From: an uncultured bacterium
GTDB lineage: Bacteria; Verrucomicrobiota; Kiritimatiellia; RFP12; UBA1067
Assembly: GCA_902799385.1 (NCBI GenBank)
Contig: CADCAK010000020.1
Location: 33,771-97,770 of the forward strand
Reading direction: 5' to 3'
Length of the DNA stretch: 64,000 bases
How positions within the stretch are numbered: position 1 is the first letter of the stretch; the number at the start of each line of letters is the position of its first letter. Position numbers and translations under genes: made by a program. Positions 1 to 64,000 of the stretch are shown here, piece by piece. The notes under the pieces were generated by a model. It searched no databases. It had not been told where the DNA came from and saw only the letters and a program-made list of their open reading frames with translations.

Positions 1-179
1 CGGCTCTTGAGGACGAGGCTTTTGCGGTCAGGCGAGACCTCCGTCTCGCGCTCAATGAACGCCGCCTCGCCGATGCCGAGAAATGCCGAGATGCGCGCGA
101 TCTCCGAGTCCGAGACGCGCACAATACCGTCCTTGATGCGGCAGCACGCCCCGCACATCCGGCATTTGAAGGCATTCAA
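1..179 (-). CDS. YkgJ-family Cys-cluster protein; N-terminal part only, gene continues past the window start
   Basis: My translation of the minus strand from TTG 177-179 gives MNAFKCRMCGACCRIKDGIVRVSDSEIARISAFLGIGEAAFIERE. The CxxCGxCC motif fits the zinc/iron-chelating YkgJ domain. Absent from the ORF track because it is truncated. Confidence 0.45.
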   Translation of the reverse strand, partial: MNAFKCRMCGACCRIKDGIVRVSDSEIARISAFLGIGEAAFIERETEVSPDRKSLVLKS

Positions 180-201
180 TATCCCGGCAGCGTTTGCCGG
201 A

Positions 202-1815
202 TTACTCGCCAAACTCGACCCTGAAGAACTGCTGCTCTGCATCTGTCGGAGCTGCCGCCTCAAGAGTAACCTTCACGGCGCTCGTCTTCTCCGCAAGCGT
301 AACGCCCTCGGTCATCGCCTCGGCCGTCTTGAGGTCGTCAAGCGAGTTGGCGCGGTAAACCTTCACCTGAGAAACGGCTACATCTGTGCCGCGCGATTCG
401 TTGGACATCTCCGCAAACGCGGTAATCGTCCACACATTGCCATCGCCCGCCTTCTTCGAAAACTTCGTCGTTACGGATTCGCCGGACTCATCAAACACCG
501 GATCGGGTACGGAAGCGCCGCCGCCCGCGCCAGCGACCGAAACGCCGTTTATCGTCACCGTCGCGCCGCCCGGAACCGTCACCTTGTATGTCTCGGACGA
601 GCCGACAATCTCGTCGCCATCCTCCGCCGTATAATCGCCTGTGGCGGTGTCCATATCCACCACACGCTTGAACGTAGCTGTGTAGGTTGTGTTCGAAACG
701 GCCGCCTCAAGCGCGGGCGTCCAACCAGTAAAGGTGTAGACATACGGAGCCGTCGCCGCCTTCGTGGGATCAGCATGTGACGGAGTTTGACCTTCATAGA
801 CGTTCGTCGTTTCGATTGTCTCACCCGCATCGTCTTTCCAGGTGATTTCAAACGCCTGGGGGCCCAAAGTCAAATACTCCAGCAAACGTCCGTCCACCGC
901 AAGCCCGAGAATATACGGTCCGTTGATGTCGGTAGGCTTCTTGACATAATATGTCTTCGTGCCGGTATTCCATTCCCCGTCGTAGAAATACTTCCCGACC
1001 GAGTTCCCGGCATTGAGGGCGTCAAGGCTCTCGTAGAGCGGAAGATCCTTTCCGTCCACGCCGTATGTCTGGGTGCCTTCGATCGCGCGGACCGAATAAA
1101 CATGGTTGAAGCCATAGTTGAAACTCACCTTTACCACGTCGCCCGCTTCCTCCGTGATGCTGACGCCGGGCGAATCCACAAATCCGCCTTCGTCGACAAA
1201 AATTCCGCCTGTAGGGTCGGTCCCGAACTGGTATTCGCGCAAGTTGGTGAGTCCATCATTGTCGTAATCGTCAGCTTTCCCACCTATGGTATCTCCATTA
1301 TAGGCATCGCAGTAAGGATTGATCAACTCGTCCGCCCACTTGTCATAAAGTCCGTCGGCATCGGTTGGATCGGCGTAAAACACGCCTATCGGCGCACTGT
1401 TGGCGCCGGACCATTTGATTGGCGGCAGAATTTTCGACGACCGGAAGACCTCTTTGCTCCCGGATTTGACGACAAGCGTAAGCTGTTCGCCTGGCACCGC
1501 GTAGTGGGCTGCCGGATTGTCGACATCGGAGAAGGTACAGACAGAGAGCATGTAATTGCACCCGTTACTGATGGTGCGGTTGCCGGAAACCGACTGTGTG
1601 TATATCTGCTCGCCAGCCGCATTGTATACCTCGAATGTGTAGTAGTCTGTGACATTGCCACCGTCATTATAACCTATTGCGTACCCATATTGGTCGCGCA
1701 AAACGAGTGTGTAATTGTACGCACCTTGAATACCCACCGCCTGCGCCGAAGGCGCAAGTATGCACATGGCAAGTCCAGCGGCTACTGTTGTTACTGTTTT
1801 TCTAATGTTCATCAT
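202..1815 (-). CDS. secreted protein with an InlB B-repeat (YxFxGW) and a TSP3-like DxDxDG calcium-binding motif
   Basis: ORF 202..1911, trimmed to MMNIRKTVTTVAAGLAMCILAPSAQA (signal peptide, AxA site). Contains the motifs YVYTFTGWTP and DDYDNDGLTNLREYQFGTDP. Confidence 0.7.
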   Translation of the reverse strand: MMNIRKTVTTVAAGLAMCILAPSAQAVGIQGAYNYTLVLRDQYGYAIGYNDGGNVTDYYTFEVYNAAGEQIYTQSVSGNRTISNGCNYMLSVCTFSDVDNPAAHYAVPGEQLTLVVKSGSKEVFRSSKILPPIKWSGANSAPIGVFYADPTDADGLYDKWADELINPYCDAYNGDTIGGKADDYDNDGLTNLREYQFGTDPTGGIFVDEGGFVDSPGVSITEEAGDVVKVSFNYGFNHVYSVRAIEGTQTYGVDGKDLPLYESLDALNAGNSVGKYFYDGEWNTGTKTYYVKKPTDINGPYILGLAVDGRLLEYLTLGPQAFEITWKDDAGETIETTNVYEGQTPSHADPTKAATAPYVYTFTGWTPALEAAVSNTTYTATFKRVVDMDTATGDYTAEDGDEIVGSSETYKVTVPGGATVTINGVSVAGAGGGASVPDPVFDESGESVTTKFSKKAGDGNVWTITAFAEMSNESRGTDVAVSQVKVYRANSLDDLKTAEAMTEGVTLAEKTSAVKVTLEAAAPTDAEQQFFRVEFGE

Positions 1816-1977
1816 CTTCTCTTTCGTTTCCTTATTTCTGGTTTCAGTAATCTGCACGGCACACCATGCGCCGCACAAAATCGAATTTACGTGAAAACGC
1901 GCCCGCGGCACACTGCTTCGGCGACGAACTGTCTTCTGTAATGCTCACACTGACGCTCCTTTCTTGGCAAGACGCAT

Positions 1978-1986
1978 ATTATACCA
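1978..1986 (-). promoter_or_regulatory. extended -10 element TGGTATAAT
   Basis: Plus strand reads attatacca. It lies about 160 nt upstream of ATG 1815, so a long leader is implied. Confidence 0.4.
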
Positions 1987-1996
1987 TATCTCGCCG

Positions 1997-2065
1997 TTAC
2001 ATTCTCAACAACATACCGCGACAGTTCATAGGCGAGAAGAACGCCATTCGTGCAAAAGGTTTCAT
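1997..2065 (-). other. decayed MKPFAR leader-module ORF (22 codons)
   Basis: ATGAAACCTTTTGCACGAATG preceded by AAGAAAGGATCACCCC. Same module as at 16914 and 18504, but it lies upstream of the promoter. Confidence 0.3.
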
Positions 2066-2121
2066 GGGGTGATCCTTTCTTATTAAATGTAGAAATGTGA
2101 AAGTGCTGCCAATACCAATCC

Positions 2122-3433
2122 CTATTTCCAATTGGAACCGGCAACATTGTCATTGGCAACATTTCCACATTGGCAACATTTCCCTTTCGCCTCCCGCACA
2201 AGGCGCTTCAACTGACAGACCATATACATAGGAAGCGACAAGAGAGAATATCTACTTTTGCGGCCAAGGCTGTCGGCGGCCTCGGCATTTGGAAGCAGCG
2301 AAGGCTCGTCCATATTGAAGCGGACGGCAAAATCACGTTTCTTCTCGTTCAGGAAGAAGTTCAACGACTTGAGGCTGCCGGTCGCGCCACTCTTTACCTC
2401 AACCGGTATGATGTCGCCCCCCATCTGGATGACGTAATCGACCTCAGCTGAAGAATTTCTCGCCTCGCGCATCCAGCAATACGCCGCTGGCGTTTCGTAT
2501 TCCCTGCCGGAATAAAGTAGATGCTGCCCGACGAACTGCTCGCAAATCTCGCCTTTGCGAAGTGTGGCAAACCTTGGCGACGATGCGGGCAAGCTCCAAG
2601 CGCGAAAACGCCTTGGAAAGATCGTTCGACTTTACTCCGGGATCGATATGCGAATAGATGAGCTTGCGCCCCAACTGGCTCGGCACAGACAAAAATACTT
2701 TCTGCAAAAGTTCCGCATTGGCCCGTCTGCCGTACTTCGGGAAGTCGTCGTGATAGGTCGACAATATCGCATCCTGCTCGCGCTGCGCATCGTCGAGGCC
2801 GCTTTCGATATAGGCTTTTACGGCCGCCGGCATCCCACCCACCACAAGATAGCGCCTAAGCCACAGCGACAATTCCTTGTGCAGCGCCTCCGGCATGTCG
2901 TCGCCAACGGAATACCTGCCAATGAAGTTGACAAGTCCCGTCTTGCCCGCCGCCAAGAGAAATTCATCGAAGTCAAGCGGAGCAAGATACATGTATTCAA
3001 TCCGGCCTACCGGCATCGGGAACGCCTTGTCGGGATTTTGCGTCGCGGCAGAAAGCATGAACTCCAAAAGCGATCCTGCCGCAATCACATGAAGCCCGGG
3101 GCGTTTCTCGTAGAAATATCTAAGCGATTCGAACACATAAGGCTCCGCCGCCTGCAATTCATCAAGGAAAAGAAGCGTCTCGCCATCCTTTACGGGCACG
3201 GAAAACCGAGAATTCAAAAGTTCGCAAATGACGTTCGGGTTTTTAGACTCGAAAAACTTGACAAATGACGCATCCTCCTCAAAGTTGACCTCAATGAAAT
3301 GCTTGAAGCACTTGCGGGCAAACTCCCTCACCAAATAGGTTTTTCCAACCTGCCTCGCACCCCTCAAGATTAAAGGATGGCGGGTCGCACGTTCCTTCCA
3401 ATTCTTCAGGCTTTCTTCAAGTTTTCTCTCCAT
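2122..3433 (-). pseudogene. AAA+ ATPase with DUF4143/PD-(D/E)xK-like C-terminus (COG1373 type), disrupted by an internal deletion plus frameshift
   Basis: ORF 2444..3433 carries Walker A (GARQVGKT), Walker B (LLFLDELQ) and GGMPAAV. ORF 2122..2592 carries the C-terminus (EVDYVIQ...PVEVKSG). The frames switch near 2558, and about 43 codons present in paralogs 14719..16056 and 20636..21973 are missing. Confidence 0.8.
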
Positions 3434-3463
3434 TACAACCTTCCTTTCGTTTCACCGGTACAT

Positions 3464-3472
3464 ATTATATCA
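3464..3472 (-). promoter_or_regulatory. extended -10 element TGATATAAT
   Basis: Lies 31 nt upstream of ATG 3433. Confidence 0.55.
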
Positions 3473-3532
3473 TATATTTAAGACAGAAAACAAGGGTGTT
3501 TATATATTTAATCAGACAAAAGACAAGGTAGT

Positions 3533-3718
3533 TCAACCACCAACCACAACGGAATCCAAGGTTGAATACCCCAACCAGACTGTTCCAATGGCAATTCCGA
3601 ACTTCCTCCTGTGCATGGCACTGCGAATCGCAATCCAAGCTGGCAAGACAAAAAGCACGAGTCCGGCACAGGGAATCAAAAGAGGTTTGACTATACAATC
3701 TATACAATCAATTGACAT
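3533..3718 (-). CDS. small hydrophobic protein (61 aa)
   Basis: Internal ATG of ORF 3533..3949: MSIDCIDCIVKPLLIPCAGLVLFVLPAWIAI. It starts 5 nt after the upstream stop. Two predicted hydrophobic helices. Confidence 0.3.
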   Translation of the reverse strand: MSIDCIDCIVKPLLIPCAGLVLFVLPAWIAIRSAMHRRKFGIAIGTVWLGYSTLDSVVVGG

Positions 3719-3722
3719 TATT

Positions 3723-3998
3723 TTACCCCAGACCCGGTAGTCGAATCTTTTCCTTGCCGCACCCAGATGAGCTTGCCCATATCGTATCCCCGCCGCCGCG
3801 CTTGTACTCCGATACGTCGGAAACGTTCCGTGATGCATAGAAATCGAGCGTCCACTTTCCGCCCTCGTCCGTCGATTCCTTCGGCCAATGCCCCTCGGCA
3901 TGATAGACGCGCTCGGCATAGAACGCCGTCCGCGTCTTGCACCCCACAACCGCGACCATCGCCGCGAACATAATGATTCTCAATCTCCGCTTCTTCAT
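3723..3998 (-). CDS. small lipoprotein
   Basis: MKKRRLRIIMFAAMVAVVGC has a lipobox. SD AAAGGAGAAGG lies upstream. Confidence 0.55.
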   Translation of the reverse strand: MKKRRLRIIMFAAMVAVVGCKTRTAFYAERVYHAEGHWPKESTDEGGKWTLDFYASRNVSDVSEYKRGGGDTIWASSSGCGKEKIRLPGLG

Positions 3999-4034
3999 CC
4001 TTCTCCTTTCGCTTGTCGCCGCCGCATGGCGCGA

Positions 4035-4496
4035 TTACAGGCTTTTCAAAAGCGCCGTGCAGCCTTCGAGGACGTCGGCGTATGTCTCGTCGAAGTTGTC
4101 GGTGTACCACGGATCGGCGATATCGCGTTCCGAACCGGCGAACGACAGGAGCTTTCTGATCTTCCCAGCTTCCTCCGGAAACACAAGCCGCCGAAGATCG
4201 GCGATATTATAGTCGTCCATTCCTATGAGCAGGTCGTATTCCCTCGCCTTCGCGGCATTCAGAAGCCATGCGCGACGCGGCGCGAACGGGATTCCCTCTG
4301 CCTGCAGCTTGCGGCGCGTGCCGTAATGGATATCGTTGCCGATCTCGTCTGTGTGCAGCGCGGCGGACTCGACCTCGATGTCGTCGCGCCCCGCCCTTCT
4401 GACGAGTTCCTTCATCACGAACTCCGCCATAGGCGACCGACATATGTTCCCGTGGCACAGGAACAGTATCTTCATCTTGTCATCGGTGTCTTTCAC
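4035..4496 (-). CDS. low-molecular-weight protein-tyrosine phosphatase
   Basis: P-loop motif CHGNICRSP and DPWY. GTG start with SD GGAGGGG; GTGA overlap with the upstream stop. Confidence 0.9.
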   Translation of the reverse strand: MKDTDDKMKILFLCHGNICRSPMAEFVMKELVRRAGRDDIEVESAALHTDEIGNDIHYGTRRKLQAEGIPFAPRRAWLLNAAKAREYDLLIGMDDYNIADLRRLVFPEEAGKIRKLLSFAGSERDIADPWYTDNFDETYADVLEGCTALLKSL

Positions 4497-5722
4497 TGTA
4501 CAACCCCTCCGTGAAACTCATCCAACAATTTCGGTGCCTGCCGGGCGAGGTGCCACCGCACCAGCGACTCGAGTCGGTCGTATGGGAATTCCCCTTCTCT
4601 CATCCACTTAGCGAGAAACGCGCCGAGCCATGCGGCCTCGCCTGTGCCGCTTCCGAAGTCAGGATCGTCTTCAATCCAACGTTCGAACTTCTCCAGCAGC
4701 TTCTTCTGCACCCTGGCGCTCTGCGACTTCCAACATGCGACAAAGAGCCCGTCTCGGCCGTCTTCGGGCACGATGTCAAGAAGTCGGCGGATCTGCGCGT
4801 CCGCGCCCTTCACCGATCCAAGATAGGAGAGAAGGAGTCCGTTGCTTCCATAGGAACTCCAATCCGTCTTAGCGATGATGCGCCCCATACGCGCACGCAC
4901 AAGTGTTCCTCTCTCCGCCAACAGACGCGCCAGCTGCAAGGCGAGGTCGAAGTGATAAAGAGAGCGGAAGTCGATGAAGCTTTCAAGCAGGAACTTGGCA
5001 TCCTCGTCGTCAATGTCGCCGAAAATGTAGGGCGCGTCCATCCCCCACTGCACAAGCGCGTCGAGGCTGATTGTCGAGGTGCCGCCGTCCCTGTAGCACT
5101 TGGGCCGACCGTAGCCGAGCGGCGCTGACGCCCTGCCGACAATCTGGACGCAGAGCCGCACAAGCCTTTCGTCCGGCTCGGACTTCGCGTCCTTCGGCGC
5201 GGCAAGCCTCATGTCAAAGAAATCTGTGCCTTCATGCGCAAGGAGCGACACCTTGTTTCCCAACCCGCCGCCGTAGCCGGTGAGGCTGCCGTCCGCGCCG
5301 ATGACGCGGTGGCACGGAATGATGATGCAGATTGGATTCCACCCAACCGCGCCGCCGACAGCCTGTGCCGAAACCCTGCCCCCGCGCTTTTTCTCAATCG
5401 CCTTCGCGATGTCGCCGTACGAGACCGTGGCTCCGTACGGGATTCGCAGCATTTCGTCGATGACCGCCTGACGAAACGGCGTCAATCCTTCAATGCGATA
5501 TTTGGGCACAAAGCCGGGATCATGCCCCGCGAAATACTCGTCGAGCCAGCGACACGTGTCGCGGAACACTGGCGTCTCTCGCCACTCGCACCCACGCGCC
5601 TCGTGCACATCATCGCGCGAGTCCTCAAACCAAAGCCCAGTCAGCGCCTCGACGTCCCCACACATCACGAGATCGTCGAATCCTTCTGGCGTCTTGTATT
5701 TCCAACTGTATTCCATATGCAT
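4493..5722 (-). CDS. ogt: methylated-DNA-protein-cysteine methyltransferase (MGMT/Ogt) fused to a ~230-aa C-terminal domain of unknown function
   Basis: Active-site motif IIPCHRVIG within the first ~180 aa. The remainder (FDMRLAAPKD...LDEFHGGVVQ) has no motif I recognise. Start trimmed to ATG 5722, just after the mpg stop. Confidence 0.8.
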   Translation of the reverse strand: MHMEYSWKYKTPEGFDDLVMCGDVEALTGLWFEDSRDDVHEARGCEWRETPVFRDTCRWLDEYFAGHDPGFVPKYRIEGLTPFRQAVIDEMLRIPYGATVSYGDIAKAIEKKRGGRVSAQAVGGAVGWNPICIIIPCHRVIGADGSLTGYGGGLGNKVSLLAHEGTDFFDMRLAAPKDAKSEPDERLVRLCVQIVGRASAPLGYGRPKCYRDGGTSTISLDALVQWGMDAPYIFGDIDDEDAKFLLESFIDFRSLYHFDLALQLARLLAERGTLVRARMGRIIAKTDWSSYGSNGLLLSYLGSVKGADAQIRRLLDIVPEDGRDGLFVACWKSQSARVQKKLLEKFERWIEDDPDFGSGTGEAAWLGAFLAKWMREGEFPYDRLESLVRWHLARQAPKLLDEFHGGVVQ

Positions 5723-5724
5723 CC

Positions 5725-6276
5725 CTATTTGCAAAGTGTCCAGCGCCACTTGCGATTCTGATCGCGTTTGGAAGCGTATGCGATGCCGATGCGCGGGGCG
5801 GAGGCGAACTTGACGCGCGCGCCTTCGCTTTCAAGCCAAAGGCGATTCGAGAGAACGAGGTCTTCGCGGTTGAGCGAGCGGTCGATTTTGAGAAGCTTCG
5901 TCAACCGTCCGGGGCCTTCCGCGCCTTCCACGCCACGGATGAGCACCGCCTCGGGACATCCTTCCGGCCCCGTCACGACATTCAGCATTTCGTGCATCCC
6001 GTAGCAGAGGTAGATGTAGGCGCAGCCGCCAGGCGAGTACATCACGTCCGTACGCGCCGTGCGCCCCTTGTGCGCATGGCAGGCCGTGTCCTCCTCGCCG
6101 CAGTACGCCTCCGTCTCGGTGATGCGCCGACGAATGACGGCCCCATCCTCCATCCGACGGCAAAGCCACGCGCCGACAAGCGCCTTTGCCGCCGTAACCG
6201 CGTCAACCGCATAATCTTCTGCCATCAACCTACGCATCATTTCTCCTTCGGACAATCCTTGCTCAACGGCAGTCAT
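5725..6276 (-). CDS. mpg: DNA-3-methyladenine glycosylase (Mpg/AAG family)
   Basis: ITETEAYCGEEDTACHAHKGRT...YIYLCYGMHEMLNVV. ATG 6274-6276 overlaps the TGA of the upstream ATPase fragment (ATGA). Confidence 0.85.
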   Translation of the reverse strand: MTAVEQGLSEGEMMRRLMAEDYAVDAVTAAKALVGAWLCRRMEDGAVIRRRITETEAYCGEEDTACHAHKGRTARTDVMYSPGGCAYIYLCYGMHEMLNVVTGPEGCPEAVLIRGVEGAEGPGRLTKLLKIDRSLNREDLVLSNRLWLESEGARVKFASAPRIGIAYASKRDQNRKWRWTLCK

Positions 6277-7566
6277 GCAAGCAGCCACTTCCATGCCGGC
6301 ACGATGCGAATGCCGTCGGACTCGCCTTCGTCGTCCCACGTCACAATCGTGCAGTCGCGTATTCCCGTCTCGTCGCGGGCGAGCTTCAGCGCATTCATCT
6401 CACGGCCAAATGTAGCCGCATCAGACATAGCGTATGAAACCTGAATCAGGCTCTCCTTGCGCGACACTTTGTCGTGAACATGGAAATCAACCTCGGTTCC
6501 GTCGTCGTTGGCAATATAGGAGATCTTGCCACCCTTGCGTCGCAACGACATATAGACGATTCTCAAGCATCCATCCCCGCTCGGCGTCGTTCTTCACGCA
6601 CATCGCGCGAATCAGCCCAGGATCCACCAGATAGTATTTGTCCGGGTTCACTCGCTTTACCGCAAGCGAATCTGAAAGAACAGATACGGAATAGGAGAGA
6701 TATGCATCCTTAAACCAGTCAAGATAGTCCGCAATGCTCTCGCGGTTTGCCGGCAGGGAAAGATTCTTCAGGACGCCGGAGATGCTTCGCGTGGACGTTT
6801 TGCGCGCGTAGTTATGGAAAAGATACTCCAAAGTGTACTTGAGCACCTGAACGCTCGGCACGGAATGGCGTTCTATGATGTCCCTGTAGATTACGGCATC
6901 GACATACCCCTGGAGCATAGATGCGCGCATCCCGTCGGAAACATCCTGCACATCGGGAAATCCTCCGCGTTCCATGTAGTCCGACATCGCCCTGCGCATG
7001 AGCCCCTTCTCCCGTGCCGTGAACCCAGCGCGTGGAATCTTCTTGAACACTCCGTTGAACCTAAGATATTCCGGGAAAGACAGCGGGAACACCTCTATTG
7101 GAAGCGAACGGCCGCGCATCTGCGTAGCAATCTCTTCTGAAAGCAGCTTTGAGGACGAGCCTGTGAGGCAAAGCTGCACGTTTGGCGAATCAACAAGCCG
7201 CCGAGCGTATGACTCCCATCCTTTGATGTTCTGAAGCTCGTCAAGAAAATACCATGTCTTGCCGTCGGCAAATTCAGGATAGAGCTCGGCATGGATTTCT
7301 CCAATCAGGCGCAAATCGTCTACCTTCAGCCCCGACAGCCGCTCGTCCTCGAAATTGACATGAACTATCCGTCCCAGAGGAATGCCGTCATCCAGAAGCC
7401 GTTTCATGCGTCCATAGGCAAGGAAGGTCTTGCCTGTTCGACGCATACCCTTTATCACCGTCGAAGCACGCAACTTCTCGGCATATTCCACATCACGCGA
7501 GACGATTCCGCCTGGAACCCCATCGTGATAGAATTCGCGCATTACAGACATCAACTCTTCTTTCAC
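6273..7566 (-). pseudogene. AAA+ ATPase/DUF4143 (COG1373 type) with a single-nucleotide frameshift
   Basis: ORF 6487..7566 (GMRRTGKT, WYFLDELQ) continues in another frame as ORF 6273..6566. The junction is ...ERGWMLEN / (I)VYMSLRRKGG near 6555-6570. No homopolymer or slippery run at the site. Confidence 0.75.
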
Positions 7567-7599
7567 ACCAAACCCTCCTTACGGCTTCTTTTGGCGACC

Positions 7600-7608
7600 A
7601 TTATACCA
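7600..7608 (-). promoter_or_regulatory. extended -10 element TGGTATAAT
   Basis: Lies 34 nt upstream of ATG 7566. Confidence 0.55.
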
Positions 7609-7733
7609 AACGCCATTAATATTGGCAAGTGTGCCTTGCCAATATTGTATAAAATTGGCAAGGCGCGACACACCATCCTAGTGCATGTATCATTTGCTTT
7701 TTCACAAGTTCGTTCCTTTCGAATTTCTTTTTT

Positions 7734-7938
7734 GACAGGATTTACAGGATTAACAGGATTGTTTTTTAAGCAGGTAGAGCAGGAGATGCAGGAGAGTTTA
7801 GGTCCGCCTTCGGCGGGGTTTGGGGGCAACCCCAGTCTTCCTCCTGCTTCTCCTGTTCTCCATGCCAAAAACCATCTTCTGTATCTCCTGTTCTCCATGC
7901 TAAAATCCTGTTAATGTGGCGCACCTTGTTAATCCTGT
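7734..7938. repeat. palindromic MITE-like element; its arms are built of RACAGGATT 9-mers
   Basis: Left arm GACAGGATTTACAGGATTAACAGGATT...AGCAGGTAGAGCAGGAGA. Central GC hairpin. Right arm TCTCCTGTTCTCCATGCTAAAATCCTGTTAAT...AATCCTGTC. A second copy lies at 54939-55072. Confidence 0.75.
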
Positions 7939-7977
7939 CTAAAAACCTTCCCGCGACAATCCGCGCAAATATCTTGT

Positions 7978-8175
7978 TTAATGTTGCCATTGTGGAAGTG
8001 TTGCCAATTCCAATGTTGCCAATTTCCAACTGGTCCGCCGTAGCCTTGGCGTAGGCGAATTGGTAATCGGTATTGGTAATGGCAACACTTTTTCACATCT
8101 TGACCTCGGTAGCCTCGGCGAAGGAGGTTGGCAACATTCTCCCCCGGCCCGCGCAAATGTCATTCGAGTATTCAT
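7978..8175 (-). other. repeat-derived ORF opened by the MNTRMTFARAGG module and running through CCAAT/TTGCCAAT-rich filler
   Basis: ATGAATACTCGAATGACATTTGCGCGGGCC at 8175. Downstream it reads ...WKLATLELATLPQWQH*. Composed entirely of modules seen elsewhere in the window. Confidence 0.3.
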
Positions 8176-8210
8176 GTGTTCGTTTCCTTTCGATTGCATT
8201 GTTGGAGATA

Positions 8211-8573
8211 TCAAGTTTTCCCCAATGAAAACATGACAAAGCCACCTAAACAGGCCAGCACATGAAACAGCAAAAGCAGCGCAAGGCAAATGTTGACGGT
8301 CTTTTTACTGCTCGACAGCAAGCACATTCCAACAAGCGTAAAATATGCAATATACAATGAAGCACACAGCCAGAAAAACACTAAACCCTCGCCTATCACT
8401 CGACCCAACAATAATACATCGACCGCATAAACCAAAAACACAGGTGCCAAGGCGAACATCGCCAGTGCAATCTTGAAAAAATGGCTGGCATCCACAAACA
8501 AAGCGCTTATCAGCGACATTGCGCATCCCATCACCAGCACACACGCCAACCGCCCTTTTATGCCGAACTTCAT
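8211..8573 (-). CDS. small integral membrane protein (about 4 TM)
   Basis: Hydrophobic throughout. ATGA overlap with the upstream gene. Confidence 0.6.
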   Translation of the reverse strand: MKFGIKGRLACVLVMGCAMSLISALFVDASHFFKIALAMFALAPVFLVYAVDVLLLGRVIGEGLVFFWLCASLYIAYFTLVGMCLLSSSKKTVNICLALLLLFHVLACLGGFVMFSLGKT

Positions 8574-9682
8574 ACTTCCGCTCCTTTCTTAATCCTGTCA
8601 ATCATGTTAATCCTGTCTAAAAGGCCATCTCCTTTCACGATCAGTTTGAAATAGTCTTCGCATTCCTGTCCCTTGCAATTGAAGAGAAAGACAAGCCCCC
8701 ATCGTATGTGCTCGGAGTACATTGCTTTCGGAACCGTGAACGCGAAGCTGCCCGCATGAACCAATGCAGGGGAATCCGCTTCGTACACCGTCTCCTGGAT
8801 ATCCTTCTCCTGCGTGCCCGCCTCGCGTATCGCGCCGTCGGACTGGACGAGCAAGACCTTTAGTGCGTTCGGCGCGGAAGCGCCAGCGAATTCGTAACAG
8901 ACGCACATCTCCGCGCCAGTCCTCCACTTGCCGCCCGTGAACGTGACCTTGTAGTGCGGCTGAGCTGCCTCGCGCCTGACCATACGGACTACAAACGCCG
9001 CATAGGTACCTACCACCGCCACAGGCGAGACAATGAGAAAGCATTTGAACGCAAAAGGATCAGTGAAAAGTTGAAAGCCCTTAAGCCCGATTATGAGCCC
9101 AAGCGCTGCTATGCATCCCAGGAAGCCGCCGACCAATTTTGGAAGATCAAGATCGCGCGACCTTCTCAGGCAAACGGTCTGCTTGCCCCGCACGGTTGTC
9201 TTGCCCTTGAGAAATGGCCTTGCCAGCTCATGGACACCGATTAAAAAGACCAGCATTCCGATTAAGAAGAAAATCACAAACAAGATTATCGGAAGGACAT
9301 TGTGCATCACCAGCGCAAATACCCTGAAAAACATTGGAAGATTCGTATCGCCAGCTCTGGCATTCTCGGCCACCGTGCTGCAGACGCCGAGAACTCCCAA
9401 CAGGGCAAACATCGCACCCAATATGACAAACATGAACTTGCCCATCAACGAACCCGGTTTTGGCTTTTCGTCCCCTCTGGAGAACAGCATCGCGATACCT
9501 GATGCGACTACGACAACGCCGAGCGCCCAAAATCCGGAAAAGAACGTGTACATCATCCACCGTCCGTATGGATCAGGAACATCACTCTTGCCCACCCCCG
9601 AGCTACATGAAAAGAGCCACGTGATGACGGCAAGAATGCTGCACCAAACGATGCCGAACAAAAGAAGCGAAGCCTTCTTCAT
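8570..9682 (-). CDS. membrane protein (about 6 TM plus a soluble C-terminal domain) of unknown function
   Basis: MKKASLLLFGIVWCSILAV. The C-terminal 16 aa (LLDRINMIDRIKKGAEV) are encoded by the (RACAGGATT)3 repeat at 8589-8622. Confidence 0.65.
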   Translation of the reverse strand: MKKASLLLFGIVWCSILAVITWLFSCSSGVGKSDVPDPYGRWMMYTFFSGFWALGVVVVASGIAMLFSRGDEKPKPGSLMGKFMFVILGAMFALLGVLGVCSTVAENARAGDTNLPMFFRVFALVMHNVLPIILFVIFFLIGMLVFLIGVHELARPFLKGKTTVRGKQTVCLRRSRDLDLPKLVGGFLGCIAALGLIIGLKGFQLFTDPFAFKCFLIVSPVAVVGTYAAFVVRMVRREAAQPHYKVTFTGGKWRTGAEMCVCYEFAGASAPNALKVLLVQSDGAIREAGTQEKDIQETVYEADSPALVHAGSFAFTVPKAMYSEHIRWGLVFLFNCKGQECEDYFKLIVKGDGLLDRINMIDRIKKGAEV

Positions 9683-9741
9683 TCTCCCGCTCCTTTCGAC
9701 TTGTCAGCGGCGGCCCGCGCAAACATCATCCGCGTATTCAT
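9679..9741 (-). other. upstream ORF, MNTRMMFARAAADKSKGAGE (module A)
   Basis: SD GGAGGAATCGAA precedes the ATG at 9741. Its TGA overlaps the ATG of gene 8570..9682 (ATGA at 9679-9682). Confidence 0.45.
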
Positions 9742-9786
9742 TTCGATTCCTCCGTTGTGAATGTTTCTATGTGCGCAACCACATGT

Positions 9787-10236
9787 CTATTTGCTAACAT
9801 AGATAACCTCCTCGCAATTTGTCACAACACCTTTTGAGTCAAACCAGAATGTCGGAACATACTGTCGTCCCAGCCAATCGGTACGGCACACATCATAGAA
9901 TTGCCAGCAATATGCCTCCATCGCGCGTTCGTCTTTCGCAAGTATTGCGTCAAGGTTCTCAACTCCTGGCCAATCCTCATTGACTCCCACCACTTGCAAA
10001 CCCCAACGAGGGTACACGCTACGCGGGTCGCGTCCATCACCATTGCAATAAAGGTCTATCTTAAACGAAATTGGACGCCAACTATCTACCCAACGCTCGT
10101 ACATGACGACCAACACCTCTTTGCGATTCTTGCCCACCAGCGAGTCCATTTCTTTTTGCCGCGCACAAGCACACCCCGCCAAGCATAGCATCGCCGCTCC
10201 CGCGACGGCCCGCGCAAACATCATCAGCGTATTCAT
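9787..10236 (-). CDS. lipoprotein of unknown function
   Basis: ORF trimmed to MNTLMMFARAVAGAAMLCLAGC (lipobox). The ATG overlaps the TGA of the upstream gene. Confidence 0.65.
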   Translation of the reverse strand: MNTLMMFARAVAGAAMLCLAGCACARQKEMDSLVGKNRKEVLVVMYERWVDSWRPISFKIDLYCNGDGRDPRSVYPRWGLQVVGVNEDWPGVENLDAILAKDERAMEAYCWQFYDVCRTDWLGRQYVPTFWFDSKGVVTNCEEVIYVSK

Positions 10237-12086
10237 TTCGCTTCCTCCGCTTTGGTTGGGTTTTGATCTGGCAAGACGGCGATTAGGATGTCGAGCTTCC
10301 AATAGCTCTTCTCGCGGAAGCGGTAGATATGCCCGGGCTTGAGCGCGACAGAACGATCTTCATTTTCCCACTCTCTCTTCACTGGCTCCGGCTTCGGAAG
10401 GTCACCAGACGCCTCCAATCGTTTGAACTCTTCAGGCGTCAACTCACCAAAATCATCCCATGTTGTTGGCGCCCATCCGAAATCCGCACCAACACATCCA
10501 TCGCCGCTACCATAAGGGTCGAGTCTCAATGTGCATGTGTTGCCCAAACTGTCGCGCGCCGTCTGCAACAGCAATTCCTTTTTGCCAGGCACGACCGACT
10601 TCTCCTGCCACGCATCGCCTTTCGCGGCAAACGGCCTGAGGGCAAAGCGGCGCGGCACTTCGCGGACAAGCACAACATCGCCCAAGTCAAGCGAAGGGTC
10701 ACGCGAAAGGTCTATCTTTCGCAACAGGCTGGGGCAGCCGATAGCCGACAACTTGAAGCGGTATGCCATAGGCGAGCATCTCTGCACCTTGACCGCAACG
10801 CCATTTGTAACCGCAAACGAACAAGCGGCGGCTTGCGGCCTTTCGCGTCCGCCTTTCCTGGTTCCCCAATCTTCGCCGACGGGAAAGCGGTTGTCCACCT
10901 CCAGCATCGCCGTCGCGGTGTCGATGCCATCCGGGAGCCGTGGCGTGAAAGCGAGCGTCGCCGCCTTGTCGGGCGCAAGCCGTTGCATCCGCAGCGTCCC
11001 GAAGTTGAACGGATGACTGGCGCTCATTTGTGGCGGCATTTGCGGCATCCGTACGGCAAGCGGCGCATAGCCGTGTTTCTCAAACACGATGTAGTCGCGC
11101 GTCCAGTGTACGTTTGCAATGAACGAGCCATCCTCGTAAAGCGAGACCCAAGTTGCAACATCCGCGACGTCCGAACCTTCCACTTCAAGGCGGCCGAAGA
11201 CAAGCGTTCCATAGGAATGCGTCTGCGGCCACAAACGCTTCGCCTCTTTGGCAATGTGCGGCGGCGCGTCCGACAACCCGTCGAAGCAAAGTGGTACGGC
11301 TACTTCATTTGCCTTCAAGAACGCCTCGCGCAACTCGCGTTCCGTCAACTCCCTGCGCTCCGCAACGCCACACGAGACGATTCGCGCCACGGCTGCAGGC
11401 GAAAGCACCGCCCATGCGTCATCGTTCAGCGTATGGCCAAAGAAGTTGCGCACGCTCTGTTCATCCGCATTCAGCGCAAACGCCTCCAGTTCCGCCGCAA
11501 CAGCCGGATGATCCTTCGCAAGCGACACCGACGACCTTTGCGCCACCGTCCCGGTAAAAGAGACCACGCTCGCACAGTTTGCAACCTCCATCCCGCCACG
11601 CAGAATCACGCGGCGCGGCACCTCTGCATCGCCAGTCGCCAAGAAGTAGCCCCACAGGAAATCAACTATTTTCGGCGTATAGTCCGCCAAGTCCCGTGGC
11701 ACCATGTCGTCAATGGACTTTCCCTCCAAAGCCGCGCCGATCCCAACCGCGACCTTCTCGCCGCCGCGCATCTTCGCCGCTTCCCATTTCTCCCGCCACG
11801 CATCCCCCGACGACTTCGCCGCCCCGAAGTAAAACCCAATCATCGGCAGAATGCCGCCCGGCTTGATCTTATTCATCTTCTTGACGGACGGCAAGATGGC
11901 TATTGCTTCCTCCACATCAGGGGCTTTGTAGTAGCCGTTGAAGAGAACATCCATCTTCTCCATTTCGGCCTTCGTCGGCTCTGACTTAAATAGTCCAAGA
12001 AACGCAAGGGCTTCTCCTGGCGTCAAAGCCATCGCTACCATCGCCGCCCCTGCGACGGCCCGCACGAACATCTTCCGCGTATTCAT
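10233..12086 (-). CDS. secreted 617-aa protein of unknown function
   Basis: MNTRKMFVRAVAGAAMVAMALTPGEALA is a signal peptide. No motif I recognise. Confidence 0.7.
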   Translation of the reverse strand: MNTRKMFVRAVAGAAMVAMALTPGEALAFLGLFKSEPTKAEMEKMDVLFNGYYKAPDVEEAIAILPSVKKMNKIKPGGILPMIGFYFGAAKSSGDAWREKWEAAKMRGGEKVAVGIGAALEGKSIDDMVPRDLADYTPKIVDFLWGYFLATGDAEVPRRVILRGGMEVANCASVVSFTGTVAQRSSVSLAKDHPAVAAELEAFALNADEQSVRNFFGHTLNDDAWAVLSPAAVARIVSCGVAERRELTERELREAFLKANEVAVPLCFDGLSDAPPHIAKEAKRLWPQTHSYGTLVFGRLEVEGSDVADVATWVSLYEDGSFIANVHWTRDYIVFEKHGYAPLAVRMPQMPPQMSASHPFNFGTLRMQRLAPDKAATLAFTPRLPDGIDTATAMLEVDNRFPVGEDWGTRKGGRERPQAAACSFAVTNGVAVKVQRCSPMAYRFKLSAIGCPSLLRKIDLSRDPSLDLGDVVLVREVPRRFALRPFAAKGDAWQEKSVVPGKKELLLQTARDSLGNTCTLRLDPYGSGDGCVGADFGWAPTTWDDFGELTPEEFKRLEASGDLPKPEPVKREWENEDRSVALKPGHIYRFREKSYWKLDILIAVLPDQNPTKAEEAK

Positions 12087-12105
12087 GTTGTTTCCTTTCT
12101 AAAGA

Positions 12106-12957
12106 CTACTCGCCGAACAGCTTCATTAGCTCCAATGCCTGTTTCGCAGACTCAAGCCCCTGATCCGCAGCTTTGCGAATCCACTTGCGCCCCTCTTTGG
12201 AACTCTTCTTCACGCCTTTGCCTTTGCCATAGCACAAGCCCAGATTGTATTGCGCAACTGCATCCCCCTGCTCAGCAGCTTTGCGCAACCATTTGGCCGC
12301 CTCGTCATAGTCCGTCGCAACGACCTCGCCTTGGGCATAGCAGAGGCCAAGATATCTCTGGGCGAGCGAATCCCCCTGTTCTGCCCCTTTTCGCCACCAC
12401 TTAACAGCCTCAGACATGTCCTTAGCAACACCTTCGCCCTCAGCGTAGCAACAGCCAAGGTAGCCCTGCGCCAGTGCATCACCCTGTTCCGCCGATTTCA
12501 GAAACCATTTCGCCGCCTCGGACATGTCCTTTGCAACCCCTTTGCCTTTGGCGTACAAGTTGCCAAGATCGCATTGCGCATACATATGTCCCTGCTCCGC
12601 CGCCTTGCGGAACCACATCGCCGCCAGTGCATAGTCCTTCTCTACACCGTCACCATCACGATAGCACACGCCCAGCGCACCTTGAGCCCGCGGCAACCCC
12701 TGCTCTGCAGCTTTGCGCAACCACTTGACCGCCTCAACCATATCTTTCGCAACACCGTTGCCTTCATGGTAGCGACAACCAAGGTTGTGCTGTGCAACAG
12801 CATCACCATTGTTCGCAGCTTCCAGAAGTTCTGCAATGGGCAACTCCCCTCCATCCTTCGAAGCGTTCGTAGTGCTGCATCCGCACACTACCATCAGCAA
12901 CAGGAGTCCTGCAACTCCAGCTGCGACAACAGCAGCAAGTCCTCTTCGCATATTCAT
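12106..12957 (-). CDS. Sel1-repeat (SLR/TPR-like) lipoprotein
   Basis: Lipobox LLLLMVVCGC. About six copies of a 36-aa repeat GDAxAQxxLGxCYxxGxGVxKDxxEAxKWxRKAAEQG. Confidence 0.9.
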   Translation of the reverse strand: MNMRRGLAAVVAAGVAGLLLLMVVCGCSTTNASKDGGELPIAELLEAANNGDAVAQHNLGCRYHEGNGVAKDMVEAVKWLRKAAEQGLPRAQGALGVCYRDGDGVEKDYALAAMWFRKAAEQGHMYAQCDLGNLYAKGKGVAKDMSEAAKWFLKSAEQGDALAQGYLGCCYAEGEGVAKDMSEAVKWWRKGAEQGDSLAQRYLGLCYAQGEVVATDYDEAAKWLRKAAEQGDAVAQYNLGLCYGKGKGVKKSSKEGRKWIRKAADQGLESAKQALELMKLFGE

Positions 12958-13043
12958 GAGTTTGTTCCTTTCATTTTCTATTTTGTTTTTATGTTTGTTT
13001 TTCTCGCGCAGAGGGTTTGAGATATGTCAACCTGATGCATTAA

Positions 13044-14198
13044 TCAGTGCCTCATTTCCAGACTTCGGCATGATTCGATTACTCGCTCCAAGATTGGCTC
13101 GCTTTTATGCGATTCAAGTCCAACATCCCTGGCAAGGCGACGAAGATCGGCAACGCCTGGATTCGCGCCCTCGCCGGCGACGGAAAGCGTCTGCCAGCCG
13201 TTGGGACCCTCCGCATACGTGAAATCATAGAACGGCGCAAGTGACCAACGACCCTTCTCGTCCATCAGGAAAGAGAAGTTCTTCAGGTGGTCGTCCCTGT
13301 TGTGCGCGATAACATTCAGGCAGGCGCGGCGAAATAATTCCTCTTTAGCAGACATGTCATGCGTCAAAGCATCGGTCAGACGGGATAGGAGCGCGTATTC
13401 GTCGCCTGGAATTCTGAAGTCGGCATGGAGAAGTCCAGCGGCGCTAGCCATGTGGACGCGTCCACCGCCAGGCGTGCGGTCGAATCGCCGCGTCATGAAG
13501 AACCTACCCACCTTCGTAGCGACTAGGCAGCTTGGCGCCATGTTCGCCCCCGCCGCAAGCGCGACCTCGTAATAACGGTATTCCATTTCGCCAGCCTTAT
13601 CACCCTCGCGCCGCGTGTTGAATTTCACGATCCAATGCTCGAAGCCTGGCGGCAGGACTGGACGCTCCGCGCACACTTCTCCCATCTTGGGATTGTACCC
13701 GACATACGCCTTTGGCCGCGCGCCACCGGAACTTCCTCCGGCCTTGCGAAGTCGCGGAAGCGCACTCTCCGCCTCCCCCGCATCGAACGCCATCGCCTCT
13801 TCCGCAAGCGCGGCGAGGTCGAACGCTTCATTCTCCACATCAGCCGCTTCGTCTGCCGGTTCGTACACAAGCGCACCTTTCCCGGAGCGACCAACGCACA
13901 TAAGCCGCTCGGTAATCGTCGGCAGGCGCCCCTCACGTTTCATGAACATCCTGTCAACGATTCTCCGCCCCCATCCATCCGGCAGCGAATCATCGAAAAG
14001 TCCGAACGTTTCCATGTTTCCCGAGCGGTCGTATATTTTCAACCCACCGCCAAGAGGCAGACGAAACGGTGCAGGGTTTAGCTCCAACGAAAGGAACTCC
14101 CCCGCGAACTCAAACGCCGTATCGCGCCCCACTTCGGAAAAGGTCCCGACCCTCATTTCGCGGCCGCTGCCAAAGTCCAATTTGACAGTCAATTTCAT
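13044..14198 (-). CDS. hipA: type II toxin HipA-family serine/threonine kinase
   Basis: Motifs DSLPDGWGRR, GGARPKA, NRDDHLKNFSFLM and LAPFYDF. Confidence 0.9.
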   Translation of the reverse strand: MKLTVKLDFGSGREMRVGTFSEVGRDTAFEFAGEFLSLELNPAPFRLPLGGGLKIYDRSGNMETFGLFDDSLPDGWGRRIVDRMFMKREGRLPTITERLMCVGRSGKGALVYEPADEAADVENEAFDLAALAEEAMAFDAGEAESALPRLRKAGGSSGGARPKAYVGYNPKMGEVCAERPVLPPGFEHWIVKFNTRREGDKAGEMEYRYYEVALAAGANMAPSCLVATKVGRFFMTRRFDRTPGGGRVHMASAAGLLHADFRIPGDEYALLSRLTDALTHDMSAKEELFRRACLNVIAHNRDDHLKNFSFLMDEKGRWSLAPFYDFTYAEGPNGWQTLSVAGEGANPGVADLRRLARDVGLESHKSEPILERVIESCRSLEMRH

Positions 14199-14539
14199 CG
14201 TGACGCCTCCTTGTGGCGGACGCGCTGAATGACTTTCGGCGTGAACTCGAAATCGCCCTCCAGTGTCTTGGGGAACTTGACAAGACGCAACTGTGCCTTG
14301 AGCATGTCCTCGAACGCGTCAAGCTTGTTCAACGCGAAAAGCACCTTGAAAAGCGTATCAGTAGAAGCAAGCCCCGTCCGCTCCAAACGTGAAATCGTCG
14401 TCATCGGAACGCCTGAACGTCTCGCAAGGTCGGCCTGAGTCCATTCCTCGCGCTGCCGCGTCAGACGAACAAGCTCGCGCAAACTCGCCAACACATCATT
14501 TACCGTTGTTAGCGGCAATATACTGCTTAAATCGTTCAT
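14195..14539 (-). CDS. hipB: XRE-family HTH antitoxin (HipB-like)
   Basis: HTH segment WTQADLARRSGVPMTTISRLERTG. 4-nt overlap with hipA. Confidence 0.8.
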   Translation of the reverse strand: MNDLSSILPLTTVNDVLASLRELVRLTRQREEWTQADLARRSGVPMTTISRLERTGLASTDTLFKVLFALNKLDAFEDMLKAQLRLVKFPKTLEGDFEFTPKVIQRVRHKEASR

Positions 14540-14545
14540 GACAGT

Positions 14546-14554
14546 ATATTACCA
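14546..14554 (-). promoter_or_regulatory. extended -10 element TGGTAATAT; probable leaderless hipB transcript
   Basis: TAATAT, then 6 nt, then ATG 14539. Confidence 0.5.
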
Positions 14555-14570
14555 CAATATATTGCCGTTG

Positions 14571-14642
14571 TCAATCGCGTCTAGAAGTGACAACACTCAT
14601 CACCGCTCCCGCGACGGCCCGCGCAAACAGTTTTGTTTTCAT
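14571..14642 (-). other. short ORF MKTKLFARAVAGAVMSVVTSRRD (diverged module A)
   Basis: Its ATG overlaps the TGA of the preceding short ORF. Confidence 0.3.
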
Positions 14643-14722
14643 GCTGCGACATCCTTTCCTGTTTCCACCGATATTTTACTCGCGCAGAGACGCGATGCGC
14701 GAGATATCATCCGCATATTCAT
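14639..14722 (-). other. short ORF MNMRMISRASRLCASKISVETGKDVAA
   Basis: Its ATG overlaps the TGA of ATPase 14719..16056 (ATGA). Its TGA overlaps the next ATG. Confidence 0.3.
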
Positions 14723-16056
14723 ACGGATCCCTTTCGCAAGAAGTCTTCATATTCGCCAATGAAGTAAAGCGGCAGGATGCGAACGGCATCATCAATTAGA
14801 CCAAAGTTCTCTTCGGAGGTTCGGATGGCAAGCTTCAGGTTCTTTTCCTCCATAAGAATGCGCAGACTCTTCATTGAACCCTTCACGCCGGACTTCACCT
14901 CGATCGGCAAAACACAGTTGCGGAACTGCACAACATAATCCACTTCCGCATTGGAGTTCCGCGACTCCCGGTGCCAGAAGAAGAGTCGCCGCTCGTCGAA
15001 TGGCGATGCGGCTTTCACCAGTTCGTGGCCTGTGAACATTTCAGCAAGGGCTCCTCGATTGATGAATTTCGCAGGCGGCTCAAGAATCCAGTCGGAAATG
15101 TCCAGCCCGCTTGCCGTCAGGTAGAGTCCCGTATCCAGCGGAAGAAACTTGTTGTCGTTGGCCTTTACGTCCGCACCAAGCGGGATGCCGTTCGCATGAC
15201 AGGAATCCACTCTGTAGATCAGCCTCGCCATCTCCAGCAGCGTTGCACAATCCTTGGCCTGCGCATAGCTAAGCCCCGCTTTAGAATCTGAATACGTGAA
15301 TTTGCGACCGGTCTGATCAATGACTGAATTGAACACGGTTACTATTCTCGCGGCGGGAATGCGCTTCTTGTACTTGCCGAAATCGGCCTTGAGCGACACG
15401 AGGATATCCCGGTGCTGCTCTTGAGCGGCAAGCAGACTCTTGGTCTGGGCAAACGCGCAAACCGCCGCCGGCATTCCGCCCACTATCAAGAACGACTTGA
15501 GATAGTCGAGCATCATTTCATGGCCATCGGGGAAAAGCGGGGATGCAAACGTGGCGTCGCGGGCGCGTTCAAGCGACACCTCCGCCCCCATTGCCGACAC
15601 GAACTCCGCAAAGGACATCGGATGCATGAACATATTGCGGATTCTCCCTACGCCAAAGTCGGCAATCTCGCCAAATGCAAATTCCAGCAGCGACCCGGTC
15701 GCAACCACATGCAGTTCCGGCATTTTCTCGTAGAAATACCTTAGACAGGAAATGGCTCGCGGACAAAGCTGTATCTCATCCAGAAACAATAGCGTCTTAC
15801 CGGGAACGATCTTGGTTCTCTTTTTAAATTCTATGGCCGCCAGAATCTTGGGAATATCAAAGTCGCCGTTGAAGACGGTGTTGAACGCAGCATCGTCCTC
15901 AAAGTTGATTTCAATGAACGACTCGAACTTTTCGGCAAGGTGTCTGACTGCCGTAGTCTTGCCAATTTGCCGCGCTCCGCGCAAAAGCAGCGGCTTGCGG
16001 CCAGATTCGCTGGCCCACGCTTCAAGATGCCGGTCTATTTCTCGTTTCAGGTACAT
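14719..16056 (-). CDS. AAA+ ATPase with DUF4143/PD-(D/E)xK-like C-terminus (COG1373 type), intact
   Basis: GARQIGKT, LLFLDEIQ, GGMPAAV, EVDYVVQ...PIEVKSG. Start trimmed to MYLKREIDR because the -10 element lies inside the longer ORF. Confidence 0.85.
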   Translation of the reverse strand: MYLKREIDRHLEAWASESGRKPLLLRGARQIGKTTAVRHLAEKFESFIEINFEDDAAFNTVFNGDFDIPKILAAIEFKKRTKIVPGKTLLFLDEIQLCPRAISCLRYFYEKMPELHVVATGSLLEFAFGEIADFGVGRIRNMFMHPMSFAEFVSAMGAEVSLERARDATFASPLFPDGHEMMLDYLKSFLIVGGMPAAVCAFAQTKSLLAAQEQHRDILVSLKADFGKYKKRIPAARIVTVFNSVIDQTGRKFTYSDSKAGLSYAQAKDCATLLEMARLIYRVDSCHANGIPLGADVKANDNKFLPLDTGLYLTASGLDISDWILEPPAKFINRGALAEMFTGHELVKAASPFDERRLFFWHRESRNSNAEVDYVVQFRNCVLPIEVKSGVKGSMKSLRILMEEKNLKLAIRTSEENFGLIDDAVRILPLYFIGEYEDFLRKGSV

Positions 16057-16092
16057 GATGATTTTCCTATATTCCCGATTAAAACTGCTCAT

Positions 16093-16101
16093 ATTATACC
16101 A
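16093..16101 (-). promoter_or_regulatory. extended -10 element TGGTATAAT
   Basis: Lies 37 nt upstream of ATG 16056. Confidence 0.55.
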
Positions 16102-16289
16102 CAATCACCCCCTAAATGTCAATAGCCAAAAGTCAAAATCCAAGGAAATAAACTTTACTTAAACATCAAATTACAAAGATTACTTGTATGCTACCACATC
16201 AAAATCCAAGGTAAAAATCCATGTTGGATTTCTCCTTTGTGGTGTTTGTTTCTCCTTGCCCCCCGCACCGTGCGAAGGGAAAGAAAGCA

Positions 16290-16400
16290 TGTGTTGAATG
16301 TGCAAATATCCAATATCCAACAGCCAATATCCAATTTGCCCCGCCATCATTGAATAATGGATACTGGATATTGGATACTGGATAATTGCACATTCCATTC
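16290..16400. repeat. simple-sequence filler rich in CCAATATCC / TGGATA words
   Basis: gcaaatatccaatatccaacagccaatatccaatt...ggatactggatattggatactggataatt. Related words occur at 16781-16812. Confidence 0.6.
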
Positions 16401-16407
16401 CCACCAT

Positions 16408-16767
16408 TCACTGCTTGCAAATCCGTTTCCGCGCCGTGGACACGCTTGCGCCGAATATCCGCGAAATCTCCTGCGATTCCGTTATCAAGTCAGCAAGCTT
16501 CGTCTTTTCCACATAGCCTGATTCGCCAATCAGTTTGAGCCATATCCGCGTCTCAGACAACTCTTTCATGGACACCTTCAGCTTGTGCACGAAATCCTTG
16601 CCGGACTCCGCCTCGCAAGCCTCGGCGTAGTTTGCCGCGACGCTCGTAGAAGAACGAAAGAGCTGATCTGCGAAATTCGCGCTTCCGATATTCTTCACCG
16701 GCAACGCGGCGCACACCTTGACGCACCTCGCCGCAAATGCGACTACTCTGTCTTCAAGATCATTCAT
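16408..16767 (-). CDS. four-helix-bundle protein (23S rRNA intervening-sequence protein / Avd family)
   Basis: FADQLFRSSTSVAANYAEACEAESGKDFVHKLKVSMKELSETRIWLKLI matches the family signature as I remember it. Confidence 0.8.
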   Translation of the reverse strand: MNDLEDRVVAFAARCVKVCAALPVKNIGSANFADQLFRSSTSVAANYAEACEAESGKDFVHKLKVSMKELSETRIWLKLIGESGYVEKTKLADLITESQEISRIFGASVSTARKRICKQ

Positions 16768-16791
16768 CTTCTCTCCTCCACTGGATATTGG

Positions 16792-16914
16792 TTATTGGAT
16801 ATTGGATATTTGCACATTTTCACATTTCCCGCTCCCCCTACGCAGAGCGTCCACCTTCGCCAAGGCTACGGAGGACAAGACGGAGGACAAGTTGATTCGT
16901 GCAAATGGTTTCAT
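16792..16914 (-). other. upstream ORF MKPFARINLSSVLSSVALAKVDALRRGSGKCENVQISNIQ (module C/D)
   Basis: Preceded by AAAGGAGCACCCC. Ends 24 nt before ATG 16767. Confidence 0.35.
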
Positions 16915-16967
16915 GGGGTGCTCCTTTCGGTTATTGCCATACTATCCTCTTTCGCGTATCCATTTCG

Positions 16968-18323
16968 TCATTTCCTTTCCCGCTTGCGACCTTTTGAGCG
17001 CGGATCGTCATCTGGCGGAAGGAACGTCCCGATGAGCATTTCATTCTCAAGCGTTTCGCCGACAGGCGTGAATTCATGTCCGGTCACCTTCCCGCCTTCT
17101 GTATTGACATTGATCGAAACGCTGAGCGGATTGCCGTTCTCTCCTCCTCTGATGCGAATGCCGCCATCGACGGATGTTGCGCCAGACGGGATCTTCACCC
17201 ACAAATCTCCATACTTGTTCCAATGATCCTTGAACATGACTTCCACAGATTCGTCTGTGGCGTTGATACGCCATTCTTTGCGCCACGAGATATCCTTCTG
17301 CCCGGCATTGAACAGATGATAGCCTCCGTCTTCAAGCGCATAGAGCGAATATCCTTCGTCACCGGTGCAACTATCGGAGCCAAGCGCGATTCGCGCCCCC
17401 GATGCAAACACCAGACGGTAGTGCCGAGAACCTTTCAAACGCCTGCATTCAAGTGAAAACGGAACTTCGCCGCCGGCCAGTTTTATGGGATTCCATTGGG
17501 GCTCGATGATGTCCGCAAATGGATCGCCCTCGCCAGGCTCAAACCTTCCGCTCGGATAGAGAAGCCCAAGGTAGCTTCGCCCTTTCAGAGAATCTCCAAC
17601 TGGTGCCCCGCCATCCGCCCGCTTTTCGCCGTCTGCCGTCTTGGCCGTAATCGAGTCGTTTGCCCTGCTATCGACCTTGAGCGCACCTTCAGGGATATTC
17701 ACCCATGTTTCATCGCACATCATCTCCACCATTTCATTCGTCACATTGACGCGGTAGTCGCTGCGTATGAAGTCGTGTTCCAGTCCGTCCACGAGATAGT
17801 ATTCCCCGGTCGGCAGGCGATAGACCGCGAACGGTCCCGCACCGCCCGTGTCAATCCAAACGCCAATGCGCTTTCCTGACTTGAATACGATGGTCTTGTC
17901 GTACTCGGCGAGGAACGGATGCGCCGGACGATACTCGACCGCAAACTCAAGCGCGCTGGCATCGTTCGTCACGCTTGCGCTCTTAACCTCCGCATATCCA
18001 CTTGACGTCGCGTAGGCAACAACATCATGCGCTACAAATGCAAAGACCAACCCAAAGCCGAACAGGAACAACCCTGCTATGCCGAGGAAGAATTGCCCAA
18101 GCGCACGCAACCACTCACGCTCGTTGAGTGAAATGAACAATGCGATCAGCCATGCTATCGCCGCCAATACCTGCACGACGAACATCATATTGACCATCGC
18201 AGTCCCGAATCTGCCGAGCGGCGGCGATATTGCATACGCCGCGAACAGCAACAGCGCAGTGCAGCACCACGCGACAAACGGCCCGTACGCCGTCTCGAAT
18301 ACGAATTTCACAATCTTCTTCAT
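16968..18323 (-). CDS. membrane protein (N-terminal TM segments plus a tandemly duplicated soluble domain), unknown function
   Basis: ORF trimmed to MKKIVKFVF with SD AAAGGAAAG. Internal repeat: YRLPTGEYYLVDG...RVNVTNEMVEMM versus YALEDGGYHLFNA...RINATDESVEVM. Confidence 0.65.
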   Translation of the reverse strand: MKKIVKFVFETAYGPFVAWCCTALLLFAAYAISPPLGRFGTAMVNMMFVVQVLAAIAWLIALFISLNEREWLRALGQFFLGIAGLFLFGFGLVFAFVAHDVVAYATSSGYAEVKSASVTNDASALEFAVEYRPAHPFLAEYDKTIVFKSGKRIGVWIDTGGAGPFAVYRLPTGEYYLVDGLEHDFIRSDYRVNVTNEMVEMMCDETWVNIPEGALKVDSRANDSITAKTADGEKRADGGAPVGDSLKGRSYLGLLYPSGRFEPGEGDPFADIIEPQWNPIKLAGGEVPFSLECRRLKGSRHYRLVFASGARIALGSDSCTGDEGYSLYALEDGGYHLFNAGQKDISWRKEWRINATDESVEVMFKDHWNKYGDLWVKIPSGATSVDGGIRIRGGENGNPLSVSINVNTEGGKVTGHEFTPVGETLENEMLIGTFLPPDDDPRSKGRKRERK

Positions 18324-18336
18324 CGCCGCTTTCCTT

Positions 18337-18504
18337 TCATTGACAATTGGAATTGGTCTTGGAAACATTTTCACATTTGCAACATTTCCCGCTCCCCTTA
18401 CACAGAGCGTCCACCTTCGCCAAGGCTTCCCCCTTCGCCAAGGCTACGGAGGACAAGACGGAGGATAAAACGGAGGACAAGTTGATTCGTGCAAATGGTT
18501 TCAT
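18337..18504 (-). other. upstream ORF MKPFARINLSSVLSSV...CCKCENVSKTNSNCQ (module C/D)
   Basis: Its ATG overlaps the TGA of Sel1 gene 18501..19238 (ATGA). It stops 13 nt before ATG 18323. Confidence 0.4.
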
Positions 18505-19238
18505 GGGCGTTTTCCTTTCGTTGCCGTTGCCGACAGTTTGCCCAAGATTCGTTCCGCCACAGCGTGACCATGCTCCGCCGCCTTGCGAAGCCAGGATAGC
18601 CCCAGAGATTTTGACTTCCGCACGCCTTCTCCGTCCCGGTAGCATTCCCACAAATTGAACATGGCCTTTTCATCGCCGCGCCTTGCCGCCTTTCGGAACC
18701 AAGCGACAGCCTCCTTCGCATTCCCCTCGCATCCAATCCCATTGATCAGACACGCACCAAGATTGCACTGCGCCTTGACAACGCCAAGTTCCGCCGCGCG
18801 CTTGTACCAATAAACAGCTTTCTCATCGGACTGCCTTACCCCCTCGCCACGATCATAGCAAACACCAAGATTGTAGAACGCGAGTGCATCATCCATTCTC
18901 GCTCCTTTCCTATATAGCTTGACCGCTTCGAGGCAATCCCGCACTACGCCTTTCCCGTAATGGTAGCAATGCCCAAGGTTAACCCATGCCTCGAGTATTC
19001 CGTGGTCAGCCGCCTTGCGATACCATTCAACAGCCTTGCGGAAACTACGCCGGACAAGATTCCCGTCTTCGTAGACAAAGCCCATTTCGTACTCGGCATC
19101 GGGCAAGCCGTTTCGCGCCGCCTTGCGGAGCCATTTTATACACTCCACATTTTCACCACGATCTCTGCAGTCGAAATATAGTTGATACTGCGCATCAGCA
19201 TCATCATGGCCTGCAATGTTTCTACCTTTAATCTCCAT
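18501..19238 (-). CDS. Sel1-repeat protein (no signal peptide seen)
   Basis: Repeated AxxxxGxxYxxGxGVxxxxxxAxxWxRKAA units. Confidence 0.85.
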   Translation of the reverse strand: MEIKGRNIAGHDDADAQYQLYFDCRDRGENVECIKWLRKAARNGLPDAEYEMGFVYEDGNLVRRSFRKAVEWYRKAADHGILEAWVNLGHCYHYGKGVVRDCLEAVKLYRKGARMDDALAFYNLGVCYDRGEGVRQSDEKAVYWYKRAAELGVVKAQCNLGACLINGIGCEGNAKEAVAWFRKAARRGDEKAMFNLWECYRDGEGVRKSKSLGLSWLRKAAEHGHAVAERILGKLSATATKGKRP

Positions 19239-19245
19239 CCTTCAT

Positions 19246-19326
19246 CTACTCCTTTCGCTTGCCGCCCGCAGGGTTTAGTTCCGCCAGTGCCATCCCACAC
19301 CACACCGCCATCATCATTTTCTTCAT
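19246..19326 (-). other. short ORF MKKMMMAVWCGMALAELNPAGGKRKE; looks like a truncated signal peptide
   Basis: Uses the same AAGGAGAACGGCGATGAAGAA start context as gene 16968..18323. Confidence 0.3.
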
Positions 19327-19339
19327 CGCCGTTCTCCTT

Positions 19340-19426
19340 TCATTGGCAATTGGAATTGGTCTTGGCAACATTTTCACATTGGCAATATTCTCCTCCAACC
19401 CGCGCAAATATCATCCGCGTATTCAT
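19340..19426 (-). other. upstream ORF MNTRMIFARVGGEYCQCENVAKTNSNCQ (module A fused to module D)
   Basis: Its ATG overlaps the TGA of gene 19423..20529, in the context GGAGGAATCGAAATGA. Confidence 0.4.
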
Positions 19427-20529
19427 TTCGATTCCTCCGTTGACGGTTCTTCTTGTCCTTCTCGCCAAAGGCGCGAGGTCCTTATTTGCGGAAACAAGCC
19501 ATCCGAAATGCTGACAACCGCTCGCAATTCACATTCGTCTGGAAGATCAAACCGCTTGCGAACCTCCTCGGGACGACGCCAAACATAGACACTGAGCCTT
19601 ATGCCGTCTGGACGCACCGCATCCAGCCGGAACCGCCAAGCCCCCGGCTCACTGTCGGCCGAAACGCGGTCAACCGCGCCGTCGCAGTCGAAGCCGTCGG
19701 CCCGAGCCAGCTTCAGAACCTCGTCTTCAGCAGCCTTGCGCTCTTCGTTCGAGAGCGACATTGGATAGTTGCGACCGAACGCGATACCGGAGATCGTCTT
19801 CGTGCGCAGCGAATATTCGGCGTAGCTGTGCGTGAAGAGTGGATGGTCAAGCGGCACGCAATCCTCTCTCCAGTAGCGAACCTTAACTCCACCCACTTCA
19901 ATGCAACCGTCGAGAAGCGTCGCCCCCGGCGGCGCGACCTTTGGAATCTTCACTCCAAGAAGTTTGTCGGGGAACTCAGTAGCCTGCGGCACCTGCGGAG
20001 GAGGCTCGCCGTTTTCCTTCACCCACGCCGCCCACTCGTCGTCATTCATCAGCCGCACCGACAAGTCAAGCACCTTTTGGTTGTCATCGCATTCCTTAAA
20101 GTGAAACTCGCCCGCAAGCCCTGAGTTAGCCGCCCAGATCATCCTCATAGGGTCGTGAGTCCAACGACTACTACTTAACGTGCCCTTGGCTCGAACTGCA
20201 GGCAGTTCTAATTGACAATCCCATATCAATTCCTCCCGCGACTTGCTGTCCCATTCCTGCGAAAGGTCGCGCGAACGCAGGACGATACATTCCGCCCTGC
20301 CCGAAGCACCGCGCACGACTCTCGCCCACTTCCAGTCCTTGTGCTTGACATTCACCCACTGCCCCGTCGAATTCAGCGACGCCACCTCAATTCCAAACAA
20401 CTGTTCCGGCAATTCTGCCGCGCGTCCCCACGCCACATTCGCCACCACCGCCTCGCCATGCCTGGCCATGATGGCAATCGCTATGGCCGCAGCAATCGCA
20501 AGCGCTGCAAATACGATTTTCTTATTCAT
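19423..20529 (-). CDS. secreted 368-aa protein of unknown function
   Basis: MNKKIVFAALAIAAAIAIAIMA is a signal/anchor sequence. The last codons (TEESK) are encoded by the junction module. Confidence 0.65.
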   Translation of the reverse strand: MNKKIVFAALAIAAAIAIAIMARHGEAVVANVAWGRAAELPEQLFGIEVASLNSTGQWVNVKHKDWKWARVVRGASGRAECIVLRSRDLSQEWDSKSREELIWDCQLELPAVRAKGTLSSSRWTHDPMRMIWAANSGLAGEFHFKECDDNQKVLDLSVRLMNDDEWAAWVKENGEPPPQVPQATEFPDKLLGVKIPKVAPPGATLLDGCIEVGGVKVRYWREDCVPLDHPLFTHSYAEYSLRTKTISGIAFGRNYPMSLSNEERKAAEDEVLKLARADGFDCDGAVDRVSADSEPGAWRFRLDAVRPDGIRLSVYVWRRPEEVRKRFDLPDECELRAVVSISDGLFPQIRTSRLWREGQEEPSTEESK

Positions 20530-20621
20530 GCTCCCGTTCCTTTCTTAATCCTGTCAATCCTGTTAATCCTGTCTAAAAACCTTCCCGCGCCGCCCCGCGC
20601 AAACATCATCCGCGTATTCAT
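20526..20621 (-). other. upstream ORF MNTRMMFARGGAGRFLDRINRIDRIKKGTGA (module A plus 9-mer repeat)
   Basis: Its TGA overlaps ATG 20529 (ATGA). It starts 15 nt after the ATPase stop. Confidence 0.45.
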
Positions 20622-20635
20622 GTGGTTCCAACCGA

Positions 20636-21973
20636 TCAAATCTTATATATCATATGCTCCGGCAGTGCGACGGGCAGTATGAATTGTGCCATGTAGATTG
20701 GCGCATAGGTAATCCGGCCTTCTTTCTTGATGTTGCCGTTGCAAAGCACAATCGCCTCCGGGATGTCGTATGCGCTTGACGCCATGACATTTGCCAGAGC
20801 CGCGTGCTTGACGTAGTCCTTGCCGCTTTTCACTTCCAGAGGCAGGACCTTTCCTGCAACTTCAAGGACAAAATCAAGTTCGCCCTGCTTCTTGGAGTTG
20901 AAATAGTTCGGCTCCAGTCCGTGCGCCGTAAGTTCCTGCGCAACCGCATTCTCATAGACGGAGCCAAAGTTCACCGACTTTTCGCCGTTGAGGATTTCTA
21001 GCTGTATGCCGTCCATGTATTGCGCGGCGAGGAGCCCCACGTCGTTGGAAAACAACTTGAAAAGGCTGGGCTTGCGGGCCAGTTTGAGCGGGGAAACCGG
21101 TTCTTCGACGCAGTAGGACGGAATCGCTACGCCAGCTTCCTTCAGCCACAGGAACTCGTCCGACAGATTCTCGAAGCGCGTGCCGACCTGTATGCTGCTC
21201 GCATAGAAACGCTTGTTGCGCTTGTTCAATTCGCCAGGCATGCGGTCAAACACCGCGCGTATTCGCAAAGCATTCTGCTCATCGTATTGCGCAATATCGC
21301 GCCGATACATAGCGACTATCTGACGTTGAACGCGCGTAACCGCCGCGATGTCCGAAGTGTCAACGTAGGTCTGGACGGCGGCCGGCATGCCACCTACCAC
21401 AAGATAAAGCGAGAAAAGTTTCATCAGCCGCTCATGATAAAAGGAATCAAGGGCAGTGCGCGCTTCCCATGCATTGCGGGCTTCGGCAAGGAGCGTCTCG
21501 CTTTCGCCATTGGCTGACAGGAATTCCTCGAAATCAAGCGGATACATCTTTACCTCGTCCATATAACCGACTGGAACTGAGCGGATGTTCTTTAGTTCAA
21601 CCCCCAGCAGCGAACCACTCAAAATGTAATGGCAAGAACCTTCCTCTACGAGAAACTTGATAAAAGTTACAGCATCGGGGCATGCCTGTATCTCATCGAG
21701 GAACACAAGCGTATCACCTCGCTTGAGTTCTGAGCGCGAAAACGCGGATATTTTCACCAACGCCTCCTTAGCGCTGGCGGAATTCTCGAAAATGCCCTTA
21801 GCCCCCTTGTCCTCAAGGAAATTGATTTCTATGAATCGTGAATAATTCCTGCGGGCAAACTCGCGAATGATAAACGTCTTGCCAACCTGACGCGCACCGT
21901 CAACCAGCAAGGCATACTTTCCTGCGTCTTTGCGGAATCGCTCTAGTCTTGTCGCAATTTTTCGCTTTAACAT
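20636..21973 (-). CDS. AAA+ ATPase/DUF4143 (COG1373 type), intact
   Basis: GARQVGKT, LVFLDEIQ, GGMPAAV, ELDFVLE...PLEVKSG. Confidence 0.85.
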   Translation of the reverse strand: MLKRKIATRLERFRKDAGKYALLVDGARQVGKTFIIREFARRNYSRFIEINFLEDKGAKGIFENSASAKEALVKISAFSRSELKRGDTLVFLDEIQACPDAVTFIKFLVEEGSCHYILSGSLLGVELKNIRSVPVGYMDEVKMYPLDFEEFLSANGESETLLAEARNAWEARTALDSFYHERLMKLFSLYLVVGGMPAAVQTYVDTSDIAAVTRVQRQIVAMYRRDIAQYDEQNALRIRAVFDRMPGELNKRNKRFYASSIQVGTRFENLSDEFLWLKEAGVAIPSYCVEEPVSPLKLARKPSLFKLFSNDVGLLAAQYMDGIQLEILNGEKSVNFGSVYENAVAQELTAHGLEPNYFNSKKQGELDFVLEVAGKVLPLEVKSGKDYVKHAALANVMASSAYDIPEAIVLCNGNIKKEGRITYAPIYMAQFILPVALPEHMIYKI

Positions 21974-21999
21974 GCTATTTTCCCTTTGTTACGCGACAC

Positions 22000-22008
22000 A
22001 TTATATCA
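22000..22008 (-). promoter_or_regulatory. extended -10 element TGATATAAT
   Basis: Lies 27 nt upstream of ATG 21973. Confidence 0.55.
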
Positions 22009-22121
22009 CACTTTGGACATTTTTACAAGTGGCCACCGGCCGAATTCTACATTTTTCCAAGATGAAATCACAGCCAATCATACACTTTTCCAAAACCGCC
22101 TGCAATAATTTTTGGCGAAAG

Positions 22122-22250
22122 TCAATACGAACAACGCTGCTTATTTGGCTTTTCTACCCACGAACTACGACTCGTATATGGCTCTTTTACTACTAATTCC
22201 TTCCGCGCTATTCCCGCGACGGCCCGCGCAAACATCATCCGCGTATTCAT
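22122..22250 (-). other. orphan module-A ORF MNTRMMFARAVAGIARKELVV... (42 codons)
   Basis: Exact module ATGAATACGCGGATGATGTTTGCGCGGGCCGTCGCGGG. No gene is attached. Confidence 0.3.
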
Positions 22251-22294
22251 CGTACTGCTCTTACCTTTGCCAAGATGTTGTTTTATGGCTGTGC

Positions 22295-23422
22295 CTACAT
22301 GAGGAAGCCATCGTAGCTCTCTCGCCTTATCACGCTGTATGTAGCATTTGGATATGCGGCTGCGAACGGCTGCGGCATCTTTGCCTTTTCATGCGGATTC
22401 CACTTGAACTCAAACGCTTTTATCTGTCCGTCCAACTCCTCTATGTAGTCAATCTCGCTCTGTGTCGTTGTTCGCCAGAAGTAGCTGCGGGCGTATGACT
22501 GCGCGTAGGCCAATCGTTTCAGCCTCTCCGACACCAGCCAGTTCTCCCACAACGCACCGACATCGGTACGCAGCGTAAGCGGCGCAAAATTGCCCAACAC
22601 GACATTGCGGATTCCGTTGTCCCAGAAGTATATCTTTCTCGCCCGCTTCAATTCATTGCGTGCATTGCGCGCAAACGACCTAAGCGAAAACACGACAAAA
22701 GTCTTTTCCAGCAAATCAATGTAGCTTTCGACCGTCGCCTTGTTGAGCCCTGTCATCTGGCCAAGTTCATTGGCCGAAACTTCACTGCCAAGTTGCAACG
22801 CAAGACATTGCACAAGCCGCGACAACACATCGGGTTTCCGTATGCCGTCAAACGACAACACATCTTTATACAACGCTCCGCTTGCTATCGACTCCAATAT
22901 CCGTCGGCCATCGTTCGGCGCCGTCACCACCTCGGGATAGCTGCCATATACGAGCCGTTCTTGCAAAAGGCGTTGCTCCGCCAGTTCCGCGCCGGATTGC
23001 GCTGCCAACTCCCCATGCGAAAGCGGATACAGGCGGTACTCGAAAATCCGCCCGGCAGCCGACTCAAACACGCCATTTGCCAGTTCCAGCGCACTTGATC
23101 CAGTGGCAACAATCTGCGCTCGCGCCCCCAGCGCATCCGCAAGCATCTTGAACACCATCCCGACATCAGGTATGCGCTGTGCTTCGTCAATCAGCACCAG
23201 TTGTGCGTTGCCAACAATATTGAGCAGTTGCGTTGTGTTTGGATTGGAAAGTCGCTCGCGCTCATCGGCATTGTCGCAATTGATGCGCACGACTCGCTCC
23301 ACATTTTCTGCCAGTTGATTCAGGAGCGTGGTCTTGCCTACTTGTCTTGCACCAAGCACCAAGACAACCTTCCCTTTCCCGAAATCACTTCGGATTTTGG
23401 CCTCTATATTGCGCTTTATCAT
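22295..23422 (-). CDS. AAA+ ATPase/DUF4143 (COG1373 type), shorter subfamily, intact
   Basis: GARQVGKT, LVLIDEAQ, EIDYIEE...FEFKW. Start trimmed to MIKRNIEAK, downstream of the -10 element. Confidence 0.8.
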   Translation of the reverse strand: MIKRNIEAKIRSDFGKGKVVLVLGARQVGKTTLLNQLAENVERVVRINCDNADERERLSNPNTTQLLNIVGNAQLVLIDEAQRIPDVGMVFKMLADALGARAQIVATGSSALELANGVFESAAGRIFEYRLYPLSHGELAAQSGAELAEQRLLQERLVYGSYPEVVTAPNDGRRILESIASGALYKDVLSFDGIRKPDVLSRLVQCLALQLGSEVSANELGQMTGLNKATVESYIDLLEKTFVVFSLRSFARNARNELKRARKIYFWDNGIRNVVLGNFAPLTLRTDVGALWENWLVSERLKRLAYAQSYARSYFWRTTTQSEIDYIEELDGQIKAFEFKWNPHEKAKMPQPFAAAYPNATYSVIRRESYDGFLM

Positions 23423-23447
23423 TCCCTTCTCTCCGTTTGACGCATAT

Positions 23448-23456
23448 ATGATACCA
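23448..23456 (-). promoter_or_regulatory. extended -10 element TGGTATCAT
   Basis: Lies 26 nt upstream of ATG 23422. Confidence 0.45.
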
Positions 23457-23553
23457 TATTTCGTCACAGCGCGTCAATGCTAATAGCCAAATTTGATATT
23501 ACTTTGGCTACCATGCCGCCTAAAACAATACTACATTTAGACATTCTATACCA

Positions 23554-23928
23554 TTAGCGTATTAATTTCGTGGACTCTTCAATCTCACAAACTATGGGGG
23601 CATTATCCTCGTCAACCAACACCAGGGCAAATGGCCTATCAATGCCAGGCGATAGATAGTTCACCGCTTCCGAATATGCCTTGCCGTTTACAACAGCATA
23701 AAGGCCACCTTCAGCGTAATCGCGAAGTTTCACGATTTCGACGCAACTAGGCTTGATTGTCGTTTCGCAAACAACCTTATCTCGCACAGATAGTTTACAG
23801 CACATCTCCTTTCCCGATACATTGACAAGCATTACTTGCAGAGCTGAGTTATACCAACAATAGACTAATCCGCAAAGGCTTAAACCAACCACAACCGCAA
23901 GCGCGGCAAATATGATTATCTTCTTCAT
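23554..23928 (-). CDS. small secreted or membrane-anchored protein
   Basis: MKKIIIFAALAVVVGLSLCGLVYC. ATGA overlap with the upstream ORF. Confidence 0.55.
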   Translation of the reverse strand: MKKIIIFAALAVVVGLSLCGLVYCWYNSALQVMLVNVSGKEMCCKLSVRDKVVCETTIKPSCVEIVKLRDYAEGGLYAVVNGKAYSEAVNYLSPGIDRPFALVLVDEDNAPIVCEIEESTKLIR

Positions 23929-24020
23929 GCTTCCGTTCCTTTCTTAATCCTGTCAATCCTGTTAATCCTGTCTAAAAACCTTCCCGCGACGGCCCGCACA
24001 AACATCATCCGCGTATTCAT
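23925..24020 (-). other. upstream ORF MNTRMMFVRAVAGRFLDRINRIDRIKKGTEA
   Basis: Module A plus (RACAGGATT)3. Its TGA overlaps ATG 23928. Confidence 0.45.
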
Positions 24021-24042
24021 TTCATTGGTTCCTCTGTTACAC

Positions 24043-24429
24043 TCAATGATCAAGTGGAATAGAATTGGTCTTGCCAGTTTCGTCGGTACAAAGTTCGACA
24101 TCTCCCTGAACGATTGCGTCGTCAAACTCCTTGCGTTCCTCGTCGGTCATTACGCCAAGTATTTCTTGGATTTTCGATATCTCCCGCCACCGACGCACAG
24201 CATCGCGAACACCCAGAAACATGCCAAAGCCAAAAAGGACGGTAAGAAGCACCAGCCAGACAACAATTGCAGCAGAATGGCCACCACCAAGGCCATTGAC
24301 AAATACAAACCAATAGACAAGCGCAAGCGGAACAGCGAAAAGGATGGCGACAAAAATGCCACACCCTGAGCCAATGACTTTTTGGCTTGTCGATGAATGA
24401 TTGGACGTTCCCTTTTTCATGTCAGACAT
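24043..24429 (-). CDS. small membrane protein (2 TM) with a charged C-terminal tail
   Basis: Start MSDMKKGTS with SD AAGGGAGGGA. It overlaps the upstream stop. Confidence 0.5.
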   Translation of the reverse strand: MSDMKKGTSNHSSTSQKVIGSGCGIFVAILFAVPLALVYWFVFVNGLGGGHSAAIVVWLVLLTVLFGFGMFLGVRDAVRRWREISKIQEILGVMTDEERKEFDDAIVQGDVELCTDETGKTNSIPLDH

Positions 24430-24802
24430 TCCCTCCCTTCGCACTTTTCTCATTTATTCCCCAACCAACAAGCTCCAAATGCCTGCAAGCATCACACCCT
24501 GTTGCCACTGCCAATGCCTCTGGTGTCATCTTAAAGTCCCTTAGCACTCCATTTCTAAACTTAAGCTCTACATCGACATGGGCACCTTCAACTTCCCGAA
24601 GCATTTTGCGCAGTTTTTCATAATCTTCAAAAGAAGCTTCTCCTCCGGGATACGAATACATTGCGGAAAAGAACCTGCACGGTCCATCTGGATTCCCGAC
24701 AGCCTCAAAGTCGACTGTCATGCTATCTGCAGCAGACGGATCGTCCAAGAACGACAATGGCATTTTAACTGTCTTCCACTCAATCTTACCAAATGGCCAC
24801 AT
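24422..24802 (-). CDS. hypothetical cytoplasmic protein (126 aa)
   Basis: ORF only. Coupled to the downstream membrane protein. Confidence 0.45.
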   Translation of the reverse strand: MWPFGKIEWKTVKMPLSFLDDPSAADSMTVDFEAVGNPDGPCRFFSAMYSYPGGEASFEDYEKLRKMLREVEGAHVDVELKFRNGVLRDFKMTPEALAVATGCDACRHLELVGWGINEKSAKGGNV

Positions 24803-24909
24803 GTTTAATTCCTTTAAACATTCACATTGACATCAATCATTCTCATACGCAACGCCCCGCGCAAACAGGCCTTTTACAACGGTTTCACGAGGCCCGTCCC
24901 GGGCTGTTC

Positions 24910-25512
24910 TTATGTAATGTCGGTAAAGATATTGAGATAGTGGCAAACCGAGAATGCGCGAAACACCAGTTTGATCTCGTTTATTTCCGATGAGCTGTCT
25001 GCGGCGCGAACACTAAACCTGATCTCCAGAGACTCGCCCTCCTTTCGTGGAGTCAGCTCATTTGGAAAGACGGCGAGCCACCGCACACCCGACTCGGAAG
25101 GACACCTAGAATCCCGATGCAATTCAATTCGCATGTCAGTTCCCTCTCTGCCGGAAACATTGACCCGCACGGATTCATCAAGCAACGCAAGGTCTGCACC
25201 ACCACATATCTCAAGCATATAACGATCACGCCTTGACTTATGGTACCCCCACCGATCAAACTCAATCGCAAGTCTCCTGCCGTCCTTCAAATGGACAAAA
25301 TGCCGACATTCCTCCCAACCGTGCGGGCACCAGGAATTCCTACTGGCCACGTAGTCTACCTTCTCCAAAACCACCCAATCTATATAATAAGACGTAGTGG
25401 CCAACCTCACCCCGAAATATAGTGACCACATCATGACATTCAGGGCAAGAAAGCATGCAAGCGCAATCAACACCACGCGGAGAAATCCCTTTGCCATACT
25501 CCGAAATGTCAT
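24910..25512 (-). CDS. hypothetical membrane-anchored protein (200 aa)
   Basis: N-terminal TM segment FLRVVLIALACFLALNVMMWSLYF. Confidence 0.5.
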   Translation of the reverse strand: MTFRSMAKGFLRVVLIALACFLALNVMMWSLYFGVRLATTSYYIDWVVLEKVDYVASRNSWCPHGWEECRHFVHLKDGRRLAIEFDRWGYHKSRRDRYMLEICGGADLALLDESVRVNVSGREGTDMRIELHRDSRCPSESGVRWLAVFPNELTPRKEGESLEIRFSVRAADSSSEINEIKLVFRAFSVCHYLNIFTDIT

Positions 25513-25524
25513 ATGGGACTTCCT

Positions 25525-26184
25525 TCAATCACTTTCTTTCCTTGCTTTTGGCCGCAAGCTACCGATGGAACGCCCGCGGCGAGGGGGATTTGGTGCCTCG
25601 CCACGATCGATCATCTTAATGAACAATGCCGCCTTTTCACGTCCGTCCTGCGTATTCCATCCCCTGTCTATGACGCGCACGAACAGCGATCTGGCCTTCT
25701 TGACATCCCTTGGCGTCCCATAGCCAACAAGATGGCAAAGCGCAATCGGATATGCATGGGTCTCTCGATCTTTCGCATATCCCCGCTTCAACCAATCGTA
25801 GCAGCGACGCGGCATATCCAACATGGAATATGACATGGCAATATTGTTTGCAGCATATGCAATGCCCATCCGCCAAGCTCTGCGTTCCAATCTCAATGCC
25901 TTGCGAACATTCTTGCCTTTATACACGCCGGCAAGCGTCAGGATCGCCCCCGACTCCCCTGAATCAACGACAAAGCGCAGCAGCTTTTCAGCCCTTGCAC
26001 GATTTCTTCTGACACGCAGCCACACATCTTCCAAGTCGTCGCGCCTCAAAAAACCGGTTGCATAAGCAGCGCCAAGAACCCACGAAGCGGTGACATTGCC
26101 CTTTGCCGCACACTCTTCAAGCGCGGCAAAATACTCAGCATCCGACAGTCTCGATGATGTATTCTGATCGCCACGACGTCCCAT
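25525..26184 (-). CDS. TPR/Sel1-like repeat protein
   Basis: Degenerate Sel1-like units, e.g. AYPIALCHLVGYGTPRDVKKARSLFVRV. SD GGAGAG. Confidence 0.5.
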   Translation of the reverse strand: MGRRGDQNTSSRLSDAEYFAALEECAAKGNVTASWVLGAAYATGFLRRDDLEDVWLRVRRNRARAEKLLRFVVDSGESGAILTLAGVYKGKNVRKALRLERRAWRMGIAYAANNIAMSYSMLDMPRRCYDWLKRGYAKDRETHAYPIALCHLVGYGTPRDVKKARSLFVRVIDRGWNTQDGREKAALFIKMIDRGEAPNPPRRGRSIGSLRPKARKESD

Positions 26185-26216
26185 GTCAACTCTCCATGCA
26201 ACTCATTATGGTCGGT

Positions 26217-26225
26217 ATTATATCA
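26217..26225 (-). promoter_or_regulatory. extended -10 element TGATATAAT
   Basis: Lies 33 nt upstream of ATG 26184. Confidence 0.5.
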
Positions 26226-26280
26226 CAAATTCTGTCGCGAGGCTATCGCCGCGCCGGTAACCGCACCCCTGCCAGAGCAT

Positions 26281-26570
26281 CCGCTTAGCGGACATCCTTC
26301 GGCTGGGGGATATGCTTGTCGGTGGTTCGTGCGGTGCACGAACCAACCCGAAGCGAAGCGCAGAGGCCGGAGATCCGACTGGCGCACGAGAGCACGTTTG
26401 CGGGCCCGGCGTGATTTTGACTGCCGACGTAAAGGGCGCGCGTGAAATATCCGCCGGGCGAAGCCCGCTTGCGCAGCAAGTCGCTAGAGCGGTGCGCGCG
26501 CGTCAAAATCATGCCGGCGGGGTGCCCACAAACTGCGGGTCGGGCGAGCAGGTCGGGCGCAGGCCTCGCC
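26281..26570. ncRNA. candidate structured RNA of unknown class; strand unresolved
   Basis: 290-nt GC-rich gap with nested complementarity. GATTTTGAC 26412-26420 pairs with GTCAAAATC 26502-26510. GCGCGCG pairs with CGCGCGC. Hairpins: CGGGCGAAGCCCG, CTTGCGCAGCAAG, GGTTCGTGCggtGCACGAACC, CCGCttaGCGG. No convincing ORF. Confidence 0.3.
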
Positions 26571-26571
26571 A

Positions 26572-27123
26572 TCAGGCGGAGCCGAGGAGCGAGGAGAGGA
26601 GAGGGTCCTTTACCGCGATTTCTTCCTTTGTGAGCCCTTCTATCTCGTGAGGGAAGACAATCCACTCGTTCCCGACGTCGCGGTAGAAGTAGTCGGGCTT
26701 TAGGTCGGTCGTGTTCTTGCCTGGCTTCCAGTAGACGCAGGCAAGGCGCATCTCCGCGCCAGTCGCGCCAATCTGCTCCTTCACCGCCTTGGCGGTCTTG
26801 CCAGTGTCAAAGACATCGTCCACGACAAGCACCTTGTCGCCCTTACGGAGCATACCAAAGACAATGTCGCCGTGGTAAAACTGGACAGAGCCCGCATTCT
26901 CGCCTATCGCCGTGTAGCTCTCGCACTTGAGCGGAATGTGGTGGACATCCCAGCCGGAGGCCTTGAAATACTCGTGCATCGCGACGCCAACCGGCGCGCC
27001 GCCGCGCCAGAGGGCGATTAGGATGTCGGGCTGCCATCCCGACTTCTTCACCTGGGCGGCAAGCTTCCAAGTGTCGCGGAGGTATTCGTCGCCAGAGAGA
27101 TAGCGCTTGTCGGCGATTGACAT
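26572..27123 (-). CDS. purine (hypoxanthine/xanthine-type) phosphoribosyltransferase
   Basis: PRPP-binding motif VLVVDDVFDTGKT. Confidence 0.75.
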   Translation of the reverse strand: MSIADKRYLSGDEYLRDTWKLAAQVKKSGWQPDILIALWRGGAPVGVAMHEYFKASGWDVHHIPLKCESYTAIGENAGSVQFYHGDIVFGMLRKGDKVLVVDDVFDTGKTAKAVKEQIGATGAEMRLACVYWKPGKNTTDLKPDYFYRDVGNEWIVFPHEIEGLTKEEIAVKDPLLSSLLGSA

Positions 27124-27132
27124 AGCCGCCCC

Positions 27133-27660
27133 CTATTTCCCAGGATACTTGACGAGCGAATCGACGTCGTAGCCCTTGAGGATCCCATCGCGCGCCTTGA
27201 AGCCCTCAAGTTCAATAGGGAATATCATCTTCACGACCGTTCCGCCAAGTCGCTCGACGAGCTTCGCGGCCGCCTTCGCTGTGCCACCGGTCGCAAGTAG
27301 GTCGTCTACGATGACTACGCGCTGGCCAGGTTTCACGGCGTCTGTGTGCATGTGCAGCGTCGCAGTGCCGTATTCAAGTTCGTAGGACTCGGAAATCGTC
27401 TCGCGCGGGAGCTTCCCCGGCTTCCTTATCGGCACGAACGCCGTCCTGAAGCGGTCGGCAAGAGCCGCGCCGAAAATGAACCCGCGCGACTCGGGCGCCG
27501 CGACGAGATCGAACTCGACGTCCGAGAGAGCTCCTACGGCCTTGTCCAAGGAGAGCTGAAAGCCGTCGGGGGATTCGAGAATCCCCGTGACGTCGCGGAA
27601 CAGCACCCCCGGTTTCGGGAAGTCGGGAATCGCCTTTACGTAGTTGTCCAAGTTCTTCAT
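27133..27660 (-). CDS. apt: adenine phosphoribosyltransferase
   Basis: ORF 27133..27915 trimmed to MKNLDNYVKAIPDFPKPGVLFRDVT. Motif VVIVDDLLATGGT. Confidence 0.9.
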   Translation of the reverse strand: MKNLDNYVKAIPDFPKPGVLFRDVTGILESPDGFQLSLDKAVGALSDVEFDLVAAPESRGFIFGAALADRFRTAFVPIRKPGKLPRETISESYELEYGTATLHMHTDAVKPGQRVVIVDDLLATGGTAKAAAKLVERLGGTVVKMIFPIELEGFKARDGILKGYDVDSLVKYPGK

Positions 27661-27704
27661 CGTCTTGCCTTCTCGTTCTGCATATCCTGCACAATCGCCA
27701 CTTC

Positions 27705-28325
27705 TTACAGCGTGCCGAAGATGCGGTCGCCAGCGTCGCCAAGCCCTGGCACGATGTAGAAATGCGAATTGAGCCGTTCGTCCTTCGCCGCAGTGAAAAC
27801 AGGCACGTCCGGATGCTCCTTCTCGACCTTCGCAATGCCTTCTGGAGCGGCTATCAGATTGAGGAACACTATGCGCTTGTAGCCGAGCTTCTTTAGCTGC
27901 GCAAACGCATCGCATGCGCTCCCGCCTGTCGCGAGCATCGGGTCTATCACGATCGCAAGCTCGTCTTTCTTCGCAGGCGGGACCTTTGCGTAGTATGGAA
28001 CCGGCTCAGCCGTTGCCTCGTTGCGCTGCATGCCGAGAACGCCGACTTTTGCGTATGGAAGGACGTGCAGCATCGCGTCAAGCATGCCCATTCCGGCGCG
28101 GAGAATCGGAACGATCACGATGGAGTCTTCGATCTTCACTCCCGTCGTCTTCGCGACAGGGGTAGTGACCGGAATCTCGATGGTTCTCAAGTCCTTCAAG
28201 CTCTCAATCGCAAGAAATTCCGTGATTTCGTTCACGAGCTCGCGGAACTGCTTCGGCTTTGTGTTGATGTCGCGCATGAGCGTGACGCGATGCCTGACGA
28301 GCGGATGGGTAAGTACGGTGTGCAT
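27705..28325 (-). CDS. upp: uracil phosphoribosyltransferase
   Basis: LTHPLVRHRVTLMRD...VIDPMLATGGS...YIVPGLGDAGDR. Confidence 0.9.
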   Translation of the reverse strand: MHTVLTHPLVRHRVTLMRDINTKPKQFRELVNEITEFLAIESLKDLRTIEIPVTTPVAKTTGVKIEDSIVIVPILRAGMGMLDAMLHVLPYAKVGVLGMQRNEATAEPVPYYAKVPPAKKDELAIVIDPMLATGGSACDAFAQLKKLGYKRIVFLNLIAAPEGIAKVEKEHPDVPVFTAAKDERLNSHFYIVPGLGDAGDRIFGTL

Positions 28326-28330
28326 TTTTA

Positions 28331-28370
28331 TTAAGTTACGTAGTTGAGTAGTTAAGTAGTTAAGTAGTTG
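28331..28370. repeat. 8-bp tandem repeat (A/C)GTAGTT(A/G), about 5 copies, immediately upstream of upp
   Basis: ttaagtta cgtagttg agtagtta agtagtta agtagttg. Confidence 0.7.
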
Positions 28371-28380
28371 GAGGGGTGGA

Positions 28381-29265
28381 CTATGGGGTGACTAAATGGA
28401 CGTACCAGTTGACGAGCTGCGGGCCGTAGAACATCCATGCAAGGCACCCCATGCAAATATACGGGCCGTATGGTATCGGGGTAAAGCCGCCAAGCTTCGT
28501 CTTGGAAAGGAGAATCAGCGCGATGCCAACCACGCTCCCGAACACCGACGAAAGGATAAGCGTCACAAGAACCGCAATCGGCCCGAAGAGCGCACCGACC
28601 GCACCCATAAGAAAGACATCGCCCATCCCCATCGCCTCGCGCTTGAACGCCTTTGAGCCAACCCAGCGGACGAGCCACAGGAGCCCGAAGCCAAAGACAA
28701 GACCCGCAAGCGACCAGAATAACGGAGTGAGTTTGAGCCACATCGATGCCTGTACGCCGTCACCGTAAACGAAGTTGAAGCAGGTGGACACGAGGGATTC
28801 GGCGACACCGAGGACCATTCCTCCGACGGTCGTGAAGTCGGGAAGAAGCTGATGATCGAAGTCGATAAACGACCCGGCAATCATCAATGCAATCCATATC
28901 CACATGACGACGACGTGCGTCACCGCGAACCACAGCGGCACAGTCGGAAGCCACAGCCACAAGAACGCCGCGAGGAACAACAGCCCGCCCAAAAGCTCTA
29001 CGCAGATGTACCGCGGCGAAATCGCCGCGCGGCAGTTGGCGCACTTGCCCCTGAGCGCAAGCCACGAGAGGATCGGAATGTTCTGATACCACTTGATCGG
29101 CGAATTGCACTTCGGGCAGTGCGACGGAGGGGAGACAATCGACTCGCCTCTCGGCGCGCGCCAGATCACTACATTCAAAAACGAGGCAATGCAAGCGCCA
29201 AGCCAAAAGCTGAAGAACGCCAGTATCGGCGCAAGGTCTTTGAGGATGTTGGCGTTCTGACTCAT
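28381..29265 (-). CDS. pilD: prepilin peptidase (A24 family, PilD/GspO)
   Basis: CPKCNSPIKWYQNIPILSWLALRGKCANC and GMGDVFLMGAVG. Confidence 0.9.
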   Translation of the reverse strand: MSQNANILKDLAPILAFFSFWLGACIASFLNVVIWRAPRGESIVSPPSHCPKCNSPIKWYQNIPILSWLALRGKCANCRAAISPRYICVELLGGLLFLAAFLWLWLPTVPLWFAVTHVVVMWIWIALMIAGSFIDFDHQLLPDFTTVGGMVLGVAESLVSTCFNFVYGDGVQASMWLKLTPLFWSLAGLVFGFGLLWLVRWVGSKAFKREAMGMGDVFLMGAVGALFGPIAVLVTLILSSVFGSVVGIALILLSKTKLGGFTPIPYGPYICMGCLAWMFYGPQLVNWYVHLVTP

Positions 29266-29266
29266 G

Positions 29267-30259
29267 TCACTCGCTCTTTAGTTCGCGGCCCATCATCGCC
29301 TCGACGGCCTTACGAGCGTCAAAGCCCTCATAGCAAAGCGCATAGACGAGGTCGCAGATCGGCATTTCGACGCCGAGCTTCGCCGCGAGGTCGTGGACGA
29401 CTTTGGAATTCCAGACGCCCTCGGCCACCATCTGCATCGAGCCGAGAATGTCCTTTATCTTCTCGCCCTTCCCAAGCCGCTCGCCGACGGAATGGTTGCG
29501 CGAGTGAACCGACGTGCAGGTGACGATGAGGTCGCCGATCCCCGCAAGCCCGGAAAGCGTCTCGGGCTTCCCGCCGTAGGCGAGGACGAAGCGCTTCATC
29601 TCAGCGAGGCCGCGCGTGATAAGAGCGGCTCTCGTGTTGTCGCCAAAGCCCATGCCGTCAGAGCAGCCGACGGCAATCGCAATGACGTTCTTGACAGCGC
29701 CGCCGATCTCGACGCCGACTGGATCCAGCGAAGTGTAGACGCGGAACTTGGGGCCAGACCAGACGCGCTGGACTTTCTTCGCCTTCTCCTCGTCCTCGCA
29801 CGCGGCGACGATTGTCGTTGGGATGCCGCGGCTCACTTCCTCAGCGTGAGTGGGGCCAGCGAGCGCGACGACGCTCTTGAGCCCAAGGATTTCCTTCGCA
29901 AGCTCCGTCATGCGCTTGTTTGAAGCTTCACAAAGCCCCTTCGTGAGCGATACGACGAGCTGGTCGTCGGTGACAAGTCCCTTGAAGCCCTCCATCACGG
30001 ACGCGAAAAACTTGCTTGGCGGCGCGAGGACGACAATCTCGGCGCCCTTCACCGCCTCTTCGCGCTCGGCGGTAAGCTTCAGCGAATCGGGCAGAACGAC
30101 GCCCTTTAGGAACCTGTCGTTCCTCCTCGTGCGGCGCTGTTCCTCTATGTAGTCCGGGAACGCGCCCCACACCGTCACGTCATGCCCATAGCCAGAGAGA
30201 AGCAGCGCGTTCGCAGTCCCCCACCCGCCGTCACCAATCACCGCGATTTTCATGCGCAT
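29267..30259 (-). CDS. gpsA: NAD(P)H-dependent glycerol-3-phosphate dehydrogenase
   Basis: KIAVIGDGGWGTA. Full-length family resemblance. The start could instead be ATG 30253. Confidence 0.9.
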   Translation of the reverse strand: MRMKIAVIGDGGWGTANALLLSGYGHDVTVWGAFPDYIEEQRRTRRNDRFLKGVVLPDSLKLTAEREEAVKGAEIVVLAPPSKFFASVMEGFKGLVTDDQLVVSLTKGLCEASNKRMTELAKEILGLKSVVALAGPTHAEEVSRGIPTTIVAACEDEEKAKKVQRVWSGPKFRVYTSLDPVGVEIGGAVKNVIAIAVGCSDGMGFGDNTRAALITRGLAEMKRFVLAYGGKPETLSGLAGIGDLIVTCTSVHSRNHSVGERLGKGEKIKDILGSMQMVAEGVWNSKVVHDLAAKLGVEMPICDLVYALCYEGFDARKAVEAMMGRELKSE

Positions 30260-30282
30260 GACATAGCCCGCACGAACAAGCC

Positions 30283-31326
30283 TCAGCGGAGGCGGTATTC
30301 TGCGCGCGGAGACTCCTCTTCGCGCAGGGCGGACTTTATCTCCCTGAGCATCCCGCCTGACGATTCGGAAAGGAGCGAGTTCTCCAAGACAGACATGAAG
30401 CCGTTCTTCTTGCGATATCCGTAGATGCGCACGTCCTTGCCAGCGAGCTTCTTGACCTGCTCGATTGCCGCGTCTTCGTGCCCGATGCCATCGACCAGCT
30501 TGTTCTTCAAGGCGTCTCCGGCGGAGAAAACGCGTCCGTCGGCGAGCTGGCGCACGACTTCAACCGGCATTTTCCTGCCCTCCGCCACTATCTCGACGAA
30601 ACGGTCGCAGAGCTGATGCACCGGCTCTTCGAGAATCTTGACGTGCTCGGGCTTGACTGGCTTGAGGGGATTCAGGATGTCCTTGTTCTCCCCAGAGGCG
30701 ATGGTCACGTCCGTAACGCCGATCTTCTGCGCAAGTTCCGCGATGTTGAAGGTGCTCATGATAACGCCGATTGAGCCGGTGAGCGAGGTCGGGCGCGCCA
30801 TGATCCAGTCTGCGCCCGCCGCGGTGTAGTATCCGCCCGAACAGCAGAGGTCGCCCATGTGCACAAAGACAAAGCGGCCCTCAGCGGACTTGCGGAAGCG
30901 CAGAATCGCGTCGTGAAGCTCGTCTGAAACAGTGACGCCGCCGCCGGGAGAGTCGATTTCAAGGTAAAGCCCCTTGATCGAATCGTCTTTTATCGCCGCC
31001 TTGATCTTGCGGAGCGCCATTGGCGCGCTCGCGTCATCTATCGCACCGAATACGGACTGCTCGATCTTGGACGACATGACTCCGCTTATGCGGATCTTGA
31101 GGACATGGGCCGCATCTTCGTCGCCGTTGCCCGAAAGCCAGACCTTCTTGAACTGGTTTGCGTCCTGCGGCGCAAGGGCGAAGGCATCCGCCGAGTCGTC
31201 GGGCATCTCCGTGCAACCCCTGAAGGCAAACGCCATTACTATCGTGAACAGAAATGCAACGCCGATGAAAATGCCAACCGAAACGAGGCATCCGGCCATG
31301 CAGCCAACCTTGGTGTTTGTGTCCAT
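30283..31326 (-). CDS. sppA: signal peptide peptidase SppA (36K type)
   Basis: N-terminal TM segment, GGYYTAAGADWI and SLTGSIGV. SD AAAGGAGA. Confidence 0.85.
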   Translation of the reverse strand: MDTNTKVGCMAGCLVSVGIFIGVAFLFTIVMAFAFRGCTEMPDDSADAFALAPQDANQFKKVWLSGNGDEDAAHVLKIRISGVMSSKIEQSVFGAIDDASAPMALRKIKAAIKDDSIKGLYLEIDSPGGGVTVSDELHDAILRFRKSAEGRFVFVHMGDLCCSGGYYTAAGADWIMARPTSLTGSIGVIMSTFNIAELAQKIGVTDVTIASGENKDILNPLKPVKPEHVKILEEPVHQLCDRFVEIVAEGRKMPVEVVRQLADGRVFSAGDALKNKLVDGIGHEDAAIEQVKKLAGKDVRIYGYRKKNGFMSVLENSLLSESSGGMLREIKSALREEESPRAEYRLR

Positions 31327-31362
31327 TCGCTATCTCCTTTCGTTATCCATGCCTTGCGGCAT

Positions 31363-31371
31363 ATTATACCA
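31363..31371 (-). promoter_or_regulatory. extended -10 element TGGTATAAT
   Basis: Lies 37 nt upstream of ATG 31326. Confidence 0.55.
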
Positions 31372-31440
31372 TAGTCTCGCCGCGCCGTGCCATTGCCACC
31401 ATGGCAAAGAGCCCAGGCGCGCCGCCTTGACCCGGACGCG

Positions 31441-32958
31441 TCAGCCGCCGTTGAAGAGCTGTGTAGACGCGTAGTACGGATCGGAAGTGTATCGGCAGGC
31501 AAGCCGCCTGAGCCCCGCCTCGTCGCCGGGAGTCACCATGTGGGTCATGTGGACCTCGCATGTCGCTAGCTCCCCGAGCTTCTCCATCGCAAGCTGTGCC
31601 GCCGGATTCGTCGTCGCCGATATGGCGAGCGCGATAAGCGCCTCGTCGAGGTTCAGCGAAGTGTAGCCGCCCTTCAGGATGTCGTGCTTCATGTGCGCTA
31701 TCGACTGCAGGATCGTCGGCGCGATCAAGGGGAGCCGGTCGGGGATTCCGGCAAGCTTCTTCACGGCGTTCAAGATCACCGCAGAGCAGGCGTGCAACTC
31801 GTCGGAGTTGCGGCCCGTAACGATCTCGCCGTTGTGGAGCTGGAGCGCCGCCGCCGAGACGATCTGGCCGCCGGCCTTGCCCTTCCCCTGCTGGCGGGCG
31901 GTCTCGGCCGCTCCGCGCGCGGCGAGCGCGACGAGCCGGTTCTCGGTCTTGAGCCCGAGCGAGTCCATCAGCATCTTCGCGCGTTCAAGCGACTCGACGT
32001 CCGTCGCGCCCTCGATGTACAGGCACTGGTAGCGCATGTAGCGGCGGATGACTTCCTGCTTCGACGCCTCCTGCACCACCGCGTCGTCGACTATGCCGAA
32101 GCCGATGCGGTTCACGCCCATGTCTGTCGGCGACTTGTAAGGGCACTCGCCGTTTGTCATCTTCTCCCATATCGTCTTGAGAAGCGGGTACGCGTCGACG
32201 TCGCGGTTGTAGTTCACGGCGGTCTTCCCGTACGCGGCGAGGTGGTACGGATCGATCATATTCTTGTCCTTGAGGTCGATTGTCGCCGCCTCGTACGCGA
32301 TGTTGAGCGGATGGTGAAGCGGAAGGTTCCAGACCGGGAAGCTCTCGAACTTCGAGTACCCCGCGAGCCGCCCCTGGCGGTATTCGTGGTATATCTGGTT
32401 GAGGCACGTCGCGAACTTGCCCGAGCCGGGGCCTGGAGCCGTAACGACGATGATCGGGCGCTCGACCGGGATGAACGGGTTCTTGCCGTAGCCATGGTCG
32501 GAGACGACGGTATCAACGTCTGCGGGATAGCCGAGGGTCTTGCCGTGGAAATAGCACTTTACGCCGCGCGATTCGAGCTTCTGGCCGAACTGCTGGGCCG
32601 CGATCTGCCCCTCGTAGCGCGTAACGACGACGCCGCGCACGGTGAGCCCGAGGGAGTTTAGGTCATCGATGAGCTTTAGCGCGTCGTCGGCGTAGGAGAT
32701 GCCGAAGTCCGCGCGCATCTTCTTCCGCTCGATGTCGCCGGAGTAGATGCAGAGAATGACCTCGGCCTGGTCCTTGAGCGACTGGAGAAGCCGAAGCTTC
32801 ACGTTCGGGTGGTAGCCGGGGAGGCACCTCGCGGCGTGGAAGTCGTTCATGAGCTTCCCGCCGAACTCAAGATAGAGCCGCCCGTACTTCCCGGCGCGGC
32901 GGCGAATCTCCTCGGACTGCTCCTTAAGGTACTTGTCGTTGTCAAATCCGATCTTCAC
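31441..32958 (-). CDS. DUF1846 (UPF0371) family protein
   Basis: MKIGFDNDKYLKEQSEEI...LYLEFGGKLMNDFHAARCLPGY matches the family N-terminus as I remember it. Confidence 0.75.
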   Translation of the reverse strand: MKIGFDNDKYLKEQSEEIRRRAGKYGRLYLEFGGKLMNDFHAARCLPGYHPNVKLRLLQSLKDQAEVILCIYSGDIERKKMRADFGISYADDALKLIDDLNSLGLTVRGVVVTRYEGQIAAQQFGQKLESRGVKCYFHGKTLGYPADVDTVVSDHGYGKNPFIPVERPIIVVTAPGPGSGKFATCLNQIYHEYRQGRLAGYSKFESFPVWNLPLHHPLNIAYEAATIDLKDKNMIDPYHLAAYGKTAVNYNRDVDAYPLLKTIWEKMTNGECPYKSPTDMGVNRIGFGIVDDAVVQEASKQEVIRRYMRYQCLYIEGATDVESLERAKMLMDSLGLKTENRLVALAARGAAETARQQGKGKAGGQIVSAAALQLHNGEIVTGRNSDELHACSAVILNAVKKLAGIPDRLPLIAPTILQSIAHMKHDILKGGYTSLNLDEALIALAISATTNPAAQLAMEKLGELATCEVHMTHMVTPGDEAGLRRLACRYTSDPYYASTQLFNGG

Positions 32959-33527
32959 TTTGCGCCTCCGTGGATTTCATCGAGAATCGCCTGTATCTTG
33001 CCCTTGCAGCGTCCGCAACCGCCCCCTGCCTTCGTGAAGTTCGTCACTTCCTCCACCGAAGTGAGCTGGTTCTCGGTTATCACGCGCCGCACTTCGTTCT
33101 CGGAGACGTTGTAGCAGGTGCAGAGAACCGTGTCCTCCAGGTTGCGGTCGGTGTTCTTGCCGGTCTCGAAGTTCTTTATCGCCGCCTCCATCGCCTCGCG
33201 GCCCATTACGGAGCAGTGCATCTTCTGCGGCGGAAGCCCGCCGAGGTAGTCGGCTATCTGCTGGTTTGTGATCTTCTTCGCCTCGTCGAGCGTCTTGCCG
33301 ATCACCATCTCGGTCAGCGCCGACGAGCTTGCAATCGCGCTCGCGCACCCGAAGGTCTGGAACTTCGCCTCGGCGATCCTGCCGTCGGGCCCGAGCTTGA
33401 ACTGGAACTGCAGGGCGTCTCCGCATGCAAGCGAGCCTACCGTCGCCGTTCCGTCGGGGTTGTCGATCTTTCCCACGTTCCGGGGGTTCCGGAAGTGGTC
33501 CATCATCTTCTCAGAGTAGTTCCACAT
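32955..33527 (-). CDS. nifU: NifU-like Fe-S scaffold (NifU N-terminal domain plus BFD-like 2Fe-2S domain)
   Basis: ORF 32955..34298 trimmed to MWNYSEKMMDHFRNPRNVG...GSLACGD...FGCASAIA...CGRCKG. Confidence 0.85.
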   Translation of the reverse strand: MWNYSEKMMDHFRNPRNVGKIDNPDGTATVGSLACGDALQFQFKLGPDGRIAEAKFQTFGCASAIASSSALTEMVIGKTLDEAKKITNQQIADYLGGLPPQKMHCSVMGREAMEAAIKNFETGKNTDRNLEDTVLCTCYNVSENEVRRVITENQLTSVEEVTNFTKAGGGCGRCKGKIQAILDEIHGGAK

Positions 33528-33572
33528 CGCCGTTCGACTTTCATGAAGTGTGCTGTTCCTTGACGGCATACT

Positions 33573-33581
33573 ATTATACCA
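33573..33581 (-). promoter_or_regulatory. extended -10 element TGGTATAAT
   Basis: Lies 46 nt upstream of ATG 33527. Confidence 0.5.
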
Positions 33582-33638
33582 AATTTCCGACGGCCATGAT
33601 GGCGCCATGATGGCGATGTGGCGCAGGCGCGAAAGTAT

Positions 33639-33647
33639 TGGTATAAT
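33639..33647 (+). promoter_or_regulatory. extended -10 element TGGTATAAT (divergent partner)
   Basis: Lies 37 nt upstream of ATG 33684. Confidence 0.5.
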
Positions 33648-33683
33648 ATGCGTTGTATTCGGCGAACAAGGAAAGGAGGCACG

Positions 33684-34934
33684 ATGACTACACGTTTCAC
33701 GGTGGACGGCTGCAAGGTATCGCTTCTCGGCTACGGGGCCATGCGCCTGCCGACGGTGGACGGCGGGCATGCCAACGGCTGGGCGAAGGACGGCTATTCG
33801 TCCTCGGGCATAGACCAGAAGCTCCTCGACGCCCAGGTGAAGTACATGCTCGACCACGGCGTCAACTACTTCGACACCTCTCCCGCGTACTGCCGGGGCG
33901 AGTCGGAAGCCTGCATCGGACGGGCGCTCAAGGCAAGCGGCTATGCGCGCAGCGACTACGTCGTCGCGACGAAGCTCTCCAACTTCGCGCCGCAGCAGTA
34001 TCCCCTCGACAAGTGCACGGAGATGTTCGAGAATTCGCTGAAATTCCTGCAGACGGACTACATCGACAACTACCTGCTCCACTCGATCGGCAACGGCGGC
34101 TTCGAGACGTTCTCCAAGCGCTACCTCGAAAACGGCGCGCTCGACTGGTGCGTGAAGCTTCGCGAGGAGCGGCGCATCCGCAACCTCGGCTTTTCGTACC
34201 ACGGCGACCCGAAGGCGTTCGAATGGTGCCTTGACAACCACGGGAAATACAAGTGGGACTTCTGCCAGATACAGATGAACTACGTCGACTGGCGGCACGC
34301 GAAGGAGGTAAACGACCGCAACCTCGACGCGGAATACCTCTACCGCCGCCTCACAGAGCTCAAGATACCCGTGGTAATCATGGAGCCCCTTCTCGGCGGA
34401 CGCCTCGCGCGCTACAACTACGCGCTCGCGAAGGAGCTTACGCCGCTCGATGCCGAGGCATCGCTCGCCAAGTGGGCGCTACGCTTCTGCGGAACGTACC
34501 CAAACGTGATGACTGTCCTCTCGGGGATGACGTTCACCGAGCACATCGAGGAGAACGTCGAGACGTTCTCGCCGCTCAAGCCATGCACCGAAGACGAGCT
34601 CGCCGCGCTCGAACGCGCCGCGCAGGCGCTCCTCAAGCTCAACACCATCCCGTGCAACAACTGCAACTACTGCATGCCGTGCCCATACGGGCTCGACATC
34701 CCGGCGATCCTGACGTTCCGCAACGCGGTACTTACGGCGAAGACAATGCCCGCCGCGCTCGAGGTCCTAAAGATGTACGCCAAGGCCGTTCCCGAGGAAC
34801 TGCGCCGCGCAGACCACTGCACCGGATGCGGAAGATGCAGCCCGCACTGCCCGCAGTCGATCAACATCCCCAAGGAACTTGCGTTGATCGACGAATGGAT
34901 TGACTCTCTCAAGAACGAGGAGGCCCGCCGATGA
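33684..34934 (+). CDS. aldo/keto reductase with a C-terminal 4Fe-4S ferredoxin-type domain
   Basis: Start MTTRF with SD AAAGGAGG. AKR core, then CNNCNYCMPCP and CTGCGRCSPHCP. Confidence 0.8.
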   Translation: MTTRFTVDGCKVSLLGYGAMRLPTVDGGHANGWAKDGYSSSGIDQKLLDAQVKYMLDHGVNYFDTSPAYCRGESEACIGRALKASGYARSDYVVATKLSNFAPQQYPLDKCTEMFENSLKFLQTDYIDNYLLHSIGNGGFETFSKRYLENGALDWCVKLREERRIRNLGFSYHGDPKAFEWCLDNHGKYKWDFCQIQMNYVDWRHAKEVNDRNLDAEYLYRRLTELKIPVVIMEPLLGGRLARYNYALAKELTPLDAEASLAKWALRFCGTYPNVMTVLSGMTFTEHIEENVETFSPLKPCTEDELAALERAAQALLKLNTIPCNNCNYCMPCPYGLDIPAILTFRNAVLTAKTMPAALEVLKMYAKAVPEELRRADHCTGCGRCSPHCPQSINIPKELALIDEWIDSLKNEEARR

Positions 34935-36589
34935 AGACGAAGAAACTAATAAAGGCGCTTGTCGCCACCGCCATGCTCGCATGCGTCACCGCCGCGTTCT
35001 TTGGCTGTGACACCGACCTCGCCTGCCGCATCCAGCCCGCCGCGACAATCTGGTTCCTCGTCGTCCTGCTGCTGACGCCGATCGCAGGGCGGCTCTTCTG
35101 CGAGTGTTTCTGCCCGCTTGGGATAGTCCAGTCGATAGTCAACTGGATCTTCCATCCAAAGAGGAAGGTGCGCCGCATCTGCACGCGGCTTCCGGAGTCG
35201 CATGCGCAGCAGAAGGTCCGCTGGACCGTCCTCGCCGTGTCGGTCGTGCTGGTCGCGACGGGATTCGGCGCAATCGGCTGGCTTCTGACGCCCTATTCGA
35301 TCTACGGAAAGGCGCTGACGCTCTTTGCGCCCGGCGTCGCCATCTTCGTGGCTGTCGTAGTTCTCGCGGCCTTCGGCAAGGGACGCCTCTGGTGCAACTG
35401 GATATGCCCGGTCGGAACGCTTTTCAATATCCTTTCAAAGAAAAGCGTGTGCGCCCACAAGATAGGCCCCGGCTGCGCGAACTGCAAGGCGTGTTTTGAG
35501 AATGGGGAACGGAACGGACGACCGAACCACACAACCTCCGAACCACACAACCACACAACCAGTCTCTCCCGCCGCGAGGCGCTCAAGGGCGTCGCGGTTC
35601 TCGCCGCGACGGAGGCCGTCGACAAGACGACTGACGGCGGCTACGCTCCCGTATCGCTCCCCGGCGTTCCCGAGCGCCCTGCGGCCGTCCTGCCGCCAGG
35701 GGCCGTAGATCGCAAGGTCTTCAACGTGAAGTGCGTCGCCTGCGGGCTTTGCATCACGAACTGCAAGGGCAACTGCCTCTCGGCTTCTACGAACCTCAAG
35801 CGCTTCGGCCAGCCCGAGATGGACTTTAGGCGCGGCTACTGTCTCCTTGGCTGCAACTACTCCTGCGGCCATGTCTGCCCGACCGGGGCTATCCACTGGT
35901 TTCCGCGCCTCGCGCGGAAGAACGTCCACATGGGACACGCGATATGGAAGAAGGACCTCTGCATCCGCGCTACCGACGGCGTCGAGTGCACGGCATGTTC
36001 GCGCAAATGCCCCGTCGGCGCAATACACATCGTCGAGGGCTTCCCGGTGGTGGACAAGGCGGCATGCATCGGCTGCGGCGCATGCGAGCATGTCTGCCCC
36101 GCGCGTCCGATGCCGGCGATTTTCGTCAAGGGCTTCGAGCGGCAGCGGCTCGTCTGGCCGATTGACGAAGGTGGGCTTCTCGCGGAGATGAAGACGCTCG
36201 TCATGAGCGGCGTCTCATGCGTCGCGGCAAAAGACGGCGTGATAGTGGCCCAGGAAAAAGGCCGCGGGATCATGCCGATAATGAAGCTTCTTTCCGACGG
36301 AAAGCTCGCACATGCGCTTGTCGTGGACAAGGTGGTAGGCCGCGCGGCGGCGGCAATCTGCATCGTCGGCAAGGCAAAAAAGGTCCATGCCATGATGATG
36401 AGCGTCGAGGCGGCTTCGCTTCTCAAGGCGCACGGGGTCGAGGCGAGCGCAGACAAGACCGTCCCGAAGATCCTTAACCGCGACCTAACGGACGGTTGCC
36501 CGATGGAGCATACGGTCGATGGCATGGACGACCCCGCAGAGATGGTCAAAGCCCTCAGGGAGCGCATGGAGTCGTTCAGCCGCCGCTGA
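34931..36589 (+). CDS. membrane 4Fe-4S protein (NapH-like CxxxCP repeats) with ferredoxin domains and a DUF1893-like C-terminal domain
   Basis: RLFCECFCPLG, RLWCNWICPVG, CIGCGACEHVCP. The C-terminus resembles the TM1506/DUF1893 family, from memory only. ATGA overlap with the AKR gene. Confidence 0.65.
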   Translation: MKTKKLIKALVATAMLACVTAAFFGCDTDLACRIQPAATIWFLVVLLLTPIAGRLFCECFCPLGIVQSIVNWIFHPKRKVRRICTRLPESHAQQKVRWTVLAVSVVLVATGFGAIGWLLTPYSIYGKALTLFAPGVAIFVAVVVLAAFGKGRLWCNWICPVGTLFNILSKKSVCAHKIGPGCANCKACFENGERNGRPNHTTSEPHNHTTSLSRREALKGVAVLAATEAVDKTTDGGYAPVSLPGVPERPAAVLPPGAVDRKVFNVKCVACGLCITNCKGNCLSASTNLKRFGQPEMDFRRGYCLLGCNYSCGHVCPTGAIHWFPRLARKNVHMGHAIWKKDLCIRATDGVECTACSRKCPVGAIHIVEGFPVVDKAACIGCGACEHVCPARPMPAIFVKGFERQRLVWPIDEGGLLAEMKTLVMSGVSCVAAKDGVIVAQEKGRGIMPIMKLLSDGKLAHALVVDKVVGRAAAAICIVGKAKKVHAMMMSVEAASLLKAHGVEASADKTVPKILNRDLTDGCPMEHTVDGMDDPAEMVKALRERMESFSRR

Positions 36590-36600
36590 ACACCCCGCAA

Positions 36601-36662
36601 GCATACGCAAACCAACAACACCGCGCAAACAGGCGTTTTACAAGGGCTTCGTGGAGTCCCCA
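36601..36662. repeat. about 60-nt repeat CATACGCAA..GCGCAAACAGGCsTTTTACAAsGG (copy 2 of 2; the other is at 24847-24903)
   Basis: On the minus strand it resembles a decayed MKPL..LFARG leader with an in-frame stop. Confidence 0.5.
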
Positions 36663-36727
36663 ACCGTTTTTATCGCCCACTTCGTTGCTTTCCGTCACTT
36701 CTCTCATTTTCAACGGCTTTGGGGCGT

Positions 36728-36757
36728 ATTATAGCGCAACTACCACGCTGAAATCAA
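36728..36757 (-). promoter_or_regulatory. sigma70-type promoter TTGATT-18-TATAAT inside a 54-nt repeat (copy 1, 36726-36779)
   Basis: Minus strand reads TTGATTTCAGCGTGGTAGTTGCGCTATAAT. It points at the 3' end of a convergent gene, and no ORF follows it. Confidence 0.45.
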
Positions 36758-36987
36758 CCACGCGACAAAGTTAAGCGAGTCGAAGCTCCATCGTTCGGCG
36801 GTGGCCGAAGGCTCCTCCTCGGGGAACCCTCGGCGAATACGCCGTATCCCCTCGCTCGGACCTTCGCTCCCCCGCCTCACTTACCGCACCAACTACAGCA
36901 AATTGCCTATCACAGTTACAACGGGCACCGCGGGGACAGACCCCACGAAACCAGCTATTTTATTGGCTTTCATCACCGCACCGCCTT

Positions 36988-37809
36988 TCACGCCACCCTT
37001 TCCGCCGCCTTCGCGAGCCGCCATCCGTGCGTCGCGTAGCCTATCTCTCCCACCTCCCTTGCCGCGACGCTTCGCGACCGGAACCTGTCCCCCAGCGCAA
37101 ATGCCGTCGCAGTCACGAACGCGAGACTTCCGAATATCTTCCCCGCCCCTATCTGCGCCACCCTCCTCATCAGCCTCTCGTCGGGGACAGGCCCCGCGGA
37201 AGTGCCGTCAGACGTGGCGATCCAGCTCCAGGCGTAGTCGGCGGCGTGCTTCACCATCCCCGCACGGACGGGGTTCAGGTAGACGTAGCGCATGCAGAGC
37301 GCACGGTAGCGACCGTCCTCGACCAAGGTCGACTTGAAGCGGCCGTCCCATATCGAGCCGCTGTAGTCGTGCTCGCGCTTGAACCAGACGTTGAAGAGCT
37401 CCTTGAACGTCTTTATGAACTCGCTTACGTCGTTCATCCGCGCACGAAGGCGATCCTGCGCCTCGGCAACTGCGGAATCCATGCCGATGTCGCGAAGCTC
37501 CTTCCAGTGCTCGGCGAGTTCGGCTGCCGCTCGCTCGCCCTTCAGCGCCGCGACACGGCGGAGTAACTCGTCCTCGGTCAGCTCCTCCCCGCCATGCACC
37601 ACCTTGCAGACTATGTGGAAGTGGTTATCCATCGCGACATACGCCTCGAGCTCCACTCCAGAGAACGCCGCCGCGCGCTTCAGTGCATTCACGAGCTGCG
37701 TCTTGATCCTCCCCTTCACGAACAGGAAACGCCTGTCGTTCGTGCGCGACATGAGGTGGTATCGCGCGGTTCCGTTGTTCGATTTCTTGATCCTTGCCGG
37801 TCTTGCCAT
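36988..37809 (-). CDS. REP-associated tyrosine transposase-like protein (IS200/HUH Y1 family)
   Basis: HUH motif DNHFHIV and catalytic-Tyr region YVYLNPVRAGMV. Confidence 0.8.
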   Translation of the reverse strand: MARPARIKKSNNGTARYHLMSRTNDRRFLFVKGRIKTQLVNALKRAAAFSGVELEAYVAMDNHFHIVCKVVHGGEELTEDELLRRVAALKGERAAAELAEHWKELRDIGMDSAVAEAQDRLRARMNDVSEFIKTFKELFNVWFKREHDYSGSIWDGRFKSTLVEDGRYRALCMRYVYLNPVRAGMVKHAADYAWSWIATSDGTSAGPVPDERLMRRVAQIGAGKIFGSLAFVTATAFALGDRFRSRSVAAREVGEIGYATHGWRLAKAAERVA

Positions 37810-37850
37810 TTGTAGTCCTTTCTGCCGACGCTTCCTGCATCGACAGAAAC

Positions 37851-37859
37851 ATCATACCA
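37851..37859 (-). promoter_or_regulatory. extended -10 element TGGTATGAT
   Basis: Lies 42 nt upstream of ATG 37809. Confidence 0.45.
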
Positions 37860-37898
37860 CATTTCGGCGAAAGAAAAATGAACCGAATATGAATTCGT

Positions 37899-40436
37899 TT
37901 AGGGGGTCGCCGCCCGGCGGAAAGACGGCAAGGAGGCTAAAATGGGAGCCGTGGCAGGGCCGATGTCAGGAAAGTACTGAAAAATCTGGCTTTCGTGGGG
38001 TCTGTCCCCGCCGATCTGTCCCCGGTTGTGTATGCCTTCTATCTGAACATGAAACGGTATTCTTTCTAACATTTTCTCGGCTTTTTCAAGATCTCCCTTT
38101 CGTGTCTCGTCCATCGCCACATTGTTTCGCTTAGCAACAGCTTTCAAAAGCCCCATATAGTCTCCACTCTCATGCAACTGGCGCAACTCTTCCCAATCTC
38201 GCTCTGTAATAACAATGGAGTGTATGTACGGGATTAGTGCCTTTTGTACTATAAGATGGTCTGCGATATCGAACGACAAAGGCAATGTTTGAATTTTCTT
38301 AAATATCTCGCTTGTATATTTATCCAACTCTTGCCTTTCCGCTTCCAACTTTAGTTTTAACTCAGCCTGACGCTTCCGTTCTGTCTCTTCAGTTTTCAAT
38401 TTCAATTCTTGCTGTTCACGCTCTAAGTCCGCTTGCCGTTCTCGCTTGGCCTTTTCTATGGCTGCTGGGTCACGAAGTGAAAAGAAGTTTGATGAAATCA
38501 ATGGGTTAAACTTTTTATTTATCTCCAGCATGCGCAAATTATGATCTTCCAATGATATTTTTCTCTCCTGATATGCGTTATCGATTTCTTCCGCCTCCTC
38601 ACCAAGTCGTCGCATTTGTTCATGAGATTCACTTAATCCCTGATAAACATCGTGATTACTTTCAAAATAAATTTTTTGCTTCAAACCATAAAAAACGTCA
38701 TAATCAATATCTCCTTCCTTGTGGTTTATATTAAGCACCGTTGCCAACTTATTTAATGCTTCCCATTTTCCTATTAAGATTGTTTCATCCGCAAAAGCGA
38801 CATGACTCAATCCCCAATCCATAAATAACGCCTCAAATGGCGTAAAGCTTTCAAAAATCTTTATCCTTGATAGATTATACTTTTTGATAGTGCGATCACT
38901 CATATCAAAGCCACTATACTTCAGATTCCATTCTCGACAGTTGTTAATTGTAATTGCGCCGCATCTTACTTCATTCGGTATCTGCAATTCAATGTTAGCA
39001 CTAAAATTCTTCTTCTTGAGCCCAAGAAATAACTGCGATATTTCCGAAAGCTCAGGATAGTCTTTATATCGATTAGTCAGCGTGCCATTATTAGCAAGTA
39101 TATCATAACTGACATTCAACGCACCAAGCCAATCTTTTGCCGCACATTTCTTGCGAAGCTCATTCCATGCAAAGTGCTTTACCTCTATCTTAATCTGATC
39201 GGCATACGGCGCGACTGCTTTATCTACCATAATTCGCTTTGAAATATCAAACTCAAGCGAGGAGAATAGTTTAGCTGCAAACTCCTTTTTAAATGCCTCT
39301 TGATTTTCTTTGCGCGTACGATAATCATCTTCTTTAGCTTTCTCGGTTCTGGATTTCCATACGGTGGCATCTGCCTCACTCAACATGGCAAATACATCAA
39401 CTGTATTGTGCAACCCAGACTTAGAGGTGTATGACGCTTGGGCACCAGTCGCTTTTACGACTCCCCACGGCGGATTTTCTCCTGCCCGTAGATTTCGTGT
39501 ACTCTGCATTTTTATGAACACAGGTGTCCATGCGCTTCTTGGATTATCCGCAACAATGTTTTTAGTTGGCCACACAAGAATGCCATCAGAAAAGACTTGC
39601 AATATCCGTAAGAAGTAAACTTCCCCCATCTCATAGAATTCACCCGCAGTAGGCAAGCATAGATCATGGTATATGACAAAGTCGGCTACAGTAAGACGTG
39701 CGTGTTTCTCGGAAAAACCCCTCTCCATGTCTTCCGCATAGCGTATGAGCTTATATATGTCTTCCTCCTCTAAAGCTACATGCTGCGCATTAGATACTTT
39801 CGACTCCACGAATTCGAGCTTTGCGGGTTTCTGGTTGAAAAGCAAAGTGAAAAATGACGATATAGCCACTGCAGCAATCGCAGCCAACACATTCCCCTTG
39901 ATTCCGATTCTCTTTAAAGTATCACCTATCGCTACTGCTTTACCTGTTTGCGTTGCTAAGGTGTTCCTTCGCCACAATATGATTCCAAGGTAACAAAGCC
40001 CAACCGATACTATAGCAACAAACGGATTCTTAAACATTACCGCCAACAAAATGGAGCCAACCATTAGAACATTGGGCATATATCCACGAAAAACTGCATA
40101 GTCGATCAACTTGATCAAGCCTGCTCGTCTCTCTTGGCACTTACCCTGTGAAACTGCTAGTTTTGGCGACAAATTGCAATACTTGATCAGCAGTTTCCAC
40201 TTGCGAACAAAAAACTTGGCGCACTCTTCCAAAAATGATGTAATTTTCCGTTGCATGCTTTCTGACCGCGCATCAGAAATAGAACACGAGTTTTGCTGCG
40301 AGTCGGGGCTCGACGATTCTGACTCTCCTTTGTAGGAGAATTTGGACTCGCAGTACGGACATAGCAGATGCTGCCCGATAACGGGCGAAATCTCGCATTC
40401 GCAACATTCACCACAAACAGGACATTCTATTTGCAC
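37899..40436 (-). CDS. 845-aa zinc-ribbon membrane protein of unknown function (AT-rich gene)
   Basis: GTG start with SD AGGAGA. CPVCGECCECEISPVIGQHLLCPYC ribbon, then TM cluster at about aa 120-210, a coiled-coil KRERQADLEREQQELKLKTEE, and an internally duplicated ~55-aa segment. The last ~40 codons lie in GC-rich REP/IR sequence. Confidence 0.7.
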   Translation of the reverse strand: MQIECPVCGECCECEISPVIGQHLLCPYCESKFSYKGESESSSPDSQQNSCSISDARSESMQRKITSFLEECAKFFVRKWKLLIKYCNLSPKLAVSQGKCQERRAGLIKLIDYAVFRGYMPNVLMVGSILLAVMFKNPFVAIVSVGLCYLGIILWRRNTLATQTGKAVAIGDTLKRIGIKGNVLAAIAAVAISSFFTLLFNQKPAKLEFVESKVSNAQHVALEEEDIYKLIRYAEDMERGFSEKHARLTVADFVIYHDLCLPTAGEFYEMGEVYFLRILQVFSDGILVWPTKNIVADNPRSAWTPVFIKMQSTRNLRAGENPPWGVVKATGAQASYTSKSGLHNTVDVFAMLSEADATVWKSRTEKAKEDDYRTRKENQEAFKKEFAAKLFSSLEFDISKRIMVDKAVAPYADQIKIEVKHFAWNELRKKCAAKDWLGALNVSYDILANNGTLTNRYKDYPELSEISQLFLGLKKKNFSANIELQIPNEVRCGAITINNCREWNLKYSGFDMSDRTIKKYNLSRIKIFESFTPFEALFMDWGLSHVAFADETILIGKWEALNKLATVLNINHKEGDIDYDVFYGLKQKIYFESNHDVYQGLSESHEQMRRLGEEAEEIDNAYQERKISLEDHNLRMLEINKKFNPLISSNFFSLRDPAAIEKAKRERQADLEREQQELKLKTEETERKRQAELKLKLEAERQELDKYTSEIFKKIQTLPLSFDIADHLIVQKALIPYIHSIVITERDWEELRQLHESGDYMGLLKAVAKRNNVAMDETRKGDLEKAEKMLERIPFHVQIEGIHNRGQIGGDRPHESQIFQYFPDIGPATAPILASLPSFRRAATP

Positions 40437-40479
40437 AGATCGTCTCCTACGTATTATGAATGCGTATTTAGCAATTATT

Positions 40480-40914
40480 CTACTTTGCAGATCCCTTATG
40501 TTCCGATGTAGATTCTACTGCCCGCTTGTGACTTTTTAGAAAAATCGCAAACGCCCACAGCCAAGCAATATGGACGACCACAGCAAAAAAACATAGAAAA
40601 TATAAAGCCCTCAAACCACCCTCTCGAAGCCAACCTGGATTATTCTTTGCACCAAACATACACAGTGCGATTATTAAGTATATACAAATCCTAATAAGCG
40701 TTGTGACAACAAGCCAATCGCTACTGTTCCATGTTTTTATTGGCTTTTTCGACGGTTCGTCTAACATCTGCGACAATTCGTTGGATATTGTCGGCCTCAA
40801 CCTAGTAACCGTAAATGTTGTATGACAACCTTGACACTCAACTTCAGTCCCCTCATACTTTGCATCAAGTTCATAAATATTCCTACAAGTAGGGCACTGC
40901 GTTCGTATTTGCAT
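40480..40914 (-). CDS. 144-aa zinc-ribbon (MJ0042-like CPxC...CxxC) protein with 3 TM helices
   Basis: ORF trimmed to MQIRTQCPTCRNIYELDAKYEGTEVECQGCHTTF with SD AGGAG. Confidence 0.65.
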   Translation of the reverse strand: MQIRTQCPTCRNIYELDAKYEGTEVECQGCHTTFTVTRLRPTISNELSQMLDEPSKKPIKTWNSSDWLVVTTLIRICIYLIIALCMFGAKNNPGWLREGGLRALYFLCFFAVVVHIAWLWAFAIFLKSHKRAVESTSEHKGSAK

Positions 40915-41044
40915 AATCACTCCTAATGGACAATATTTTAGATTGCGCAAAATTTCATCGCGGACACCATGTCTCATACATGAAAAAGGGGCGCATTCCT
41001 TCCCATGCACTCTGACGAAGCCCTAGCACAGGCCATTGCGAATA

Positions 41045-41223
41045 CATGAAGAAAGAACGCGCCCAATTGGGCGCATCATTCACTTACATGTCGTTCGCAA
41101 TTTGAAATGGTGCTAGTATTTCGTCAGAACGACGTGTAGCGTTGATGCTACATTGTTAAGCGCCCGGCGGGTTTCCCGTTTTCCGGACTATGACCCCGCG
41201 TCGCGCATACCGCCTCGCGGGAT
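41045..41223 (-). ncRNA. candidate ~175-nt structured leader or sRNA between the repeat-borne promoter and a terminator-like hairpin
   Basis: Hairpins on the minus strand: CCCGCG..CGCGGG, CCGGaaaaCGGGaaaCCCGCCGG, GTAGCatcaacGCTAC, then GCGCCCAATTGGGCGC followed by GTTCTTTCTTC. Confidence 0.3.
41059..41074 (-). terminator. perfect 16-nt palindrome GCGCCCAATTGGGCGC followed by a T-rich tract on the minus strand
   Basis: Seen directly. It sits upstream of gene 40480..40914, so it could be an attenuator rather than a terminator. Confidence 0.35.
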
Positions 41224-41229
41224 GTGGGT

Positions 41230-41259
41230 ATTATAGCGAAACTTCCGCGCTGAAATCAA
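41230..41259 (-). promoter_or_regulatory. sigma70-type promoter TTGATT-18-TATAAT inside repeat copy 2 (41228-41328)
   Basis: Minus strand reads TTGATTTCAGCGCGGAAGTTTCGCTATAAT. It points into the AT-rich two-gene insert. Confidence 0.5.
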
Positions 41260-41809
41260 GCGCGGCAAAAATAAGATTACGGTGCGGACGAAATCGCGGC
41301 ACCTTTGCCGCGGACAAGGTTAAGCGAGCTGACGGGACGTCGGCGAGCGCAAAAGCTACGAAGAAAAACGCGCCTTATGGAAGGTGAGGCAAGGGACGAG
41401 GGGGCGAGTGCCGAACTGAGCGACATGCAACGACGCGGTTCGTCGGATGCGCGGTGAGACACGTCGCAAGGCGAGGAGGCAGCATGCGGGAGAGGCAATC
41501 AATATTCCCGAGCAAAGCGAGGACACCATGGCGTAGGCGAGCGGAGGCGAAGGTCGCATAAGAGGAGCGGTCTTGTCTCGCAGGCGTAAGAGGCGCTTGC
41601 GTACCCAACCAGTGATAGACGCCAAGGCACGGCAGGCTAAACTCGGCTCTTTGTCTGATGTGCGGGAGCCGTCGCGATGGCAAGACCCGACGGGTTAGGC
41701 GAGCCTTCGCGCAGCTCGCCGGAGCACACCTCGACCGTGACCGCACATTGGAAGGCAAACCAGCACCAAGTACAAACCACAACACCAAGCACGGCATGCC
41801 GCCGCAGGC

Positions 41810-42751
41810 TCAGAACTTGCGGTTGCGAGAAAGGATGACGAAGAGCGCGCCGATGAGAATGGCGAGGACGCACGAAACGCCCATCACTATCGCAAACGCG
41901 TTGCCATGCTGCTGGAACGGCAGTGGAATGTTCATGCCGTAGATCGACGCGATGAGCGTCGGCACGGCGAGAAGAATCGTCGCCGCCGTCAAGTACTTCA
42001 TCACGTTGTTCAAATTGTTGTTGATCAGCGACGCAAAAGTATCGAGAGTGCCGTTCAAGATGTTCGCATGTATCGTCGCCGTCTCGAGCGCCTGCTGATA
42101 CTCAACCATAGCATCCTCGAGCTGGTCGCGGTCGTCTTCGCTCATCACGAGCTGGCGCGCCGTGTTCGCGCGGGCAAGCGCAATCGTGTCGGCTTTGAGC
42201 GACGTCGTGAAGTAGACGAGCGACTTCTCAATCGTAAGGAGCTTCAACAAGACCTCGTTCGAGATCGACTCGTGGAGCTCGTCCTCTAACGCAAGCGAGC
42301 GTTGGTGGATGTCGTGAAGATAGCGCAGGAACAGGACGCCACCGTGCCAGAGAAGGCGGAACGCGAAGCGATAGCGGTCGGACGGCGGGCAGACGCGGCG
42401 GATCTGGTCGAGGAACGCCGTCGTGACAGGAGTCTGCGCGCTGCAGACGGTGATGACGGTCTCACGGACGAGGATGATGCCGAGCGGGACCGTGCGGTAG
42501 GGAACCACCTCGTCGTCCTCGACCGCGTACGGAACGTGGACGATGAGAATGGACGAGTCGTCGTCGTAGTCGAAACGCGGGCGTTCGTCTGCGTCGAGCG
42601 GGTCGGTCAAGAAGTCGCGCGGAACGCCGGTGTGCGTCAGGACGCGCTCAAGCTCGGTCGTCGTCGGCTCGACGAGGTTGATCCAGCAGGACGGCGCAAA
42701 GTCCGAAGTCTCCTTGAGACCCCCGTTCTCCCAGCGGTAGATCGCCATCAT
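41810..42751 (-). CDS. corA: CorA-family magnesium/cobalt transporter
   Basis: YGMNIPLPF motif plus two C-terminal TM helices. Confidence 0.85.
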   Translation of the reverse strand: MMAIYRWENGGLKETSDFAPSCWINLVEPTTTELERVLTHTGVPRDFLTDPLDADERPRFDYDDDSSILIVHVPYAVEDDEVVPYRTVPLGIILVRETVITVCSAQTPVTTAFLDQIRRVCPPSDRYRFAFRLLWHGGVLFLRYLHDIHQRSLALEDELHESISNEVLLKLLTIEKSLVYFTTSLKADTIALARANTARQLVMSEDDRDQLEDAMVEYQQALETATIHANILNGTLDTFASLINNNLNNVMKYLTAATILLAVPTLIASIYGMNIPLPFQQHGNAFAIVMGVSCVLAILIGALFVILSRNRKF

Positions 42752-42787
42752 GTCGCACCCCCTTTCCGGTTGCCAGTTGCAGAAATC

Positions 42788-43798
42788 CTACGCGAGCTGC
42801 GAAAGGAACCTTACGTCATTCTCGTATAGCCAGCGGATGTCCGGAATCCCGTACTTGATCATCGCGATGCGCTCTACGCCAAAGCCAAATGCATACCCCG
42901 AGACCTTCTCGGCATCGTAGCCGACGTGCCCGAAGACGCGCGGATCGACCATGCCGGCGCCCGCGACCTCGATCCAGCCCGACTGCTTGCAGACGTTGCA
43001 GCCCTTGCCCTTGCAGACATGGCAGGTGAAGTCGACTTCGACCGACGGCTCGGTGAACGGGAAGAAGTGCGGGCGGAACCTGACCGTGACGCCATCACCC
43101 ATCATCTCCTTCGCGAAATACGCGAGCACCGACTTGAGGTCGGCGAGCGAGACCGGCTTGGTGTCGACGTAGAGACCCTCAATCTGGTGGAAGTTAGCGG
43201 AGTGCGTCGCATCAGTCGTGTCGCGGCGATAGGTGCGGCCGGGGCAGATCACGCGGATCGGCGGCTTGTTCGCCATCATCGTGCGGATCTGCACGGGCGA
43301 GGTCTGGGTCCTCAGGAGGCAGTCTTCGCCGAACCAGAAAGTGTCGCTGCGATCCATCGAGGGATGGTGCGGCGGAGTGTTGAGGGCCGTGAAGTTGTTG
43401 AAGCGGTTCTCAAGCTCCGGGCCGTCGGCGACGGTGAAGCCGAGACGCCCGAAGATGCGGGCCGTCTCCTCTATCACGCGCGAGAGCGGATGCTTGGCGC
43501 CAAGCCCCCACCAACGGCCAGGGAGCGTGAGATCGGCATCCACGGACTTCTCGCCCGAAGAGCCTGCGCCCTTCGCCGCAAGCGCTGCCTCGACTTCGGC
43601 GCGCCACGCCTGGACGGCCTTGCCAAACGCGGGACGCTCGTCCTTCGGGACATCCTTCATCGCCTTGATGAGCGCGGGGATCGAACCGTTGCGGCCGACA
43701 TACTTCACGCGAAGCGCCTCTACAGCCGCGGCATCGTTCGCCGCCGCGACTTCCTTCAGGCTCTCCGCCTTCGCATTCTCGAGTTCTGCAAGAGTCAT
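42788..43798 (-). CDS. pheS: phenylalanine--tRNA ligase alpha subunit
   Basis: FRPHFFPFTEPSVEVD and GAGMVDPRV. Confidence 0.95.
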   Translation of the reverse strand: MTLAELENAKAESLKEVAAANDAAAVEALRVKYVGRNGSIPALIKAMKDVPKDERPAFGKAVQAWRAEVEAALAAKGAGSSGEKSVDADLTLPGRWWGLGAKHPLSRVIEETARIFGRLGFTVADGPELENRFNNFTALNTPPHHPSMDRSDTFWFGEDCLLRTQTSPVQIRTMMANKPPIRVICPGRTYRRDTTDATHSANFHQIEGLYVDTKPVSLADLKSVLAYFAKEMMGDGVTVRFRPHFFPFTEPSVEVDFTCHVCKGKGCNVCKQSGWIEVAGAGMVDPRVFGHVGYDAEKVSGYAFGFGVERIAMIKYGIPDIRWLYENDVRFLSQLA

Positions 43799-43827
43799 TT
43801 CGCCTTCCCAAGTTATTTTTGCCGCGT

Positions 43828-43836
43828 ATTATACCC
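43828..43836 (-). promoter_or_regulatory. -10 element GGGTATAAT
   Basis: Lies 30 nt upstream of ATG 43798. SD GGGAAGG lies between them. Confidence 0.45.
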
Positions 43837-43852
43837 TTTTTCCGCGCGCGGC

Positions 43853-45106
43853 TCAACCCTCCAGCCGCCTTCCGTCCGGCAAGACCCAGCTGATGCTCCT
43901 GTTGCTCGGCCTCAGCACGGCCCTTGCGACGGCCTGCACGTCGGCGGCGGAGACGGCCTTTATCCCCTCGACCTGCTCCTCCGGCGACAGGAGCCGGCCG
44001 AACGAAAGCATCGTCTGCCCGTAGAAGAAGAGCTTCGACGTCACCTTCTCGTGCGACAGCCTGAAGTTGCCTACGAGGAATTCCTTCGCGCGGGCGAGCT
44101 CGGCGGAGGACACCTTCCTGTCGCACGCCTTTCCAAGCTCGCGCTCCACGGTCGCGAGGGCGAGCTTCGCCTTTGAGACGTCGAGCCCGGCGGTCACCGT
44201 GAACATGCCCGCGTCCTTGAAGAACTGCATCCGCGAGGCGATGTCGTAGCTAAGCCCCCTCTTCTCGCGCACTTCCTGAAAGAGCCGCGAGGACATTCCG
44301 CGCCCGAGGATCGCGTCAAGCACAGTCGCCGCGTACTTGCGGCGGTCGCGGATGCCGAACGTGCGGTAGCCGAGTGCGAGCTGCGCCTGGTGGATGTCCT
44401 TCCTGGCCGTCACCGAGGGGACGACCGCACCGAACGCGTCCCTGGCGACGGCGCGGCGCGACTGCCGCGCCTTGAGCGGGGCGAAGGCCCTTTCGACGAG
44501 CGCAAGCGCCTTCTGCGGGTCGAAGCTGCCAGCGACGACCACCACCGTGTTGTCGGCGCGGTAGTGCGACTTCACGTAGCGCCTCAGGTCGCCCGGCGTC
44601 ATCGGCGCAAGGGATTTCCCGCTCCCGGCGATGGGCGAGCCGAGCATCGACTTCGGGAAGAGGTTCCGCTGCAGGTTCTCCATCGCGACGGCGTCCGGCT
44701 CGTCGGCGTACATCTTGATCTCCTCGATCACCACCTGCTTCTCGCGGGCGAACTCGTCGTCGGGGATCGTCGCGCGGAGGTACATGTCGGAGAGTATGTC
44801 CACCGCCTCGCCGAGATAGTCGTCGGGAAGGTGCGCGAAGTAGCATGTCGCCTCCTCTCCGGTCATCGCATTGAAGTTGCCGCCGCGCCCCTCTATCGCG
44901 CGGGTGATGTCGATGGGCTTTCTCGTCGGCGTCCCCTTGAAGAGCATGTGCTCTATGAAATGGGATATCCCGGCGGTCTTCGCCGTCTCGTGGCGCGACC
45001 CGCTCTCGACGAACACCCCGACGGCGACGCTCTCGGCCTCGCACGGAACGAGCACGACCCTAAGTCCGCTCCTTGCAACGGTAAGTCTTGCGCTATTCAT
45101 TTCCAT
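43853..45106 (-). CDS. M16-family zinc peptidase (pitrilysin-like)
   Basis: ORF 43853..45529 trimmed to MEMNSARL. HFIEHMLFKGT is the HxxEH motif. Confidence 0.85.
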   Translation of the reverse strand: MEMNSARLTVARSGLRVVLVPCEAESVAVGVFVESGSRHETAKTAGISHFIEHMLFKGTPTRKPIDITRAIEGRGGNFNAMTGEEATCYFAHLPDDYLGEAVDILSDMYLRATIPDDEFAREKQVVIEEIKMYADEPDAVAMENLQRNLFPKSMLGSPIAGSGKSLAPMTPGDLRRYVKSHYRADNTVVVVAGSFDPQKALALVERAFAPLKARQSRRAVARDAFGAVVPSVTARKDIHQAQLALGYRTFGIRDRRKYAATVLDAILGRGMSSRLFQEVREKRGLSYDIASRMQFFKDAGMFTVTAGLDVSKAKLALATVERELGKACDRKVSSAELARAKEFLVGNFRLSHEKVTSKLFFYGQTMLSFGRLLSPEEQVEGIKAVSAADVQAVARAVLRPSNRSISWVLPDGRRLEG

Positions 45107-45836
45107 TGTCCTGCATGTCCTGCGAATCGCCCTGCAGTCCGGCAGGGCGGGAAAGAGGTTCAATTCCCATGTCCTTGAGCCTGGCGTTGACGCCGAGCCA
45201 CGCGCGCTCGCGCAGGCTCTCTGGCGCCCGGTACACGGCGTCGAGGGCCTTCTCGCGGAACTCGCGCTCCTGCGTCTGGCGCTCGTCGAGGAAGTCGAAG
45301 TAGCCTGCGGCGTCGCCGCCTTCATCGATGTAGGCGCGCATGTCCTCGCGCATCTTCGCGACGATGTTCTTGAGCATCCGGTGCTCGGGCGGCTCCCCGC
45401 CGACATACGGCACGGGCTCGCCAAGCGCGTCCTCGAGCGCGGCGCATTCCTCAGCCGTCGGCTTGGGGCAGTCGACGTACCGGCCGGGCTGCGCGTAGAG
45501 CGCAAGCCGCCTGTCGAGCGCCGAGCCAAGGACGTTCGTCCAGCCAGAATACACGCCTGCGTCGATCACGGCGCGGTCGCCCGCGAGCTGCGCGCGCGGA
45601 CGGGGGCGGCGATCCTCGCGTCCGGCGAGCAGGGCAGCGGCGAGCGCAACCGCGAGTAGGAAGATCGCCGAGCCTGCGGCATACGGCTTCCAGTTGACCG
45701 GATCGTCGCCGATGACGCGGTACGGGCGTATTCCCGCCTTGCGAAGCTCGGCATAGGCGTTCTCGCGGCTCCTGGCGTTTATCCAGCCTTCCCGGTTCTC
45801 GTTGTCCTTCGTCTGGTAGAGGTAGCGGTATTTCAC
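45093..45836 (-). CDS. hypothetical single-pass membrane protein
   Basis: GTG start overlapping the rpoN stop (GTGA). TM segment AAGSAIFLLAVALAAALLAG. Confidence 0.5.
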   Translation of the reverse strand: MKYRYLYQTKDNENREGWINARSRENAYAELRKAGIRPYRVIGDDPVNWKPYAAGSAIFLLAVALAAALLAGREDRRPRPRAQLAGDRAVIDAGVYSGWTNVLGSALDRRLALYAQPGRYVDCPKPTAEECAALEDALGEPVPYVGGEPPEHRMLKNIVAKMREDMRAYIDEGGDAAGYFDFLDERQTQEREFREKALDAVYRAPESLRERAWLGVNARLKDMGIEPLSRPAGLQGDSQDMQDNGNE

Positions 45837-47269
45837 GGCGTGCCGCCTTTCCTCGAAACGCGTTCCGACGTCCCCGGTATCCCAAGGATTCCCCGGTACT
45901 TCGCAACCGTCCTGCGGGCGACGGGGAACCCATCCTTCCTGAGCATTTCCGAAAGTCTGTCGTCCGACAGCGGGTGCGACTTGTCCTCGCCCGCGATGAT
46001 GGCGGCCAGCCGAGCGCGAAGCACGTCCTTCGTGACCTGCTCTCCAGAATCGGTAGTGATACCCGAAGTGAAGAACTTGCGCAGCTCCACGGTGCCTTTG
46101 GGCGTAGAGGCGTACTTGTCGCGGACGGTGCGCGATACGGTCGCGTGGTGCACGCCAGTCTTTTCGGCTATCTCCTGCATCGTAAGCGGCCTGAGTCCCT
46201 TGAGCCCCTTCTCGAAGAAACCCGGCTGCGCGTCGAAAATCGCCTGCGCGATGTCGGTAATCGTCCTCTGCCGGCGTTCCACGGCGTCAACAAGCAGCTT
46301 CGCCGAGGCTATGCGCTGCCTTATGTAGTCCTTCGTCTCGCGGTCCACTTCGGGATCGGCGAGCATGTTGACGTACCTTGGCGAGATGTGCACTTCGGGG
46401 ATGCTCCTGTCGTCCACCCTCGCCTTCCAGCCGTCGTCTGTCCTGACGGCGTGGACCTCGGGATGGATATAGCCAATCGACTTGCCGGCGAGGTCGTAGG
46501 CGCGCCCCGGGCGCGGCTCAAGCGTGCGCAACTCCTTCAGTACGTCCGCGTACCGCTCGTGCGAAATGCCGAGGTCGCGCTCTATCGACGCGATGCGTCC
46601 TGCGGCCATGTCCTCGAAATGGCGCTCTATGAGCGCGCGGACGTCGTCCCTGTACGGCGAACCTTCGAGCTTGTCCATCTGCGCGAGAAGGCACTCCTGC
46701 GGCGTCCTGGCGCCGCAGCCGGGAGGGTCGAGCTGCATTATCTCCTTGAGGACGGCGACTATCTTCTCCTCGCACTCGCCCGAGACGGTTACGATATCGG
46801 GTATCGAGCCGACGAACCTGCCGTCGGCGTTCAGCTCGCCGATCAGCGTCTCCGCGAGGGGGATGTCCCTTTCATCGATGTCCGACATCTTGAGCTGCGC
46901 GAGAAGATGCTCCTCAAGCGTCTCGTCTTTGGTCTGCCTGTCGAAGAACCGCTGGCGCCTTTCGTCCGCCTCCTCGTCCTTCGTTATCGCCGCCGCCGTG
47001 CCGAACACCGGCTCGTAGTCCTCGTCGGGCCGGTCGGCGTCTTTGTCGCTCTCCGCGCGCTCCATCTCCCGGACCTTCTCGGACACGGTCGTGCTCTCAA
47101 GCGTCGCCTCTATGTCCTCAATGCACGGGTTGCGGCTCATCTCCTCGTAAAGCCGCTGGCGGAGCTCGGGCAGGCTCATCGCCAGAAGCTCAAGTCCCTG
47201 CCGCATCTGCGGCGCAAGGACCTGGCCCTGCGTCAGCCTCTGCCGTAGCTCGCCTGAAAGACCGGGCAT
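45833..47269 (-). CDS. rpoN: RNA polymerase sigma-54 factor
   Basis: ORF 45833..48595 trimmed to MPGLSGELRQRLTQGQVLAPQMRQ. RpoN box ARRTVAKYR. Confidence 0.95.
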   Translation of the reverse strand: MPGLSGELRQRLTQGQVLAPQMRQGLELLAMSLPELRQRLYEEMSRNPCIEDIEATLESTTVSEKVREMERAESDKDADRPDEDYEPVFGTAAAITKDEEADERRQRFFDRQTKDETLEEHLLAQLKMSDIDERDIPLAETLIGELNADGRFVGSIPDIVTVSGECEEKIVAVLKEIMQLDPPGCGARTPQECLLAQMDKLEGSPYRDDVRALIERHFEDMAAGRIASIERDLGISHERYADVLKELRTLEPRPGRAYDLAGKSIGYIHPEVHAVRTDDGWKARVDDRSIPEVHISPRYVNMLADPEVDRETKDYIRQRIASAKLLVDAVERRQRTITDIAQAIFDAQPGFFEKGLKGLRPLTMQEIAEKTGVHHATVSRTVRDKYASTPKGTVELRKFFTSGITTDSGEQVTKDVLRARLAAIIAGEDKSHPLSDDRLSEMLRKDGFPVARRTVAKYRGILGIPGTSERVSRKGGTP

Positions 47270-48957
47270 CACTGATCTTCCGTGACGCGCAGGATTTCCT
47301 TGACGCTCGTGACCCCGGCGAACACCTTGGCCCAGCCGTCCTCGCGCAGGGTCTTCATGCCCTTCGAGAGCGAGATGTTGCGTATCTGCGTCGCGTTCTC
47401 GCGGCGGACTATCGCCCCCTCGATGTCCTCGTCCACCTCCAGGACCTCGAAAAGCGCGCGGCGGCCCTTGTAGCCGGTCCTCGTGCAGACGTCGCAGCCG
47501 GCGGGCTCGAACACTGTGTCCTTCTTCGGCGGCGCGGCGAGCGTGTAGTACTTGCGGTCGAGCGGTACTTCCCTCTTGCACTGCGGGCAGAGGCGGCGGC
47601 AGAGCCGCTGGCCCATGACGCCCGCGACGGCGGACGCGATGAGAAACGGCTCGACGCCCATGTCTATGAGACGCGGGAATGCGCCTGCGGCGTCGTTGGT
47701 ATGCAGGGTCGAGAACACCATGTGGCCCGTGAGCGACGCGTTGATGGCGATTTCCGCCGTCTCGCGGTCGCGTATTTCGCCGACCATAATTATGTCGGGG
47801 TCCTGGCGCAGGAACGCGCGGAGTGCCCTCGCGAACGTCATGCCGATCTCGGACTGCATCTGCACCTGGTTTATGCCGGCCATATGGTACTCTATCGGGT
47901 CCTCGGCCGTCATGATGCGAACGTCTATCTTGTTGACTTCGGAAAGGAACGAATAGAGCGACGTGGACTTGCCGGAGCCGGTAGGCCCCGTCACGAGGAA
48001 GATGCCGTTCGGGCGGTGTATGATCCTGTTCACCACGGCGTAGTCGCGCTCGTTGAAACCAAGGTCGTCCATCTTGACGAAGTTGCCGCTCTTCGCGAGG
48101 AGTCGCAGCGAGATCGACTCGCCGTAGGCGGCCGGCATCGTCGAGACGCGGATGTCGATGTCCTGCCCCGCGATGCGTATGCCGATTCGACCGTCCATCG
48201 GGAGGCGCTTCTCGGCGATGTCGAGGTTCGCCATGACCTTGATGCGCGAAATGATGGCGCTCTTGAGGCGGTTCAGCTGCGGCGGGACGTCCACCTTGTG
48301 CAGCATGCCGTCGATGCGGTAGCGGATCCTGAGCTCCATCTCCTGGGGCTCGATGTGGATGTCGGTCGCGCCCTGGCGGTCGGCCTCGGCGATGATCTGG
48401 TTGACGAACTTGACGATCGACGCCTCCTCGCCCATCTCGTTGACGTCGATCTTCGTCATCGCGCCGATGTCCTCGTCTACGGAGTAGCGGCCGTCCTCGA
48501 TCATCTTCTCGATCGCGTCTGCGCCGACGCCGTAGTACTTCTTGACGGCCTTCTCCACTTCCTCCTTCGGCGCGAGGGCGGTCTTTATGGGACATCCCGC
48601 GACGAGCCTGAGGCCGTCTGCGGCGGCGGTGTCGAAAGGATCGGACGTCACTATCGTAAGCGAAGAGCCGTCGGTCTTGAACGGGAGCACGTTGTACTGG
48701 TAGACCGCCGAAGCCGGGAGTTTCGTTAGCGCGTCCGGGTTCGGCTGCTGGCGTTCGAGATCGACCGTCTCAAGGCCAAGCGACTTCCCGACCGCCGAAA
48801 GGAAATCGACCTCCTTGGCGCCGCCGAACTTGACGGCGGCCTCGGCGAGCCCCATTCCGGGATTCGCCGCGCGGTTTTCGGCAATGCGCTGAAGCTGTTC
48901 GTCGGAGTATATCCCGGCGGACTTCAGTATCATGTTTGCAAGGGAGTTCTCGCTCAT
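47269..48957 (-). CDS. gspE: GspE/PilB-family type II secretion / type IV pilus ATPase
   Basis: N-terminal T2SSE_N-like domain, Walker A GPTGSGKST, and a tetracysteine CRRLCPQC...CDVC. Confidence 0.9.
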   Translation of the reverse strand: MSENSLANMILKSAGIYSDEQLQRIAENRAANPGMGLAEAAVKFGGAKEVDFLSAVGKSLGLETVDLERQQPNPDALTKLPASAVYQYNVLPFKTDGSSLTIVTSDPFDTAAADGLRLVAGCPIKTALAPKEEVEKAVKKYYGVGADAIEKMIEDGRYSVDEDIGAMTKIDVNEMGEEASIVKFVNQIIAEADRQGATDIHIEPQEMELRIRYRIDGMLHKVDVPPQLNRLKSAIISRIKVMANLDIAEKRLPMDGRIGIRIAGQDIDIRVSTMPAAYGESISLRLLAKSGNFVKMDDLGFNERDYAVVNRIIHRPNGIFLVTGPTGSGKSTSLYSFLSEVNKIDVRIMTAEDPIEYHMAGINQVQMQSEIGMTFARALRAFLRQDPDIIMVGEIRDRETAEIAINASLTGHMVFSTLHTNDAAGAFPRLIDMGVEPFLIASAVAGVMGQRLCRRLCPQCKREVPLDRKYYTLAAPPKKDTVFEPAGCDVCTRTGYKGRRALFEVLEVDEDIEGAIVRRENATQIRNISLSKGMKTLREDGWAKVFAGVTSVKEILRVTEDQ

Positions 48958-48964
48958 GTGCTAT

Positions 48965-48973
48965 ATTTTACCA
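48965..48973 (-). promoter_or_regulatory. extended -10 element TGGTAAAAT; near-leaderless gspE transcript
   Basis: TAAAAT, then 7 nt, then ATG 48957. Confidence 0.45.
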
Positions 48974-49059
48974 AAAACCCGGTGCGCTGTGCGGAGTTCG
49001 TGGGCGAAAGAAGCTCACGACTTTACCTTAGAATCACCTTATGGCAATTTGTCGGTCGT

Positions 49060-50283
49060 CTACATCGCAGAGGCGAGCGCCGCGCCGAACTCGGAGCACT
49101 TGATTTCGGTAGCGCCCTCCATCTGACGGGCGAAGTCGTAAGTCACGGTCTTCGCGGCGATCACCTTGTCCATCGCGGCGATGATCTTGTCCGCAGCCTC
49201 GGTCCAACCCATGTACCTGAGCATCATCTCGCCGGAGAGAATGAGCGAACCGGGGTTGACCTTGTCAAGACCCGCGTACTTCGGCGCAGTGCCGTGGGTC
49301 GCCTCGAACACCGCGACGCCCGTCTGATAGTTGATGTTCGCGCCGGGGGCGATGCCGATGCCGCCGACCGTCGCCGCAAGCGCGTCGGAAACGTAGTCGC
49401 CGTTCAGGTTCAGGGTCGCTATCACGTCGTACTCGGCGGGACGCGTAAGTATCTGCTGGAGGAACGCGTCGCAGATGCAGTCCTTAACCGTGATCATGCG
49501 TCCGGTCTTGGGATTCCTGAACTCGCACCACGGGCCCTTGTCGATCAAGGTCGCGCCGTACTCGCGCTGCGCGAGCTTGTAGCCCCAGTCGCGGAACGCG
49601 CCCTCGGTGAACTTCTGGATGTTGCCCTTGTGAACTAGAGTCACCGACTTGCGGTCGTTGTCGACCGCATAGTCAAGCGCCGCCTTCACAAGACGCTCGG
49701 TACCCTCGAGCGAGACAGGCTTGATGCCGATCGACGCCGTCTTCGGGAAGCGGATTTTCTTTACGCCCATCTCGCCAAGGAGAAACGCCTTGACCTTCTC
49801 GGCCTCGGGAGTTCCGTTCATCCACTCGATGCCGGCGTAGATGTCCTCGGTATTCTCGCGGAAGATCACCATGTCGGTAAGCTCGGGACGCTTCACCGGC
49901 GAGGGAACGCCCTTGAACCAGCGGACTGGCCTGAGGCACACGTAGAGATCGAGCTCCTGGCGCATTGCGACGTTGATCGACCTGATTCCGCCGCCGACCG
50001 GAGTCGTAAGCGGCCCTTTAATCGAGACGAGGCAGTCACGGCATGCGTCGAGCGTCGCCTGGGGAAGCCACTCGCCGGTCGTATTGAACGCCTTCTCGCC
50101 AGCGAGGACTTCCTTCCACTCGATCTTCCTTTTGCCGCCGTATGCCTTTTCGACAGCGGCGTTCCACACCGTCATCGCGGCGTGCGTGATGTCGGGGCCC
50201 GTGCCGTCGCCCTCGATGTAGGGAATAACAGGGTTCTCGGGAACACAAAGCTTCCCGTCCTTCATGGAGATCTTCTCGCTCAT
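49060..50283 (-). CDS. icd: NADP-dependent isocitrate dehydrogenase
   Basis: Full-length family resemblance: [26 protein letters not shown]. Confidence 0.95.
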
Positions 50284-50294
50284 TGGACTTCCTT

Positions 50295-51044
50295 TTACTT
50301 GCCGAGGGCCTTCTTGAGGGAAGCGGCGCCGCCGGAAGACGCCGCGCCAGTGAGGTCCGCCTCGTCAACCTCCACCTGCTCGGAATCTATCCAGTAGCGG
50401 ATGTGCTTGCCGCGAACGACCTGCGGCTGGGCCTTGGACTCGTCGCGCACCTCGGCGACGATTCCGTCGCCGGAATAGAGGACGACAAGGCCGTTCTTCT
50501 TTGAATAGGTCGCCTTCGCGCCATACGCGCGATGGGTGCCGTTCGTCATCGCGACATTCCCGATGGCGACTACGCGGCGGATCTCCCCGGCGGCACGGTG
50601 CATGTCGTTCGTGCCCTTTGCGCGGCGCACGGCGTTTGTCGTGCCAGAGCCCTTGTCCGCGTCGAAGAAGAGGAACACGCGGTCGGCGTGCATCTGGTAC
50701 TGCTCGTCGTCCACGTAGACATGTCCCTCGAAGCTCGCGATGCCCTCCTTGCGGTTGTAGACGGTTGTGTCGGACGTGATTCGCGCCGGACGGCCGGACA
50801 GCTTCTTTTCCTTGGGCTTCTTCGGAAGGGGCTTTTCGACCTGCGTCTCTGCATTGGTGACCACGGGAGTCTCCTCGACCGCAGGAATCGCCGTTTCGGC
50901 GGCCTGCGCCTCGGCGACGGCCTTTTCGGCAGGAGCCTTTTCGGAGGGAAGCTCGCCGATGATGTCGTCAAGAATCGAATCGGCCGCAGCAAATGCGGTC
51001 GCGCCGATCACGGCGGCAAGCAACGTTGTAAATGGCTTTTTCAT
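50295..51044 (-). CDS. periplasmic OstA/LptA-like domain protein
   Basis: Signal peptide [20 protein letters not shown], Ala/Glu/Pro-rich linker, then an OstA-like beta-jellyroll pattern. Low certainty. Confidence 0.4.
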
Positions 51045-51052
51045 TGCGTCAG

Positions 51053-51061
51053 ATTATACCA
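51053..51061 (-). promoter_or_regulatory. extended -10 element TGGTATAAT
   Basis: TATAAT, then 8 nt, then ATG 51044. Confidence 0.45.
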
Positions 51062-51064
51062 TAA

Positions 51065-51898
51065 TCACCGCTCGCTGCGAAGCGCGGGGTCGAGGCGGTC
51101 GCGCAGGCAGTCCGCAAGGTGGTTGAACACAAGGACGAGAACGAAGATCGCAAGCGTCGTGAAGGTCATCTCCCACCAGACGCCCTGCCAGAGCCGTGCG
51201 CGCGCATTGTTGATCATCACGCCCCACGAAGGCTCGCCCTGGACGCCGATGCCGAGGAACGAAATGAACACCTCCGTCGCGACGGCCGACGGGAAGCGTA
51301 TCGAGAACTGGATGAGGACGATGTGCGCGACGTTCGGCAGGATATGCCGGAACATTATCCTGAGATGCGAGTAGCCGAGCACCTTCGCCGCTTGGACGTA
51401 TGCGCGGTCGCGGTGCTTCATCACCTCGGCGCGGATCGTTCGGCACACGCCCACCCACGTGGTAAAGCCAATGCCGAGGTAGAGGCCGAGAAGTCCCTGT
51501 CCTACGACGAGCGAAATCGCGAGGATAAAGAGAAGCCCCGGCATCGACGCGACGGTCGCGCACAGCCACACGACGACCGAGTCCACCTTCCCGCCGAAGT
51601 AGCCGCCGAGAAGCCCGAGAAACACGCCAAGTGGAATCGCGATAAGGGACGTCATGATGCCGACGTGGAAGGCGATGCGCGTGCCCTGCACAAGCCGCAG
51701 CCCCACGTCGCGCCCGAGGTTGTCGGTGCCGAGCCAATGCTCGGCAGACGGCGGCATGTAGCGCTCCTTCGTGTTCACGACGTTGTATGCTGGCGTCACG
51801 TCGCGCGCCACGGCGACGCGGTACTGAACCTCGCCGTAGACAGCGGCCGCGAAGTATGCCGCAAGGACGATAAGGCATATCTTAATTGAAAGTCTCAT
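51065..51898 (-). CDS. ABC transporter permease (DppC/OppC-like)
   Basis: EAA-loop-like VQAAKVLGYSHLRIMFRHILPN. Start ambiguous (51898 or 51925); either choice overlaps the end of cmk. Confidence 0.8.
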   Translation of the reverse strand: MRLSIKICLIVLAAYFAAAVYGEVQYRVAVARDVTPAYNVVNTKERYMPPSAEHWLGTDNLGRDVGLRLVQGTRIAFHVGIMTSLIAIPLGVFLGLLGGYFGGKVDSVVVWLCATVASMPGLLFILAISLVVGQGLLGLYLGIGFTTWVGVCRTIRAEVMKHRDRAYVQAAKVLGYSHLRIMFRHILPNVAHIVLIQFSIRFPSAVATEVFISFLGIGVQGEPSWGVMINNARARLWQGVWWEMTFTTLAIFVLVLVFNHLADCLRDRLDPALRSER

Positions 51899-52553
51899 GT
51901 ATCTTCTCCAGTACGATGTCGACAACCTGCTCGAGAGTCAGGTAGGAAGAGTCGATTTCTATTGCACCGTCCGCCTTCCTGAGCGGAGCATATTTTCTAG
52001 TGGAGTCTATCGCGTCGCGCGCGAGGAGCGACGCCTTGACAGCCTCCGCAGATTGGTTTGCGATCCCCTTCTCGACCTCCTCCTTCTGGCGGCGGCTGGC
52101 GCGCGCCTCGGCCGACGCCGTGAGGTAGAAGCGCGCTGGCGAGCCGGGGAACACGGCGGTCGTTATGTCGCGGCCCTCCACCACGAGGTCGCCAAAGCGC
52201 GTAAGGCCGCGCAACAGCGCCGTGATGCGGTCGCGGACGGCCTTCACGGTCGCAACCTGCGAGGCGTGGGCGTTGATTTCGGGCGTGCGGATGCGCTCGC
52301 CCGGCGGCTCGCCGCCGACGTAGTAGGCGATTGCGCCGTTCTCTGGACGGCACTCGATCTCGACGGTCGGCGCAAACGCCGCGACTGCGTCGGGATCTTC
52401 CGTGTCGATTCTGCGGACGAGCGCCTGCCACGTCATGATGCGGTAGAGTGCACCGGAGTCCACGTGCAGGAAGCCGAGCTTCCTGCCGACTATGCGCGAC
52501 ACCGAACTTTTCCCAGCGCCGCTGGGCCCGTCTATTGCTATGACTCTTGACAT
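51882..52553 (-). CDS. cmk: cytidylate kinase
   Basis: IAIDGPSGAGKSS. Confidence 0.9.
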   Translation of the reverse strand: MSRVIAIDGPSGAGKSSVSRIVGRKLGFLHVDSGALYRIMTWQALVRRIDTEDPDAVAAFAPTVEIECRPENGAIAYYVGGEPPGERIRTPEINAHASQVATVKAVRDRITALLRGLTRFGDLVVEGRDITTAVFPGSPARFYLTASAEARASRRQKEEVEKGIANQSAEAVKASLLARDAIDSTRKYAPLRKADGAIEIDSSYLTLEQVVDIVLEKIHETFN

Positions 52554-53581
52554 GGTATTGCGTGTTTCGTAGTTGAATCCTGAAGCCGTCCCGTCTCCTG
52601 AAGGAACATCACCGCAGTGTAGACCGCGAAGACAAGAAGCCAGACCGCAGCCTCGCGGCGGCTGATTCTTCCGGGCTGCCTCGGATGGCGGCAGTTGAGG
52701 CCGAAGACGAGGATGGAGAGCGAAAGCATCGCATTGAGCGGAAGGTCGCGCCTGAGGACGTAGGGCGAGAACCCGTCAACCGGCGAAATGGCGCAGGCGA
52801 GCCCGACGACCGCGAGCATGTTGAACAGATTCGAGCCGATTATGTTGCCGAGGACGAACTCGTGCTCGCCGCGACGCGCAGAGGCGATGGCGCTTGCGAG
52901 CTCCGGCAGCGACGTGCCGACGGCGACGATGGTCAGCCCGATCAGCAGGTCGGACACGCCAAGAGCCCTGGCGAGATCGACCGAGCCCCACACGAGAACA
53001 TGCGACGAGCCGACGAGTACGGCAAGCCCGACGGCCACCTTTGCAAATGCGCGCGCAAGCCCCCCGCCACCAGCGCCCGGCGAAGGGGCGTCGCCGTCAG
53101 TCGCCGCGCCGCGCGTGTGCTGGTCGTACCAGCAGTAGAGGGGGAGAAGCACGGCAAACGCGGCGAGAAGGACGAGCGCATCTAGGCGCGTGCAGCGGCC
53201 GTCTCGCAGGATGAACATCGAGAAGAGCGATATGAGGGCAAGGCCTATCCCGGCGACGAGAGTGGCGGACGGGCGCGCTACGAGCGGGCAGATGAGCGCG
53301 GCGACGCCGAGAATCACCGCGACGTTGACGATGCAGCTGCCGTAGGCGTTGCCGAGCGAGAGGTTGGCATGGCCGGAAAGCCCCGACAAGGCGCTTACGC
53401 AAAGCTCCGGCGCGCTCGTGCCGAAGCCGATGACGACCATGCCGACAACGAACGGGGAGATGCCGAGCGCCCTGGCGACATGGGCCGCGCCGTCGACAAA
53501 CACGCCGCTCGACCACGCGAGGGCGGCAAGCCCCCCGCCGATCATCGCAATCGAGAGCCAAAGCGGTATGTCCGAGTACAT
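52538..53581 (-). CDS. CaCA-family sodium/calcium antiporter (YrbG-like)
   Basis: Alpha-repeat motifs GTSAPEL and GTSLPEL. Confidence 0.85.
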   Translation of the reverse strand: MYSDIPLWLSIAMIGGGLAALAWSSGVFVDGAAHVARALGISPFVVGMVVIGFGTSAPELCVSALSGLSGHANLSLGNAYGSCIVNVAVILGVAALICPLVARPSATLVAGIGLALISLFSMFILRDGRCTRLDALVLLAAFAVLLPLYCWYDQHTRGAATDGDAPSPGAGGGGLARAFAKVAVGLAVLVGSSHVLVWGSVDLARALGVSDLLIGLTIVAVGTSLPELASAIASARRGEHEFVLGNIIGSNLFNMLAVVGLACAISPVDGFSPYVLRRDLPLNAMLSLSILVFGLNCRHPRQPGRISRREAAVWLLVFAVYTAVMFLQETGRLQDSTTKHAIPCQES

Positions 53582-53597
53582 CGTGCCTGCCCTGACC

Positions 53598-54896
53598 TTA
53601 GTGCCTGAAGCTACGCTGGCCGGTGAATACCATCGCGACTCCCGCGTCGTTCGCGCAGTCGATTACGTCCCAGTCGCGGATCGCGCCACCAGGCTGCACG
53701 ACGGACGTGATGCCCTGGCGGATGCCGACTTCAAGCCCGTCGCGGAACGGGAAGAACGCGTCCGAAACCATCGCACATCCGGGGAGCCCGCCCTTCTCGG
53801 CCTTCGTCTGCTCCATGATCTCGGCCTGCTTCTTCGCGCCGTCGTCCTCGCCGAACTTGAGGCGGAGGTCGTTGAACGGAAGCTGGTACTTCTCCCACGC
53901 AATCCAGTCGGCGTGCTTCGTGTACGCCTTGTCGCGCGCGATCTCAGCGACGCCGACGCGGTCCTGCTCGCCGGTGCCGATGCCGACAGTCGCGCCGTCC
54001 TTCACGTAGAGGACTGAGTTGGACGTGACGCCCGCCTCGACGAGCCAGCCGAACACGAGGTCCTCGTACTCCTTCGCAGTCGGAAGGCGCTTGATCTTGT
54101 GCTCCTCGAAGGTCACTTCGCCCGTCGCCTTGTTCGTGATCTTGCGGTTGCAGTAGGCCGACATGAAGTCCTCGGGCTTCCTGGCGTTCGCGCAGAACGA
54201 CATCTGCGCGACGATTCCGCCGTCGATCAGGGACTTAAAGTCCACGACATGCTTCGCGACAAAGTCGGTGAGACGCGCCATGTTCCTGATGCGGAAGACG
54301 CGCAGGTTCTTCTTCGTGGCGAAGAGGTCCATCACTCCAGGCGCAAAGTCGGGAGCGACGACGACCTCGGCATAGTTCTCGACGATGAGCTTCGCCGTCT
54401 CCATGTCGCAGTCGCGGTTCAGCGCGATCGCGCCGCCGAACGCCGCGAGGCGGTCGGCCTTGTTCGCGCGGAAGTACGCCTCGGCGAGCGTGGAGCCGGT
54501 CGCGACGCCGCACGGGTTGTTGTGCTTGACGATGACCGCGCAGGGCTTGTCCATCAGGTAGCGGAGGATGTTGAGCGCGTTGTCGGTGTCGGTGACGTTC
54601 GTCTTGCCGGGATGCTTGCCGGACTGGAGAAGCTCGGGGACGGACGCGAGGTACTGGCCCGCCTGGAGCATCTCGACGTCACCGAGGACGAGGTTGCCGT
54701 TCACAAGCTTGTATAGAGCCGCTTCCTGGCCGGGGTTCTCGCCGTAGCGAAGCCCCTTCTCCTCGCCGCCGATGTTCCACGTCACCTTCTCGTAGCGGAA
54801 GGTCTGGCGGTTTGCGCCGTCGATGAACGAAATCTCCATCAAGGGCGCGAAGTGGTCGGCCTCAATCGTCTTGTAAGCTTCCTTCAGGTCTTTCAT
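53598..54896 (-). CDS. AICAR transformylase-domain protein (PurH-like, lacking the IMP cyclohydrolase domain)
   Basis: LRYGENPGQ, KHNNPCG and QPGGAIRD motifs. Confidence 0.75.
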   Translation of the reverse strand: MKDLKEAYKTIEADHFAPLMEISFIDGANRQTFRYEKVTWNIGGEEKGLRYGENPGQEAALYKLVNGNLVLGDVEMLQAGQYLASVPELLQSGKHPGKTNVTDTDNALNILRYLMDKPCAVIVKHNNPCGVATGSTLAEAYFRANKADRLAAFGGAIALNRDCDMETAKLIVENYAEVVVAPDFAPGVMDLFATKKNLRVFRIRNMARLTDFVAKHVVDFKSLIDGGIVAQMSFCANARKPEDFMSAYCNRKITNKATGEVTFEEHKIKRLPTAKEYEDLVFGWLVEAGVTSNSVLYVKDGATVGIGTGEQDRVGVAEIARDKAYTKHADWIAWEKYQLPFNDLRLKFGEDDGAKKQAEIMEQTKAEKGGLPGCAMVSDAFFPFRDGLEVGIRQGITSVVQPGGAIRDWDVIDCANDAGVAMVFTGQRSFRH

Positions 54897-54938
54897 GGCT
54901 ATTTTTGTTTTTAGGTTTTAATTAAGAAATATTTTTTA

Positions 54939-55072
54939 GACAGGATTTACAAGATTTACAAGATTTTTTAAGCAGGTAGGGCAGGAGATACAGGAGAATA
55001 TCTGGGGTTTTACCCCAGACCCCAAACTCCTGTTTCTCCTGTTCTCCATGCTAAAATCCTGTTAATCCTGTC
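54939..55072. repeat. palindromic MITE-like element, copy 2
   Basis: GACAGGATTTACAAGATTTACAAG...CTGGGGTTTTACCCCAG...AATCCTGTTAATCCTGTC, located between the PFK stop and the purH-like start. Confidence 0.75.
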
Positions 55073-55080
55073 AAAAAAAC

Positions 55081-56451
55081 TCACGGGGCGAAGGCGTCGC
55101 CTGCGAAGAGGTCGCGCGGAACGCCATTGAAGTAGAACTCCTGGCCGGTCGCGTCGAGGACGCTGCGCCAGGACTGGCCGTCGGTGTCGAGCTTCTGGCG
55201 CTCAATAGTCGCAAGCGCAATCGGCACGAGCGCGAAGCTCTCGCCAATGTTGCCGACGACGCAGTCGATGCGGCCCGCCATCGCGGCGTGAACTGCAGCG
55301 CGCGCAAGCTCGTAGCAACGTATCGCGTCAGTGCCGCGCGCGGGGCAGCTGCGGATGATGTAGCTCGGGTCGATGTACTTTACGCTCGCATTGAAGCCCT
55401 TCTCCTTGAAATGCGCGGAGATGCGGCGCTTCAGGAACTCTCCGATGTCCTTCTTGAGGATGTTGCCGCTCGCGTCGCGCTCCTCGGCGCCTTCCATCAG
55501 CTCCTGCCCCGCGCCCTCGGCGGCGACGACGACGGCATGGGACTTGCCTGCGGCGAAACGGCGCTCGAGCGCACGCAGAAGCCCGCGCTCGCCATCGAGT
55601 TCGAACTTGACCTCGGGAACAAGGCAGAAGTTCACGACGGGATTCGCCACCGTCGCGGACGCCGCGATGAAGCCGGAGTCACGGCCCATGAGCTTTACGA
55701 GGCCGATGCCATGGGGCGTCCCCTTCGCCTCGACGTGCGCGCTCCTTATGACCTCGGCGGCCTCGGCGACCGCGCTCTCAAAGCCGAAGCTGCGCCCCAC
55801 GAACATGAGGTCGTTGTCGATCGTCTTCGGTATGCCTACGACAGAAATCTTGAGGCCGCGCTTCAGCACTTCCGCCGCGATGTCGCTCGCGCAGCGCAAG
55901 GAACCGTCGCCGCCGATGCAGAAGAGGACGTTGATGTTCATCCTCTCGAGCGTATCTACCATCACGTCCGCAGGCTGCTGGCCTCGGCTCGAACCGAGGA
56001 CCGTGCCGCCCGCCTCGTGGATCGTGTCCACGGCGTCGGTGTTGAGGAGCATTGGCTCGTAGCCGTACTTGGGGTTGAGCCCAGCATAGCCGTAGCGGAT
56101 GCCGAACACCTTCTTTACGCCGTAGTCGAACTCGAGTATCTCGACAAGCCCCTTGATGACCGTGTTGAGCCCCGGGCATAGCCCGCCGGCGGTCACGATG
56201 CCGACGCGCGTCCAGCGCGGGTCGTGGAAAATCGTCTCCTTCGGCCCCGCCTTCTCGAATGTCGGGAGATGCCCGAGCTTCGTCTCGGCAAAACGCGCAT
56301 GCGACTCGCTCTCCGTGGCGAAGACCCGCTCTCCGTCCGCAACGTACTTGCGGTGGCGGACCGGCGACGGAAGCTTGCAGGCCCCGAGCGTCTTTACGGT
56401 GCAGACGAACTTCTCGCGGTCGGACAGTATCTTGTCGAGTATGGCTGACAT
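55081..56451 (-). CDS. 6-phosphofructokinase (PFK family; ATP- versus PPi-dependence not resolvable here)
   Basis: TAGGLCPGLN, IGGDGS, MGRDSGF. Confidence 0.9.
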   Translation of the reverse strand: MSAILDKILSDREKFVCTVKTLGACKLPSPVRHRKYVADGERVFATESESHARFAETKLGHLPTFEKAGPKETIFHDPRWTRVGIVTAGGLCPGLNTVIKGLVEILEFDYGVKKVFGIRYGYAGLNPKYGYEPMLLNTDAVDTIHEAGGTVLGSSRGQQPADVMVDTLERMNINVLFCIGGDGSLRCASDIAAEVLKRGLKISVVGIPKTIDNDLMFVGRSFGFESAVAEAAEVIRSAHVEAKGTPHGIGLVKLMGRDSGFIAASATVANPVVNFCLVPEVKFELDGERGLLRALERRFAAGKSHAVVVAAEGAGQELMEGAEERDASGNILKKDIGEFLKRRISAHFKEKGFNASVKYIDPSYIIRSCPARGTDAIRCYELARAAVHAAMAGRIDCVVGNIGESFALVPIALATIERQKLDTDGQSWRSVLDATGQEFYFNGVPRDLFAGDAFAP

Positions 56452-56508
56452 TCAGAACCTCTTCTGTCGTTTATCGTTCCATTGCAGATTGCAGGGCGGC
56501 GTGAAAGG

Positions 56509-56955
56509 CTACACTGGCATGAATCCGGAAGATCCGAACGACGGCTTTTCCCCTGCGGCGCCTTCAGCGGCGGTCTTTGCGATCGGGCGGAAGTCGGCAA
56601 GCAGGCGGCGCCAGGTCTCAACCTGATTTACGAACGCCTCAAGCGCGGCATCGAAGCCGTCATTGTCTAACAGGGCGAGCTGAAGGCGCTTCACGGCGAC
56701 ATACTGCCCTGGCTCCGGGACCTTGGCAAAGACAACGCCGGACTGCATGTTCGCCTCGAGCAGGAGATCTGAGAACACGGCGGCGCCCTCGGACGGCGGA
56801 TCCCCGACGTCTGCGGAAAGGACAAGCGCGTCGTCCTTGGCGACGATTGTGACGATGATTCCGTCAATGTCGAGCGCTGCAGCATTGTCCACGGCTACAA
56901 GATTCTCCACGCTGTGGCGTTTCGCAAAGTCGGTAATCAACTGTTTGAATTCCAT
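56509..56955 (-). CDS. CesT/YbjN-like (type III secretion chaperone fold) protein
   Basis: Small acidic protein. Its pattern resembles T3SS chaperones; this is a recollection-level call. Confidence 0.35.
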   Translation of the reverse strand: MEFKQLITDFAKRHSVENLVAVDNAAALDIDGIIVTIVAKDDALVLSADVGDPPSEGAAVFSDLLLEANMQSGVVFAKVPEPGQYVAVKRLQLALLDNDGFDAALEAFVNQVETWRRLLADFRPIAKTAAEGAAGEKPSFGSSGFMPV

Positions 56956-57001
56956 GTCGTTTTCTCCTGCATACCCTTTGTTGTTTAAAGAGTTGCCGTG
57001 T

Positions 57002-57010
57002 ATTATACCA
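57002..57010 (-). promoter_or_regulatory. extended -10 element TGGTATAAT
   Basis: Lies 47 nt upstream of ATG 56955. Confidence 0.5.
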
Positions 57011-57086
57011 TTTCTACGCCATCCATTTCAGGTTTTTTCAAATTCTGGCAGCTTTGAGGCCGCAAAAAGCGAGGAAACCATAGGCG

Positions 57087-58799
57087 TTACTCGATAGACG
57101 CGACGACCTGTCCCTTCGTCACGGGCTTGCCGTGCTCGACGAGGAAGGCAATCTTGCCCGCCGCAGGCGCCTTTATGGGATTGAAGAGCTTCATCGCCTC
57201 TACGACGCAAACCGCCTCACCTGCCTTAACCGCCGCGCCGTCGGCCGCCATTTCCGGCTTGCCGGGAGCATCGCTCCTGTAGAACGTGCCGTTGAGCGGC
57301 GCGAGAACGGGAGTACCTTTGAGTTGGAGATTAGAGTTGGAGTTGGAGGAAGAGTTGGAGTTGGAGTTGGAGGAAGAGTTGTCTGGCTGAGCTGCGGGAG
57401 CGCTTCCTGCCGTCGCCTCGCTGTCGGCTGGAATGGGACCTCCCTCCTTGCGCCACTTGAAGTAGCCAAGCGCGACTTCGGGGAAAAGCGCGTAGGAGAG
57501 AATATCCTCCTCGGCCTTAATCGTGTTGGGCGGGAGTTCCTCCGCTGCCTTGACAAGACCTGGCTTCAGCAAGTCCGCCGGACGGCAGGAAATAGGCTTG
57601 AGGTCGCCGCAGAGCTGCTTCCTCAGCTTCGGCGCAATGGGCGCGGGCGTGCGCCCGTAGTAGCCGGCTGCATAGCGCTTCGTCTCGTCGGTCACCATCG
57701 AATAGCGCTTGCCAGAAAGGACATTGAGAACCGACTGGACGCCGACGATCTGCGACGTAGGCGTGACAAGCGGAGGATACCCGAGATCGGCGCGCGTCTT
57801 CGGCAGCTCCTCGAGCACTTCAGGAAGGCGATCAAGCGCATCCTGCTGTGCGAGCTGCGAGCGGAGGTTGGAGATCATGCCGCCAGGAATCGCGTGGACG
57901 AGAACGCCTGCATCGACCGGCTCGACCTTCGCGGTTGAGGCGGGCTGGCGCTTCGTCTTCAGGTCCTTGAAGTAGCCGTTGATCTTCACAAGCGCCGAAG
58001 TGTCGAGCCCAGTCTCGAAGCCGCAGCTTTCGAGAATCACCTTGACCGACTCTACCGGCGGTTGCGAGGAGAACGACGAGAGCGTCGATATCGCGCAGTC
58101 GAAGCACCCCGCGCCCGCCTCGGCCGCGGCAAGGTACATCGCCGCCGCCATGCCGCTCGTCATGTGGGAGTGGATCTGGATAGGCATCTTGGGCATTGCC
58201 TTGCGAAGCGCGGAGACGAGTTCGCGCGCGGCGCCTGGCGTGAGGATGCCGGCCATGTCCTTGATCGCGAGAGAGTCGATGCCCATCGCCTCCTGGCTCT
58301 TCGCGAGCTCGACGTACTTCGCGACGGTGTGGACGGGCGACGTCGTGTAGCAGAGCGTGCCCTGCGCGTGGCCGCCGTACTTCTTGACGCTCGCGATGGC
58401 GACTTCGAGGTTGCGCGGGTCGTTGAGCGCGTCAAAGACGCGGAAGATGTCCATTCCGTTCTCGCAGGCGAGCGCGACGAAACGGTCTACGATGTCGTCG
58501 GGATAGTGCTTGTAGCCGAGGATGTTCTGGCCGCGCAGAAGCATCTGGAGCGGCGTCTTCCTGCAGACCTTCTTGATGCGGCGAAGGCGCTCCCACGGAT
58601 TCTCGCGCAGGAAGCGCATACAGACGTCGAACGTCGCGCCGCCCCAGCACTCGAGCGAGTAGTACCCCGCGTTGTCGATCGTCTCGGCGATCTTGAGGAT
58701 GTCGTCGGTGCGCATGCGCGTCGCCCAGAGCGATTGGTGCGCGTCGCGGAGCGTCGTGTCCGTGATCCTGACGAAGGACTTCATCTTGTTTGTTGCCAT
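57087..58799 (-). CDS. oxaloacetate decarboxylase alpha / pyruvate carboxylase subunit B (carboxyltransferase plus biotinyl domain)
   Basis: RITDTTLRDAHQS; C-terminal biotinylation site VVEAMKLFN. Start trimmed to MATNK with SD AAAGGAGAG. The linker is SSSNSNSNSSSNSNSN. Confidence 0.9.
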   Translation of the reverse strand: MATNKMKSFVRITDTTLRDAHQSLWATRMRTDDILKIAETIDNAGYYSLECWGGATFDVCMRFLRENPWERLRRIKKVCRKTPLQMLLRGQNILGYKHYPDDIVDRFVALACENGMDIFRVFDALNDPRNLEVAIASVKKYGGHAQGTLCYTTSPVHTVAKYVELAKSQEAMGIDSLAIKDMAGILTPGAARELVSALRKAMPKMPIQIHSHMTSGMAAAMYLAAAEAGAGCFDCAISTLSSFSSQPPVESVKVILESCGFETGLDTSALVKINGYFKDLKTKRQPASTAKVEPVDAGVLVHAIPGGMISNLRSQLAQQDALDRLPEVLEELPKTRADLGYPPLVTPTSQIVGVQSVLNVLSGKRYSMVTDETKRYAAGYYGRTPAPIAPKLRKQLCGDLKPISCRPADLLKPGLVKAAEELPPNTIKAEEDILSYALFPEVALGYFKWRKEGGPIPADSEATAGSAPAAQPDNSSSNSNSNSSSNSNSNLQLKGTPVLAPLNGTFYRSDAPGKPEMAADGAAVKAGEAVCVVEAMKLFNPIKAPAAGKIAFLVEHGKPVTKGQVVASIE

Positions 58800-58849
58800 T
58801 TTACCACTCTCCTTTGTTGTGATCAACCGTCAAATTATCTCGGGCCCTG

Positions 58850-59491
58850 TTACCCGTTTCCCGTTACCCGTTTCCCGAACAGATATATCTTGCCCTCGGT
58901 TCCCGAAAGGAGCCGCCCGATGTTGGCGCGGTGCTTGAAGATGACGAACGCCGCGACCAGCGTGACGAGAACGCACTGCGGAAGATTGCGATAGCCGTCC
59001 GTGCCGAGGATGGGGAACCACACGGCGACCATGAGGAACACCGCAGCGGAGCAGCTGCCGAGCGAAATGTAGTGCGACACGGCGAAGACGAGAGCGAAGA
59101 GCGCAAACGCCGTTCCAACAAGCGCTGGCGCGAGGCCGATAAGCATGCCGAACGCCGTCGCGACGCCCTTCCCGCCCTTGAACTTCATGTAGGGCGTCAG
59201 CATGTGGCCGACGACGCACATCACGCCTACAGCGAGAGGCAGCCACGAAACTCCGGATGCGAAATGCCGCGCGGCAAGCGTCGGCAAAAGGCCCTTCGAC
59301 ACGTCGCACGCAAACGCGAGGACGCCCCACTTCTTGCCGACGGTGCGGAAGACGTTCGTCGCGCCGATGTTCTTCGACCCGACCGTGCGCACGTCCACGC
59401 CGCGCATCCTGCCGATGAGAAAGCCGAACGGAATCCCCCCGACGAGATACGCCGCAAGCATCCACGCCGCCGTGATTGCAAATGTATCCAT
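58850..59491 (-). CDS. plsY: glycerol-3-phosphate acyltransferase PlsY
   Basis: GSKNIGATNVFR. Multi-TM protein. Confidence 0.9.
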   Translation of the reverse strand: MDTFAITAAWMLAAYLVGGIPFGFLIGRMRGVDVRTVGSKNIGATNVFRTVGKKWGVLAFACDVSKGLLPTLAARHFASGVSWLPLAVGVMCVVGHMLTPYMKFKGGKGVATAFGMLIGLAPALVGTAFALFALVFAVSHYISLGSCSAAVFLMVAVWFPILGTDGYRNLPQCVLVTLVAAFVIFKHRANIGRLLSGTEGKIYLFGKRVTGNG

Positions 59492-59497
59492 GCCTAT

Positions 59498-59506
59498 ATT
59501 ATACCA
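59498..59506 (-). promoter_or_regulatory. extended -10 element TGGTATAAT; leaderless plsY
   Basis: TATAAT, then 6 nt, then ATG 59491. Confidence 0.5.
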
Positions 59507-59527
59507 AATACAGGACGGGCGAAACGG

Positions 59528-61845
59528 TCAGAACTTGATAGAATTGCCGTCCTTGGCAAGCTTGCCGCGCATGCGCGGCTTCGTCTTGCCCGCAAGGACC
59601 ATGTCCGCAAGCGGGTCTTCGACGAAATCCTGCACTACGCGGCGTAGGGGCCGCGCGCCGAGCGCGGAGTCATACCCCTTCTCGACGAGGAACGCCGTCG
59701 CCTTCTTGTCGAGCGAAAGCGAGATGTGCGAATCCTTGAGCCGCTCCTGAAGCTTGGCGAGCTCGAGCTTCAGTATCGTCTCCATGTCGCCCTTCTCGAG
59801 CTTGCGGAAGACGACAGTCTCGTCAAACCGGTTCAGTAGCTCGGGGCGGAACGTGCGCTTCGCCTCGGAGAGGAGCTTCTCCTTGAGAAGGTCGAAGCTC
59901 GTCTCGGCGGTTTCGGTCGCGAAGCCCAGCGTATGGCCCTCGCGCGCAAAGTCGAAGCCGAGGTTCGCGGTGCAGATTATTATCGTGTTGCGGAAGTCAA
60001 TTGCACGCCCCTGGCCGTCGGTGAGGCGCCCGTCGTCGAGAATCTGCAGCAACATGTTCATCACGTCGGAATTCGCCTTTTCGAACTCGTCGAAGAGGAC
60101 GACTGAATAAGGCCTGCGGCGCACCTTCTCGGTAAGCTGCCCGCCCTCGTCGTAGCCGACGTACCCGGGCGGCGCGCCGACGAGACGCGAAGAGGAATAC
60201 TTCTCCTCGGCCGTTTGGGGTCGGCCATCAGCGCGCGGCTGCGGCGAAGCGCGCGCGCTATCGCCTTGATTGCCGGAGCCTGCCCGACGACGACTTCGCC
60301 AAGTGACTTCTCCATGCCGAGGAGCTTCTCCGCGGTCGTCGCGTTCATCTTCTCGACGGGGACGCCGCTCATCGACGAGACGGTCTCGGCGACATTCTCC
60401 TCGGTCGCCTCGATGACTTCCTCGGCGTGCGTCTCCTTCCACTTCTTGAGTGCTTCCTGGAACTCCGCCGACGCAAGCCTTATCGACTCGCGGTATCGCG
60501 CCGCCGAATCGAAGTCGCCCGCCTTCACGGCCGCGTCCTTCCTGCCCTTCAGCGCATCAATCGCCTCCTGGCGCGAAGTGAGCGACTTCGGCCTCGCGGA
60601 CGCGCCCATCCTGAGTCGCGCGCCCGTCTCGTCCATCGCATCGATAGCCTTGTCGGGAAGCTGCCTCGCGGGAAGATAGCGGGCCGTCAGCTCGACTGCG
60701 GCGCGAAGCGCGGCGTCACCGAACCTGACGGAGTGATGCTCTTCGTATTTCGGGGCGATGCCCTTCAAGATCCGTATCGTGTCGGCGACGGTCGGCTCGT
60801 CTACCTGCACCGACTGGAAGCGGCGCTCCAGCGCGGCATCCTTCTCTATCGACTTGTGGTATTCCTTGAGCGTAGTCGCGCCGACGCACTGAAGCTCGCC
60901 CCGCGCAAGCGCGGGCTTTAGGATGTTCGCCGCATCCATCGCGCCTTCCGCGCCGCCCGCGCCGACCATCGTGTGGATCTCGTCGAGGAAGAGGACAACG
61001 TTTCCGGCGCGCTTCGTCTCGTCGACGAGCTTCTTGAGCCGCTCCTCGAACTGGCCGCGGTACTGCGTCCCGGCGACCATCCGCGCCATGTCTATCGCGA
61101 CTACGCGCTTCGACTGCATCTTCTCCGGGACTTCGCCGCGGTGTATCGCCTGCGCAAGCCCCTCGACGACGGCGGTCTTTCCCACACCCGCCTCGCCTAT
61201 GAGGACGGCGTTGTTCTTCGTCCTGCGCGATAGGATCTGGATTATGCGCCTAAGCTCCTTTTCGCGCCCCACCACGGGGTCGAGCTTCCCCTGCCGCGCA
61301 AGGTCGGTGAGGTCGCGCCCGAAGGTGTTTATGGTGGGCGTCTTCTGCTGCTTGCCGTTCTCGCCCTTCTGCGAAGGCGCTTCGCCCACGTCGCCCTTGG
61401 CGGACGCGGCATCGCCATCCAAGTCGCCCTGCGTGCCGGCGGCGAGGAACTTCTCGACGGTGACGCCCGCGTTGAAGAGAAGCTGCGCAGCCGCGTTCTC
61501 GCCCTCGCGCATCATCGCGGTCACGAGATGGACCGTGCCCACGGGCTTTCCGGGGCCGCCTGCCTCCAGCCCCGCGATGTCCAGCACCTTCTTCGTGCGC
61601 GCCGAAATGGGAAGCTGCCCGCGCTGCAACGTCGCCCCGGCATTGCCCGTGACCATCGCCTTCATCGACTCCGTGAGGTCGGCTGCCGCAAGCCCGAGCC
61701 GTTCGAGGCGGATGCACGCCTGGCATCTCGGGATGGCGAGGATCGAAAGGAAGATGTGCTCCGAGCCGACATGGTCGTGGCCGAGCTGGCGCGCGCAGCT
61801 CGCCGCAGCGTTCAGCGCATCTATCGCGTTCTTGGTAAACGTCAT
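59528..61845 (-). pseudogene. clpC: ClpC-type AAA+ chaperone with an internal out-of-frame deletion that removes the D2 Walker A region
   Basis: ORF 60061..62412 is genuine from MTFTKNAIDAL (ATG 61845) through ...RSRALMADPKRP. ORF 59528..60442 is genuine from (A)EEKYSSSRLVGAPPGYVGY onward. About 41 codons (expected IGSFLFLGPTGVGKTE...DMSEY) are absent at about 60207-60215. Confidence 0.8.
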
Positions 61846-61847
61846 GC

Positions 61848-62738
61848 TCACAGGAACTTCTCCTCGGCGCGCTCGTTGAGGACGACGTCCTCGAACCGCC
61901 TGTTCATCTCGTCGGCGCGCTCCGCATCCTGGCGGTCGCGTTCCTGCTGCGTCTCGCCGTCCTCCTTCGACGAGAGGTCGATCGAGGCGAGCATCGACTC
62001 GATTTCGTCCAGGTCTATTCCGTCGAGCATCTTTTCTATCGCGGCGAGCCTGAGCGGCGAAAGTAGGTCGAAGAGCTCGCCCGGGCTCAGGAGCCGGCAG
62101 TTCTTGAGGATGGCGAGCGCGCGGCAGAGAGAGTCGCCGAACACGCGCGGCATGTCCTCGAAAAGCCTGACGCGCGCGTTGCGTTCCTCGCGAAGGATGT
62201 CCTCGGACACGCGCTTCGCGAGCTCTGCAGAGCCGGAGTAGCGAAGTCGGTAGACGTGCCCCGCATCGCGGACGCCGTCGGCGTCCACGCCGGCCAGCTG
62301 GAGCCTCAGCGCCCTGATTGCGCGCTGGACGGGCTCGAGCTCGCCGAGGAGATGCAGTCCTTCGAGATGTAGCCTCTCGCCGATGCGGTAGGGCGGCTCG
62401 GCACGCTCGCACGGGAAATCGGCAAACTCCGGCTCCTTCTTCGACCTGCCGGCTTCCTCGGCCACCTGCTCAAGCCCTTCAACAAGGCCGCTCATCGCGT
62501 TCATTATGGCGGCGACGATCGGGGGCGGTTCGTCGCCGGACGACACGCCCGAAACGGAAATGGACACTCCGGGCGGCAGTTCGCCCGCGCCCTTGCGCGT
62601 GCGCTGGCTCTTCTTCTGCCGACGCACCCTCTCGCGGTTGGCGCACTCGCGGCAGACGTAGAGCTCCTGCTCTTCGCCGTCCTTTTCCAACTGGATCGCA
62701 GTCTCCGCGTCCTTCTGATGGCACAGTTCACACTTCAT
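61848..62738 (-). CDS. McsA-like zinc-finger protein upstream of clpC
   Basis: ORF trimmed to MKCELCHQKDAETAIQLEKDGEEQELYVCRECANRE, which has the CxxC..CxxC pattern of McsA N-termini. The rest is unrecognised. Confidence 0.5.
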   Translation of the reverse strand: MKCELCHQKDAETAIQLEKDGEEQELYVCRECANRERVRRQKKSQRTRKGAGELPPGVSISVSGVSSGDEPPPIVAAIMNAMSGLVEGLEQVAEEAGRSKKEPEFADFPCERAEPPYRIGERLHLEGLHLLGELEPVQRAIRALRLQLAGVDADGVRDAGHVYRLRYSGSAELAKRVSEDILREERNARVRLFEDMPRVFGDSLCRALAILKNCRLLSPGELFDLLSPLRLAAIEKMLDGIDLDEIESMLASIDLSSKEDGETQQERDRQDAERADEMNRRFEDVVLNERAEEKFL

Positions 62739-62747
62739 TGGACGGGT

Positions 62748-62756
62748 ATTATACCA
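62748..62756 (-). promoter_or_regulatory. extended -10 element TGGTATAAT
   Basis: TATAAT, then 9 nt, then ATG 62738. Confidence 0.5.
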
Positions 62757-62790
62757 AAACTCGGGCGTTCGCGCCGAAGCCGTGGCGCGG

Positions 62791-63975
62791 TCAGACCGCA
62801 CCGCCGCGCCGGGACCGGTAGTACGCCACGCTGTCGGGCGGACGCACGTCCGTGAGCGTGCCGGCGTAGTGCCTCAGCCAGTGGTCCGCCTTCGGGTGCT
62901 TCGCGGCGGCGTCCTCGTCAATGTCTATCCCGAGCCCGGGCCGGTCGGACGGATACATCATTCCGTCGGCGAAGAGCACATCTTCGTCTACCACGTCCCC
63001 GCGCCACGGCACGTCGTCGAACAGCGTCTCGTGGATGCAGTAGCCGGGCGTAGAAACCCCAAGCGCGAGAGTGACGGCGTTCGCGACCGGACCCGACGGG
63101 TTGTGCGCGCAGAAAGGTATGTGGTGCGCGTCGCACAGCGCGGCGATCTGCTTCATGCCTGTAATGCCGCCCGCGTGCGACGGGTCCGGCTGAAGGTAGT
63201 CCATTGCGCGCAGCTCAATCGCGTCGAGCACCTGCTGAGTCGTGTAGAGCCTTTCACCGCAGGCGATCGGCGTCTTCGTCCGCGAGCGCACGTCCGCGAG
63301 CGCTCGCATCGCATCGGGTATCACGGGCTCCTCGACCCAATAGGGGCCAAACTCCTCGAGGGCGCTACAGACGCGCAGAGCGGTCGGCACGTCGAAGCGC
63401 CCGTGGCACTCGACGAGGATCTCGGCCTTGCCATCGGTGGCGGCCTTGACCGCCGCGACGCACTTCATGGCCTTCCTGAAGTCCTCGGGCGGGAGCTGGC
63501 GGTAGTTCTTTCCGAACGGGTCCCACTTAAGCCCCCTGAAACCGCGCTCGACGGCCAGGACCGCCTTTTCGGCGAACTCCTCGGGCTCCTTTGCGCCGGC
63601 AAACCAGCAGTTGGCGTAGCACGGCACCCCCTCGCGGCACTTGCCGCCCGCGAGCTTCCACACGGGAACGCCGAGCGCCTTGCCCTTGAGATCCCAGAGC
63701 GCCATGTCGATCGCGGAAAGCGCGCTCATCAGAACGGCCCCGCCGCGCCAGTACGCGTCGCGGTAGTTTTCGTGGAGGATCCACTCCGTGTCGAACGGGT
63801 CCTTGCCCACAAGCGCGTGCTCCAAGTCGGCGATTGCGCCAAGAAGCGCGTTTTCCTTGTATTCGAGGGTGCCTTCGCCTATGCCATACAGCCCCTCGTC
63901 CACAAGCACCTTCACGAACACCCAGTTCGTGCGGAAGCAGTCGACCGCAAATGTCCTTATGCCTGTTATCTTCAT
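62791..63975 (-). CDS. enolase-superfamily enzyme (mandelate racemase/muconate-lactonizing family, sugar-acid dehydratase-like)
   Basis: MKITGIRTFAV...VKVLVDEGLYGIGE...LQPDPSHAGGIT. Confidence 0.85.
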   Translation of the reverse strand: MKITGIRTFAVDCFRTNWVFVKVLVDEGLYGIGEGTLEYKENALLGAIADLEHALVGKDPFDTEWILHENYRDAYWRGGAVLMSALSAIDMALWDLKGKALGVPVWKLAGGKCREGVPCYANCWFAGAKEPEEFAEKAVLAVERGFRGLKWDPFGKNYRQLPPEDFRKAMKCVAAVKAATDGKAEILVECHGRFDVPTALRVCSALEEFGPYWVEEPVIPDAMRALADVRSRTKTPIACGERLYTTQQVLDAIELRAMDYLQPDPSHAGGITGMKQIAALCDAHHIPFCAHNPSGPVANAVTLALGVSTPGYCIHETLFDDVPWRGDVVDEDVLFADGMMYPSDRPGLGIDIDEDAAAKHPKADHWLRHYAGTLTDVRPPDSVAYYRSRRGGAV

Positions 63976-64000
63976 GTCAGCCCCCGACTTGCGCCTTCCC

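Follow-up and report, generated by a model that had tools for sequence, protein, structure and literature searches.

[quoted passage not shown] PDC-S01 was nominated because members of the family are embedded in RM, BREX or DISARM loci; validation is pending for most of the candidates, one randomly chosen PDC-S01 representative was among those that did not protect E. coli from T4, T5 or T7, and no member is known to have a demonstrated phenotype. The same design, an ATPase and a PD-(D/E)xK domain in a single chain, is found in AAA-ATPase_like/PDDEXK_9 (DUF1703) and Arch_ATPase/DUF234 proteins, which are other Pfam families; elsewhere (L028-L030), two AAA_14/DUF4143 genes and a gene of one of these two types form a row.

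The locus described here lies on a contig of an uncultured bacterium of the Kiritimatiellia (CADCAK010000020.1), of which a stretch of 64,000 nucleotides was analyzed (hereafter, the window). It shares with PDC-S01 the architecture of ATPase plus PD-(D/E)xK domain, with no need for a partner gene; unlike the loci from which PDC-S01 was nominated, it has no RM, BREX or DISARM genes, and five members are found within 21 kb, in an array of cassettes for secreted proteins. Neither AAA-ATPase_like/PDDEXK_9 nor Arch_ATPase/DUF234 genes are present in the window. The original prediction had called the family uncharacterized; it is in fact already catalogued, as PDC-S01, and very abundant, while being experimentally unvalidated, and what is new is the members reported here, in an unusual genomic setting. 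The reading that we favor, with some reservation, is that the five genes belong to PDC-S01 as independent members that diverged long ago; organized as self-contained cassettes, they would function as stand-alone conflict or immunity genes.

Results

A Pfam profile search identified five AAA_14+DUF4143 genes (COG1373), all on the minus strand, at 2122-23422, in agreement with the five co-oriented paralogs that had been predicted there; no sixth COG1373 copy was found when the window was scanned from 26 to 64 kb. Both domains scored above the Pfam cut-offs in 5 of the 5 copies: the AAA_14 scores of copies 1 to 5 are 75.1, 105.5, 99.3, 93.0 and 95.7 bits (cut-off 27), and those of DUF4143 are 41.3 (on the second piece of copy 1), 31.5, 83.4, 88.0 and 133.4 bits (gathering score 28.1). 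All five also match PADLOC HMMs for PDC-S01, the intact ones over the full length with E-values from 1e-128 to 1e-185, and to that extent the link between COG1373 and defense is supported.

Copies 3, 4 and 5 are intact and look functional, and copies 1 and 2 are decaying, as had been proposed. Copy 3 (14719-16056, 445 aa; AAA_14 2e-28, DUF4143 2e-23) matches PADLOC PDLC04788 (4e-128) and has homologs of up to 96% identity; copy 4 (20636-21973, 445 aa) matches PDLC04792 (1e-185); and copy 5 (22295-23422, 375 aa; DUF4143 8e-39, AAA_14 3e-27) spans the entire PDLC04789 profile (4e-150). Copy 1 (2122-3433; AAA_14 6e-21, DUF4143 matched on both pieces) is a pseudogene that matches PDLC04788 in two pieces (4e-90 and 2.5e-36) and aligns by BLAST with residues 3-289 and 332-442 of copy 3; the homologous pieces meet at about 2558-2562, where the equivalent of copy-3 residues 290-331, about 42 codons, is gone and the frame shifts. 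Copy 2 (6273-7566; AAA_14 2.6e-30), likewise matched in two pieces (PDLC04787, 2e-78 and 5.5e-20), is frameshifted: near 6540-6555, its length differs by 2 nt from that of its intact ortholog in L026 (15726-17021, 431 aa, 92% identical at the protein level).

In each case, a single polypeptide is predicted to combine three parts: at the N-terminus, an AAA+ ATPase that resembles the ORC/Cdc6-RFC-MuB/STAND type; in the middle, a helical region with a winged helix; and, at the C-terminus, a PD-(D/E)xK nuclease. The Walker A motif GxRxxGKT was read from the translations of all five copies, as GARQ[VI]GKT or GMRRTGKT. Two other motifs that had been attributed to every copy occur in four of the five: Walker B FLDExQ (FLDE[LI]Q) is LIDEAQ in copy 5, and the C-terminal E-x-D-[YF]...E-[VF]-K is EVDF...QVS in copy 2, where the QVS variant that replaces ExK is conserved across the subfamily (115 homologs). 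In an alignment of 26 sequences including copies 3-5, residues G26, G31, K32, T33, D93 and E94 of the ATPase and E341, E347, E365, D367, E380 and K382 of the C-terminal domain are invariant.

DUF4143/COG1373 was placed among the PD-(D/E)xK proteins by Steczkiewicz 2012 (PMC3424549). In the AF2 model of copy 4 (pLDDT 84.8), the C-terminus forms an alpha-beta-beta-beta-alpha-beta core (helix 336-350, strands 356-360, 364-372 and 375-381, helix 391-398, strand 407-411), and the invariant D367, E380 and K382 fit the core pattern of D in strand 2 and (D/E)xK in strand 3. Foldseek searches with the C-terminus only returned nearly exclusively PD-(D/E)xK nucleases (Cas4-like ACE1, AF1548, McrC, Can2, DdmD, Hjc and MGME1), with E-values of just ~1e-2 and a pLDDT of 69 for the model of this domain. 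Taken with the conserved E...D...ExK, the AlphaFold model supports the prediction of a C-terminal PD-(D/E)xK nuclease.

The full-length model matched AAA+/STAND-type proteins, namely, MalT, RFC, MuB, ORC and Avs3, with MuB among the top matches. STAND/Avs and ORC/Cdc6 NTPases share with the proteins described here the nucleotide-binding, helical and winged-helix domains plus a nuclease, consistent with the structural matches to MalT, ORC, Cdc6 and Avs3. Unlike STAND/Avs proteins, they lack a C-terminal domain of sensor repeats and carry the nuclease at the C-terminus; no TPR, WD40 or LRR repeat domain was detected by the Pfam search or in the model, where nothing follows the nuclease domain, and Pfam nSTAND matches are weak and below threshold.

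A promoter-like site was found upstream of each copy, in line with the claim that each has its own promoter. The element TGnTATAAT, which had been placed 26-37 nt upstream of every copy, is exact in copies 1-4 (26-36 nt), and copy 5 carries TGGTATCAT instead. On the minus strand, the copy-1 extended -10 element TGATATAAT (3464-3472) is preceded by two CCTTGTYTTYTGTCT direct repeats; copy 2 has TTGCCA-17-TATAAT with TG (7600-7628) and CTTGCCAA operator-like repeats just upstream; copy 3 has TTGACA-18-TATAAT with TG, a 12/12 match (16093-16122), with two CCTTGGATTTTGA direct repeats upstream; copy 4 has TTGTAA-17-TATAAT with TG (22000-22028) and two upstream CTTGGAAAA(A/G)TGTA direct repeats; and copy 5 has TTGACG-18-TATCAT with TG (23448-23477) and an upstream inverted repeat, TAGCCAAA...TTTGGCTA. 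Over the first 27 kb of the window, no promoter matches score better than those of copies 2-5 and hipB. The window contains 13 TGnTATAAT elements against 0.43 expected; since these are also found upstream of hipB-like, housekeeping and other genes, the element is the general promoter motif of the organism rather than one specific to the ATPases.

The region is a strain-shuffled array of genes for secreted proteins, lipoproteins and membrane proteins, joined by conserved short ORFs, here called linkers (MNTRMMFARA), that overlap their neighbors (ATGA). Linkers of 31 codons lie at 23925-24020, coupled to the gene at 23554-23928, and after copy 4 at 20526-20621, where the linker stop and the start codon of the gene at 19423-20529 overlap (ATGA); a 20-codon linker (9679-9741) is coupled in the same manner (ATGA) to the membrane-protein gene at 8570-9682. 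Between copies 5 and 4, the interval 22122-22250 holds a linker remnant (MNTRMMFARAVAG..., 42 codons) and, as judged by comparison with L093, what is left of the promoter module from another ATPase cassette. A degraded linker (14672-14722, GTATGAATATG), with an ATG that overlaps the copy-3 stop, is intact in strain L100. All these elements are on the minus strand, and the linker coupling statistics count in favor of the reading that we prefer. The linker was found on 66 metagenome contigs, on which COG1373 genes are enriched as well (12 in 220 kb, fragments included, with three of them within 5.8 kb of L074). Among near-identical strains, the presence and order of the genes differ, with breakpoints in the linker repeats.

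Discussion

The co-occurrence of linkers and ATPases could indicate that the ATPase-nucleases are selfish or drive the shuffling, by cutting at or near the linker repeats, so that recombinational repair would propagate the gene and rearrange the cassettes, in the manner of a homing nuclease or of a MuB/TnsC-like ATPase fused to a TnsA-like nuclease. Such a scenario, which we judge unlikely, would fit the strong enrichment of COG1373 on linker-bearing contigs, with five copies in 21 kb here; adjacent paralogs in unrelated genomes (L007, L008, L019, L028-30 and L032); the linker start (CCACATGAATACG) that bounds the copy-4 cassette on both sides in the window and in L072; MuB among the top structural matches; and the common occurrence of pseudogenes and truncated copies. 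However, unlike a transposon with a MuB/TnsC-like ATPase and a TnsA-like nuclease, the copies have no bounding terminal inverted repeats and no transposase or recombinase partner (no transposase is encoded within 1-26 kb of the window). Nor are cassette ends conserved outside the ORF, as homology between strains stops at the ORF or the promoter; breakpoints occur equally at ATPase-free cassettes, for example, in L053; and many homologs are stable single genes in housekeeping neighborhoods that are conserved across samples.

The array also resembles chromosomal integrons, in which co-oriented small accessory genes, repeated junction elements and strain variation are combined with toxin-antitoxin and promoter-bearing cassettes able to drive downstream genes. 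Here, too, there are mostly small co-oriented genes of unknown function, conserved repeats at nearly all junctions, a toxin-antitoxin pair that carries its own promoter and a cassette order that differs between strains, so that the ATPases might be ordinary cassettes in an array of the integron type or in a group of attC sites that lacks an integrase. It is nevertheless very doubtful that this is the case. Unlike attC sites, the junction repeats show no single-strand folding on either strand (z from -0.41 to +1.69 for three linker junctions, six strand-specific folds in all); they are instead unstructured and consist of short ORFs that are translated or overlap, or of codons of genuine signal peptides, and no integrase (intI tyrosine recombinase) was found among the ORFs scanned, the array continuing past the left end of the window.

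The original prediction further proposed that each copy heads a block of cargo genes and that the density of the family is typical of defense or selfish-element islands; neither a functional block nor a defense island in the usual sense is borne out. The genes downstream differ among homologs and between near-identical strains: close homologs elsewhere are followed by unrelated genes, none of them conserved; hipBA is absent after copy 3 in the near-identical strain L100; and copy 4 is missing after copy 5 in near-identical strains. Overlap with the next gene, said to be frequent, was seen for copy 3 only (ATGA, with a linker short ORF), the other gaps being 14-321 nt. The genes that follow the ATPases are neighbors rather than functional partners. 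This applies to the hipB-hipA toxin-antitoxin pair next to copy 3 (13044-14539, minus strand; Pfam HipA_C 1.8e-45, HTH_3), which has its own promoter at 14546-14574 and is the sole conflict-type neighbor in the island; none of the 20 neighboring proteins matches a defense model beyond generic HTH/Sel1 noise.

Some homologs elsewhere are found near DNA methylase or Fic/RadC genes. Many sit alone among housekeeping genes, which speaks against a defense role; the absence of the ExK lysine from the copy-2 subfamily and of any other recognized defense system from the island likewise weighs against the preferred reading.

That the ATPases act jointly with the genes that follow them in a housekeeping or repair role, for example, in alkylation repair in the case of copy 2, the MPG glycosylase and MGMT, appears highly improbable. 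The MPG glycosylase, MGMT-fusion and LMW phosphatase genes (4035-6239, minus strand; Pfam) do follow copy 2 after ~35 nt, as judged by the L026 ortholog, with no intervening consensus promoter, and the adjacency to MPG recurs in L026. It is, however, confined to this closest relative, with its 92%-identical ortholog, whereas homologs of 68-84% identity precede another AAA_14 gene, DUF805 or an unknown protein; copy 2 is a pseudogene, yet the repair genes are intact; and the MPG region is independently rearranged in L026 and L043.

The five copies fall into five separate lineages of a neighbor-joining tree and are only 22-37.5% identical to one another, and are thus not local duplicates. Local tandem duplication of one gene, which their shared orientation and proximity might suggest, can be dismissed, given identities of at most 37.5%, matches to four different PDC-S01 sub-models and far closer relatives of each searched copy in other genomes; a recent duplication is refuted. 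In metagenomes, these relatives are 96-99% identical; those from Firmicutes, Bacteroidales and other Kiritimatiellia are 45-68% identical. Firmicutes are represented among the nearest relatives of copy 4 (56-58%), and relatives are also carried on 74 viral contigs.

Under the favored reading of the copies as independent conflict or immunity genes, each copy would form a unit of its own that carries a strong extended -10 promoter and separate operator-like repeats, such units being inserted into an array, specific to the lineage and prone to recombination, of genes for secreted proteins, lipoproteins and membrane proteins in a gut/rumen Kiritimatiellia bacterium. ATP binding would lead to oligomerization on DNA via the ATPase-winged-helix module, which may bring the nuclease domains together for DNA cleavage, so that each gene could act on its own in defense against phages and other DNA of foreign origin. 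A further probable role of the winged helix is to repress the promoter from which its gene is transcribed. Most of the downstream genes have no consensus promoter, and overlapping linkers chain them together; read-through from the ATPase promoters is therefore their probable source of transcription, which would also explain why the two pseudogenes have kept perfect promoters.

More tentatively, the island could represent an undescribed kind of cassette array in gut and rumen Kiritimatiellia, in which genes are stitched together by linkers and PDC-S01 cassettes are preferential residents. If so, a few classes of linkers, all of which start with MNTRMMFARA and overlap the preceding stop and the following start (ATGA), would serve both as portable translation-coupling units and as homology for cassette exchange between strains, and the promoter-bearing PDC-S01 cassettes would supply transcription of the array and might participate in its recombination.

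Five divergent ATPase-nuclease genes

Pfam searches detected AAA_14 (75-105 bits, cut-off 27) followed by DUF4143 in five ORFs of the window, all of which also match models of the PADLOC phage-defence candidate PDC-S01 (best sub-models 04788, 04787, 04788/86, 04792 and 04789 for copies 1 to 5, respectively); the five co-oriented COG1373-type genes of the original prediction are thus real and correctly assigned. Every long ORF of positions 1-26 kb is on the minus strand, and a tblastn search of the whole window with the five sequences yielded no sixth copy in the other 38 kb. Copies 3 (14719-16056), 4 (20636-21973) and 5 (22295-23422) are intact, and the decay proposed for other members is borne out by copies 1 and 2. 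Copy 1 (2122-3433, minus strand) consists of two ORFs whose homologous parts, corresponding to residues 3-289 and 332-442 of copy 3, abut at about 2558-2562, with some 42 codons gone and a change of frame. Copy 2 (6273-7566, minus strand) is split by a frameshift; its orthologue on metagenome contig L026 is intact (431 aa, 92% identical), and the two differ by 2 nt in length near 6540-6555 of the window. Three sequence motifs had been ascribed to all copies: this holds for Walker A (GxRxxGKT) but not for the other two, each of which is found in four of the five, namely Walker B (FLDExQ; LIDEAQ in copy 5) and ExD[YF]...E[VF]K (EVDF...QVS in copy 2, a variant kept in 115 homologues of the copy-2 subfamily).

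A predicted PD-(D/E)xK nuclease domain

DUF4143/COG1373 has been placed in the PD-(D/E)xK superfamily (PMC3424549). Sequence searches of copies 4 and 5 against PDB sequences gave nothing useful, and copy 4 was modelled with AlphaFold2 (pLDDT 84.8, pTM 0.87). Foldseek comparison of the whole model matched MalT, RFC, MuB, ORC/Cdc6 and Avs3, a set indicative of AAA+ ATPases on the initiator/clamp-loader/STAND-like side. Residues 292-445, modelled alone (pLDDT 69), matched almost exclusively PD-(D/E)xK nucleases, albeit with weak E-values of around 1e-2; the matches are Cas4-like ACE1, AF1548, McrC, Can2, DdmD, Hjc, MGME1 and the SPARDA nuclease. Residues E341, E347, E365, D367, E380 and K382 do not vary across an alignment containing copies 3-5; in the predicted core, they map to the helix and to strands 2 and 3. 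These matches and residues together argue against a C-terminal domain lacking a nuclease fold, in agreement with the nuclease-like C-terminus suggested at the outset. ATP-gated assembly on DNA would activate the nuclease, which is probably directed against foreign DNA, a mechanism that we infer solely from domain architecture and structural neighbours.

A linker-joined cassette array

Up to about 26.2 kb, the window has a G+C content of 0.49-0.60, compared to 0.60-0.66 in most of the remainder, along with a strong negative GC skew. Within this region, between 9.7 and 24 kb, the 30-nt sequence ATGAATACGCGGATGATGTTTGCGCGGGCC, encoding MNTRMMFARA, occurs seven times (expectation 0) and is absent elsewhere in the window. 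At two positions, 12086 and 10236, it forms the true start of a secreted/lipoprotein gene; otherwise, it opens short ORFs of 20, 28 or 31 codons, denoted linkers here; a 25-codon class was found on related metagenome contigs only. Stretches of the window with this start or with linkers are at 8128-8175, 9679-9741, 10207-10236, 12057-12086, 19340-19426, 20526-20621, 22122-22250 and 23925-24020, and those at other loci are on L035-L100. A scan of the metagenome collection found ATGAATACGCGGATGATGTTTGCGCGGGCC on 66 contigs, frequently in multiple copies; there it either opens the same short-ORF classes or is fused to a wide variety of lipoprotein or secreted ORFs. Short closed ORFs make up 56 of the 92 occurrences of this sequence, and all 21 ORFs of the 20-codon class end in an ATGA or GTGA overlap with a downstream ORF; on the other side, 38 linker ATGs share bases with the stop codon of a preceding frame that is 50 codons or longer. 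Within the window, such an overlap joins the copy-3 stop to a degraded linker ATG, and the linker that follows copy 4 shows coupling to the gene after it.

The order of cassettes differs between strains, with breakpoints falling in linkers, and comparison with contig L093 reveals, upstream of copy 4, a promoter-module remnant of a different ATPase cassette, which indicates cassette replacement. COG1373 genes are regular residents of such arrays: 12 genes or fragments are present on 10 of the 66 linker contigs (220 kb in total), including three within 5.8 kb on L074. The best-supported reading is that the copies reside in a recombination-prone accessory array; among the less likely alternatives, the first in order of confidence is that they are themselves selfish or recombination-promoting. 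An integron-like array comes second among the alternatives and was rejected because the linker junctions show no single-strand folding (z-scores -0.4 to +1.7) and so are not attC-like. Transposon-like ends were rejected as well, given that homology stops at an ORF or promoter and inverted repeats are lacking. The whole window has no Rfam match, and no tRNA was found in it, hence no tRNA-linked island boundary.

Several other repeats are interspersed in the window. The short, island-specific motif AATGTTGCCAA, part of the 28-codon linker class, is present in direct and inverted copies within intergenic modules (2146-2192, 7980-8138, 18352-18398 and 19355-19401), with 10 of its 12 matches in the island against 0.84 expected for the whole window. 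The 644-nt spacer upstream of copy 2 carries, at 7690-7973, nested inverted repeats (GACAGGATTAACAGGATT versus AATCCTGTTAATCCTGTAAATCCTGTC) along with GCATGGAGAACAGGAGA repeats, and the 31-codon linker is built of the same 9-nt AGGATTRAC unit as the spacer repeats. Farther along, a minus-strand ORF at 36988-37809 resembles a REP-associated tyrosine transposase (Pfam Y1_Tnp, 3.8e-08; NCBIfam REP_Tyr_transpos, 67 bits, below the cut-off of 80) and is flanked by a perfect 21-nt inverted repeat (36930-36950 and 37991-38011) with the palindrome GGGGACAGACCCC; on contig L072, the copy-4 homologue has a similar element, GGGGACAGGCCC, on its upstream side. Adjoining this gene, an 845-aa ORF (37899-40436, minus strand) without Pfam or NCBIfam matches lies in a patch with a G+C content of 0.41, as opposed to about 0.6 in the flanks, and is possibly foreign DNA.

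Genes downstream of the copies

Each copy had been thought to head a block of cargo genes, a view that comparison of homologues and near-identical strains, among which the downstream genes vary, does not sustain. By Pfam, copy 2 is followed by an MPG glycosylase, an MGMT fusion and a low-molecular-weight phosphatase, and copy 3 by hipBA; the other neighbours include Sel1-repeat proteins and a four-helix-bundle (23S_rRNA_IVP) protein, and many neighbours have signal peptides or membrane segments but no Pfam match. Copy-2 homologues are followed by another AAA_14/DUF4143 gene and an AAA-ATPase_like/PDDEXK_9 gene (84% identity), DUF805 (71%) or an unknown protein (68%). Adjacency to MPG is kept only by the 92% orthologue on L026; this rejects a conserved ATPase2-MPG module and counts against a repair function of the copies, the third alternative in our confidence. 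Downstream of copy-3 homologues there is likewise a two-component system or a metallo-beta-lactamase-fold protein, and contig L100, 100% identical across the 3' end of copy 3, continues with an intact linker ORF and a gene for a membrane protein in place of hipBA, so that an ATPase3-hipBA module is out, too. On L060, which carries copy 5 at 98% identity, two small cassettes follow copy 5 instead of copy 4, and on L053, the gene at 8570-9682 is joined directly to that at 19423-20529. The downstream genes are therefore neighbours by cassette order and not partners, for which the strains that are nearly identical furnish the most direct support. None of the window neighbours recurs beside copy-4 homologues in 20 genomes and four Kiritimatiellia contigs; an exact-protein look-up of the flanking PRT gene matched the same metagenome only.

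Around the repair genes, further differences were observed. The MGMT gene (4493-5749, minus strand) combines an MGMT domain (residues 90-174) with a C-terminal region of about 240 aa without a Pfam match, and most of this gene is missing between the MPG and phosphatase genes of contig L043. In the related strain (L026, 14689-14772 and 15726-17193), a lipocalin gene and the intact copy-2 orthologue have upstream of them a 68-nt fragment of the MPG 3' end, and a full MPG gene follows the orthologue; the window has a degraded lipocalin 3' end upstream of copy 1 (about 3720-3760). These differences show local rearrangement.

The original prediction also envisaged a defence island, and COG1373 was reportedly listed in a 2011 paper on "defense islands." Apart from generic HTH or Sel1 noise, none of 20 neighbouring proteins matches a defence model, so the island is not a classical defence island.

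Origin of the copies

Pairwise identity among the five copies is 22-37.5%, they fall into five separate lineages in a neighbour-joining tree, and each copy searched has far closer relatives in other genomes or metagenomes than within the window. These include, for copy 4, sequences from metagenomes (99%, 87% and 78% identity), a yak-rumen Kiritimatiellae MAG (68%) and Lachnospiraceae and Oscillibacter (56-58%); for copy 2, relatives at 84-98%; for copy 3, at up to 96%; and for copy 5, at 98% (L060) and 45% (a Bacteroidales MAG). The identities and the tree exclude local duplication, one of the two origins that a phylogeny of the copies was to separate. The best-supported interpretation is that these are autonomous PDC-S01-type ATPase-nuclease genes, acquired or retained independently. 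The family is vast, with 8,881 clusters at 50% identity matching copy 3 at E<=1e-3, and relatives are encoded on 74 IMG/VR viral contigs; source names of the matches (Candidatus Colisoma, Kiritimatiellae bacterium) point to the Kiritimatiellia host lineage. Paralogues also cluster in unrelated genomes (loci L007, L008, L019, L028-30 and L032). In another Kiritimatiellia/Lentisphaerae genome, three different ATPase-PD-(D/E)xK genes stand in a row (L028-L030, 8001-12775): a copy-2 homologue, a second AAA_14/DUF4143 gene and an AAA-ATPase_like/PDDEXK_9 gene.

Promoters and putative operators

Of the promoter proposed for each copy, exact TGnTATAAT is present 26-36 nt upstream of copies 1-4, whereas copy 5 has TGGTATCAT instead; a related element, TGGTAATAT, precedes hipB. 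The window contains 13 occurrences of the motif (0.43 expected), and since housekeeping genes and the secreted-protein gene at 1911 have it upstream as well, it is the general extended -10 element of the organism rather than one tied to the ATPases. Within the first 27 kb, copies 2-5 and hipB have the strongest matches to a full -35/-10 promoter, and most other island genes have no such match. Upstream of each ATPase promoter there is its own pair of direct or inverted repeats, which read CTTGGAAAA(A/G)TG at copy 4 and are putative operators. Transcription of the downstream cassettes, which are promoterless and translationally chained, is probably driven by the strong ATPase promoters; this would account for the perfect promoters kept even by the two pseudogenes.

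Implications

The copies belong to a family that has already been listed as a defence candidate. PDC-S01, among 145 candidates nominated for embedding of members in RM, BREX or DISARM loci (bioRxiv 2024.01.29.577857), is described as an ATPase fused to a PD-(D/E)xK domain and ranks fourth in frequency among "defence" calls across prokaryotes (PMC12988326); in rumen genomes, no single locus is more frequent (PMC13356809). A representative challenged with T4, T5 and T7 was outside the four protecting candidates (bioRxiv 2024.09.26.614923). In the literature searched, DUF4143 is mentioned by just three papers, none of them functional, and matches for AAA_14/PF13635 were mostly noise. What is unusual is where the genes lie: in a cassette array that is joined by linkers, shuffled between strains and enriched in PDC-S01 genes, and for which we found no published description. 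A very frequent call in prokaryotic genomes, yet one of candidate status, has here a compact test set, with three intact, very different members that have native promoters and operator-like repeats beside two decayed ones. COG1373-type genes need not occupy classical defence islands; in this case, they are part of a strain-variable array of genes for surface and secreted proteins, and apparent ATPase-headed "operons" are accidents of cassette order, which calls for caution in guilt-by-association annotation. If the architecture of linker short ORFs is confirmed, it would represent a novel mode of organising and expressing accessory genes.

What the first reader, a model, noticed from the sequence alone, without database searches (positions are those of the whole stretch)
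7734..7938. RACAGGATT 9-mer arrays form a palindromic MITE-like element and also encode a recurrent LDRINRIDRIKKG peptide
Two full palindromic copies exist (7734-7938 and 54939-55072). Their arms are GACAGGATT(T/A)ACAGGATT..., and each has a central GC hairpin. Three half-copies (8589-8622, 20545-20579, 23944-23978) are always in the same orientation and always directly 5' of a start codon. There they are read in one frame as (F)LDRIN(R/M)IDRIKKG(T/A)E(A/V). In one case this forms the C-terminal tail of a real 370-aa membrane protein; in two cases it forms the body of a uORF. Conservation of both frame and position suggests function (peptide, RBS delivery via AAGAAAGGA, or a protein-binding iteron) rather than random MITE scatter.
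Basis: seen in the sequence. Interest (0 to 1): 0.6.

Follow-up and report, generated by a model that had tools for sequence, protein, structure and literature searches.

The report
Mobile hairpin repeats at gene junctions
The repeated GACAGGATT words are the arms of a small hairpin-forming, apparently selfish DNA element found in many bacterial phyla (its complete form carries a small nuclease-like gene); in this rumen bacterium, single arms fused to a ribosome-binding site serve as standard connectors between accessory genes, and the "peptide" they spell is a by-product.

Summary
In detail: 15 RACAGGATT hits against 0.66 expected, two long hairpins and three solo arms just 5' of start codons.

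- **Spread.** The same word array, in the same layout (T-run, TAGACAGGATT(N-ACAGGATT)n, variable core, inverted array, A-run), occurs in more than 10 phyla. It is intergenic and often abuts a stop codon.
- **Cargo.** In four fetched cassettes the arms bracket a GxxExxY (PD-(D/E)XK-type) gene. In 69 of 120 clusters of that protein subfamily the C-terminus is encoded by this word.
- **Mobility.** The PFK-purH copy is missing from close relatives, so it is an insertion.
- **Solo arms.** They belong to a portable module: arm, AAGAAAGGAG, 8 nt, start codon. The upstream frame stops on the start (ATGA/GTGA). The module recurs at about 39 junctions in rumen Kiritimatiellae, in front of at least 12 unrelated genes. 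One contig is a chimera whose crossover lies inside the module.
- **Peptide.** It is incidental. Third codon positions are invariant, variation is non-synonymous and identical in untranslated arms, and about 55 of 59 homologue clusters of the 370-aa protein lack the tail.

Verdict: a MITE-like derivative of an undescribed cassette family, co-opted as a junction that works like an engineered bicistronic design. The mobilising enzyme and the translational role are inferred.

The parts
7728..7945 (.). Full palindromic copy 1, long form and partly decayed. From left to right: T-run; left arm of 3 units (7734-7760); GTTTTTTAA linker; inner GCAGGTAGA/GCAGGAGAT/GCAGGAGAG array (7770-7796); central GC hairpins (about 7801-7836); inverted inner array with a partial duplication (7841-7900); right arm (7904-7912 and 7931-7939, split by 18 nt); A-run.
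   Evidence: D14, D15, I9; fold -48.1 kcal/mol, z -8.29.
54932..55079 (.). Full palindromic copy 2. Parts: left arm 54939-54965; inner array 54972-54998; central hairpin CTGGGG-TTTTA-CCCCAG 55002-55018; inverted inner array 55028-55052; right arm 55055-55072. It begins 1 nt after the PFK stop codon (55081-55083, minus strand) and ends 35 nt before the purH start (54896).
   Evidence: fold -38.1 kcal/mol, z -8.51. The element is absent from the same spacer in L306/L307 (42-nt spacer) and L311 (66 nt).
8574..8622 (-). Solo arm (8591-8617, 3 units, the middle one ACATGATT) with its TTTTA head, followed by the SD module AAGAAAGGAGCGGAAGT. It ends on the ATG (8573-8571) of a 120-aa membrane-protein gene. 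Read in frame a, it gives the last 17 codons of the 370-aa ORF 8570-9682.
   Evidence: (D5).
20530..20579 (-). Solo arm (20547-20573) plus the SD module AAGAAAGGAACGGGAGC. It ends on the ATG (20529-20527) of a 368-aa gene.
   Evidence: (D4, D5).
23929..23978 (-). Solo arm (23946-23972) plus the SD module AAGAAAGGAACGGAAGC. It ends on the ATG (23928-23926) of a 124-aa gene.
   Evidence: (D4, D5).
20526..20621 (-). 31-codon mini-ORF MNTRMMFARGGAGRFLDRINRIDRIKKGTGA. It is made of the start module plus the arm plus the SD. Its TGA overlaps the next ATG (ATGA).
   Evidence: (D1, D2).
23925..24020 (-). 31-codon mini-ORF MNTRMMFVRAVAGRFLDRINRIDRIKKGTEA. Its TGA overlaps the next ATG (ATGA).
8570..9682 (-). 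370-aa multi-pass membrane protein. Its last 22 residues or so (IVKGDGLLDRINMIDRIKKGAEV) replace the native C-terminus (...EDYF(K/R)LPAK) seen in about 55 of 59 homologue clusters.

Best explanation
**What the arrays are.** The GACAGGATT arrays are the terminal inverted arms of a widespread family of small hairpin-forming cassettes.
- In the complete form, the two arms bracket one small gene for a GxxExxY protein (PD-(D/E)XK nuclease fold). The left arm lies 10-25 nt before the gene's start, and the gene's tail often runs into the right arm.
- The two full copies in this window are gene-less (MITE-like) derivatives. One sits directly after the PFK stop codon and is an insertion relative to close relatives.
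- Their arms enclose a second, nested palindrome built of GCAGGAGAT words around a GC hairpin.

**What the half copies are.** They are the left arm plus the cassette-type translation start region (arm, AAGAAAGGAG, 8 nt, ATG/GTG).
- In rumen Kiritimatiellae this roughly 55-nt module has become a portable connector between co-oriented accessory genes.
- It stops translation coming from upstream in every frame: TAG at the arm's head, TAA/TGA at the spacers, or ATGA on the next start.
- It presents an unstructured, purine-rich stretch carrying a strong Shine-Dalgarno sequence. It thereby re-starts translation of whatever gene follows, much as an engineered bicistronic design does.
- Because the module is repeated, it is also where gene order is reshuffled by recombination.

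**The peptide.** LDRINRIDRIKKG is a by-product of the one open frame.

**Shown:** anatomy, distribution, cargo association, insertion polymorphism, junction recurrence, one chimeric junction, and lack of peptide-level constraint.

**Inferred:** that the GxxExxY protein mobilises the arms, that the module couples translation, and that the palindromes are transcribed hairpins.
For: **Enrichment and fold.** 15 hits against 0.66 expected. Hairpin z-scores are -8.3 and -8.5.

**Cross-phylum family.**
They include cultured Thioalkalivibrio, Spirosoma and Thiobaca, and the archaeon Methanoperedens.
- 70 arm pairs face each other (+ then -), against 8 in the opposite order. Arms are the same and cores differ.
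- Coding overlap is 13% against 86% background. All gene orientations occur. 10 of 49 neighbouring gene 3' ends lie within 2 nt of the arm.

**Cargo.**
- The arms bracket a TIGR04256 GxxExxY gene in L020 and L095 (128 and 145 bits) and in L314 and L322. In L322 the YceI stop codon is the TAG of TAGACAGG.
- 69 of the 120 nearest GxxExxY clusters end in residues encoded by this word; among the 40 closest it is 35.

**Insertion.** The PFK-purH spacer is 42 nt in L306/L307, 66 nt in L311 (PurH 94% identical) and 184 nt here.

**Abundance.** The left-arm bin has 14-44 times the contig depth of its flank in four rumen DNA runs. It is also present in metatranscriptome contigs.

**Junction module.**
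- 36 rumen-contig junctions plus 3 in the window show an overlapping stop/start, with at least 12 unrelated downstream genes.
- Six further arms not selected by the pattern have the same layout.
- L216 joins the window's 8.6-kb upstream part, including its ACATG variant, to the window's 20.5-kb downstream gene. The crossover lies inside AAGAAAGGAGCGG|GAGC.
- The arm+SD mRNA is unstructured (z +0.7, +1.9, -0.5).
- The intact four-helix-bundle cassette in this window (16292-16818) shows the same arm-SD-ATG layout with another word.

**Peptide.**
- In 200 units, variation occurs only at codon positions 1 and 2, and third positions are at least 98% invariant. The profile is the same in translated and untranslated arms.
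- The tail is absent from about 55 of 59 homologue clusters.
Against: - No GxxExxY cassette with these arms was found in the window.
- No target-site duplication could be defined.
- The metagenome pattern contained the SD itself, so the junction sample is biased towards starts. Some contigs are the same locus from different samples.
- Only one of the four cassettes (L322) has a clear SD after the arm.
- Translational coupling and recombination at the arm are inferred from sequence only; no read-level RNA evidence exists.
- Outside this lineage, solo arms are not start-proximal.
Confidence: 0.6

Rival explanations
1. The arms are operator or iteron sites, or RNA sites, for one sequence-specific binding protein. 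That protein would co-regulate the accessory surface-protein genes. The 9-nt words would be the recognition units, and their position next to the SD would let the protein control translation or transcription.
For: - The word is conserved at the nucleotide level, including third codon positions.
- The position next to the SD is fixed at about 39 junctions.
- A published analogue exists: TAACTGA heptamer arrays just 5' of start codons in Beggiatoaceae, for which a post-transcriptional regulator was proposed (PMC4679880).
Against: - The identical word occurs in more than 10 phyla and in all gene contexts. A lineage-specific regulator does not explain this.
- No candidate binding protein was found in the window.
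- The cargo association points to an element-encoded protein instead.
Confidence: 0.15
2. The palindromes are host-selected RNA hairpins between cistrons. They would act as mRNA stabilisers, RNase III processing sites or attenuators, like REP in malEFG or Correia elements. They would not be selfish insertions.
For: - The hairpins are long and stable.
- They sit between co-oriented genes at nearly every junction of some contigs.
- The arms appear in metatranscriptome contigs.
Against: - The element is present or absent at the same site in close relatives.
- 14 of 51 cross-phylum copies lie between divergent genes.
- On both strands a T-run precedes and an A-run follows the hairpin, which is not terminator geometry. 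No terminator-like site was scored.
- This rival does not exclude a selfish origin.
Confidence: 0.2
3. The island is an integron-like cassette array. The palindromes would be attC-like sites recombined by a dedicated site-specific recombinase located outside the window.
For: - The genes are co-oriented, promoterless-looking and mostly small, include a hipBA pair, and are separated by imperfect palindromes with conserved ends and variable centres.
- The layout 'arm-gene-arm-inverted arm' at 8622->7728, 16818->16292 and L188 3963-5485 is what integration of a circular unit at an arm would give.
- GATTAAC/GTTAATC in the arms differ by one base from the attC core sites RYYYAAC/GTTRRRY. This comparison rests on my own knowledge of integrons.
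Against: - None of the window ORFs scanned (about 50 of the 56 of at least 120 aa) is an integrase or any other recombinase. The proximal end of the island (about 26 kb) abuts core genes.
- The core-site match fails at one position and exists only in units with an A spacer.
- In other phyla the same elements are single and lie in any gene context.
- Solo arms are not expected from attC x attC exchange.
Confidence: 0.1
4. The peptide (F)LDRINRIDRIKKG is the selected product, as a C-terminal tag or a regulatory leader peptide.
For: The same frame is open at all junctions, and it ends exactly on the next start codon.
Against: - It is the only frame of the arm without a stop, which follows from the sequence itself.
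- Third codon positions are at least 98% invariant, while codon positions 1 and 2 vary (N/Y/D, R/K/M). Untranslated palindromic arms vary in the same way.
- About 55 of 59 homologue clusters of the 370-aa protein end before the tail.
Confidence: 0.04

Closest known systems
MITEs and other palindromic intergenic repeats (REP/REPIN-RAYT, Correia elements, Rickettsia palindromic elements)
   Same: - Small, non-coding, hairpin-forming, multi-copy and mostly intergenic.
- Insertion polymorphism between relatives.
- Gene-less copies share their ends with gene-carrying copies.
- They can extend ORFs in frame.
   Different: - The arms are tandem arrays of one 9-nt word, and the same word occurs across more than 10 phyla, while the cores are unrelated.
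- The gene-carrying form holds a GxxExxY nuclease-fold gene, not a DDE or Y1 transposase.
- No target-site duplication and no GTAG head were found.
- The RAYT-like gene in this window has a different cognate repeat.
23S rRNA intervening sequences, and the cassettes of TIGR02436 four-helix-bundle (IVS protein) genes
   Same: - Inverted arms form a long stem around one small ORF.
- One such cassette, with TGGATAY heptamer arms, lies in this window (16292-16818) and has the same arm-SD-ATG layout.
   Different: The copies here lie between protein genes rather than in rRNA, and they are gene-less. The cargo found with this word is GxxExxY, not the four-helix-bundle protein.
TAACTGA heptamer direct repeats of Beggiatoaceae, Cyanobacteria and Bacteroidetes (MacGregor 2015, PMC4679880)
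   Same: - Short tandem words in forward orientation, within a few nucleotides 5' of start codons.
- They overlap the ends of upstream ORFs.
- The distribution across phyla is patchy, and the paper states that no transfer mechanism is evident.
   Different: - The unit is 7 nt rather than 9 nt.
- The repeats have stops in all three frames and usually replace the SD, whereas here they precede one.
- They are almost never inverted (1 of 170 sets), and no cargo gene is linked to them.
Mycobacterial interspersed repetitive units (MIRU), and engineered bicistronic designs (BCD; Mutalik et al. 2013, cited from my own knowledge)
   Same: A short intercistronic ORF whose stop overlaps the next start codon, with the SD for the next gene embedded in its 3' end. 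This makes downstream translation independent of context.
   Different: MIRUs are 46-101-bp units restricted to mycobacteria. BCDs are synthetic. Here the leader ORF is built from a mobile-element arm and recurs naturally in front of unrelated genes.

Membership tests
MITE | Small (<600 bp) non-coding element with terminal inverted repeats | tested here: met
   The copies are 148 and 218 nt long, with arms of 2-3 units at each end. No ORF with a family match lies inside them.
MITE | Many dispersed copies, and presence/absence at orthologous sites | tested here: met
   - About 70 arms occur in 118 kb of related rumen contigs.
- The arm bin has 14-44 times the depth of its flank.
- The PFK-purH site is empty in L306/L307 and carries a different, much shorter array in L311.
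MITE | Target-site duplication | tested here: inconclusive
   The ends are T-run/A-run and are part of the palindrome. The spacers at empty sites are too diverged to define a duplication.
MITE | Ends shared with an autonomous element that encodes the transposase | tested here: inconclusive
   The ends are shared with cassettes that carry a GxxExxY gene. That protein is not a demonstrated transposase.
REP/REPIN-RAYT | 20-40-nt imperfect palindrome with a conserved GTAG head, flanking a RAYT gene | tested here: not met
   The arms have no GTAG head. The RAYT-like gene at 36988-37809 is flanked by a different 21-nt inverted repeat, GCGGGGACAGACCCCACGAAA.
Integron attC site | Core sites RYYYAAC...GTTRRRY, and an intI integrase at the head of the array | tested here: not met
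   GATTAAC/GTTAATC miss the consensus by one base, and only in units with an A spacer. No integrase was found among the window ORFs scanned. The attC covariance model was not available.
Array-armed GxxExxY / IVS-protein cassette (undescribed in the literature; flagged by earlier agents of this scan) | Inverted tandem-word arms bracketing one small GxxExxY or four-helix-bundle gene; gene-less copies share the arms | tested here: met
   - L020, L095, L314 and L322 carry GxxExxY between GACAGGATT arms.
- 69 of 120 homologue tails are encoded by the word.
- The window copies are the gene-less form.
MIRU-like intercistronic mini-ORF | Small ORF overlapping the stop and start of the flanking genes | tested here: met
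   ATGA, GTGA or TAATG overlaps occur at nearly all of the 39 junctions.
MIRU-like intercistronic mini-ORF | Tandem 46-101-bp units, variable in number, in mycobacteria | tested here: not met
   The units are 9 nt, 1-4 per arm, and the host is Kiritimatiellae.
Intrinsic terminator | GC-rich stem followed by a U-run | tested here: not met
   On both strands a T-run precedes and an A-run follows the hairpin. The scan found no terminator-like site in either element.
Known RNA family (Rfam 15) | Match at gathering score | tested here: not met
   No match anywhere in the window.

The most novel reading that the evidence does not exclude
Inverted 9-mer arrays would mark a pan-bacterial class of mini-cassettes that are moved by their own GxxExxY nuclease-fold protein.

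In rumen Kiritimatiellae the system would have been domesticated into an integrase-less, integron-like way of building operons. Each incoming gene would arrive with an arm that acts at once as the recombination joint, as a three-frame translation stop, and as a ribosome-restart site. Arrays of unrelated surface-protein genes could then be assembled and shuffled yet still be expressed.
Probability: 0.18. Interest if true: 0.85.

Novelty: new variant of a known kind. Interest (0 to 1): 0.6.

Why it matters
- **A role for GxxExxY proteins.** This very large protein family (PF13366/TIGR04256) has essentially no literature: 3 papers mention it. If the cargo link holds, the family gains a biological role and a defined DNA word to test it on.
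- **A mechanism for shared repeat arrays.** It would explain why identical short tandem-repeat arrays turn up in unrelated phyla, which MacGregor 2015 left without a mechanism.
- **A natural expression part.** The junction module is a natural counterpart of the synthetic bicistronic design. It shows how mobile-element ends can be recycled into standard expression parts that let accessory genes be swapped without loss of translation.
- **Annotation.** It warns against calling the NPVNPV or LDRINRI tails and the 31-codon mini-ORFs real protein features.

Tried and rejected
- **Known RNA families.** Rfam gave no match in the window.
- **Promoter or terminator role.** No consensus site was found in either palindrome.
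- **RAYT as mobiliser.** The RAYT-like gene at 36988-37809 has its own, unrelated flanking repeat.
- **Integron.** No integrase was found and the core-site match is imperfect.
- **GxxExxY relatives in viral contigs.** The scan matched 82 patterns but confirmed none.
- **The word in viral contigs.**
  - 63 stretches were found, of which 16 are true palindromic pairs.
  - Several others are collagen-like Gly-X-Y coding repeats, that is, false positives.
- **Metagenome scan.** About 60 of 120 hits were one chance match inside a human-gut transporter-like gene and were discarded.
- **RNA runs.** They are held only as contigs, so they show that arms occur in transcripts but give no ends or strand.
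- **Target-site duplication.** It could not be determined.
- **Literature.** The two-unit strings occur in no paper of the library.
Full report
**1. Observation**

RACAGGATT occurs 15 times in the 64-kb window, against 0.66 expected from shuffles.

Two clusters are complete palindromes.
- Copy 1 spans 7728-7945 and copy 2 spans 54932-55079.
- Each reads: T-run; two or three GACAGGATT-type units; a T-rich linker; a second array of GCAGGAGAT-type 9-mers; a central GC hairpin; then the mirror image, ending in an A-run.
- As single strands they fold into long hairpins. The energies are -48.1 and -38.1 kcal/mol with z = -8.3 and -8.5, and none of 200 shuffles folds as well.
- Copy 1 is decayed. It has a partial internal duplication and an 18-nt interruption of its right arm (family D14).

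Three solo arms lie on the minus strand at 8591-8622, 20547-20579 and 23946-23978.
- Each is followed by AAGAAAGGA(A/G)CGG(G/A)AG(C/T) and an ATG.
- The copies at 20.5 kb and 23.9 kb are not independent. They sit in a 129-nt block that is 93% identical (D4).

**2. The organism and the island**

Earlier notes of this scan identify the genome as a rumen-type Kiritimatiellae. The nearest PurH homologues agree: they are named Kiritimatiellae MAGs.

Positions 1 to about 26,000 form a lower-GC accessory island. All its genes are on the minus strand. They include AAA_14/DUF4143 ATPases, Sel1 proteins, hipBA and many small exported or membrane proteins without family matches.

An earlier agent described the MNTRMMFARAVAG start module that recurs at the gene junctions (e1-2802547). 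I confirm that module (D1 and D2). I also confirm that the 31-codon mini-genes it mentions are start module + arm + SD.

**3. The word array is not lineage-specific**

*Genome scan.*
- The carriers include Acidobacteriota, Verrucomicrobiota, Chloroflexota, Bacteroidota, Gamma- and Betaproteobacteria, Desulfobacterota, Planctomycetota, Chlamydiota and Nitrospinota.
- They also include the archaeon Methanoperedens and cultured strains: Thioalkalivibrio denitrificans ALJD, Spirosoma terrae KCTC 52035 and Thiobaca trueperi DSM 13587.
- Chance alone predicts about 70 hits in 596 Gb. Chance does not predict the architecture.

*Architecture.*
- 70 arm pairs face each other (+ then -) within 700 nt, against 8 in the opposite order.
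- The ends are the same everywhere: (T)nT(A/G)GACAGGATT...AATCCTGTC(T/C)A(A)n. The cores are unrelated.

*Context.*
- The elements are intergenic, with 13% coding overlap against 86% for the loci as a whole.
- They occur between tandem, divergent and convergent genes (29, 14 and 8 cases).
- In 10 of 49 cases the neighbouring gene ends within 2 nt of the arm. The stop codon is then often the TAG or TGA of the element's own head.
- In the window, copy 2 starts 1 nt after the PFK stop.

*Other collections.*
- IMG/VR contigs also carry the word: 63 stretches with 16 true pairs. Several hits are collagen-like coding repeats.
- No paper in the library contains the two-unit string.

**4. Cargo**

Earlier agents of this scan had linked other word families to GxxExxY or IVS-protein genes. 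I tested this for the present word.

*Fetched cassettes.*
- In L020 (Chthoniobacterales) and L095 (Blastocatellia) the arms bracket a gene that matches TIGR04256 'GxxExxY protein' at 128 and 145 bits. The ORF ends ...NPVNPV inside the right arm.
- L314 and L322 show the full cassette between YceI and an aldehyde dehydrogenase gene.
- In L322 the YceI stop is the TAG of TAGACAGGATT. There the arm is followed by AGGAAAGAAAGGAAAAGCG-ATG of the GxxExxY gene. The gene ends in ...AATCCTGTCTAA, 21 nt before the next start.

*C-terminal tails.*
- I searched the protein database with the L095 protein and read the C-termini of the 120 best clusters.
- 47 end in NPV-type repeats (AATCCTGTN read in frame 1).
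- 4 end in ...IL and 3 in ...SC. These are the other two frames, which stop at the first TAA.
- 15 end in RQD or QDLQD, which is the forward word.
- In all, 69 of 120 have a C-terminus encoded by this word. Among the 40 closest the figure is 35.

*Limits.*
- The association of this protein subfamily with this word is therefore strong.
- A rumen contig of the window's lineage (L215) has a more distant GxxExxY gene (34-37% identical) as one cassette of such an array. That gene is followed by a different word, CGCAGACGA. This fits word-protein pairing, but it is a single case.
- The literature on the family is almost nil. That the protein mobilises the arms is an inference.

**5. Mobility**

| Locus | PurH identity to window | PFK-purH spacer | Content |
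|---|---|---|---|
| L306/L307 | 90% | 42 nt | no element |
| L311 | 94% (PFK 3' end nearly identical) | 66 nt | a short array of another word, CTCTGCG x3, at the same place |
| Window | - | 184 nt | the 148-nt element, 1 nt after the stop |

- When contigs of four rumen metagenomes are laid on the locus, the left-arm bin has 14-44 times the depth of its flank.
- Many loose ends of unrelated sequence start exactly at 54932-54934 and at 55071-55077.
- Many contigs have the same arms around other, shorter cores.
- Two metatranscriptome runs show the same pattern. They are contigs only and may contain DNA.
- No target-site duplication could be defined.

**6. The solo arms are a portable junction module**

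*Sample.*
- About 60 are a chance match inside one human-gut gene and were discarded.
- 36 rumen-contig junctions have the arm followed by AAGAAAGGAG, 8 nt and ATG or GTG.

*Stop/start overlap.* In nearly all, frame a runs open through the arm and stops on the start codon (ATGA, GTGA or TAATG).

*Upstream partners:*
- the MNTRMMFAR start module (13 cases);
- the C-terminus of the 370-aa protein (4 cases);
- a 268-aa ORF;
- several others.

*Downstream genes.* There are at least 12 unrelated families: signal-peptide proteins of 110-450 aa, and cytoplasmic-looking proteins starting MKVNKVYAEEIA, MKIEAEKMGERV or MKNKAELPMM.

*Further observations.*
- Six more arms in the same contigs were not selected by my pattern because their SD differs. 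They show the same arm-17 nt-ATG layout.
- Unit number varies from 1 to 4.
- Some contigs carry a palindrome or an arm at almost every gene junction.
- L216 is a clear chimera. It is identical to the window's 8.6-kb locus upstream, including the rare ACATGATT unit. It is identical to the window's 20.5-kb gene downstream. The switch lies inside AAGAAAGGAGCGG|GAGC.
- The same upstream gene is followed by four different genes in the window, L216, L181 and L236.

The module is therefore where gene order changes. Outside this lineage, solo arms are not enriched near starts: 7% against 4% within 20 nt.

**7. How the module probably works (inference)**

- The arm closes all three frames of incoming translation. 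Frame b meets the TAG or TGA of the head. Frame c meets TAA or TGA at the first A or G spacer. Frame a ends at ATGA on the next start. This follows directly from the sequence.
- The arm+SD stretch is predicted to be single-stranded, and the whole 116-nt region is no more structured than shuffles (z +0.7, +1.9, -0.5).
- Each unit contains AGGA, and the module ends in a strong SD.
- This is the logic of an engineered bicistronic design and of MIRU mini-ORFs. A short translated leader ends on the next start and carries that gene's SD, so any gene placed behind it is translated regardless of context.
- The layout arm-SD-ATG is also that of intact cassettes: L322, and in this very window the TIGR02436 four-helix-bundle gene at 16408-16767 with TGGATAY heptamer arms.
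- I therefore read the solo arms as 5' halves of cassettes whose cargo has been exchanged.

**8. The peptide is incidental**

- In 200 units from the window and related contigs, all variation lies at unit positions 1 and 5. In frame a these are codon positions 1 and 2, giving D/N/Y and R/K/M.
- Third codon positions are at least 98% invariant.
- The profile is the same in 104 translated units and 96 units of palindromic or other arms. This is the opposite of what peptide-level selection produces.
- One caveat: units were defined as at most 1 mismatch. That limits the amount of variation seen but not where it falls.
- Of 59 homologue clusters of the 370-aa protein, about 55 are 349-352 aa and end ...EDYF(K/R)LPAK or similar. 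Only four carry the arm-encoded tail.

**9. What it is not**

- No Rfam family matches.
- There is no promoter- or terminator-like site, and the T-run/A-run geometry is the reverse of a terminator on both strands.
- It is not the cognate repeat of the RAYT-like gene at 36988-37809, which has its own 21-nt inverted repeat.
- No integrase or other recombinase is present among the window ORFs scanned (about 50 of the 56 of at least 120 aa).
- The integron reading stays open at low probability. The recurrent layout 'arm-SD-gene-arm-core-inverted arm' is what integration of a circular unit at an arm would produce. It occurs at 8622->7728, 16818->16292, L188 3963-5485 and L166 7858-6703.

**10. Verdict**

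- The finding is real.
The peptide idea is not.
- Relative to the literature, this is a new variant of the palindromic-repeat/MITE kind. Its arms are tandem arrays of one 9-nt word shared across phyla, it has a GxxExxY-carrying full form, and in one lineage an arm+SD half has been reused as a standard gene connector.
- The closest published parallels are MacGregor's TAACTGA repeats (PMC4679880) and the GGGNATC repeats of Rehm et al. (PMC4692102).
The junction sample is biased by the search pattern and partly redundant. The roles of the GxxExxY protein, of translational coupling and of recombination at the arm are inferred, not shown.

Noticed in passing
window 36930-38011: A RAYT-like Y1 transposase gene lies at 36988-37809 on the minus strand. 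It scores 33.9 bits on PF01797 and 67 bits on NF047646, below that model's 80-bit cut-off. It is flanked by a perfect 21-nt inverted repeat, GCGGGGACAGACCCCACGAAA. This is a REPtron-like unit whose word is unrelated to GACAGGATT.
   Followed up: partly
window 16292-16818: An intact cassette of a sister kind. A TIGR02436 four-helix-bundle (IVS-protein type) gene at 16408-16767 (minus strand) sits in the layout arm-SD-gene-arm-inverted arm. The arms are built of TGGATAY heptamers ending in TTGCACA.
   Followed up: partly
L311 about 1435-1470, compared with window 54897-55080: In a relative whose PurH is 94% identical, a different word array (CTCTGCG x3, the reverse complement of CGCAGAG) occupies the site right after the PFK stop, where the window has the GACAGGATT palindrome. 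The same CGCAGAGAC word precedes arms in L190 and L227. This suggests a shared landing site for several word families.
   Followed up: no
window 7946-8210, 2122-2190, 18337-18395, 19340-19395: More junction filler built from other short words (TTGGCAA/ATTGGCAAC arrays) and decayed copies of the MNTRMMFAR start module. The island's intergenic DNA is a mosaic of a few recurring modules.
   Followed up: no
window 7600-7628 (minus strand): A strong sigma-70-like site, TTGCCA-17-TATAAT (11 of 12, with TG), lies between palindrome 1 and the AAA_14 ATPase gene that starts at 7566.
   Followed up: no
L215 5736-6209: A rumen contig of the same lineage carries a GxxExxY gene as one cassette of a co-oriented array. 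The gene is followed by a CGCAGACGA x2 array, then by one GACAGGATT unit + SD + the next gene.
   Followed up: partly
L175, L166, L188 (rumen contigs): The outer flank of right arms is also conserved: CCTGTCTAAAAA-GAAATTTGAAAGGAAC-N5-8-start. Full palindromes too are followed by a standard SD module. The flank of the window's copy 1 at 7700-7733 has this module.
   Followed up: partly

Follow-up and report, generated by a model that had tools for sequence, protein, structure and literature searches.

A short start-codon module recurs at gene junctions of one-directional arrays in gut Kiritimatiellia as a putative signal-peptide start or coupling leader

Mosaic repeats such as the E. coli BIME/REP, Neisseria NIME/dRS3 and Correia elements are untranslated and defined by palindromes. 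In mycoplasmas, the variable lipoproteins of the vsa, vpma and vlp systems have a common, near-identical DNA 5′ region that includes the signal peptide, and expression is switched inside a single genome by a neighbouring recombinase, inverted sites and a sole expression site. The module described here, module A, and its partners are like the mosaic repeats in that a few short intergenic modules are combined and tied to variable genes, with modules B, C and C2 as long imperfect hairpins, and like the mycoplasma families in that common 5′ DNA stands on unrelated or variable mature lipoproteins, with recombination there. Module A differs from the former, however, in being non-palindromic and defined by reading phase, and from the latter in occurring as direct repeats, each with its own SD and ATG and half of them closed as mini-ORFs, with exchange taking place between genomes.

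MIRUs, so far as the summary of Supply et al. (1997) in PMC12548453 goes, are short repeats between co-directional genes of one transcription unit; like the elements here, they lie between genes, couple a small ORF to a flanking gene by a 4-nt overlap and change length with the frame preserved. They belong to another phylum and have another sequence, whereas here the modules are separable and confined to variable islands, tandem arrays of whole units were not seen, and the first 12 codons double as the true signal-peptide start on 21 protein families. In integrons, ORF-11 of attI1 raises cassette translation by coupling, its amino-acid sequence being irrelevant, and ORF-11/17/18 are, as here, small SD-bearing ORFs in the junction before a cassette, with a stop at or from the cassette (PMC8876359). 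That ORF is single and at attI only, whereas here a leader occupies most junctions along the array and can also fuse in frame to yield an exported protein. Synthetic bicistronic designs (BCD), which aim at expression independent of a gene's 5′ coding sequence, likewise have a short fore-cistron with SD1, an SD2 in its 3′ end and a stop–start overlap (PMC8601185), but are engineered, and the natural multi-copy element is likened to them by its anatomy. Chromosomal integron arrays, CALINs and Bacteroidales rAID-1 elements are also long one-directional arrays of small, mostly uncharacterised, horizontally exchanged genes, with repetitive intergenic sequence and skewed GC (bioRxiv 10.1101/471110). 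Integrons have IntI and hairpin attC sites and rAID-1 a conserved XerD-family recombinase (bioRxiv 10.1101/471110), none of which was found in the arrays here, where the repeat is a translated start module and not a structured recombination site. An earlier note on this DNA held that no ordinary feature type explains the module, which is too strong: MIRUs, attI1 ORF-11 and bicistronic designs have this coupling anatomy.

In the window, the whole 64-kb stretch of DNA analysed, module A is a near-identical stretch of ~37 nt made up of a ribosome site, the ATG and 12 opening codons of an export signal, and eight clear and four partial copies were found, all on the minus strand at 7.9–24.9 kb. A 38-mer gave five matches at ≤3 mismatches versus none expected (100 shuffles). 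A module profile bore out the recurrence listed in the earlier note, with seven strong copies (ATG 24020, 22250, 20621, 19426, 12086, 10236 and 9741; E 7e-18 to 1.5e-14) and a diverged one at ATG 8175 (E 5.5e-8), besides partial copies near 14629, 14733 and 7975 (E 1.4e-5 to 4.6e-4) and no significant match in the rest of the 64-kb window. Both other diverged copies that had been listed exist, but that at 14642 is a variant start, MKTKLFARAVAG, and that near 7975 has its ATG at 7990; a remnant at 14722 keeps the 5′ half and one at 24847–24867 the core alone. The claim of one conserved SD did not hold, as ACGGAGGAATCGAA lies ahead of the copies at 9741 and 19426 only (with a close variant at 10236), and GAAAGGAAnCnAAC-type sites take the SD position at other copies. 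Neither dyad symmetry nor a GTTRRRY core was found in the module. The features are these:

6400..26250, minus strand: variable island holding all module copies, described from GC, Pfam and PADLOC content and flanking genes.
24847..24900, minus strand: REP-like element with a tail, CCTGTTTGCGCGGGGCGTTGCG, that matches the module A core, at the third array junction, between genes 24910–25512 and 24422–24802.
23925..24034, minus strand: 31-codon leader ORF with SD, A (23984–24020), B (23943–23977) and embedded SD2; the TGA of the leader (23925–24020) overlaps the ATG of gene 23554–23928.
22122..22264, minus strand: 42-codon dead-end ORF opened by A (22214–22250); the next gene, 20636–21973, has its own promoter. 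In a related locus (L047), the same upstream ATPase gene and module A are followed instead by the short linker and a zinc-ribbon gene.
20526..20635, minus strand: 31-codon leader ORF with A (20585–20621), B (20544–20578) and SD2; the TGA of the leader (20526–20621) overlaps the ATG of gene 19423–20529.
19340..19440, minus strand: 28-codon leader, A (first 29 nt) joined to C-left; its ATG (19426) overlaps the TGA of gene 19423–20529, and its stop lies within the CAATGAAAGGAG SD region, 13 nt ahead of the next ATG.
18337..18504, minus strand: sister leader of 55 codons, F start (MKPFARI) with module D (12- and 18-nt tandem units) and C-left; its ATG overlaps the stop of a Sel1 gene, and it ends within the SD region, 13 nt ahead of ATG 18323.
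16792..16914, minus strand: second F + D leader, 40 codons, upstream of the 23S-IVS gene 16408–16767.
14571..14722, minus strand: two remnants, the A 5′ half (ATG 14722, ATGA-overlapping the stop of ATPase gene 14719–16104) and an A2 variant, MKTKLFARAVAGAVMSVV.. (ATG 14642), a truncated signal peptide running into the hipB promoter.
10233..12100, minus strand: 617-aa protein with A (12050–12086) as its signal-peptide-like N-terminus and no match in Pfam or NCBIfam; its last codons and stop come from the SD/ATGA of the module at 10236.
9787..10250, minus strand: 149-aa LAGC lipoprotein, MNTLMMFARAVAGAAMLCLAGC, with A (10200–10236) as N-terminus; its gene has variant 5′ ends in L005, L029 and L087, and the block 9676–10236 is 97.9% identical to L005, with different flanking genes on each side.
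9679..9755, minus strand: 20-codon leader ORF, MNTRMMFARAAADKSKGAGE, with SD, A (9705–9741) and short linker with SD2; the TGA of the leader (9679–9741) overlaps the ATG of gene 8570–9682.
8570..8622, minus strand: module B + SD2 as in-frame C-terminus (..RINMIDRIKKGAEV, then stop) of a 370-aa protein, the TGA of which overlaps the ATG of gene 8211–8573.
7978..8193, minus strand: diverged A (ATG 8175) joined after position 31 to a full C hairpin (arms about 7977–8030 and 8072–8138).
7728..7990, minus strand: variant start ATGGCAACATTAAACAAGATATTTGCGCGGATTGTCGCGGG (ATG 7990), then a long B-type hairpin (arms 7927–7945 and 7728–7746).

Earlier readings thus stand for A as the real N-terminus at 10236 and 12086, as read from the sequence, for the 20–31-codon ORFs at 9741, 20621 and 24020 with a TGA overlapping the next gene's ATG, and for the overlap of the ATGs at 10236 and 19426 with the TGA of the gene before each, these genes ending in ..EEAK and ..EESK. 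The island consists of one-direction cassettes, mostly for uncharacterised small exported or membrane proteins, together with four PDC-S01-type ATPase genes, hipBA, two Sel1 proteins and a 23S-IVS protein (Pfam, PADLOC); its GC is 49–58%, versus 60–66% over most of the sequence beyond 26 kb, and housekeeping genes flank it on either side. The region of the module arrays also holds defence-type genes, and a RAYT-like Y1 gene is present in the window.

Matches to the 28-mer of the module came from 15 species-level gut Kiritimatiellia/Lentisphaerota MAGs and from 66 metagenome contigs; viral contigs had none. In a comparative set of 96 related loci with 183 distinct module contexts, copies were co-directional in all 54 loci holding at least two, modules occupied most gene junctions, and 102 of the 183 copies were identical over 28 nt, a figure inflated because the loci were retrieved with a near-exact pattern. 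Long ORFs are opened by 39 copies and comprise 21 unrelated mature families, with a lipobox in 26 of the 39. Short ORFs number 131, mainly of 20 (n = 42) or 31 codons (n = 24). Tabulating phase across these loci showed that copies do relate to start and stop codons: downstream, 89 of the 131 short ORFs end in (A/G)TGA overlapping the next ATG/GTG, the genes behind them comprising at least 39 unrelated families (27 of 39 with a hydrophobic N-terminus and 12 without), and upstream, an ORF of ≥60 codons ends in A's ATGA at 65 of 161 copies, versus 8–9 in either other frame, although this frame conservation may be due in part to copying of whole units and not to selection. An SD-like motif was present at 147 of 161 copies, the next gene's SD sits inside the leader at working distance, and a real ORF lies behind 72 of the 131 leaders as against 242 of 1453 other same-strand short ORFs (odds ratio 6.1, p = 6e-21).

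The module is conserved at the DNA level without codon-level constraint. No peptide-level constraint was found in the leaders (synonymous:nonsynonymous 57:129 versus 25:74 expected at random), and none in the true A-type signal peptides either. No stem–loop hiding the downstream SD was found (z −0.6 to +2.3), and the A–B leader folds worse than 200 of 200 shuffles (z = +2.3), in keeping with an initiation region free of structure. Strong sigma-70-like promoters precede the ATPase and hipB genes only, the other cassettes having none.

We consider it reasonably probable that A is a junction module of general use in a recombining cassette array, acting as signal-peptide start or as translational-coupling leader cistron. 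It would be part of a reusable set of SD blocks, starts (A, A2 and F), spacers (B, C and D) and a short linker that contains a second SD. In gut Kiritimatiellia these would stand between promoterless cassettes, in arrays that run in one direction, are hypervariable and are exchanged horizontally. A would provide the ribosome site, the ATG and the positively charged first 10–12 codons of a Sec or lipoprotein signal peptide, its use being set, in this scheme, by the sequence placed behind it. Ahead of a cassette whose first part is a hydrophobic core plus a cleavage site, A would be the true start of an exported protein; with a cassette that has its own start, a fixed-phase linker would end A's reading frame at 20 or 31 codons, hold the next gene's SD and finish as ATGA on that gene's start. 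Judging from this anatomy, the leader cistron would pass a terminating ribosome to the next gene by termination–reinitiation and, since the TGA in A's ATGA is often the stop of an upstream gene, runs of the array would form chains of coupled ORFs. Downstream genes have a strong SD of their own, and the leader may therefore add little. The modules would be kept near-identical and reassorted by recombination through the modules themselves, most likely by homology-driven exchange inside a common gene pool.

Comparison of cassette order between contigs placed the breaks in homology inside or at the edge of modules. Homology blocks run from the SD or ATG to where the next A finishes (3′), indel junctions are located within modules, and breakpoints also fall in B repeats, the SD block and the ATG. 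By pairwise linkage, positions −20 to −1 co-vary with the upstream flank and A positions ≥30 with the downstream flank, A positions 1–29 being generic, with variants linked to neither. Module B is exactly the 33-nt in-frame stretch that is present or absent in the leader between one pair of flanking genes; both the 20- and the 31-codon leader stand before members of four gene families, one and the same gene is seen with and without A, and a single mature lipoprotein is found behind the A, A2 or F signal peptide. Because the spacer modules inside leader ORFs repeat every 9, 12 or 18 nt, changes in their copy number preserve the frame. This mosaic pattern across the 96 loci supports the earlier proposal of a junction that swaps 5′ ends, but the mycoplasma-type likeness drawn with it fails on the direct repeats, own starts and lack of a linked recombinase. 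The pattern might also arise if A and its linker were a small MIRU-type mobile repeat (59 or 92 nt, ATGA to ATGA) inserting at start codons, its internal ORF and SD merely rendering insertion harmless and cassette shuffling being secondary. ATGA does bound the unit at each end, the gene found with and without the unit also occurs with the 59- or 92-nt version, the 20 nt ahead of the ATG go with the upstream flank, and MIRUs are reported, in the summary consulted, to insert at start codons with a −4 overlap (PMC12548453). We nevertheless regard such a repeat as unlikely, since the pieces are found apart (B + SD2 without A; linker + SD2, or B, as C-terminus of real genes), A is fused to real signal peptides of the 21 families, B precedes A in L014, whole units were not found in tandem and the copies are restricted to islands and not scattered among operons genome-wide.

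It is also unlikely, in our estimation, that the module is or holds the recombination site of an integron-like or Xer/HUH-type cassette system whose recombinase gene lies at another place in the genome and whose site carries the start codon and the beginning of the signal peptide, as attI1 carries ORF-11. No recombinase was found in the island, among the Pfam-annotated neighbours at 8 further places or among 338 ORFs of related loci scanned for motifs, and the missing dyad symmetry and GTTRRRY core, the breakpoints in B repeats, the SD block and the ATG, and the variants at A positions 1–29 that follow neither flank all speak against it. On the other side stand the one-directional, promoterless, uncharacterised cassettes with toxin–antitoxin genes, the DNA-level conservation free of codon constraint, the star-like pattern of module variants, and a variant A copy that moves with the upstream cassette in L017 and L084. 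A is joined to the following sequence in only a few fixed ways (after position 31 or 37), and this could indicate a site-specific process; the RAYT-like gene and the 11-nt core TGTTTGCGCGG that the REP-like element and module A have in common would fit one too.

Dead-end or decayed copies exist (no gene lies behind 22250, and 14642 and 14722 are remnants), signal peptides are truncated to several lengths (e.g. 14642, L019 and L061), and six B-type leaders ahead of genes are frameshifted in a T-run. These, and the lack of peptide-level constraint in leaders and true signal peptides alike, would suit short ORFs that are functionless decayed 5′ ends of a recently expanded lipoprotein family, with the bodies displaced by other genes. 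We find this quite unlikely, as two exact leader forms recur ahead of the at least 39 unrelated families in many species, the stop–start overlap is mostly kept and leaders hold the next gene's SD at working distance; the 28-nt identity of most copies is unexpected from random decay, though inflated by near-exact retrieval. Decay of a single family, which the earlier note had raised, is at odds with 21 mature and at least 39 downstream families.

The suggestion of a coupling or regulatory leader is strongly supported as to coupling anatomy (overlaps, internal SD and upstream ATGA ends) but not as to the analogy with SecM and MifM. A regulatory nascent peptide of SecM/MifM/VemP or attenuation type, sensing export capacity and controlling envelope genes, is very improbable, even though the leader has a signal-peptide-like start and most downstream families a hydrophobic N-terminus. 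Leaders of 20 or 31 codons stop ahead of any hydrophobic core, and because of this the peptide cannot engage SRP, Sec or YidC. The ribosomal exit tunnel takes ~30–40 residues, and a 20-mer does not clear it. Furthermore, neither peptide constraint nor an SD-hiding stem–loop was found, the downstream families are unrelated, 12 of them without a hydrophobic N-terminus, and no Pfam match to secretion-machinery families (e.g. Sec, YidC) was obtained among the proteins scanned, 13 from window cassettes and 10 representing locus families. Apparent shuffling by misassembly across a short repeat is likewise scarcely credible: the comparative data are metagenome assemblies throughout, in which repeats may give rise to chimeras, short contigs that stop at the module are many, and repeats of 60–110 nt are near assembler k-mer sizes, but arrays from independent samples and studies recur at 99.9–100% identity over 7.3 kb, junction types recur in many assemblies, and 12 junctions lie within the single 64-kb window.

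The repeat that the earlier note had reported at a series of gene boundaries is present at those sites: a 38-mer of it has five matches in the window at up to three mismatches and none in window shuffles, and a profile built from seven copies (E 7e-18 to 1.5e-14) also retrieves one diverged and three partial copies, with no significant match in the other 46 kb. The phase relations of these copies to neighbouring start and stop codons had been described correctly. The conserved part, module A, consists of the start codon and first 12 codons of a signal peptide (~37 nt); the Shine-Dalgarno (SD) sequence ahead of it, which had been taken as a uniform part of the module, varies among copies. The copy placed at 14642 exists, as a variant start rather than a diverged copy, and two module remnants were added to the list.

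ATG at 24020, 22250, 20621, 19426, 12086, 10236 and 9741, minus strand: the seven profile copies
ATG at 8175, minus strand: diverged copy
near 14629, 14733 and 7975, minus strand: partial copies
14642, minus strand: variant start (MKTKLFARAVAG)
14722 and 24847-24867, minus strand: module remnants

All lie within an island (~6.4-26.25 kb) with a GC content of 49-58%, compared to 60-66% for most sequence beyond 26 kb, and with housekeeping genes on both flanks. The window has five paralogues of an AAA_14/DUF4143 ATPase matching PADLOC PDC-S01, a candidate defence family (E down to 1e-185):

6487-7566, 14719-16104, 20636-21973 and 22295-23467: ATPase paralogues inside the island
2444-3433: fifth ATPase paralogue, outside the island

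The island also contains hipBA, genes for two Sel1 proteins and one 23S-IVS protein, and some ten ORFs without family assignment. Strong sigma-70-type promoters were found only ahead of ATPase and hipB genes, each of the four island ATPases having one, and hence the module-led cassettes (genes between two junction modules) appear promoterless; transcription of the promoterless cassettes that follow may start at the four ATPase promoters. No promoter was found within the module, the TTGACA of the spacer module B having no -10 partner. At the edge of the island, 26250-26570 is a GC-rich non-coding stretch of ~320 nt between a phosphoribosyltransferase gene and the first island gene, with no Rfam match, and an extended -10 element (TGTGATATAAT) at ~26225 probably drives the first cassette genes.

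We then consider the module beyond this genome. A degenerate module 28-mer occurs in 21 stretches from 15 of 185,579 species-representative genomes searched, all 15 of them MAGs, labelled mostly Kiritimatiellae/-ia, Victivallales, Verrucomicrobia or Candidatus Spyradenecus, the remainder being two 'uncultured bacterium' entries and a short contig that was binned under Eggerthellaceae; ruminant guts are the source of the five RGIG MAGs. It also matches 66 metagenome contigs and no IMG/VR viral contig, and a phage origin was dropped on the latter result. With a looser search, the loci and the window together give 183 distinct module contexts, and in each of the 54 loci with at least two copies all copies are on one strand. 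Over 28 nt, 102 of the 183 copies are identical, an overestimate since the loci were fetched with a near-exact pattern; the comparative evidence as a whole comes from metagenome assemblies fetched with this biased probe. At several of eight further places the array borders on the DNA-glycosylase gene that it also borders in the window, and two pairs of independent assemblies (L090/L092 and L091/L094) are 99.9-100% identical over 7.3 kb, so the arrays are reproducible. The feature is genuine, strongly non-random and widespread within one gut lineage.

Its anatomy is that of a junction with fixed reading phase. An SD-like motif lies 4-16 nt 5' of the module ATG in 147 of 161 copies, and in 65 of the 161 the TGA of the module's ATGA is the stop of an upstream ORF of 60 or more codons, compared to 8-9 for the other two frames. 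As upstream genes stop there, the last codons of many of them (..EESK, ..EEAK, ..EASK) are encoded by the junction. On the 3' side, module A is continued by few types of sequence:

hydrophobic core and cleavage site: a real signal peptide
22-nt linker ACAAGTCGAAAGGAGCGGGAGC, then ATGA: a 20-codon ORF, in 42 contexts
module B (three copies of the 9-nt unit CAGGATTNA), the same SD and ATGA: a 31-codon ORF, in 24 contexts
module C (one half of a long hairpin, rich in TTGCCAAT): attached to A after its position 31
rarer tails

The short ORFs (leaders) form units of 59 and 92 nt, and 89 of 131 end in an (A/G)TGA stop that overlaps a downstream start. A real ORF opens at the overlap for 72 of the 131 leaders, compared to 242 of 1453 other same-strand short ORFs (odds ratio 6.1, p = 6e-21). 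Spacer modules have 9-, 12- and 18-nt periods, so that slippage within them preserves frame. The T-run at the joint of modules A and B differs between related loci, being T4, T5 or T6 (e.g. L018:6927, L045:1650, L067:468, L083:1152); T5 retains the 31-codon frame, and T4 or T6 ends the leader 27-46 nt ahead of the next start. This run may be prone to slippage that modulates coupling, that is, termination at the leader stop followed by reinitiation on the overlapping start.

Module A is thereby put to two uses. As a signal-peptide start it opens 39 long ORFs from 21 unrelated mature-protein families, 26 with a lipobox-like motif at the expected distance and others with AxA-type ends; with a positively charged n-region, hydrophobic core and lipobox, the predicted N-termini of the 26 fit a Sec/signal peptidase II signal peptide. 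As a coupled leader it stands ahead of at least 39 unrelated families, 27 with a hydrophobic N-terminus and 12 without. No Pfam, NCBIfam or PADLOC assignment was obtained for the window cassette proteins or ten locus family representatives, apart from two sub-threshold matches, to a zinc ribbon (one locus family) and to Tetraspanin (a 370-aa window protein). A second N-terminus, module E (MKKKIVFAALAVVVG), is likewise shared at the DNA level (window 23886-23928 and 20487-20529, and many loci) and opens several unrelated membrane or secreted cassette proteins, and hence 5'-end sharing extends beyond module A. In public protein collections, an exact look-up finds 31-codon leaders already entered as 'hypothetical protein', one exact sequence being on 14 contigs, and one 90% protein cluster contains both leaders and 277-423-aa proteins, suggesting fusions in annotation. 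In practice, gene callers record these leaders under that name and in some cases join them to an adjacent gene.

Comparison of contigs showed that the junctions are places where between-genome homology switches. Blocks shared between contigs at 85-99% identity run from the SD or ATG of one module to the 3' end of the next, past which the sequences are unrelated. In pairwise linkage analysis, the 20 nt 5' of the ATG follow the upstream flank, module positions 1-29 are generic, and positions 30 onward follow the downstream flank. Borders of indels between related contigs fall at module A, the 9-nt repeats of B or the SD block. The same gene pair has a 20-codon leader in one locus (L091) and a 31-codon leader in another (L095), by an exact 33-nt in-frame indel; both leader lengths occur in front of four gene families, the same gene is found with module A and without it, and in one locus (L014) the module order is altered to B-SD-A. 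One mature lipoprotein (..CCTVDRTGEYYVATK..) has, depending on the contig, start A or one of the alternative start modules A2 and F, the latter being MKPFARI plus a 12/18-nt tandem module, and this pattern of start exchange recurs in other families. As to cassette polymorphism within species, the pairs L090/L092 and L091/L094 are identical and show no fresh gain or loss of junctions, and gene conversion within loci was not detected, in that copies from the same locus were no more alike than copies from different loci, in a test biased by the way loci were retrieved.

As a generic junction, module A supplies an SD, an ATG and a charged signal-peptide start. A cassette either extends this frame as a signal peptide or ends it by a phase-fixed linker that embeds the cassette's own SD and a stop overlapping its start, and upstream genes commonly stop in the module's ATGA. 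A ribosome terminating at each ATGA would reinitiate on the adjacent start, and promoterless foreign cassettes would then be expressed whatever their own 5' sequence. The modules would persist because only cassettes with intact flanking identity blocks keep being exchanged; in E. coli, efficient homologous recombination requires an identity of about this length (28-37 nt) as a minimum. The best description of the feature is a modular junction between cassettes that is translated and has two roles.

Among known systems, the coupling anatomy matches that of mycobacterial MIRUs, in which insertion at start codons creates -4 overlaps (PMC12548453). As there, a repeat (here in units of 59 and 92 nt) lies between co-directional genes, its ORF start and stop overlapping the flanking genes; in contrast to MIRUs, the window has no whole-unit tandem (VNTR) copies, only the internal 9-nt units of B varying, and the hosts are PVC-group bacteria. 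The coupling layout is the same as in synthetic bicistronic designs (PMC8601185), and is matched too by ORF-11/17/18 at attI1 of class 1 integrons, which raise cassette translation irrespective of peptide sequence (PMC8876359). The array itself resembles chromosomal integrons, with promoterless, co-directional cassettes. It also resembles the Bacteroidales rAID-1 immunity arrays, whose intergenic sequences are repetitive and which have a XerD-like recombinase (bioRxiv 10.1101/471110). Unlike in integrons, however, no tyrosine recombinase gene of the IntI type was found beside the array, and no attC, an imperfect inverted repeat with RYYYAAC and GTTRRRY cores, was found at cassette 3' ends. Module A was rejected as an attC site, since it and the leaders lack attC-like dyad symmetry (fold z-scores -0.6 to +2.3) and it carries GTTTGCG where the attC core GTTRRRY is required. 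Nor was a recombinase found by Pfam in any island ORF or flanking gene, among Pfam-annotated neighbours at the eight further places, or in a catalytic-motif scan of 338 locus ORFs, and a literature search on Kiritimatiellae and integrons yielded nothing relevant. The shared start also recalls the vsa/vpma loci of mycoplasmas, where lipoproteins share a 5' end. Those loci have inverted sites, a single expression site, silent copies without 5' ends and an adjacent recombinase, whereas here the repeats are direct throughout, no recombinase was found and each copy has its own ATG, mostly with the SD-like motif. With no IntI or attC, no whole-unit tandems, neither inverted sites nor a linked recombinase, and none of the traits of an arrest peptide, the finding lacks what defines membership of each family compared.

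It is possible, though we think it rather unlikely, that the arrays are a new gene-cassette system, in which the junction would be at once recombination substrate, portable translation start and partial export signal, and captured genes would be expressed at once by in-frame export fusion or by coupling. Such a system would work without integron integrase and attC, its mover being homologous exchange via the 28-37-nt blocks or an unrecognised enzyme. One candidate enzyme is a RAYT-like HUH protein, of the Y1 (IS200-type) transposase kind, encoded at 36988-37809 on the minus strand (Pfam Y1_Tnp, 3.8e-8; 67 bits to NCBIfam NF047646, REP-associated tyrosine transposase, under the cut-off of 80). 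On either side of its gene lie perfect 21-nt inverted repeats (GCGGGGACAGACCCCACGAAA; 36930-36950 and 37991-38011), which are unlike the non-palindromic module A. A related REP-like family, GGGGACAGrCCCCnCGGAACCGTTGTAAAAGGCCTGTTTGCG.., has in its tail TGTTTGCGCGG in common with the module A core:

36620-36680 and 24847-24900 (minus strand), window: REP-like copies
L046:983 and 3302, L078:12903: REP-like copies in related loci

The copy in the array (24847-24900) matches the module core at ~20 of 22 nt; the similarity may be microhomology by chance, or it may connect the RAYT with the array.

If the reading of the module as a coupling and export junction is right, an uncultured gut lineage would have evolved a natural 'plug-and-play' adaptor for unrelated horizontally acquired genes, one short sequence giving translation, and export where apt, at any array position, as a natural counterpart to the synthetic bicistronic designs. 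It would then be the second independent case, after mycobacterial MIRUs and integron ORF-11, of coupling repeats protecting gene expression, and the 28-nt probe would be a handle on a little-known variable surface/membrane gene pool of rumen and gut Kiritimatiellia.

Readings in which the leader peptide or its RNA has a regulatory function fare worse. The earlier note had suggested an export-monitoring leader in the manner of SecM and MifM. Compared to arrest peptides of the SecM/MifM/VemP type, the leaders have no export-pulled segment and no conserved arrest motif, their C-terminal residues being variable (DKSKGAGA, DKTKGAIE, DKKKGAGE), no stable structure sequesters the downstream SD, and what lies downstream is 39 unrelated families rather than an export factor. 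Of the proteins scanned, 13 cassette products from the window and ten representatives of locus families, none matched a secretion-machinery family in Pfam. They stop after MNTRMMFARAVA(D/G).., ahead of any hydrophobic core, and the ribosomal exit tunnel is longer than they are; a SecM/MifM-type force sensor is hence ruled out. Single-nucleotide departures from the consensus split 57:129 (synonymous to nonsynonymous) in leaders and 22:37 in true signal peptides, compared to 25:74 for random change, and hence conservation does not lie in the peptide; no peptide-level selection on the module was detected. An RNA switch or attenuator was rejected because none of four leaders folded is more stable than shuffles, the A-B leader being worse than 200 of 200. 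'Terminator-like' matches inside A-B (20584-20603, 7950-7969) are stems of six to seven pairs with three to four G-C pairs, and their total count equals shuffle expectation. Rfam gave no match in the whole window at gathering thresholds and, at permissive thresholds in the island, only two spurious sub-threshold miRNA-precursor matches in the hairpin at 16.3 kb; no tRNA or tmRNA was found. A Tat signal was rejected, since the module reads T-R-M-M-F-A-R, not S/T-R-R-x-F-L-K, with RM, RK or RI in nearly all copies and RR in few, and a RiPP precursor was dropped for want of modifying enzymes nearby.

Three further features of the window deserve mention. Downstream of the ATPase gene at 2444-3433, copies of C-left (the left half of the module C hairpin) and of start F (ATGAAACCTTTTGCACGAATG) at 2045-2183 form a second patch of the junction system, on the far side of DNA-repair genes. 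Next to the RAYT-like gene, at 37899-40436, is an 845-aa ORF that matches nothing in Pfam or NCBIfam; the segment around it (38-40 kb) has 41% GC and may have been acquired separately, as a second such region. Finally, all hairpins found in an inverted-repeat scan lie at 7.7-8.1, 14.5 or 16.3 kb; the long imperfect ones (16292-16395, 7728-7945 and 7977-8138) are composed of short tandem words, ATATCCA with period 7, CAGGATTNA with period 9 and the TTGCCAAT type with period 16, and their left halves alone are unstructured leaders elsewhere.
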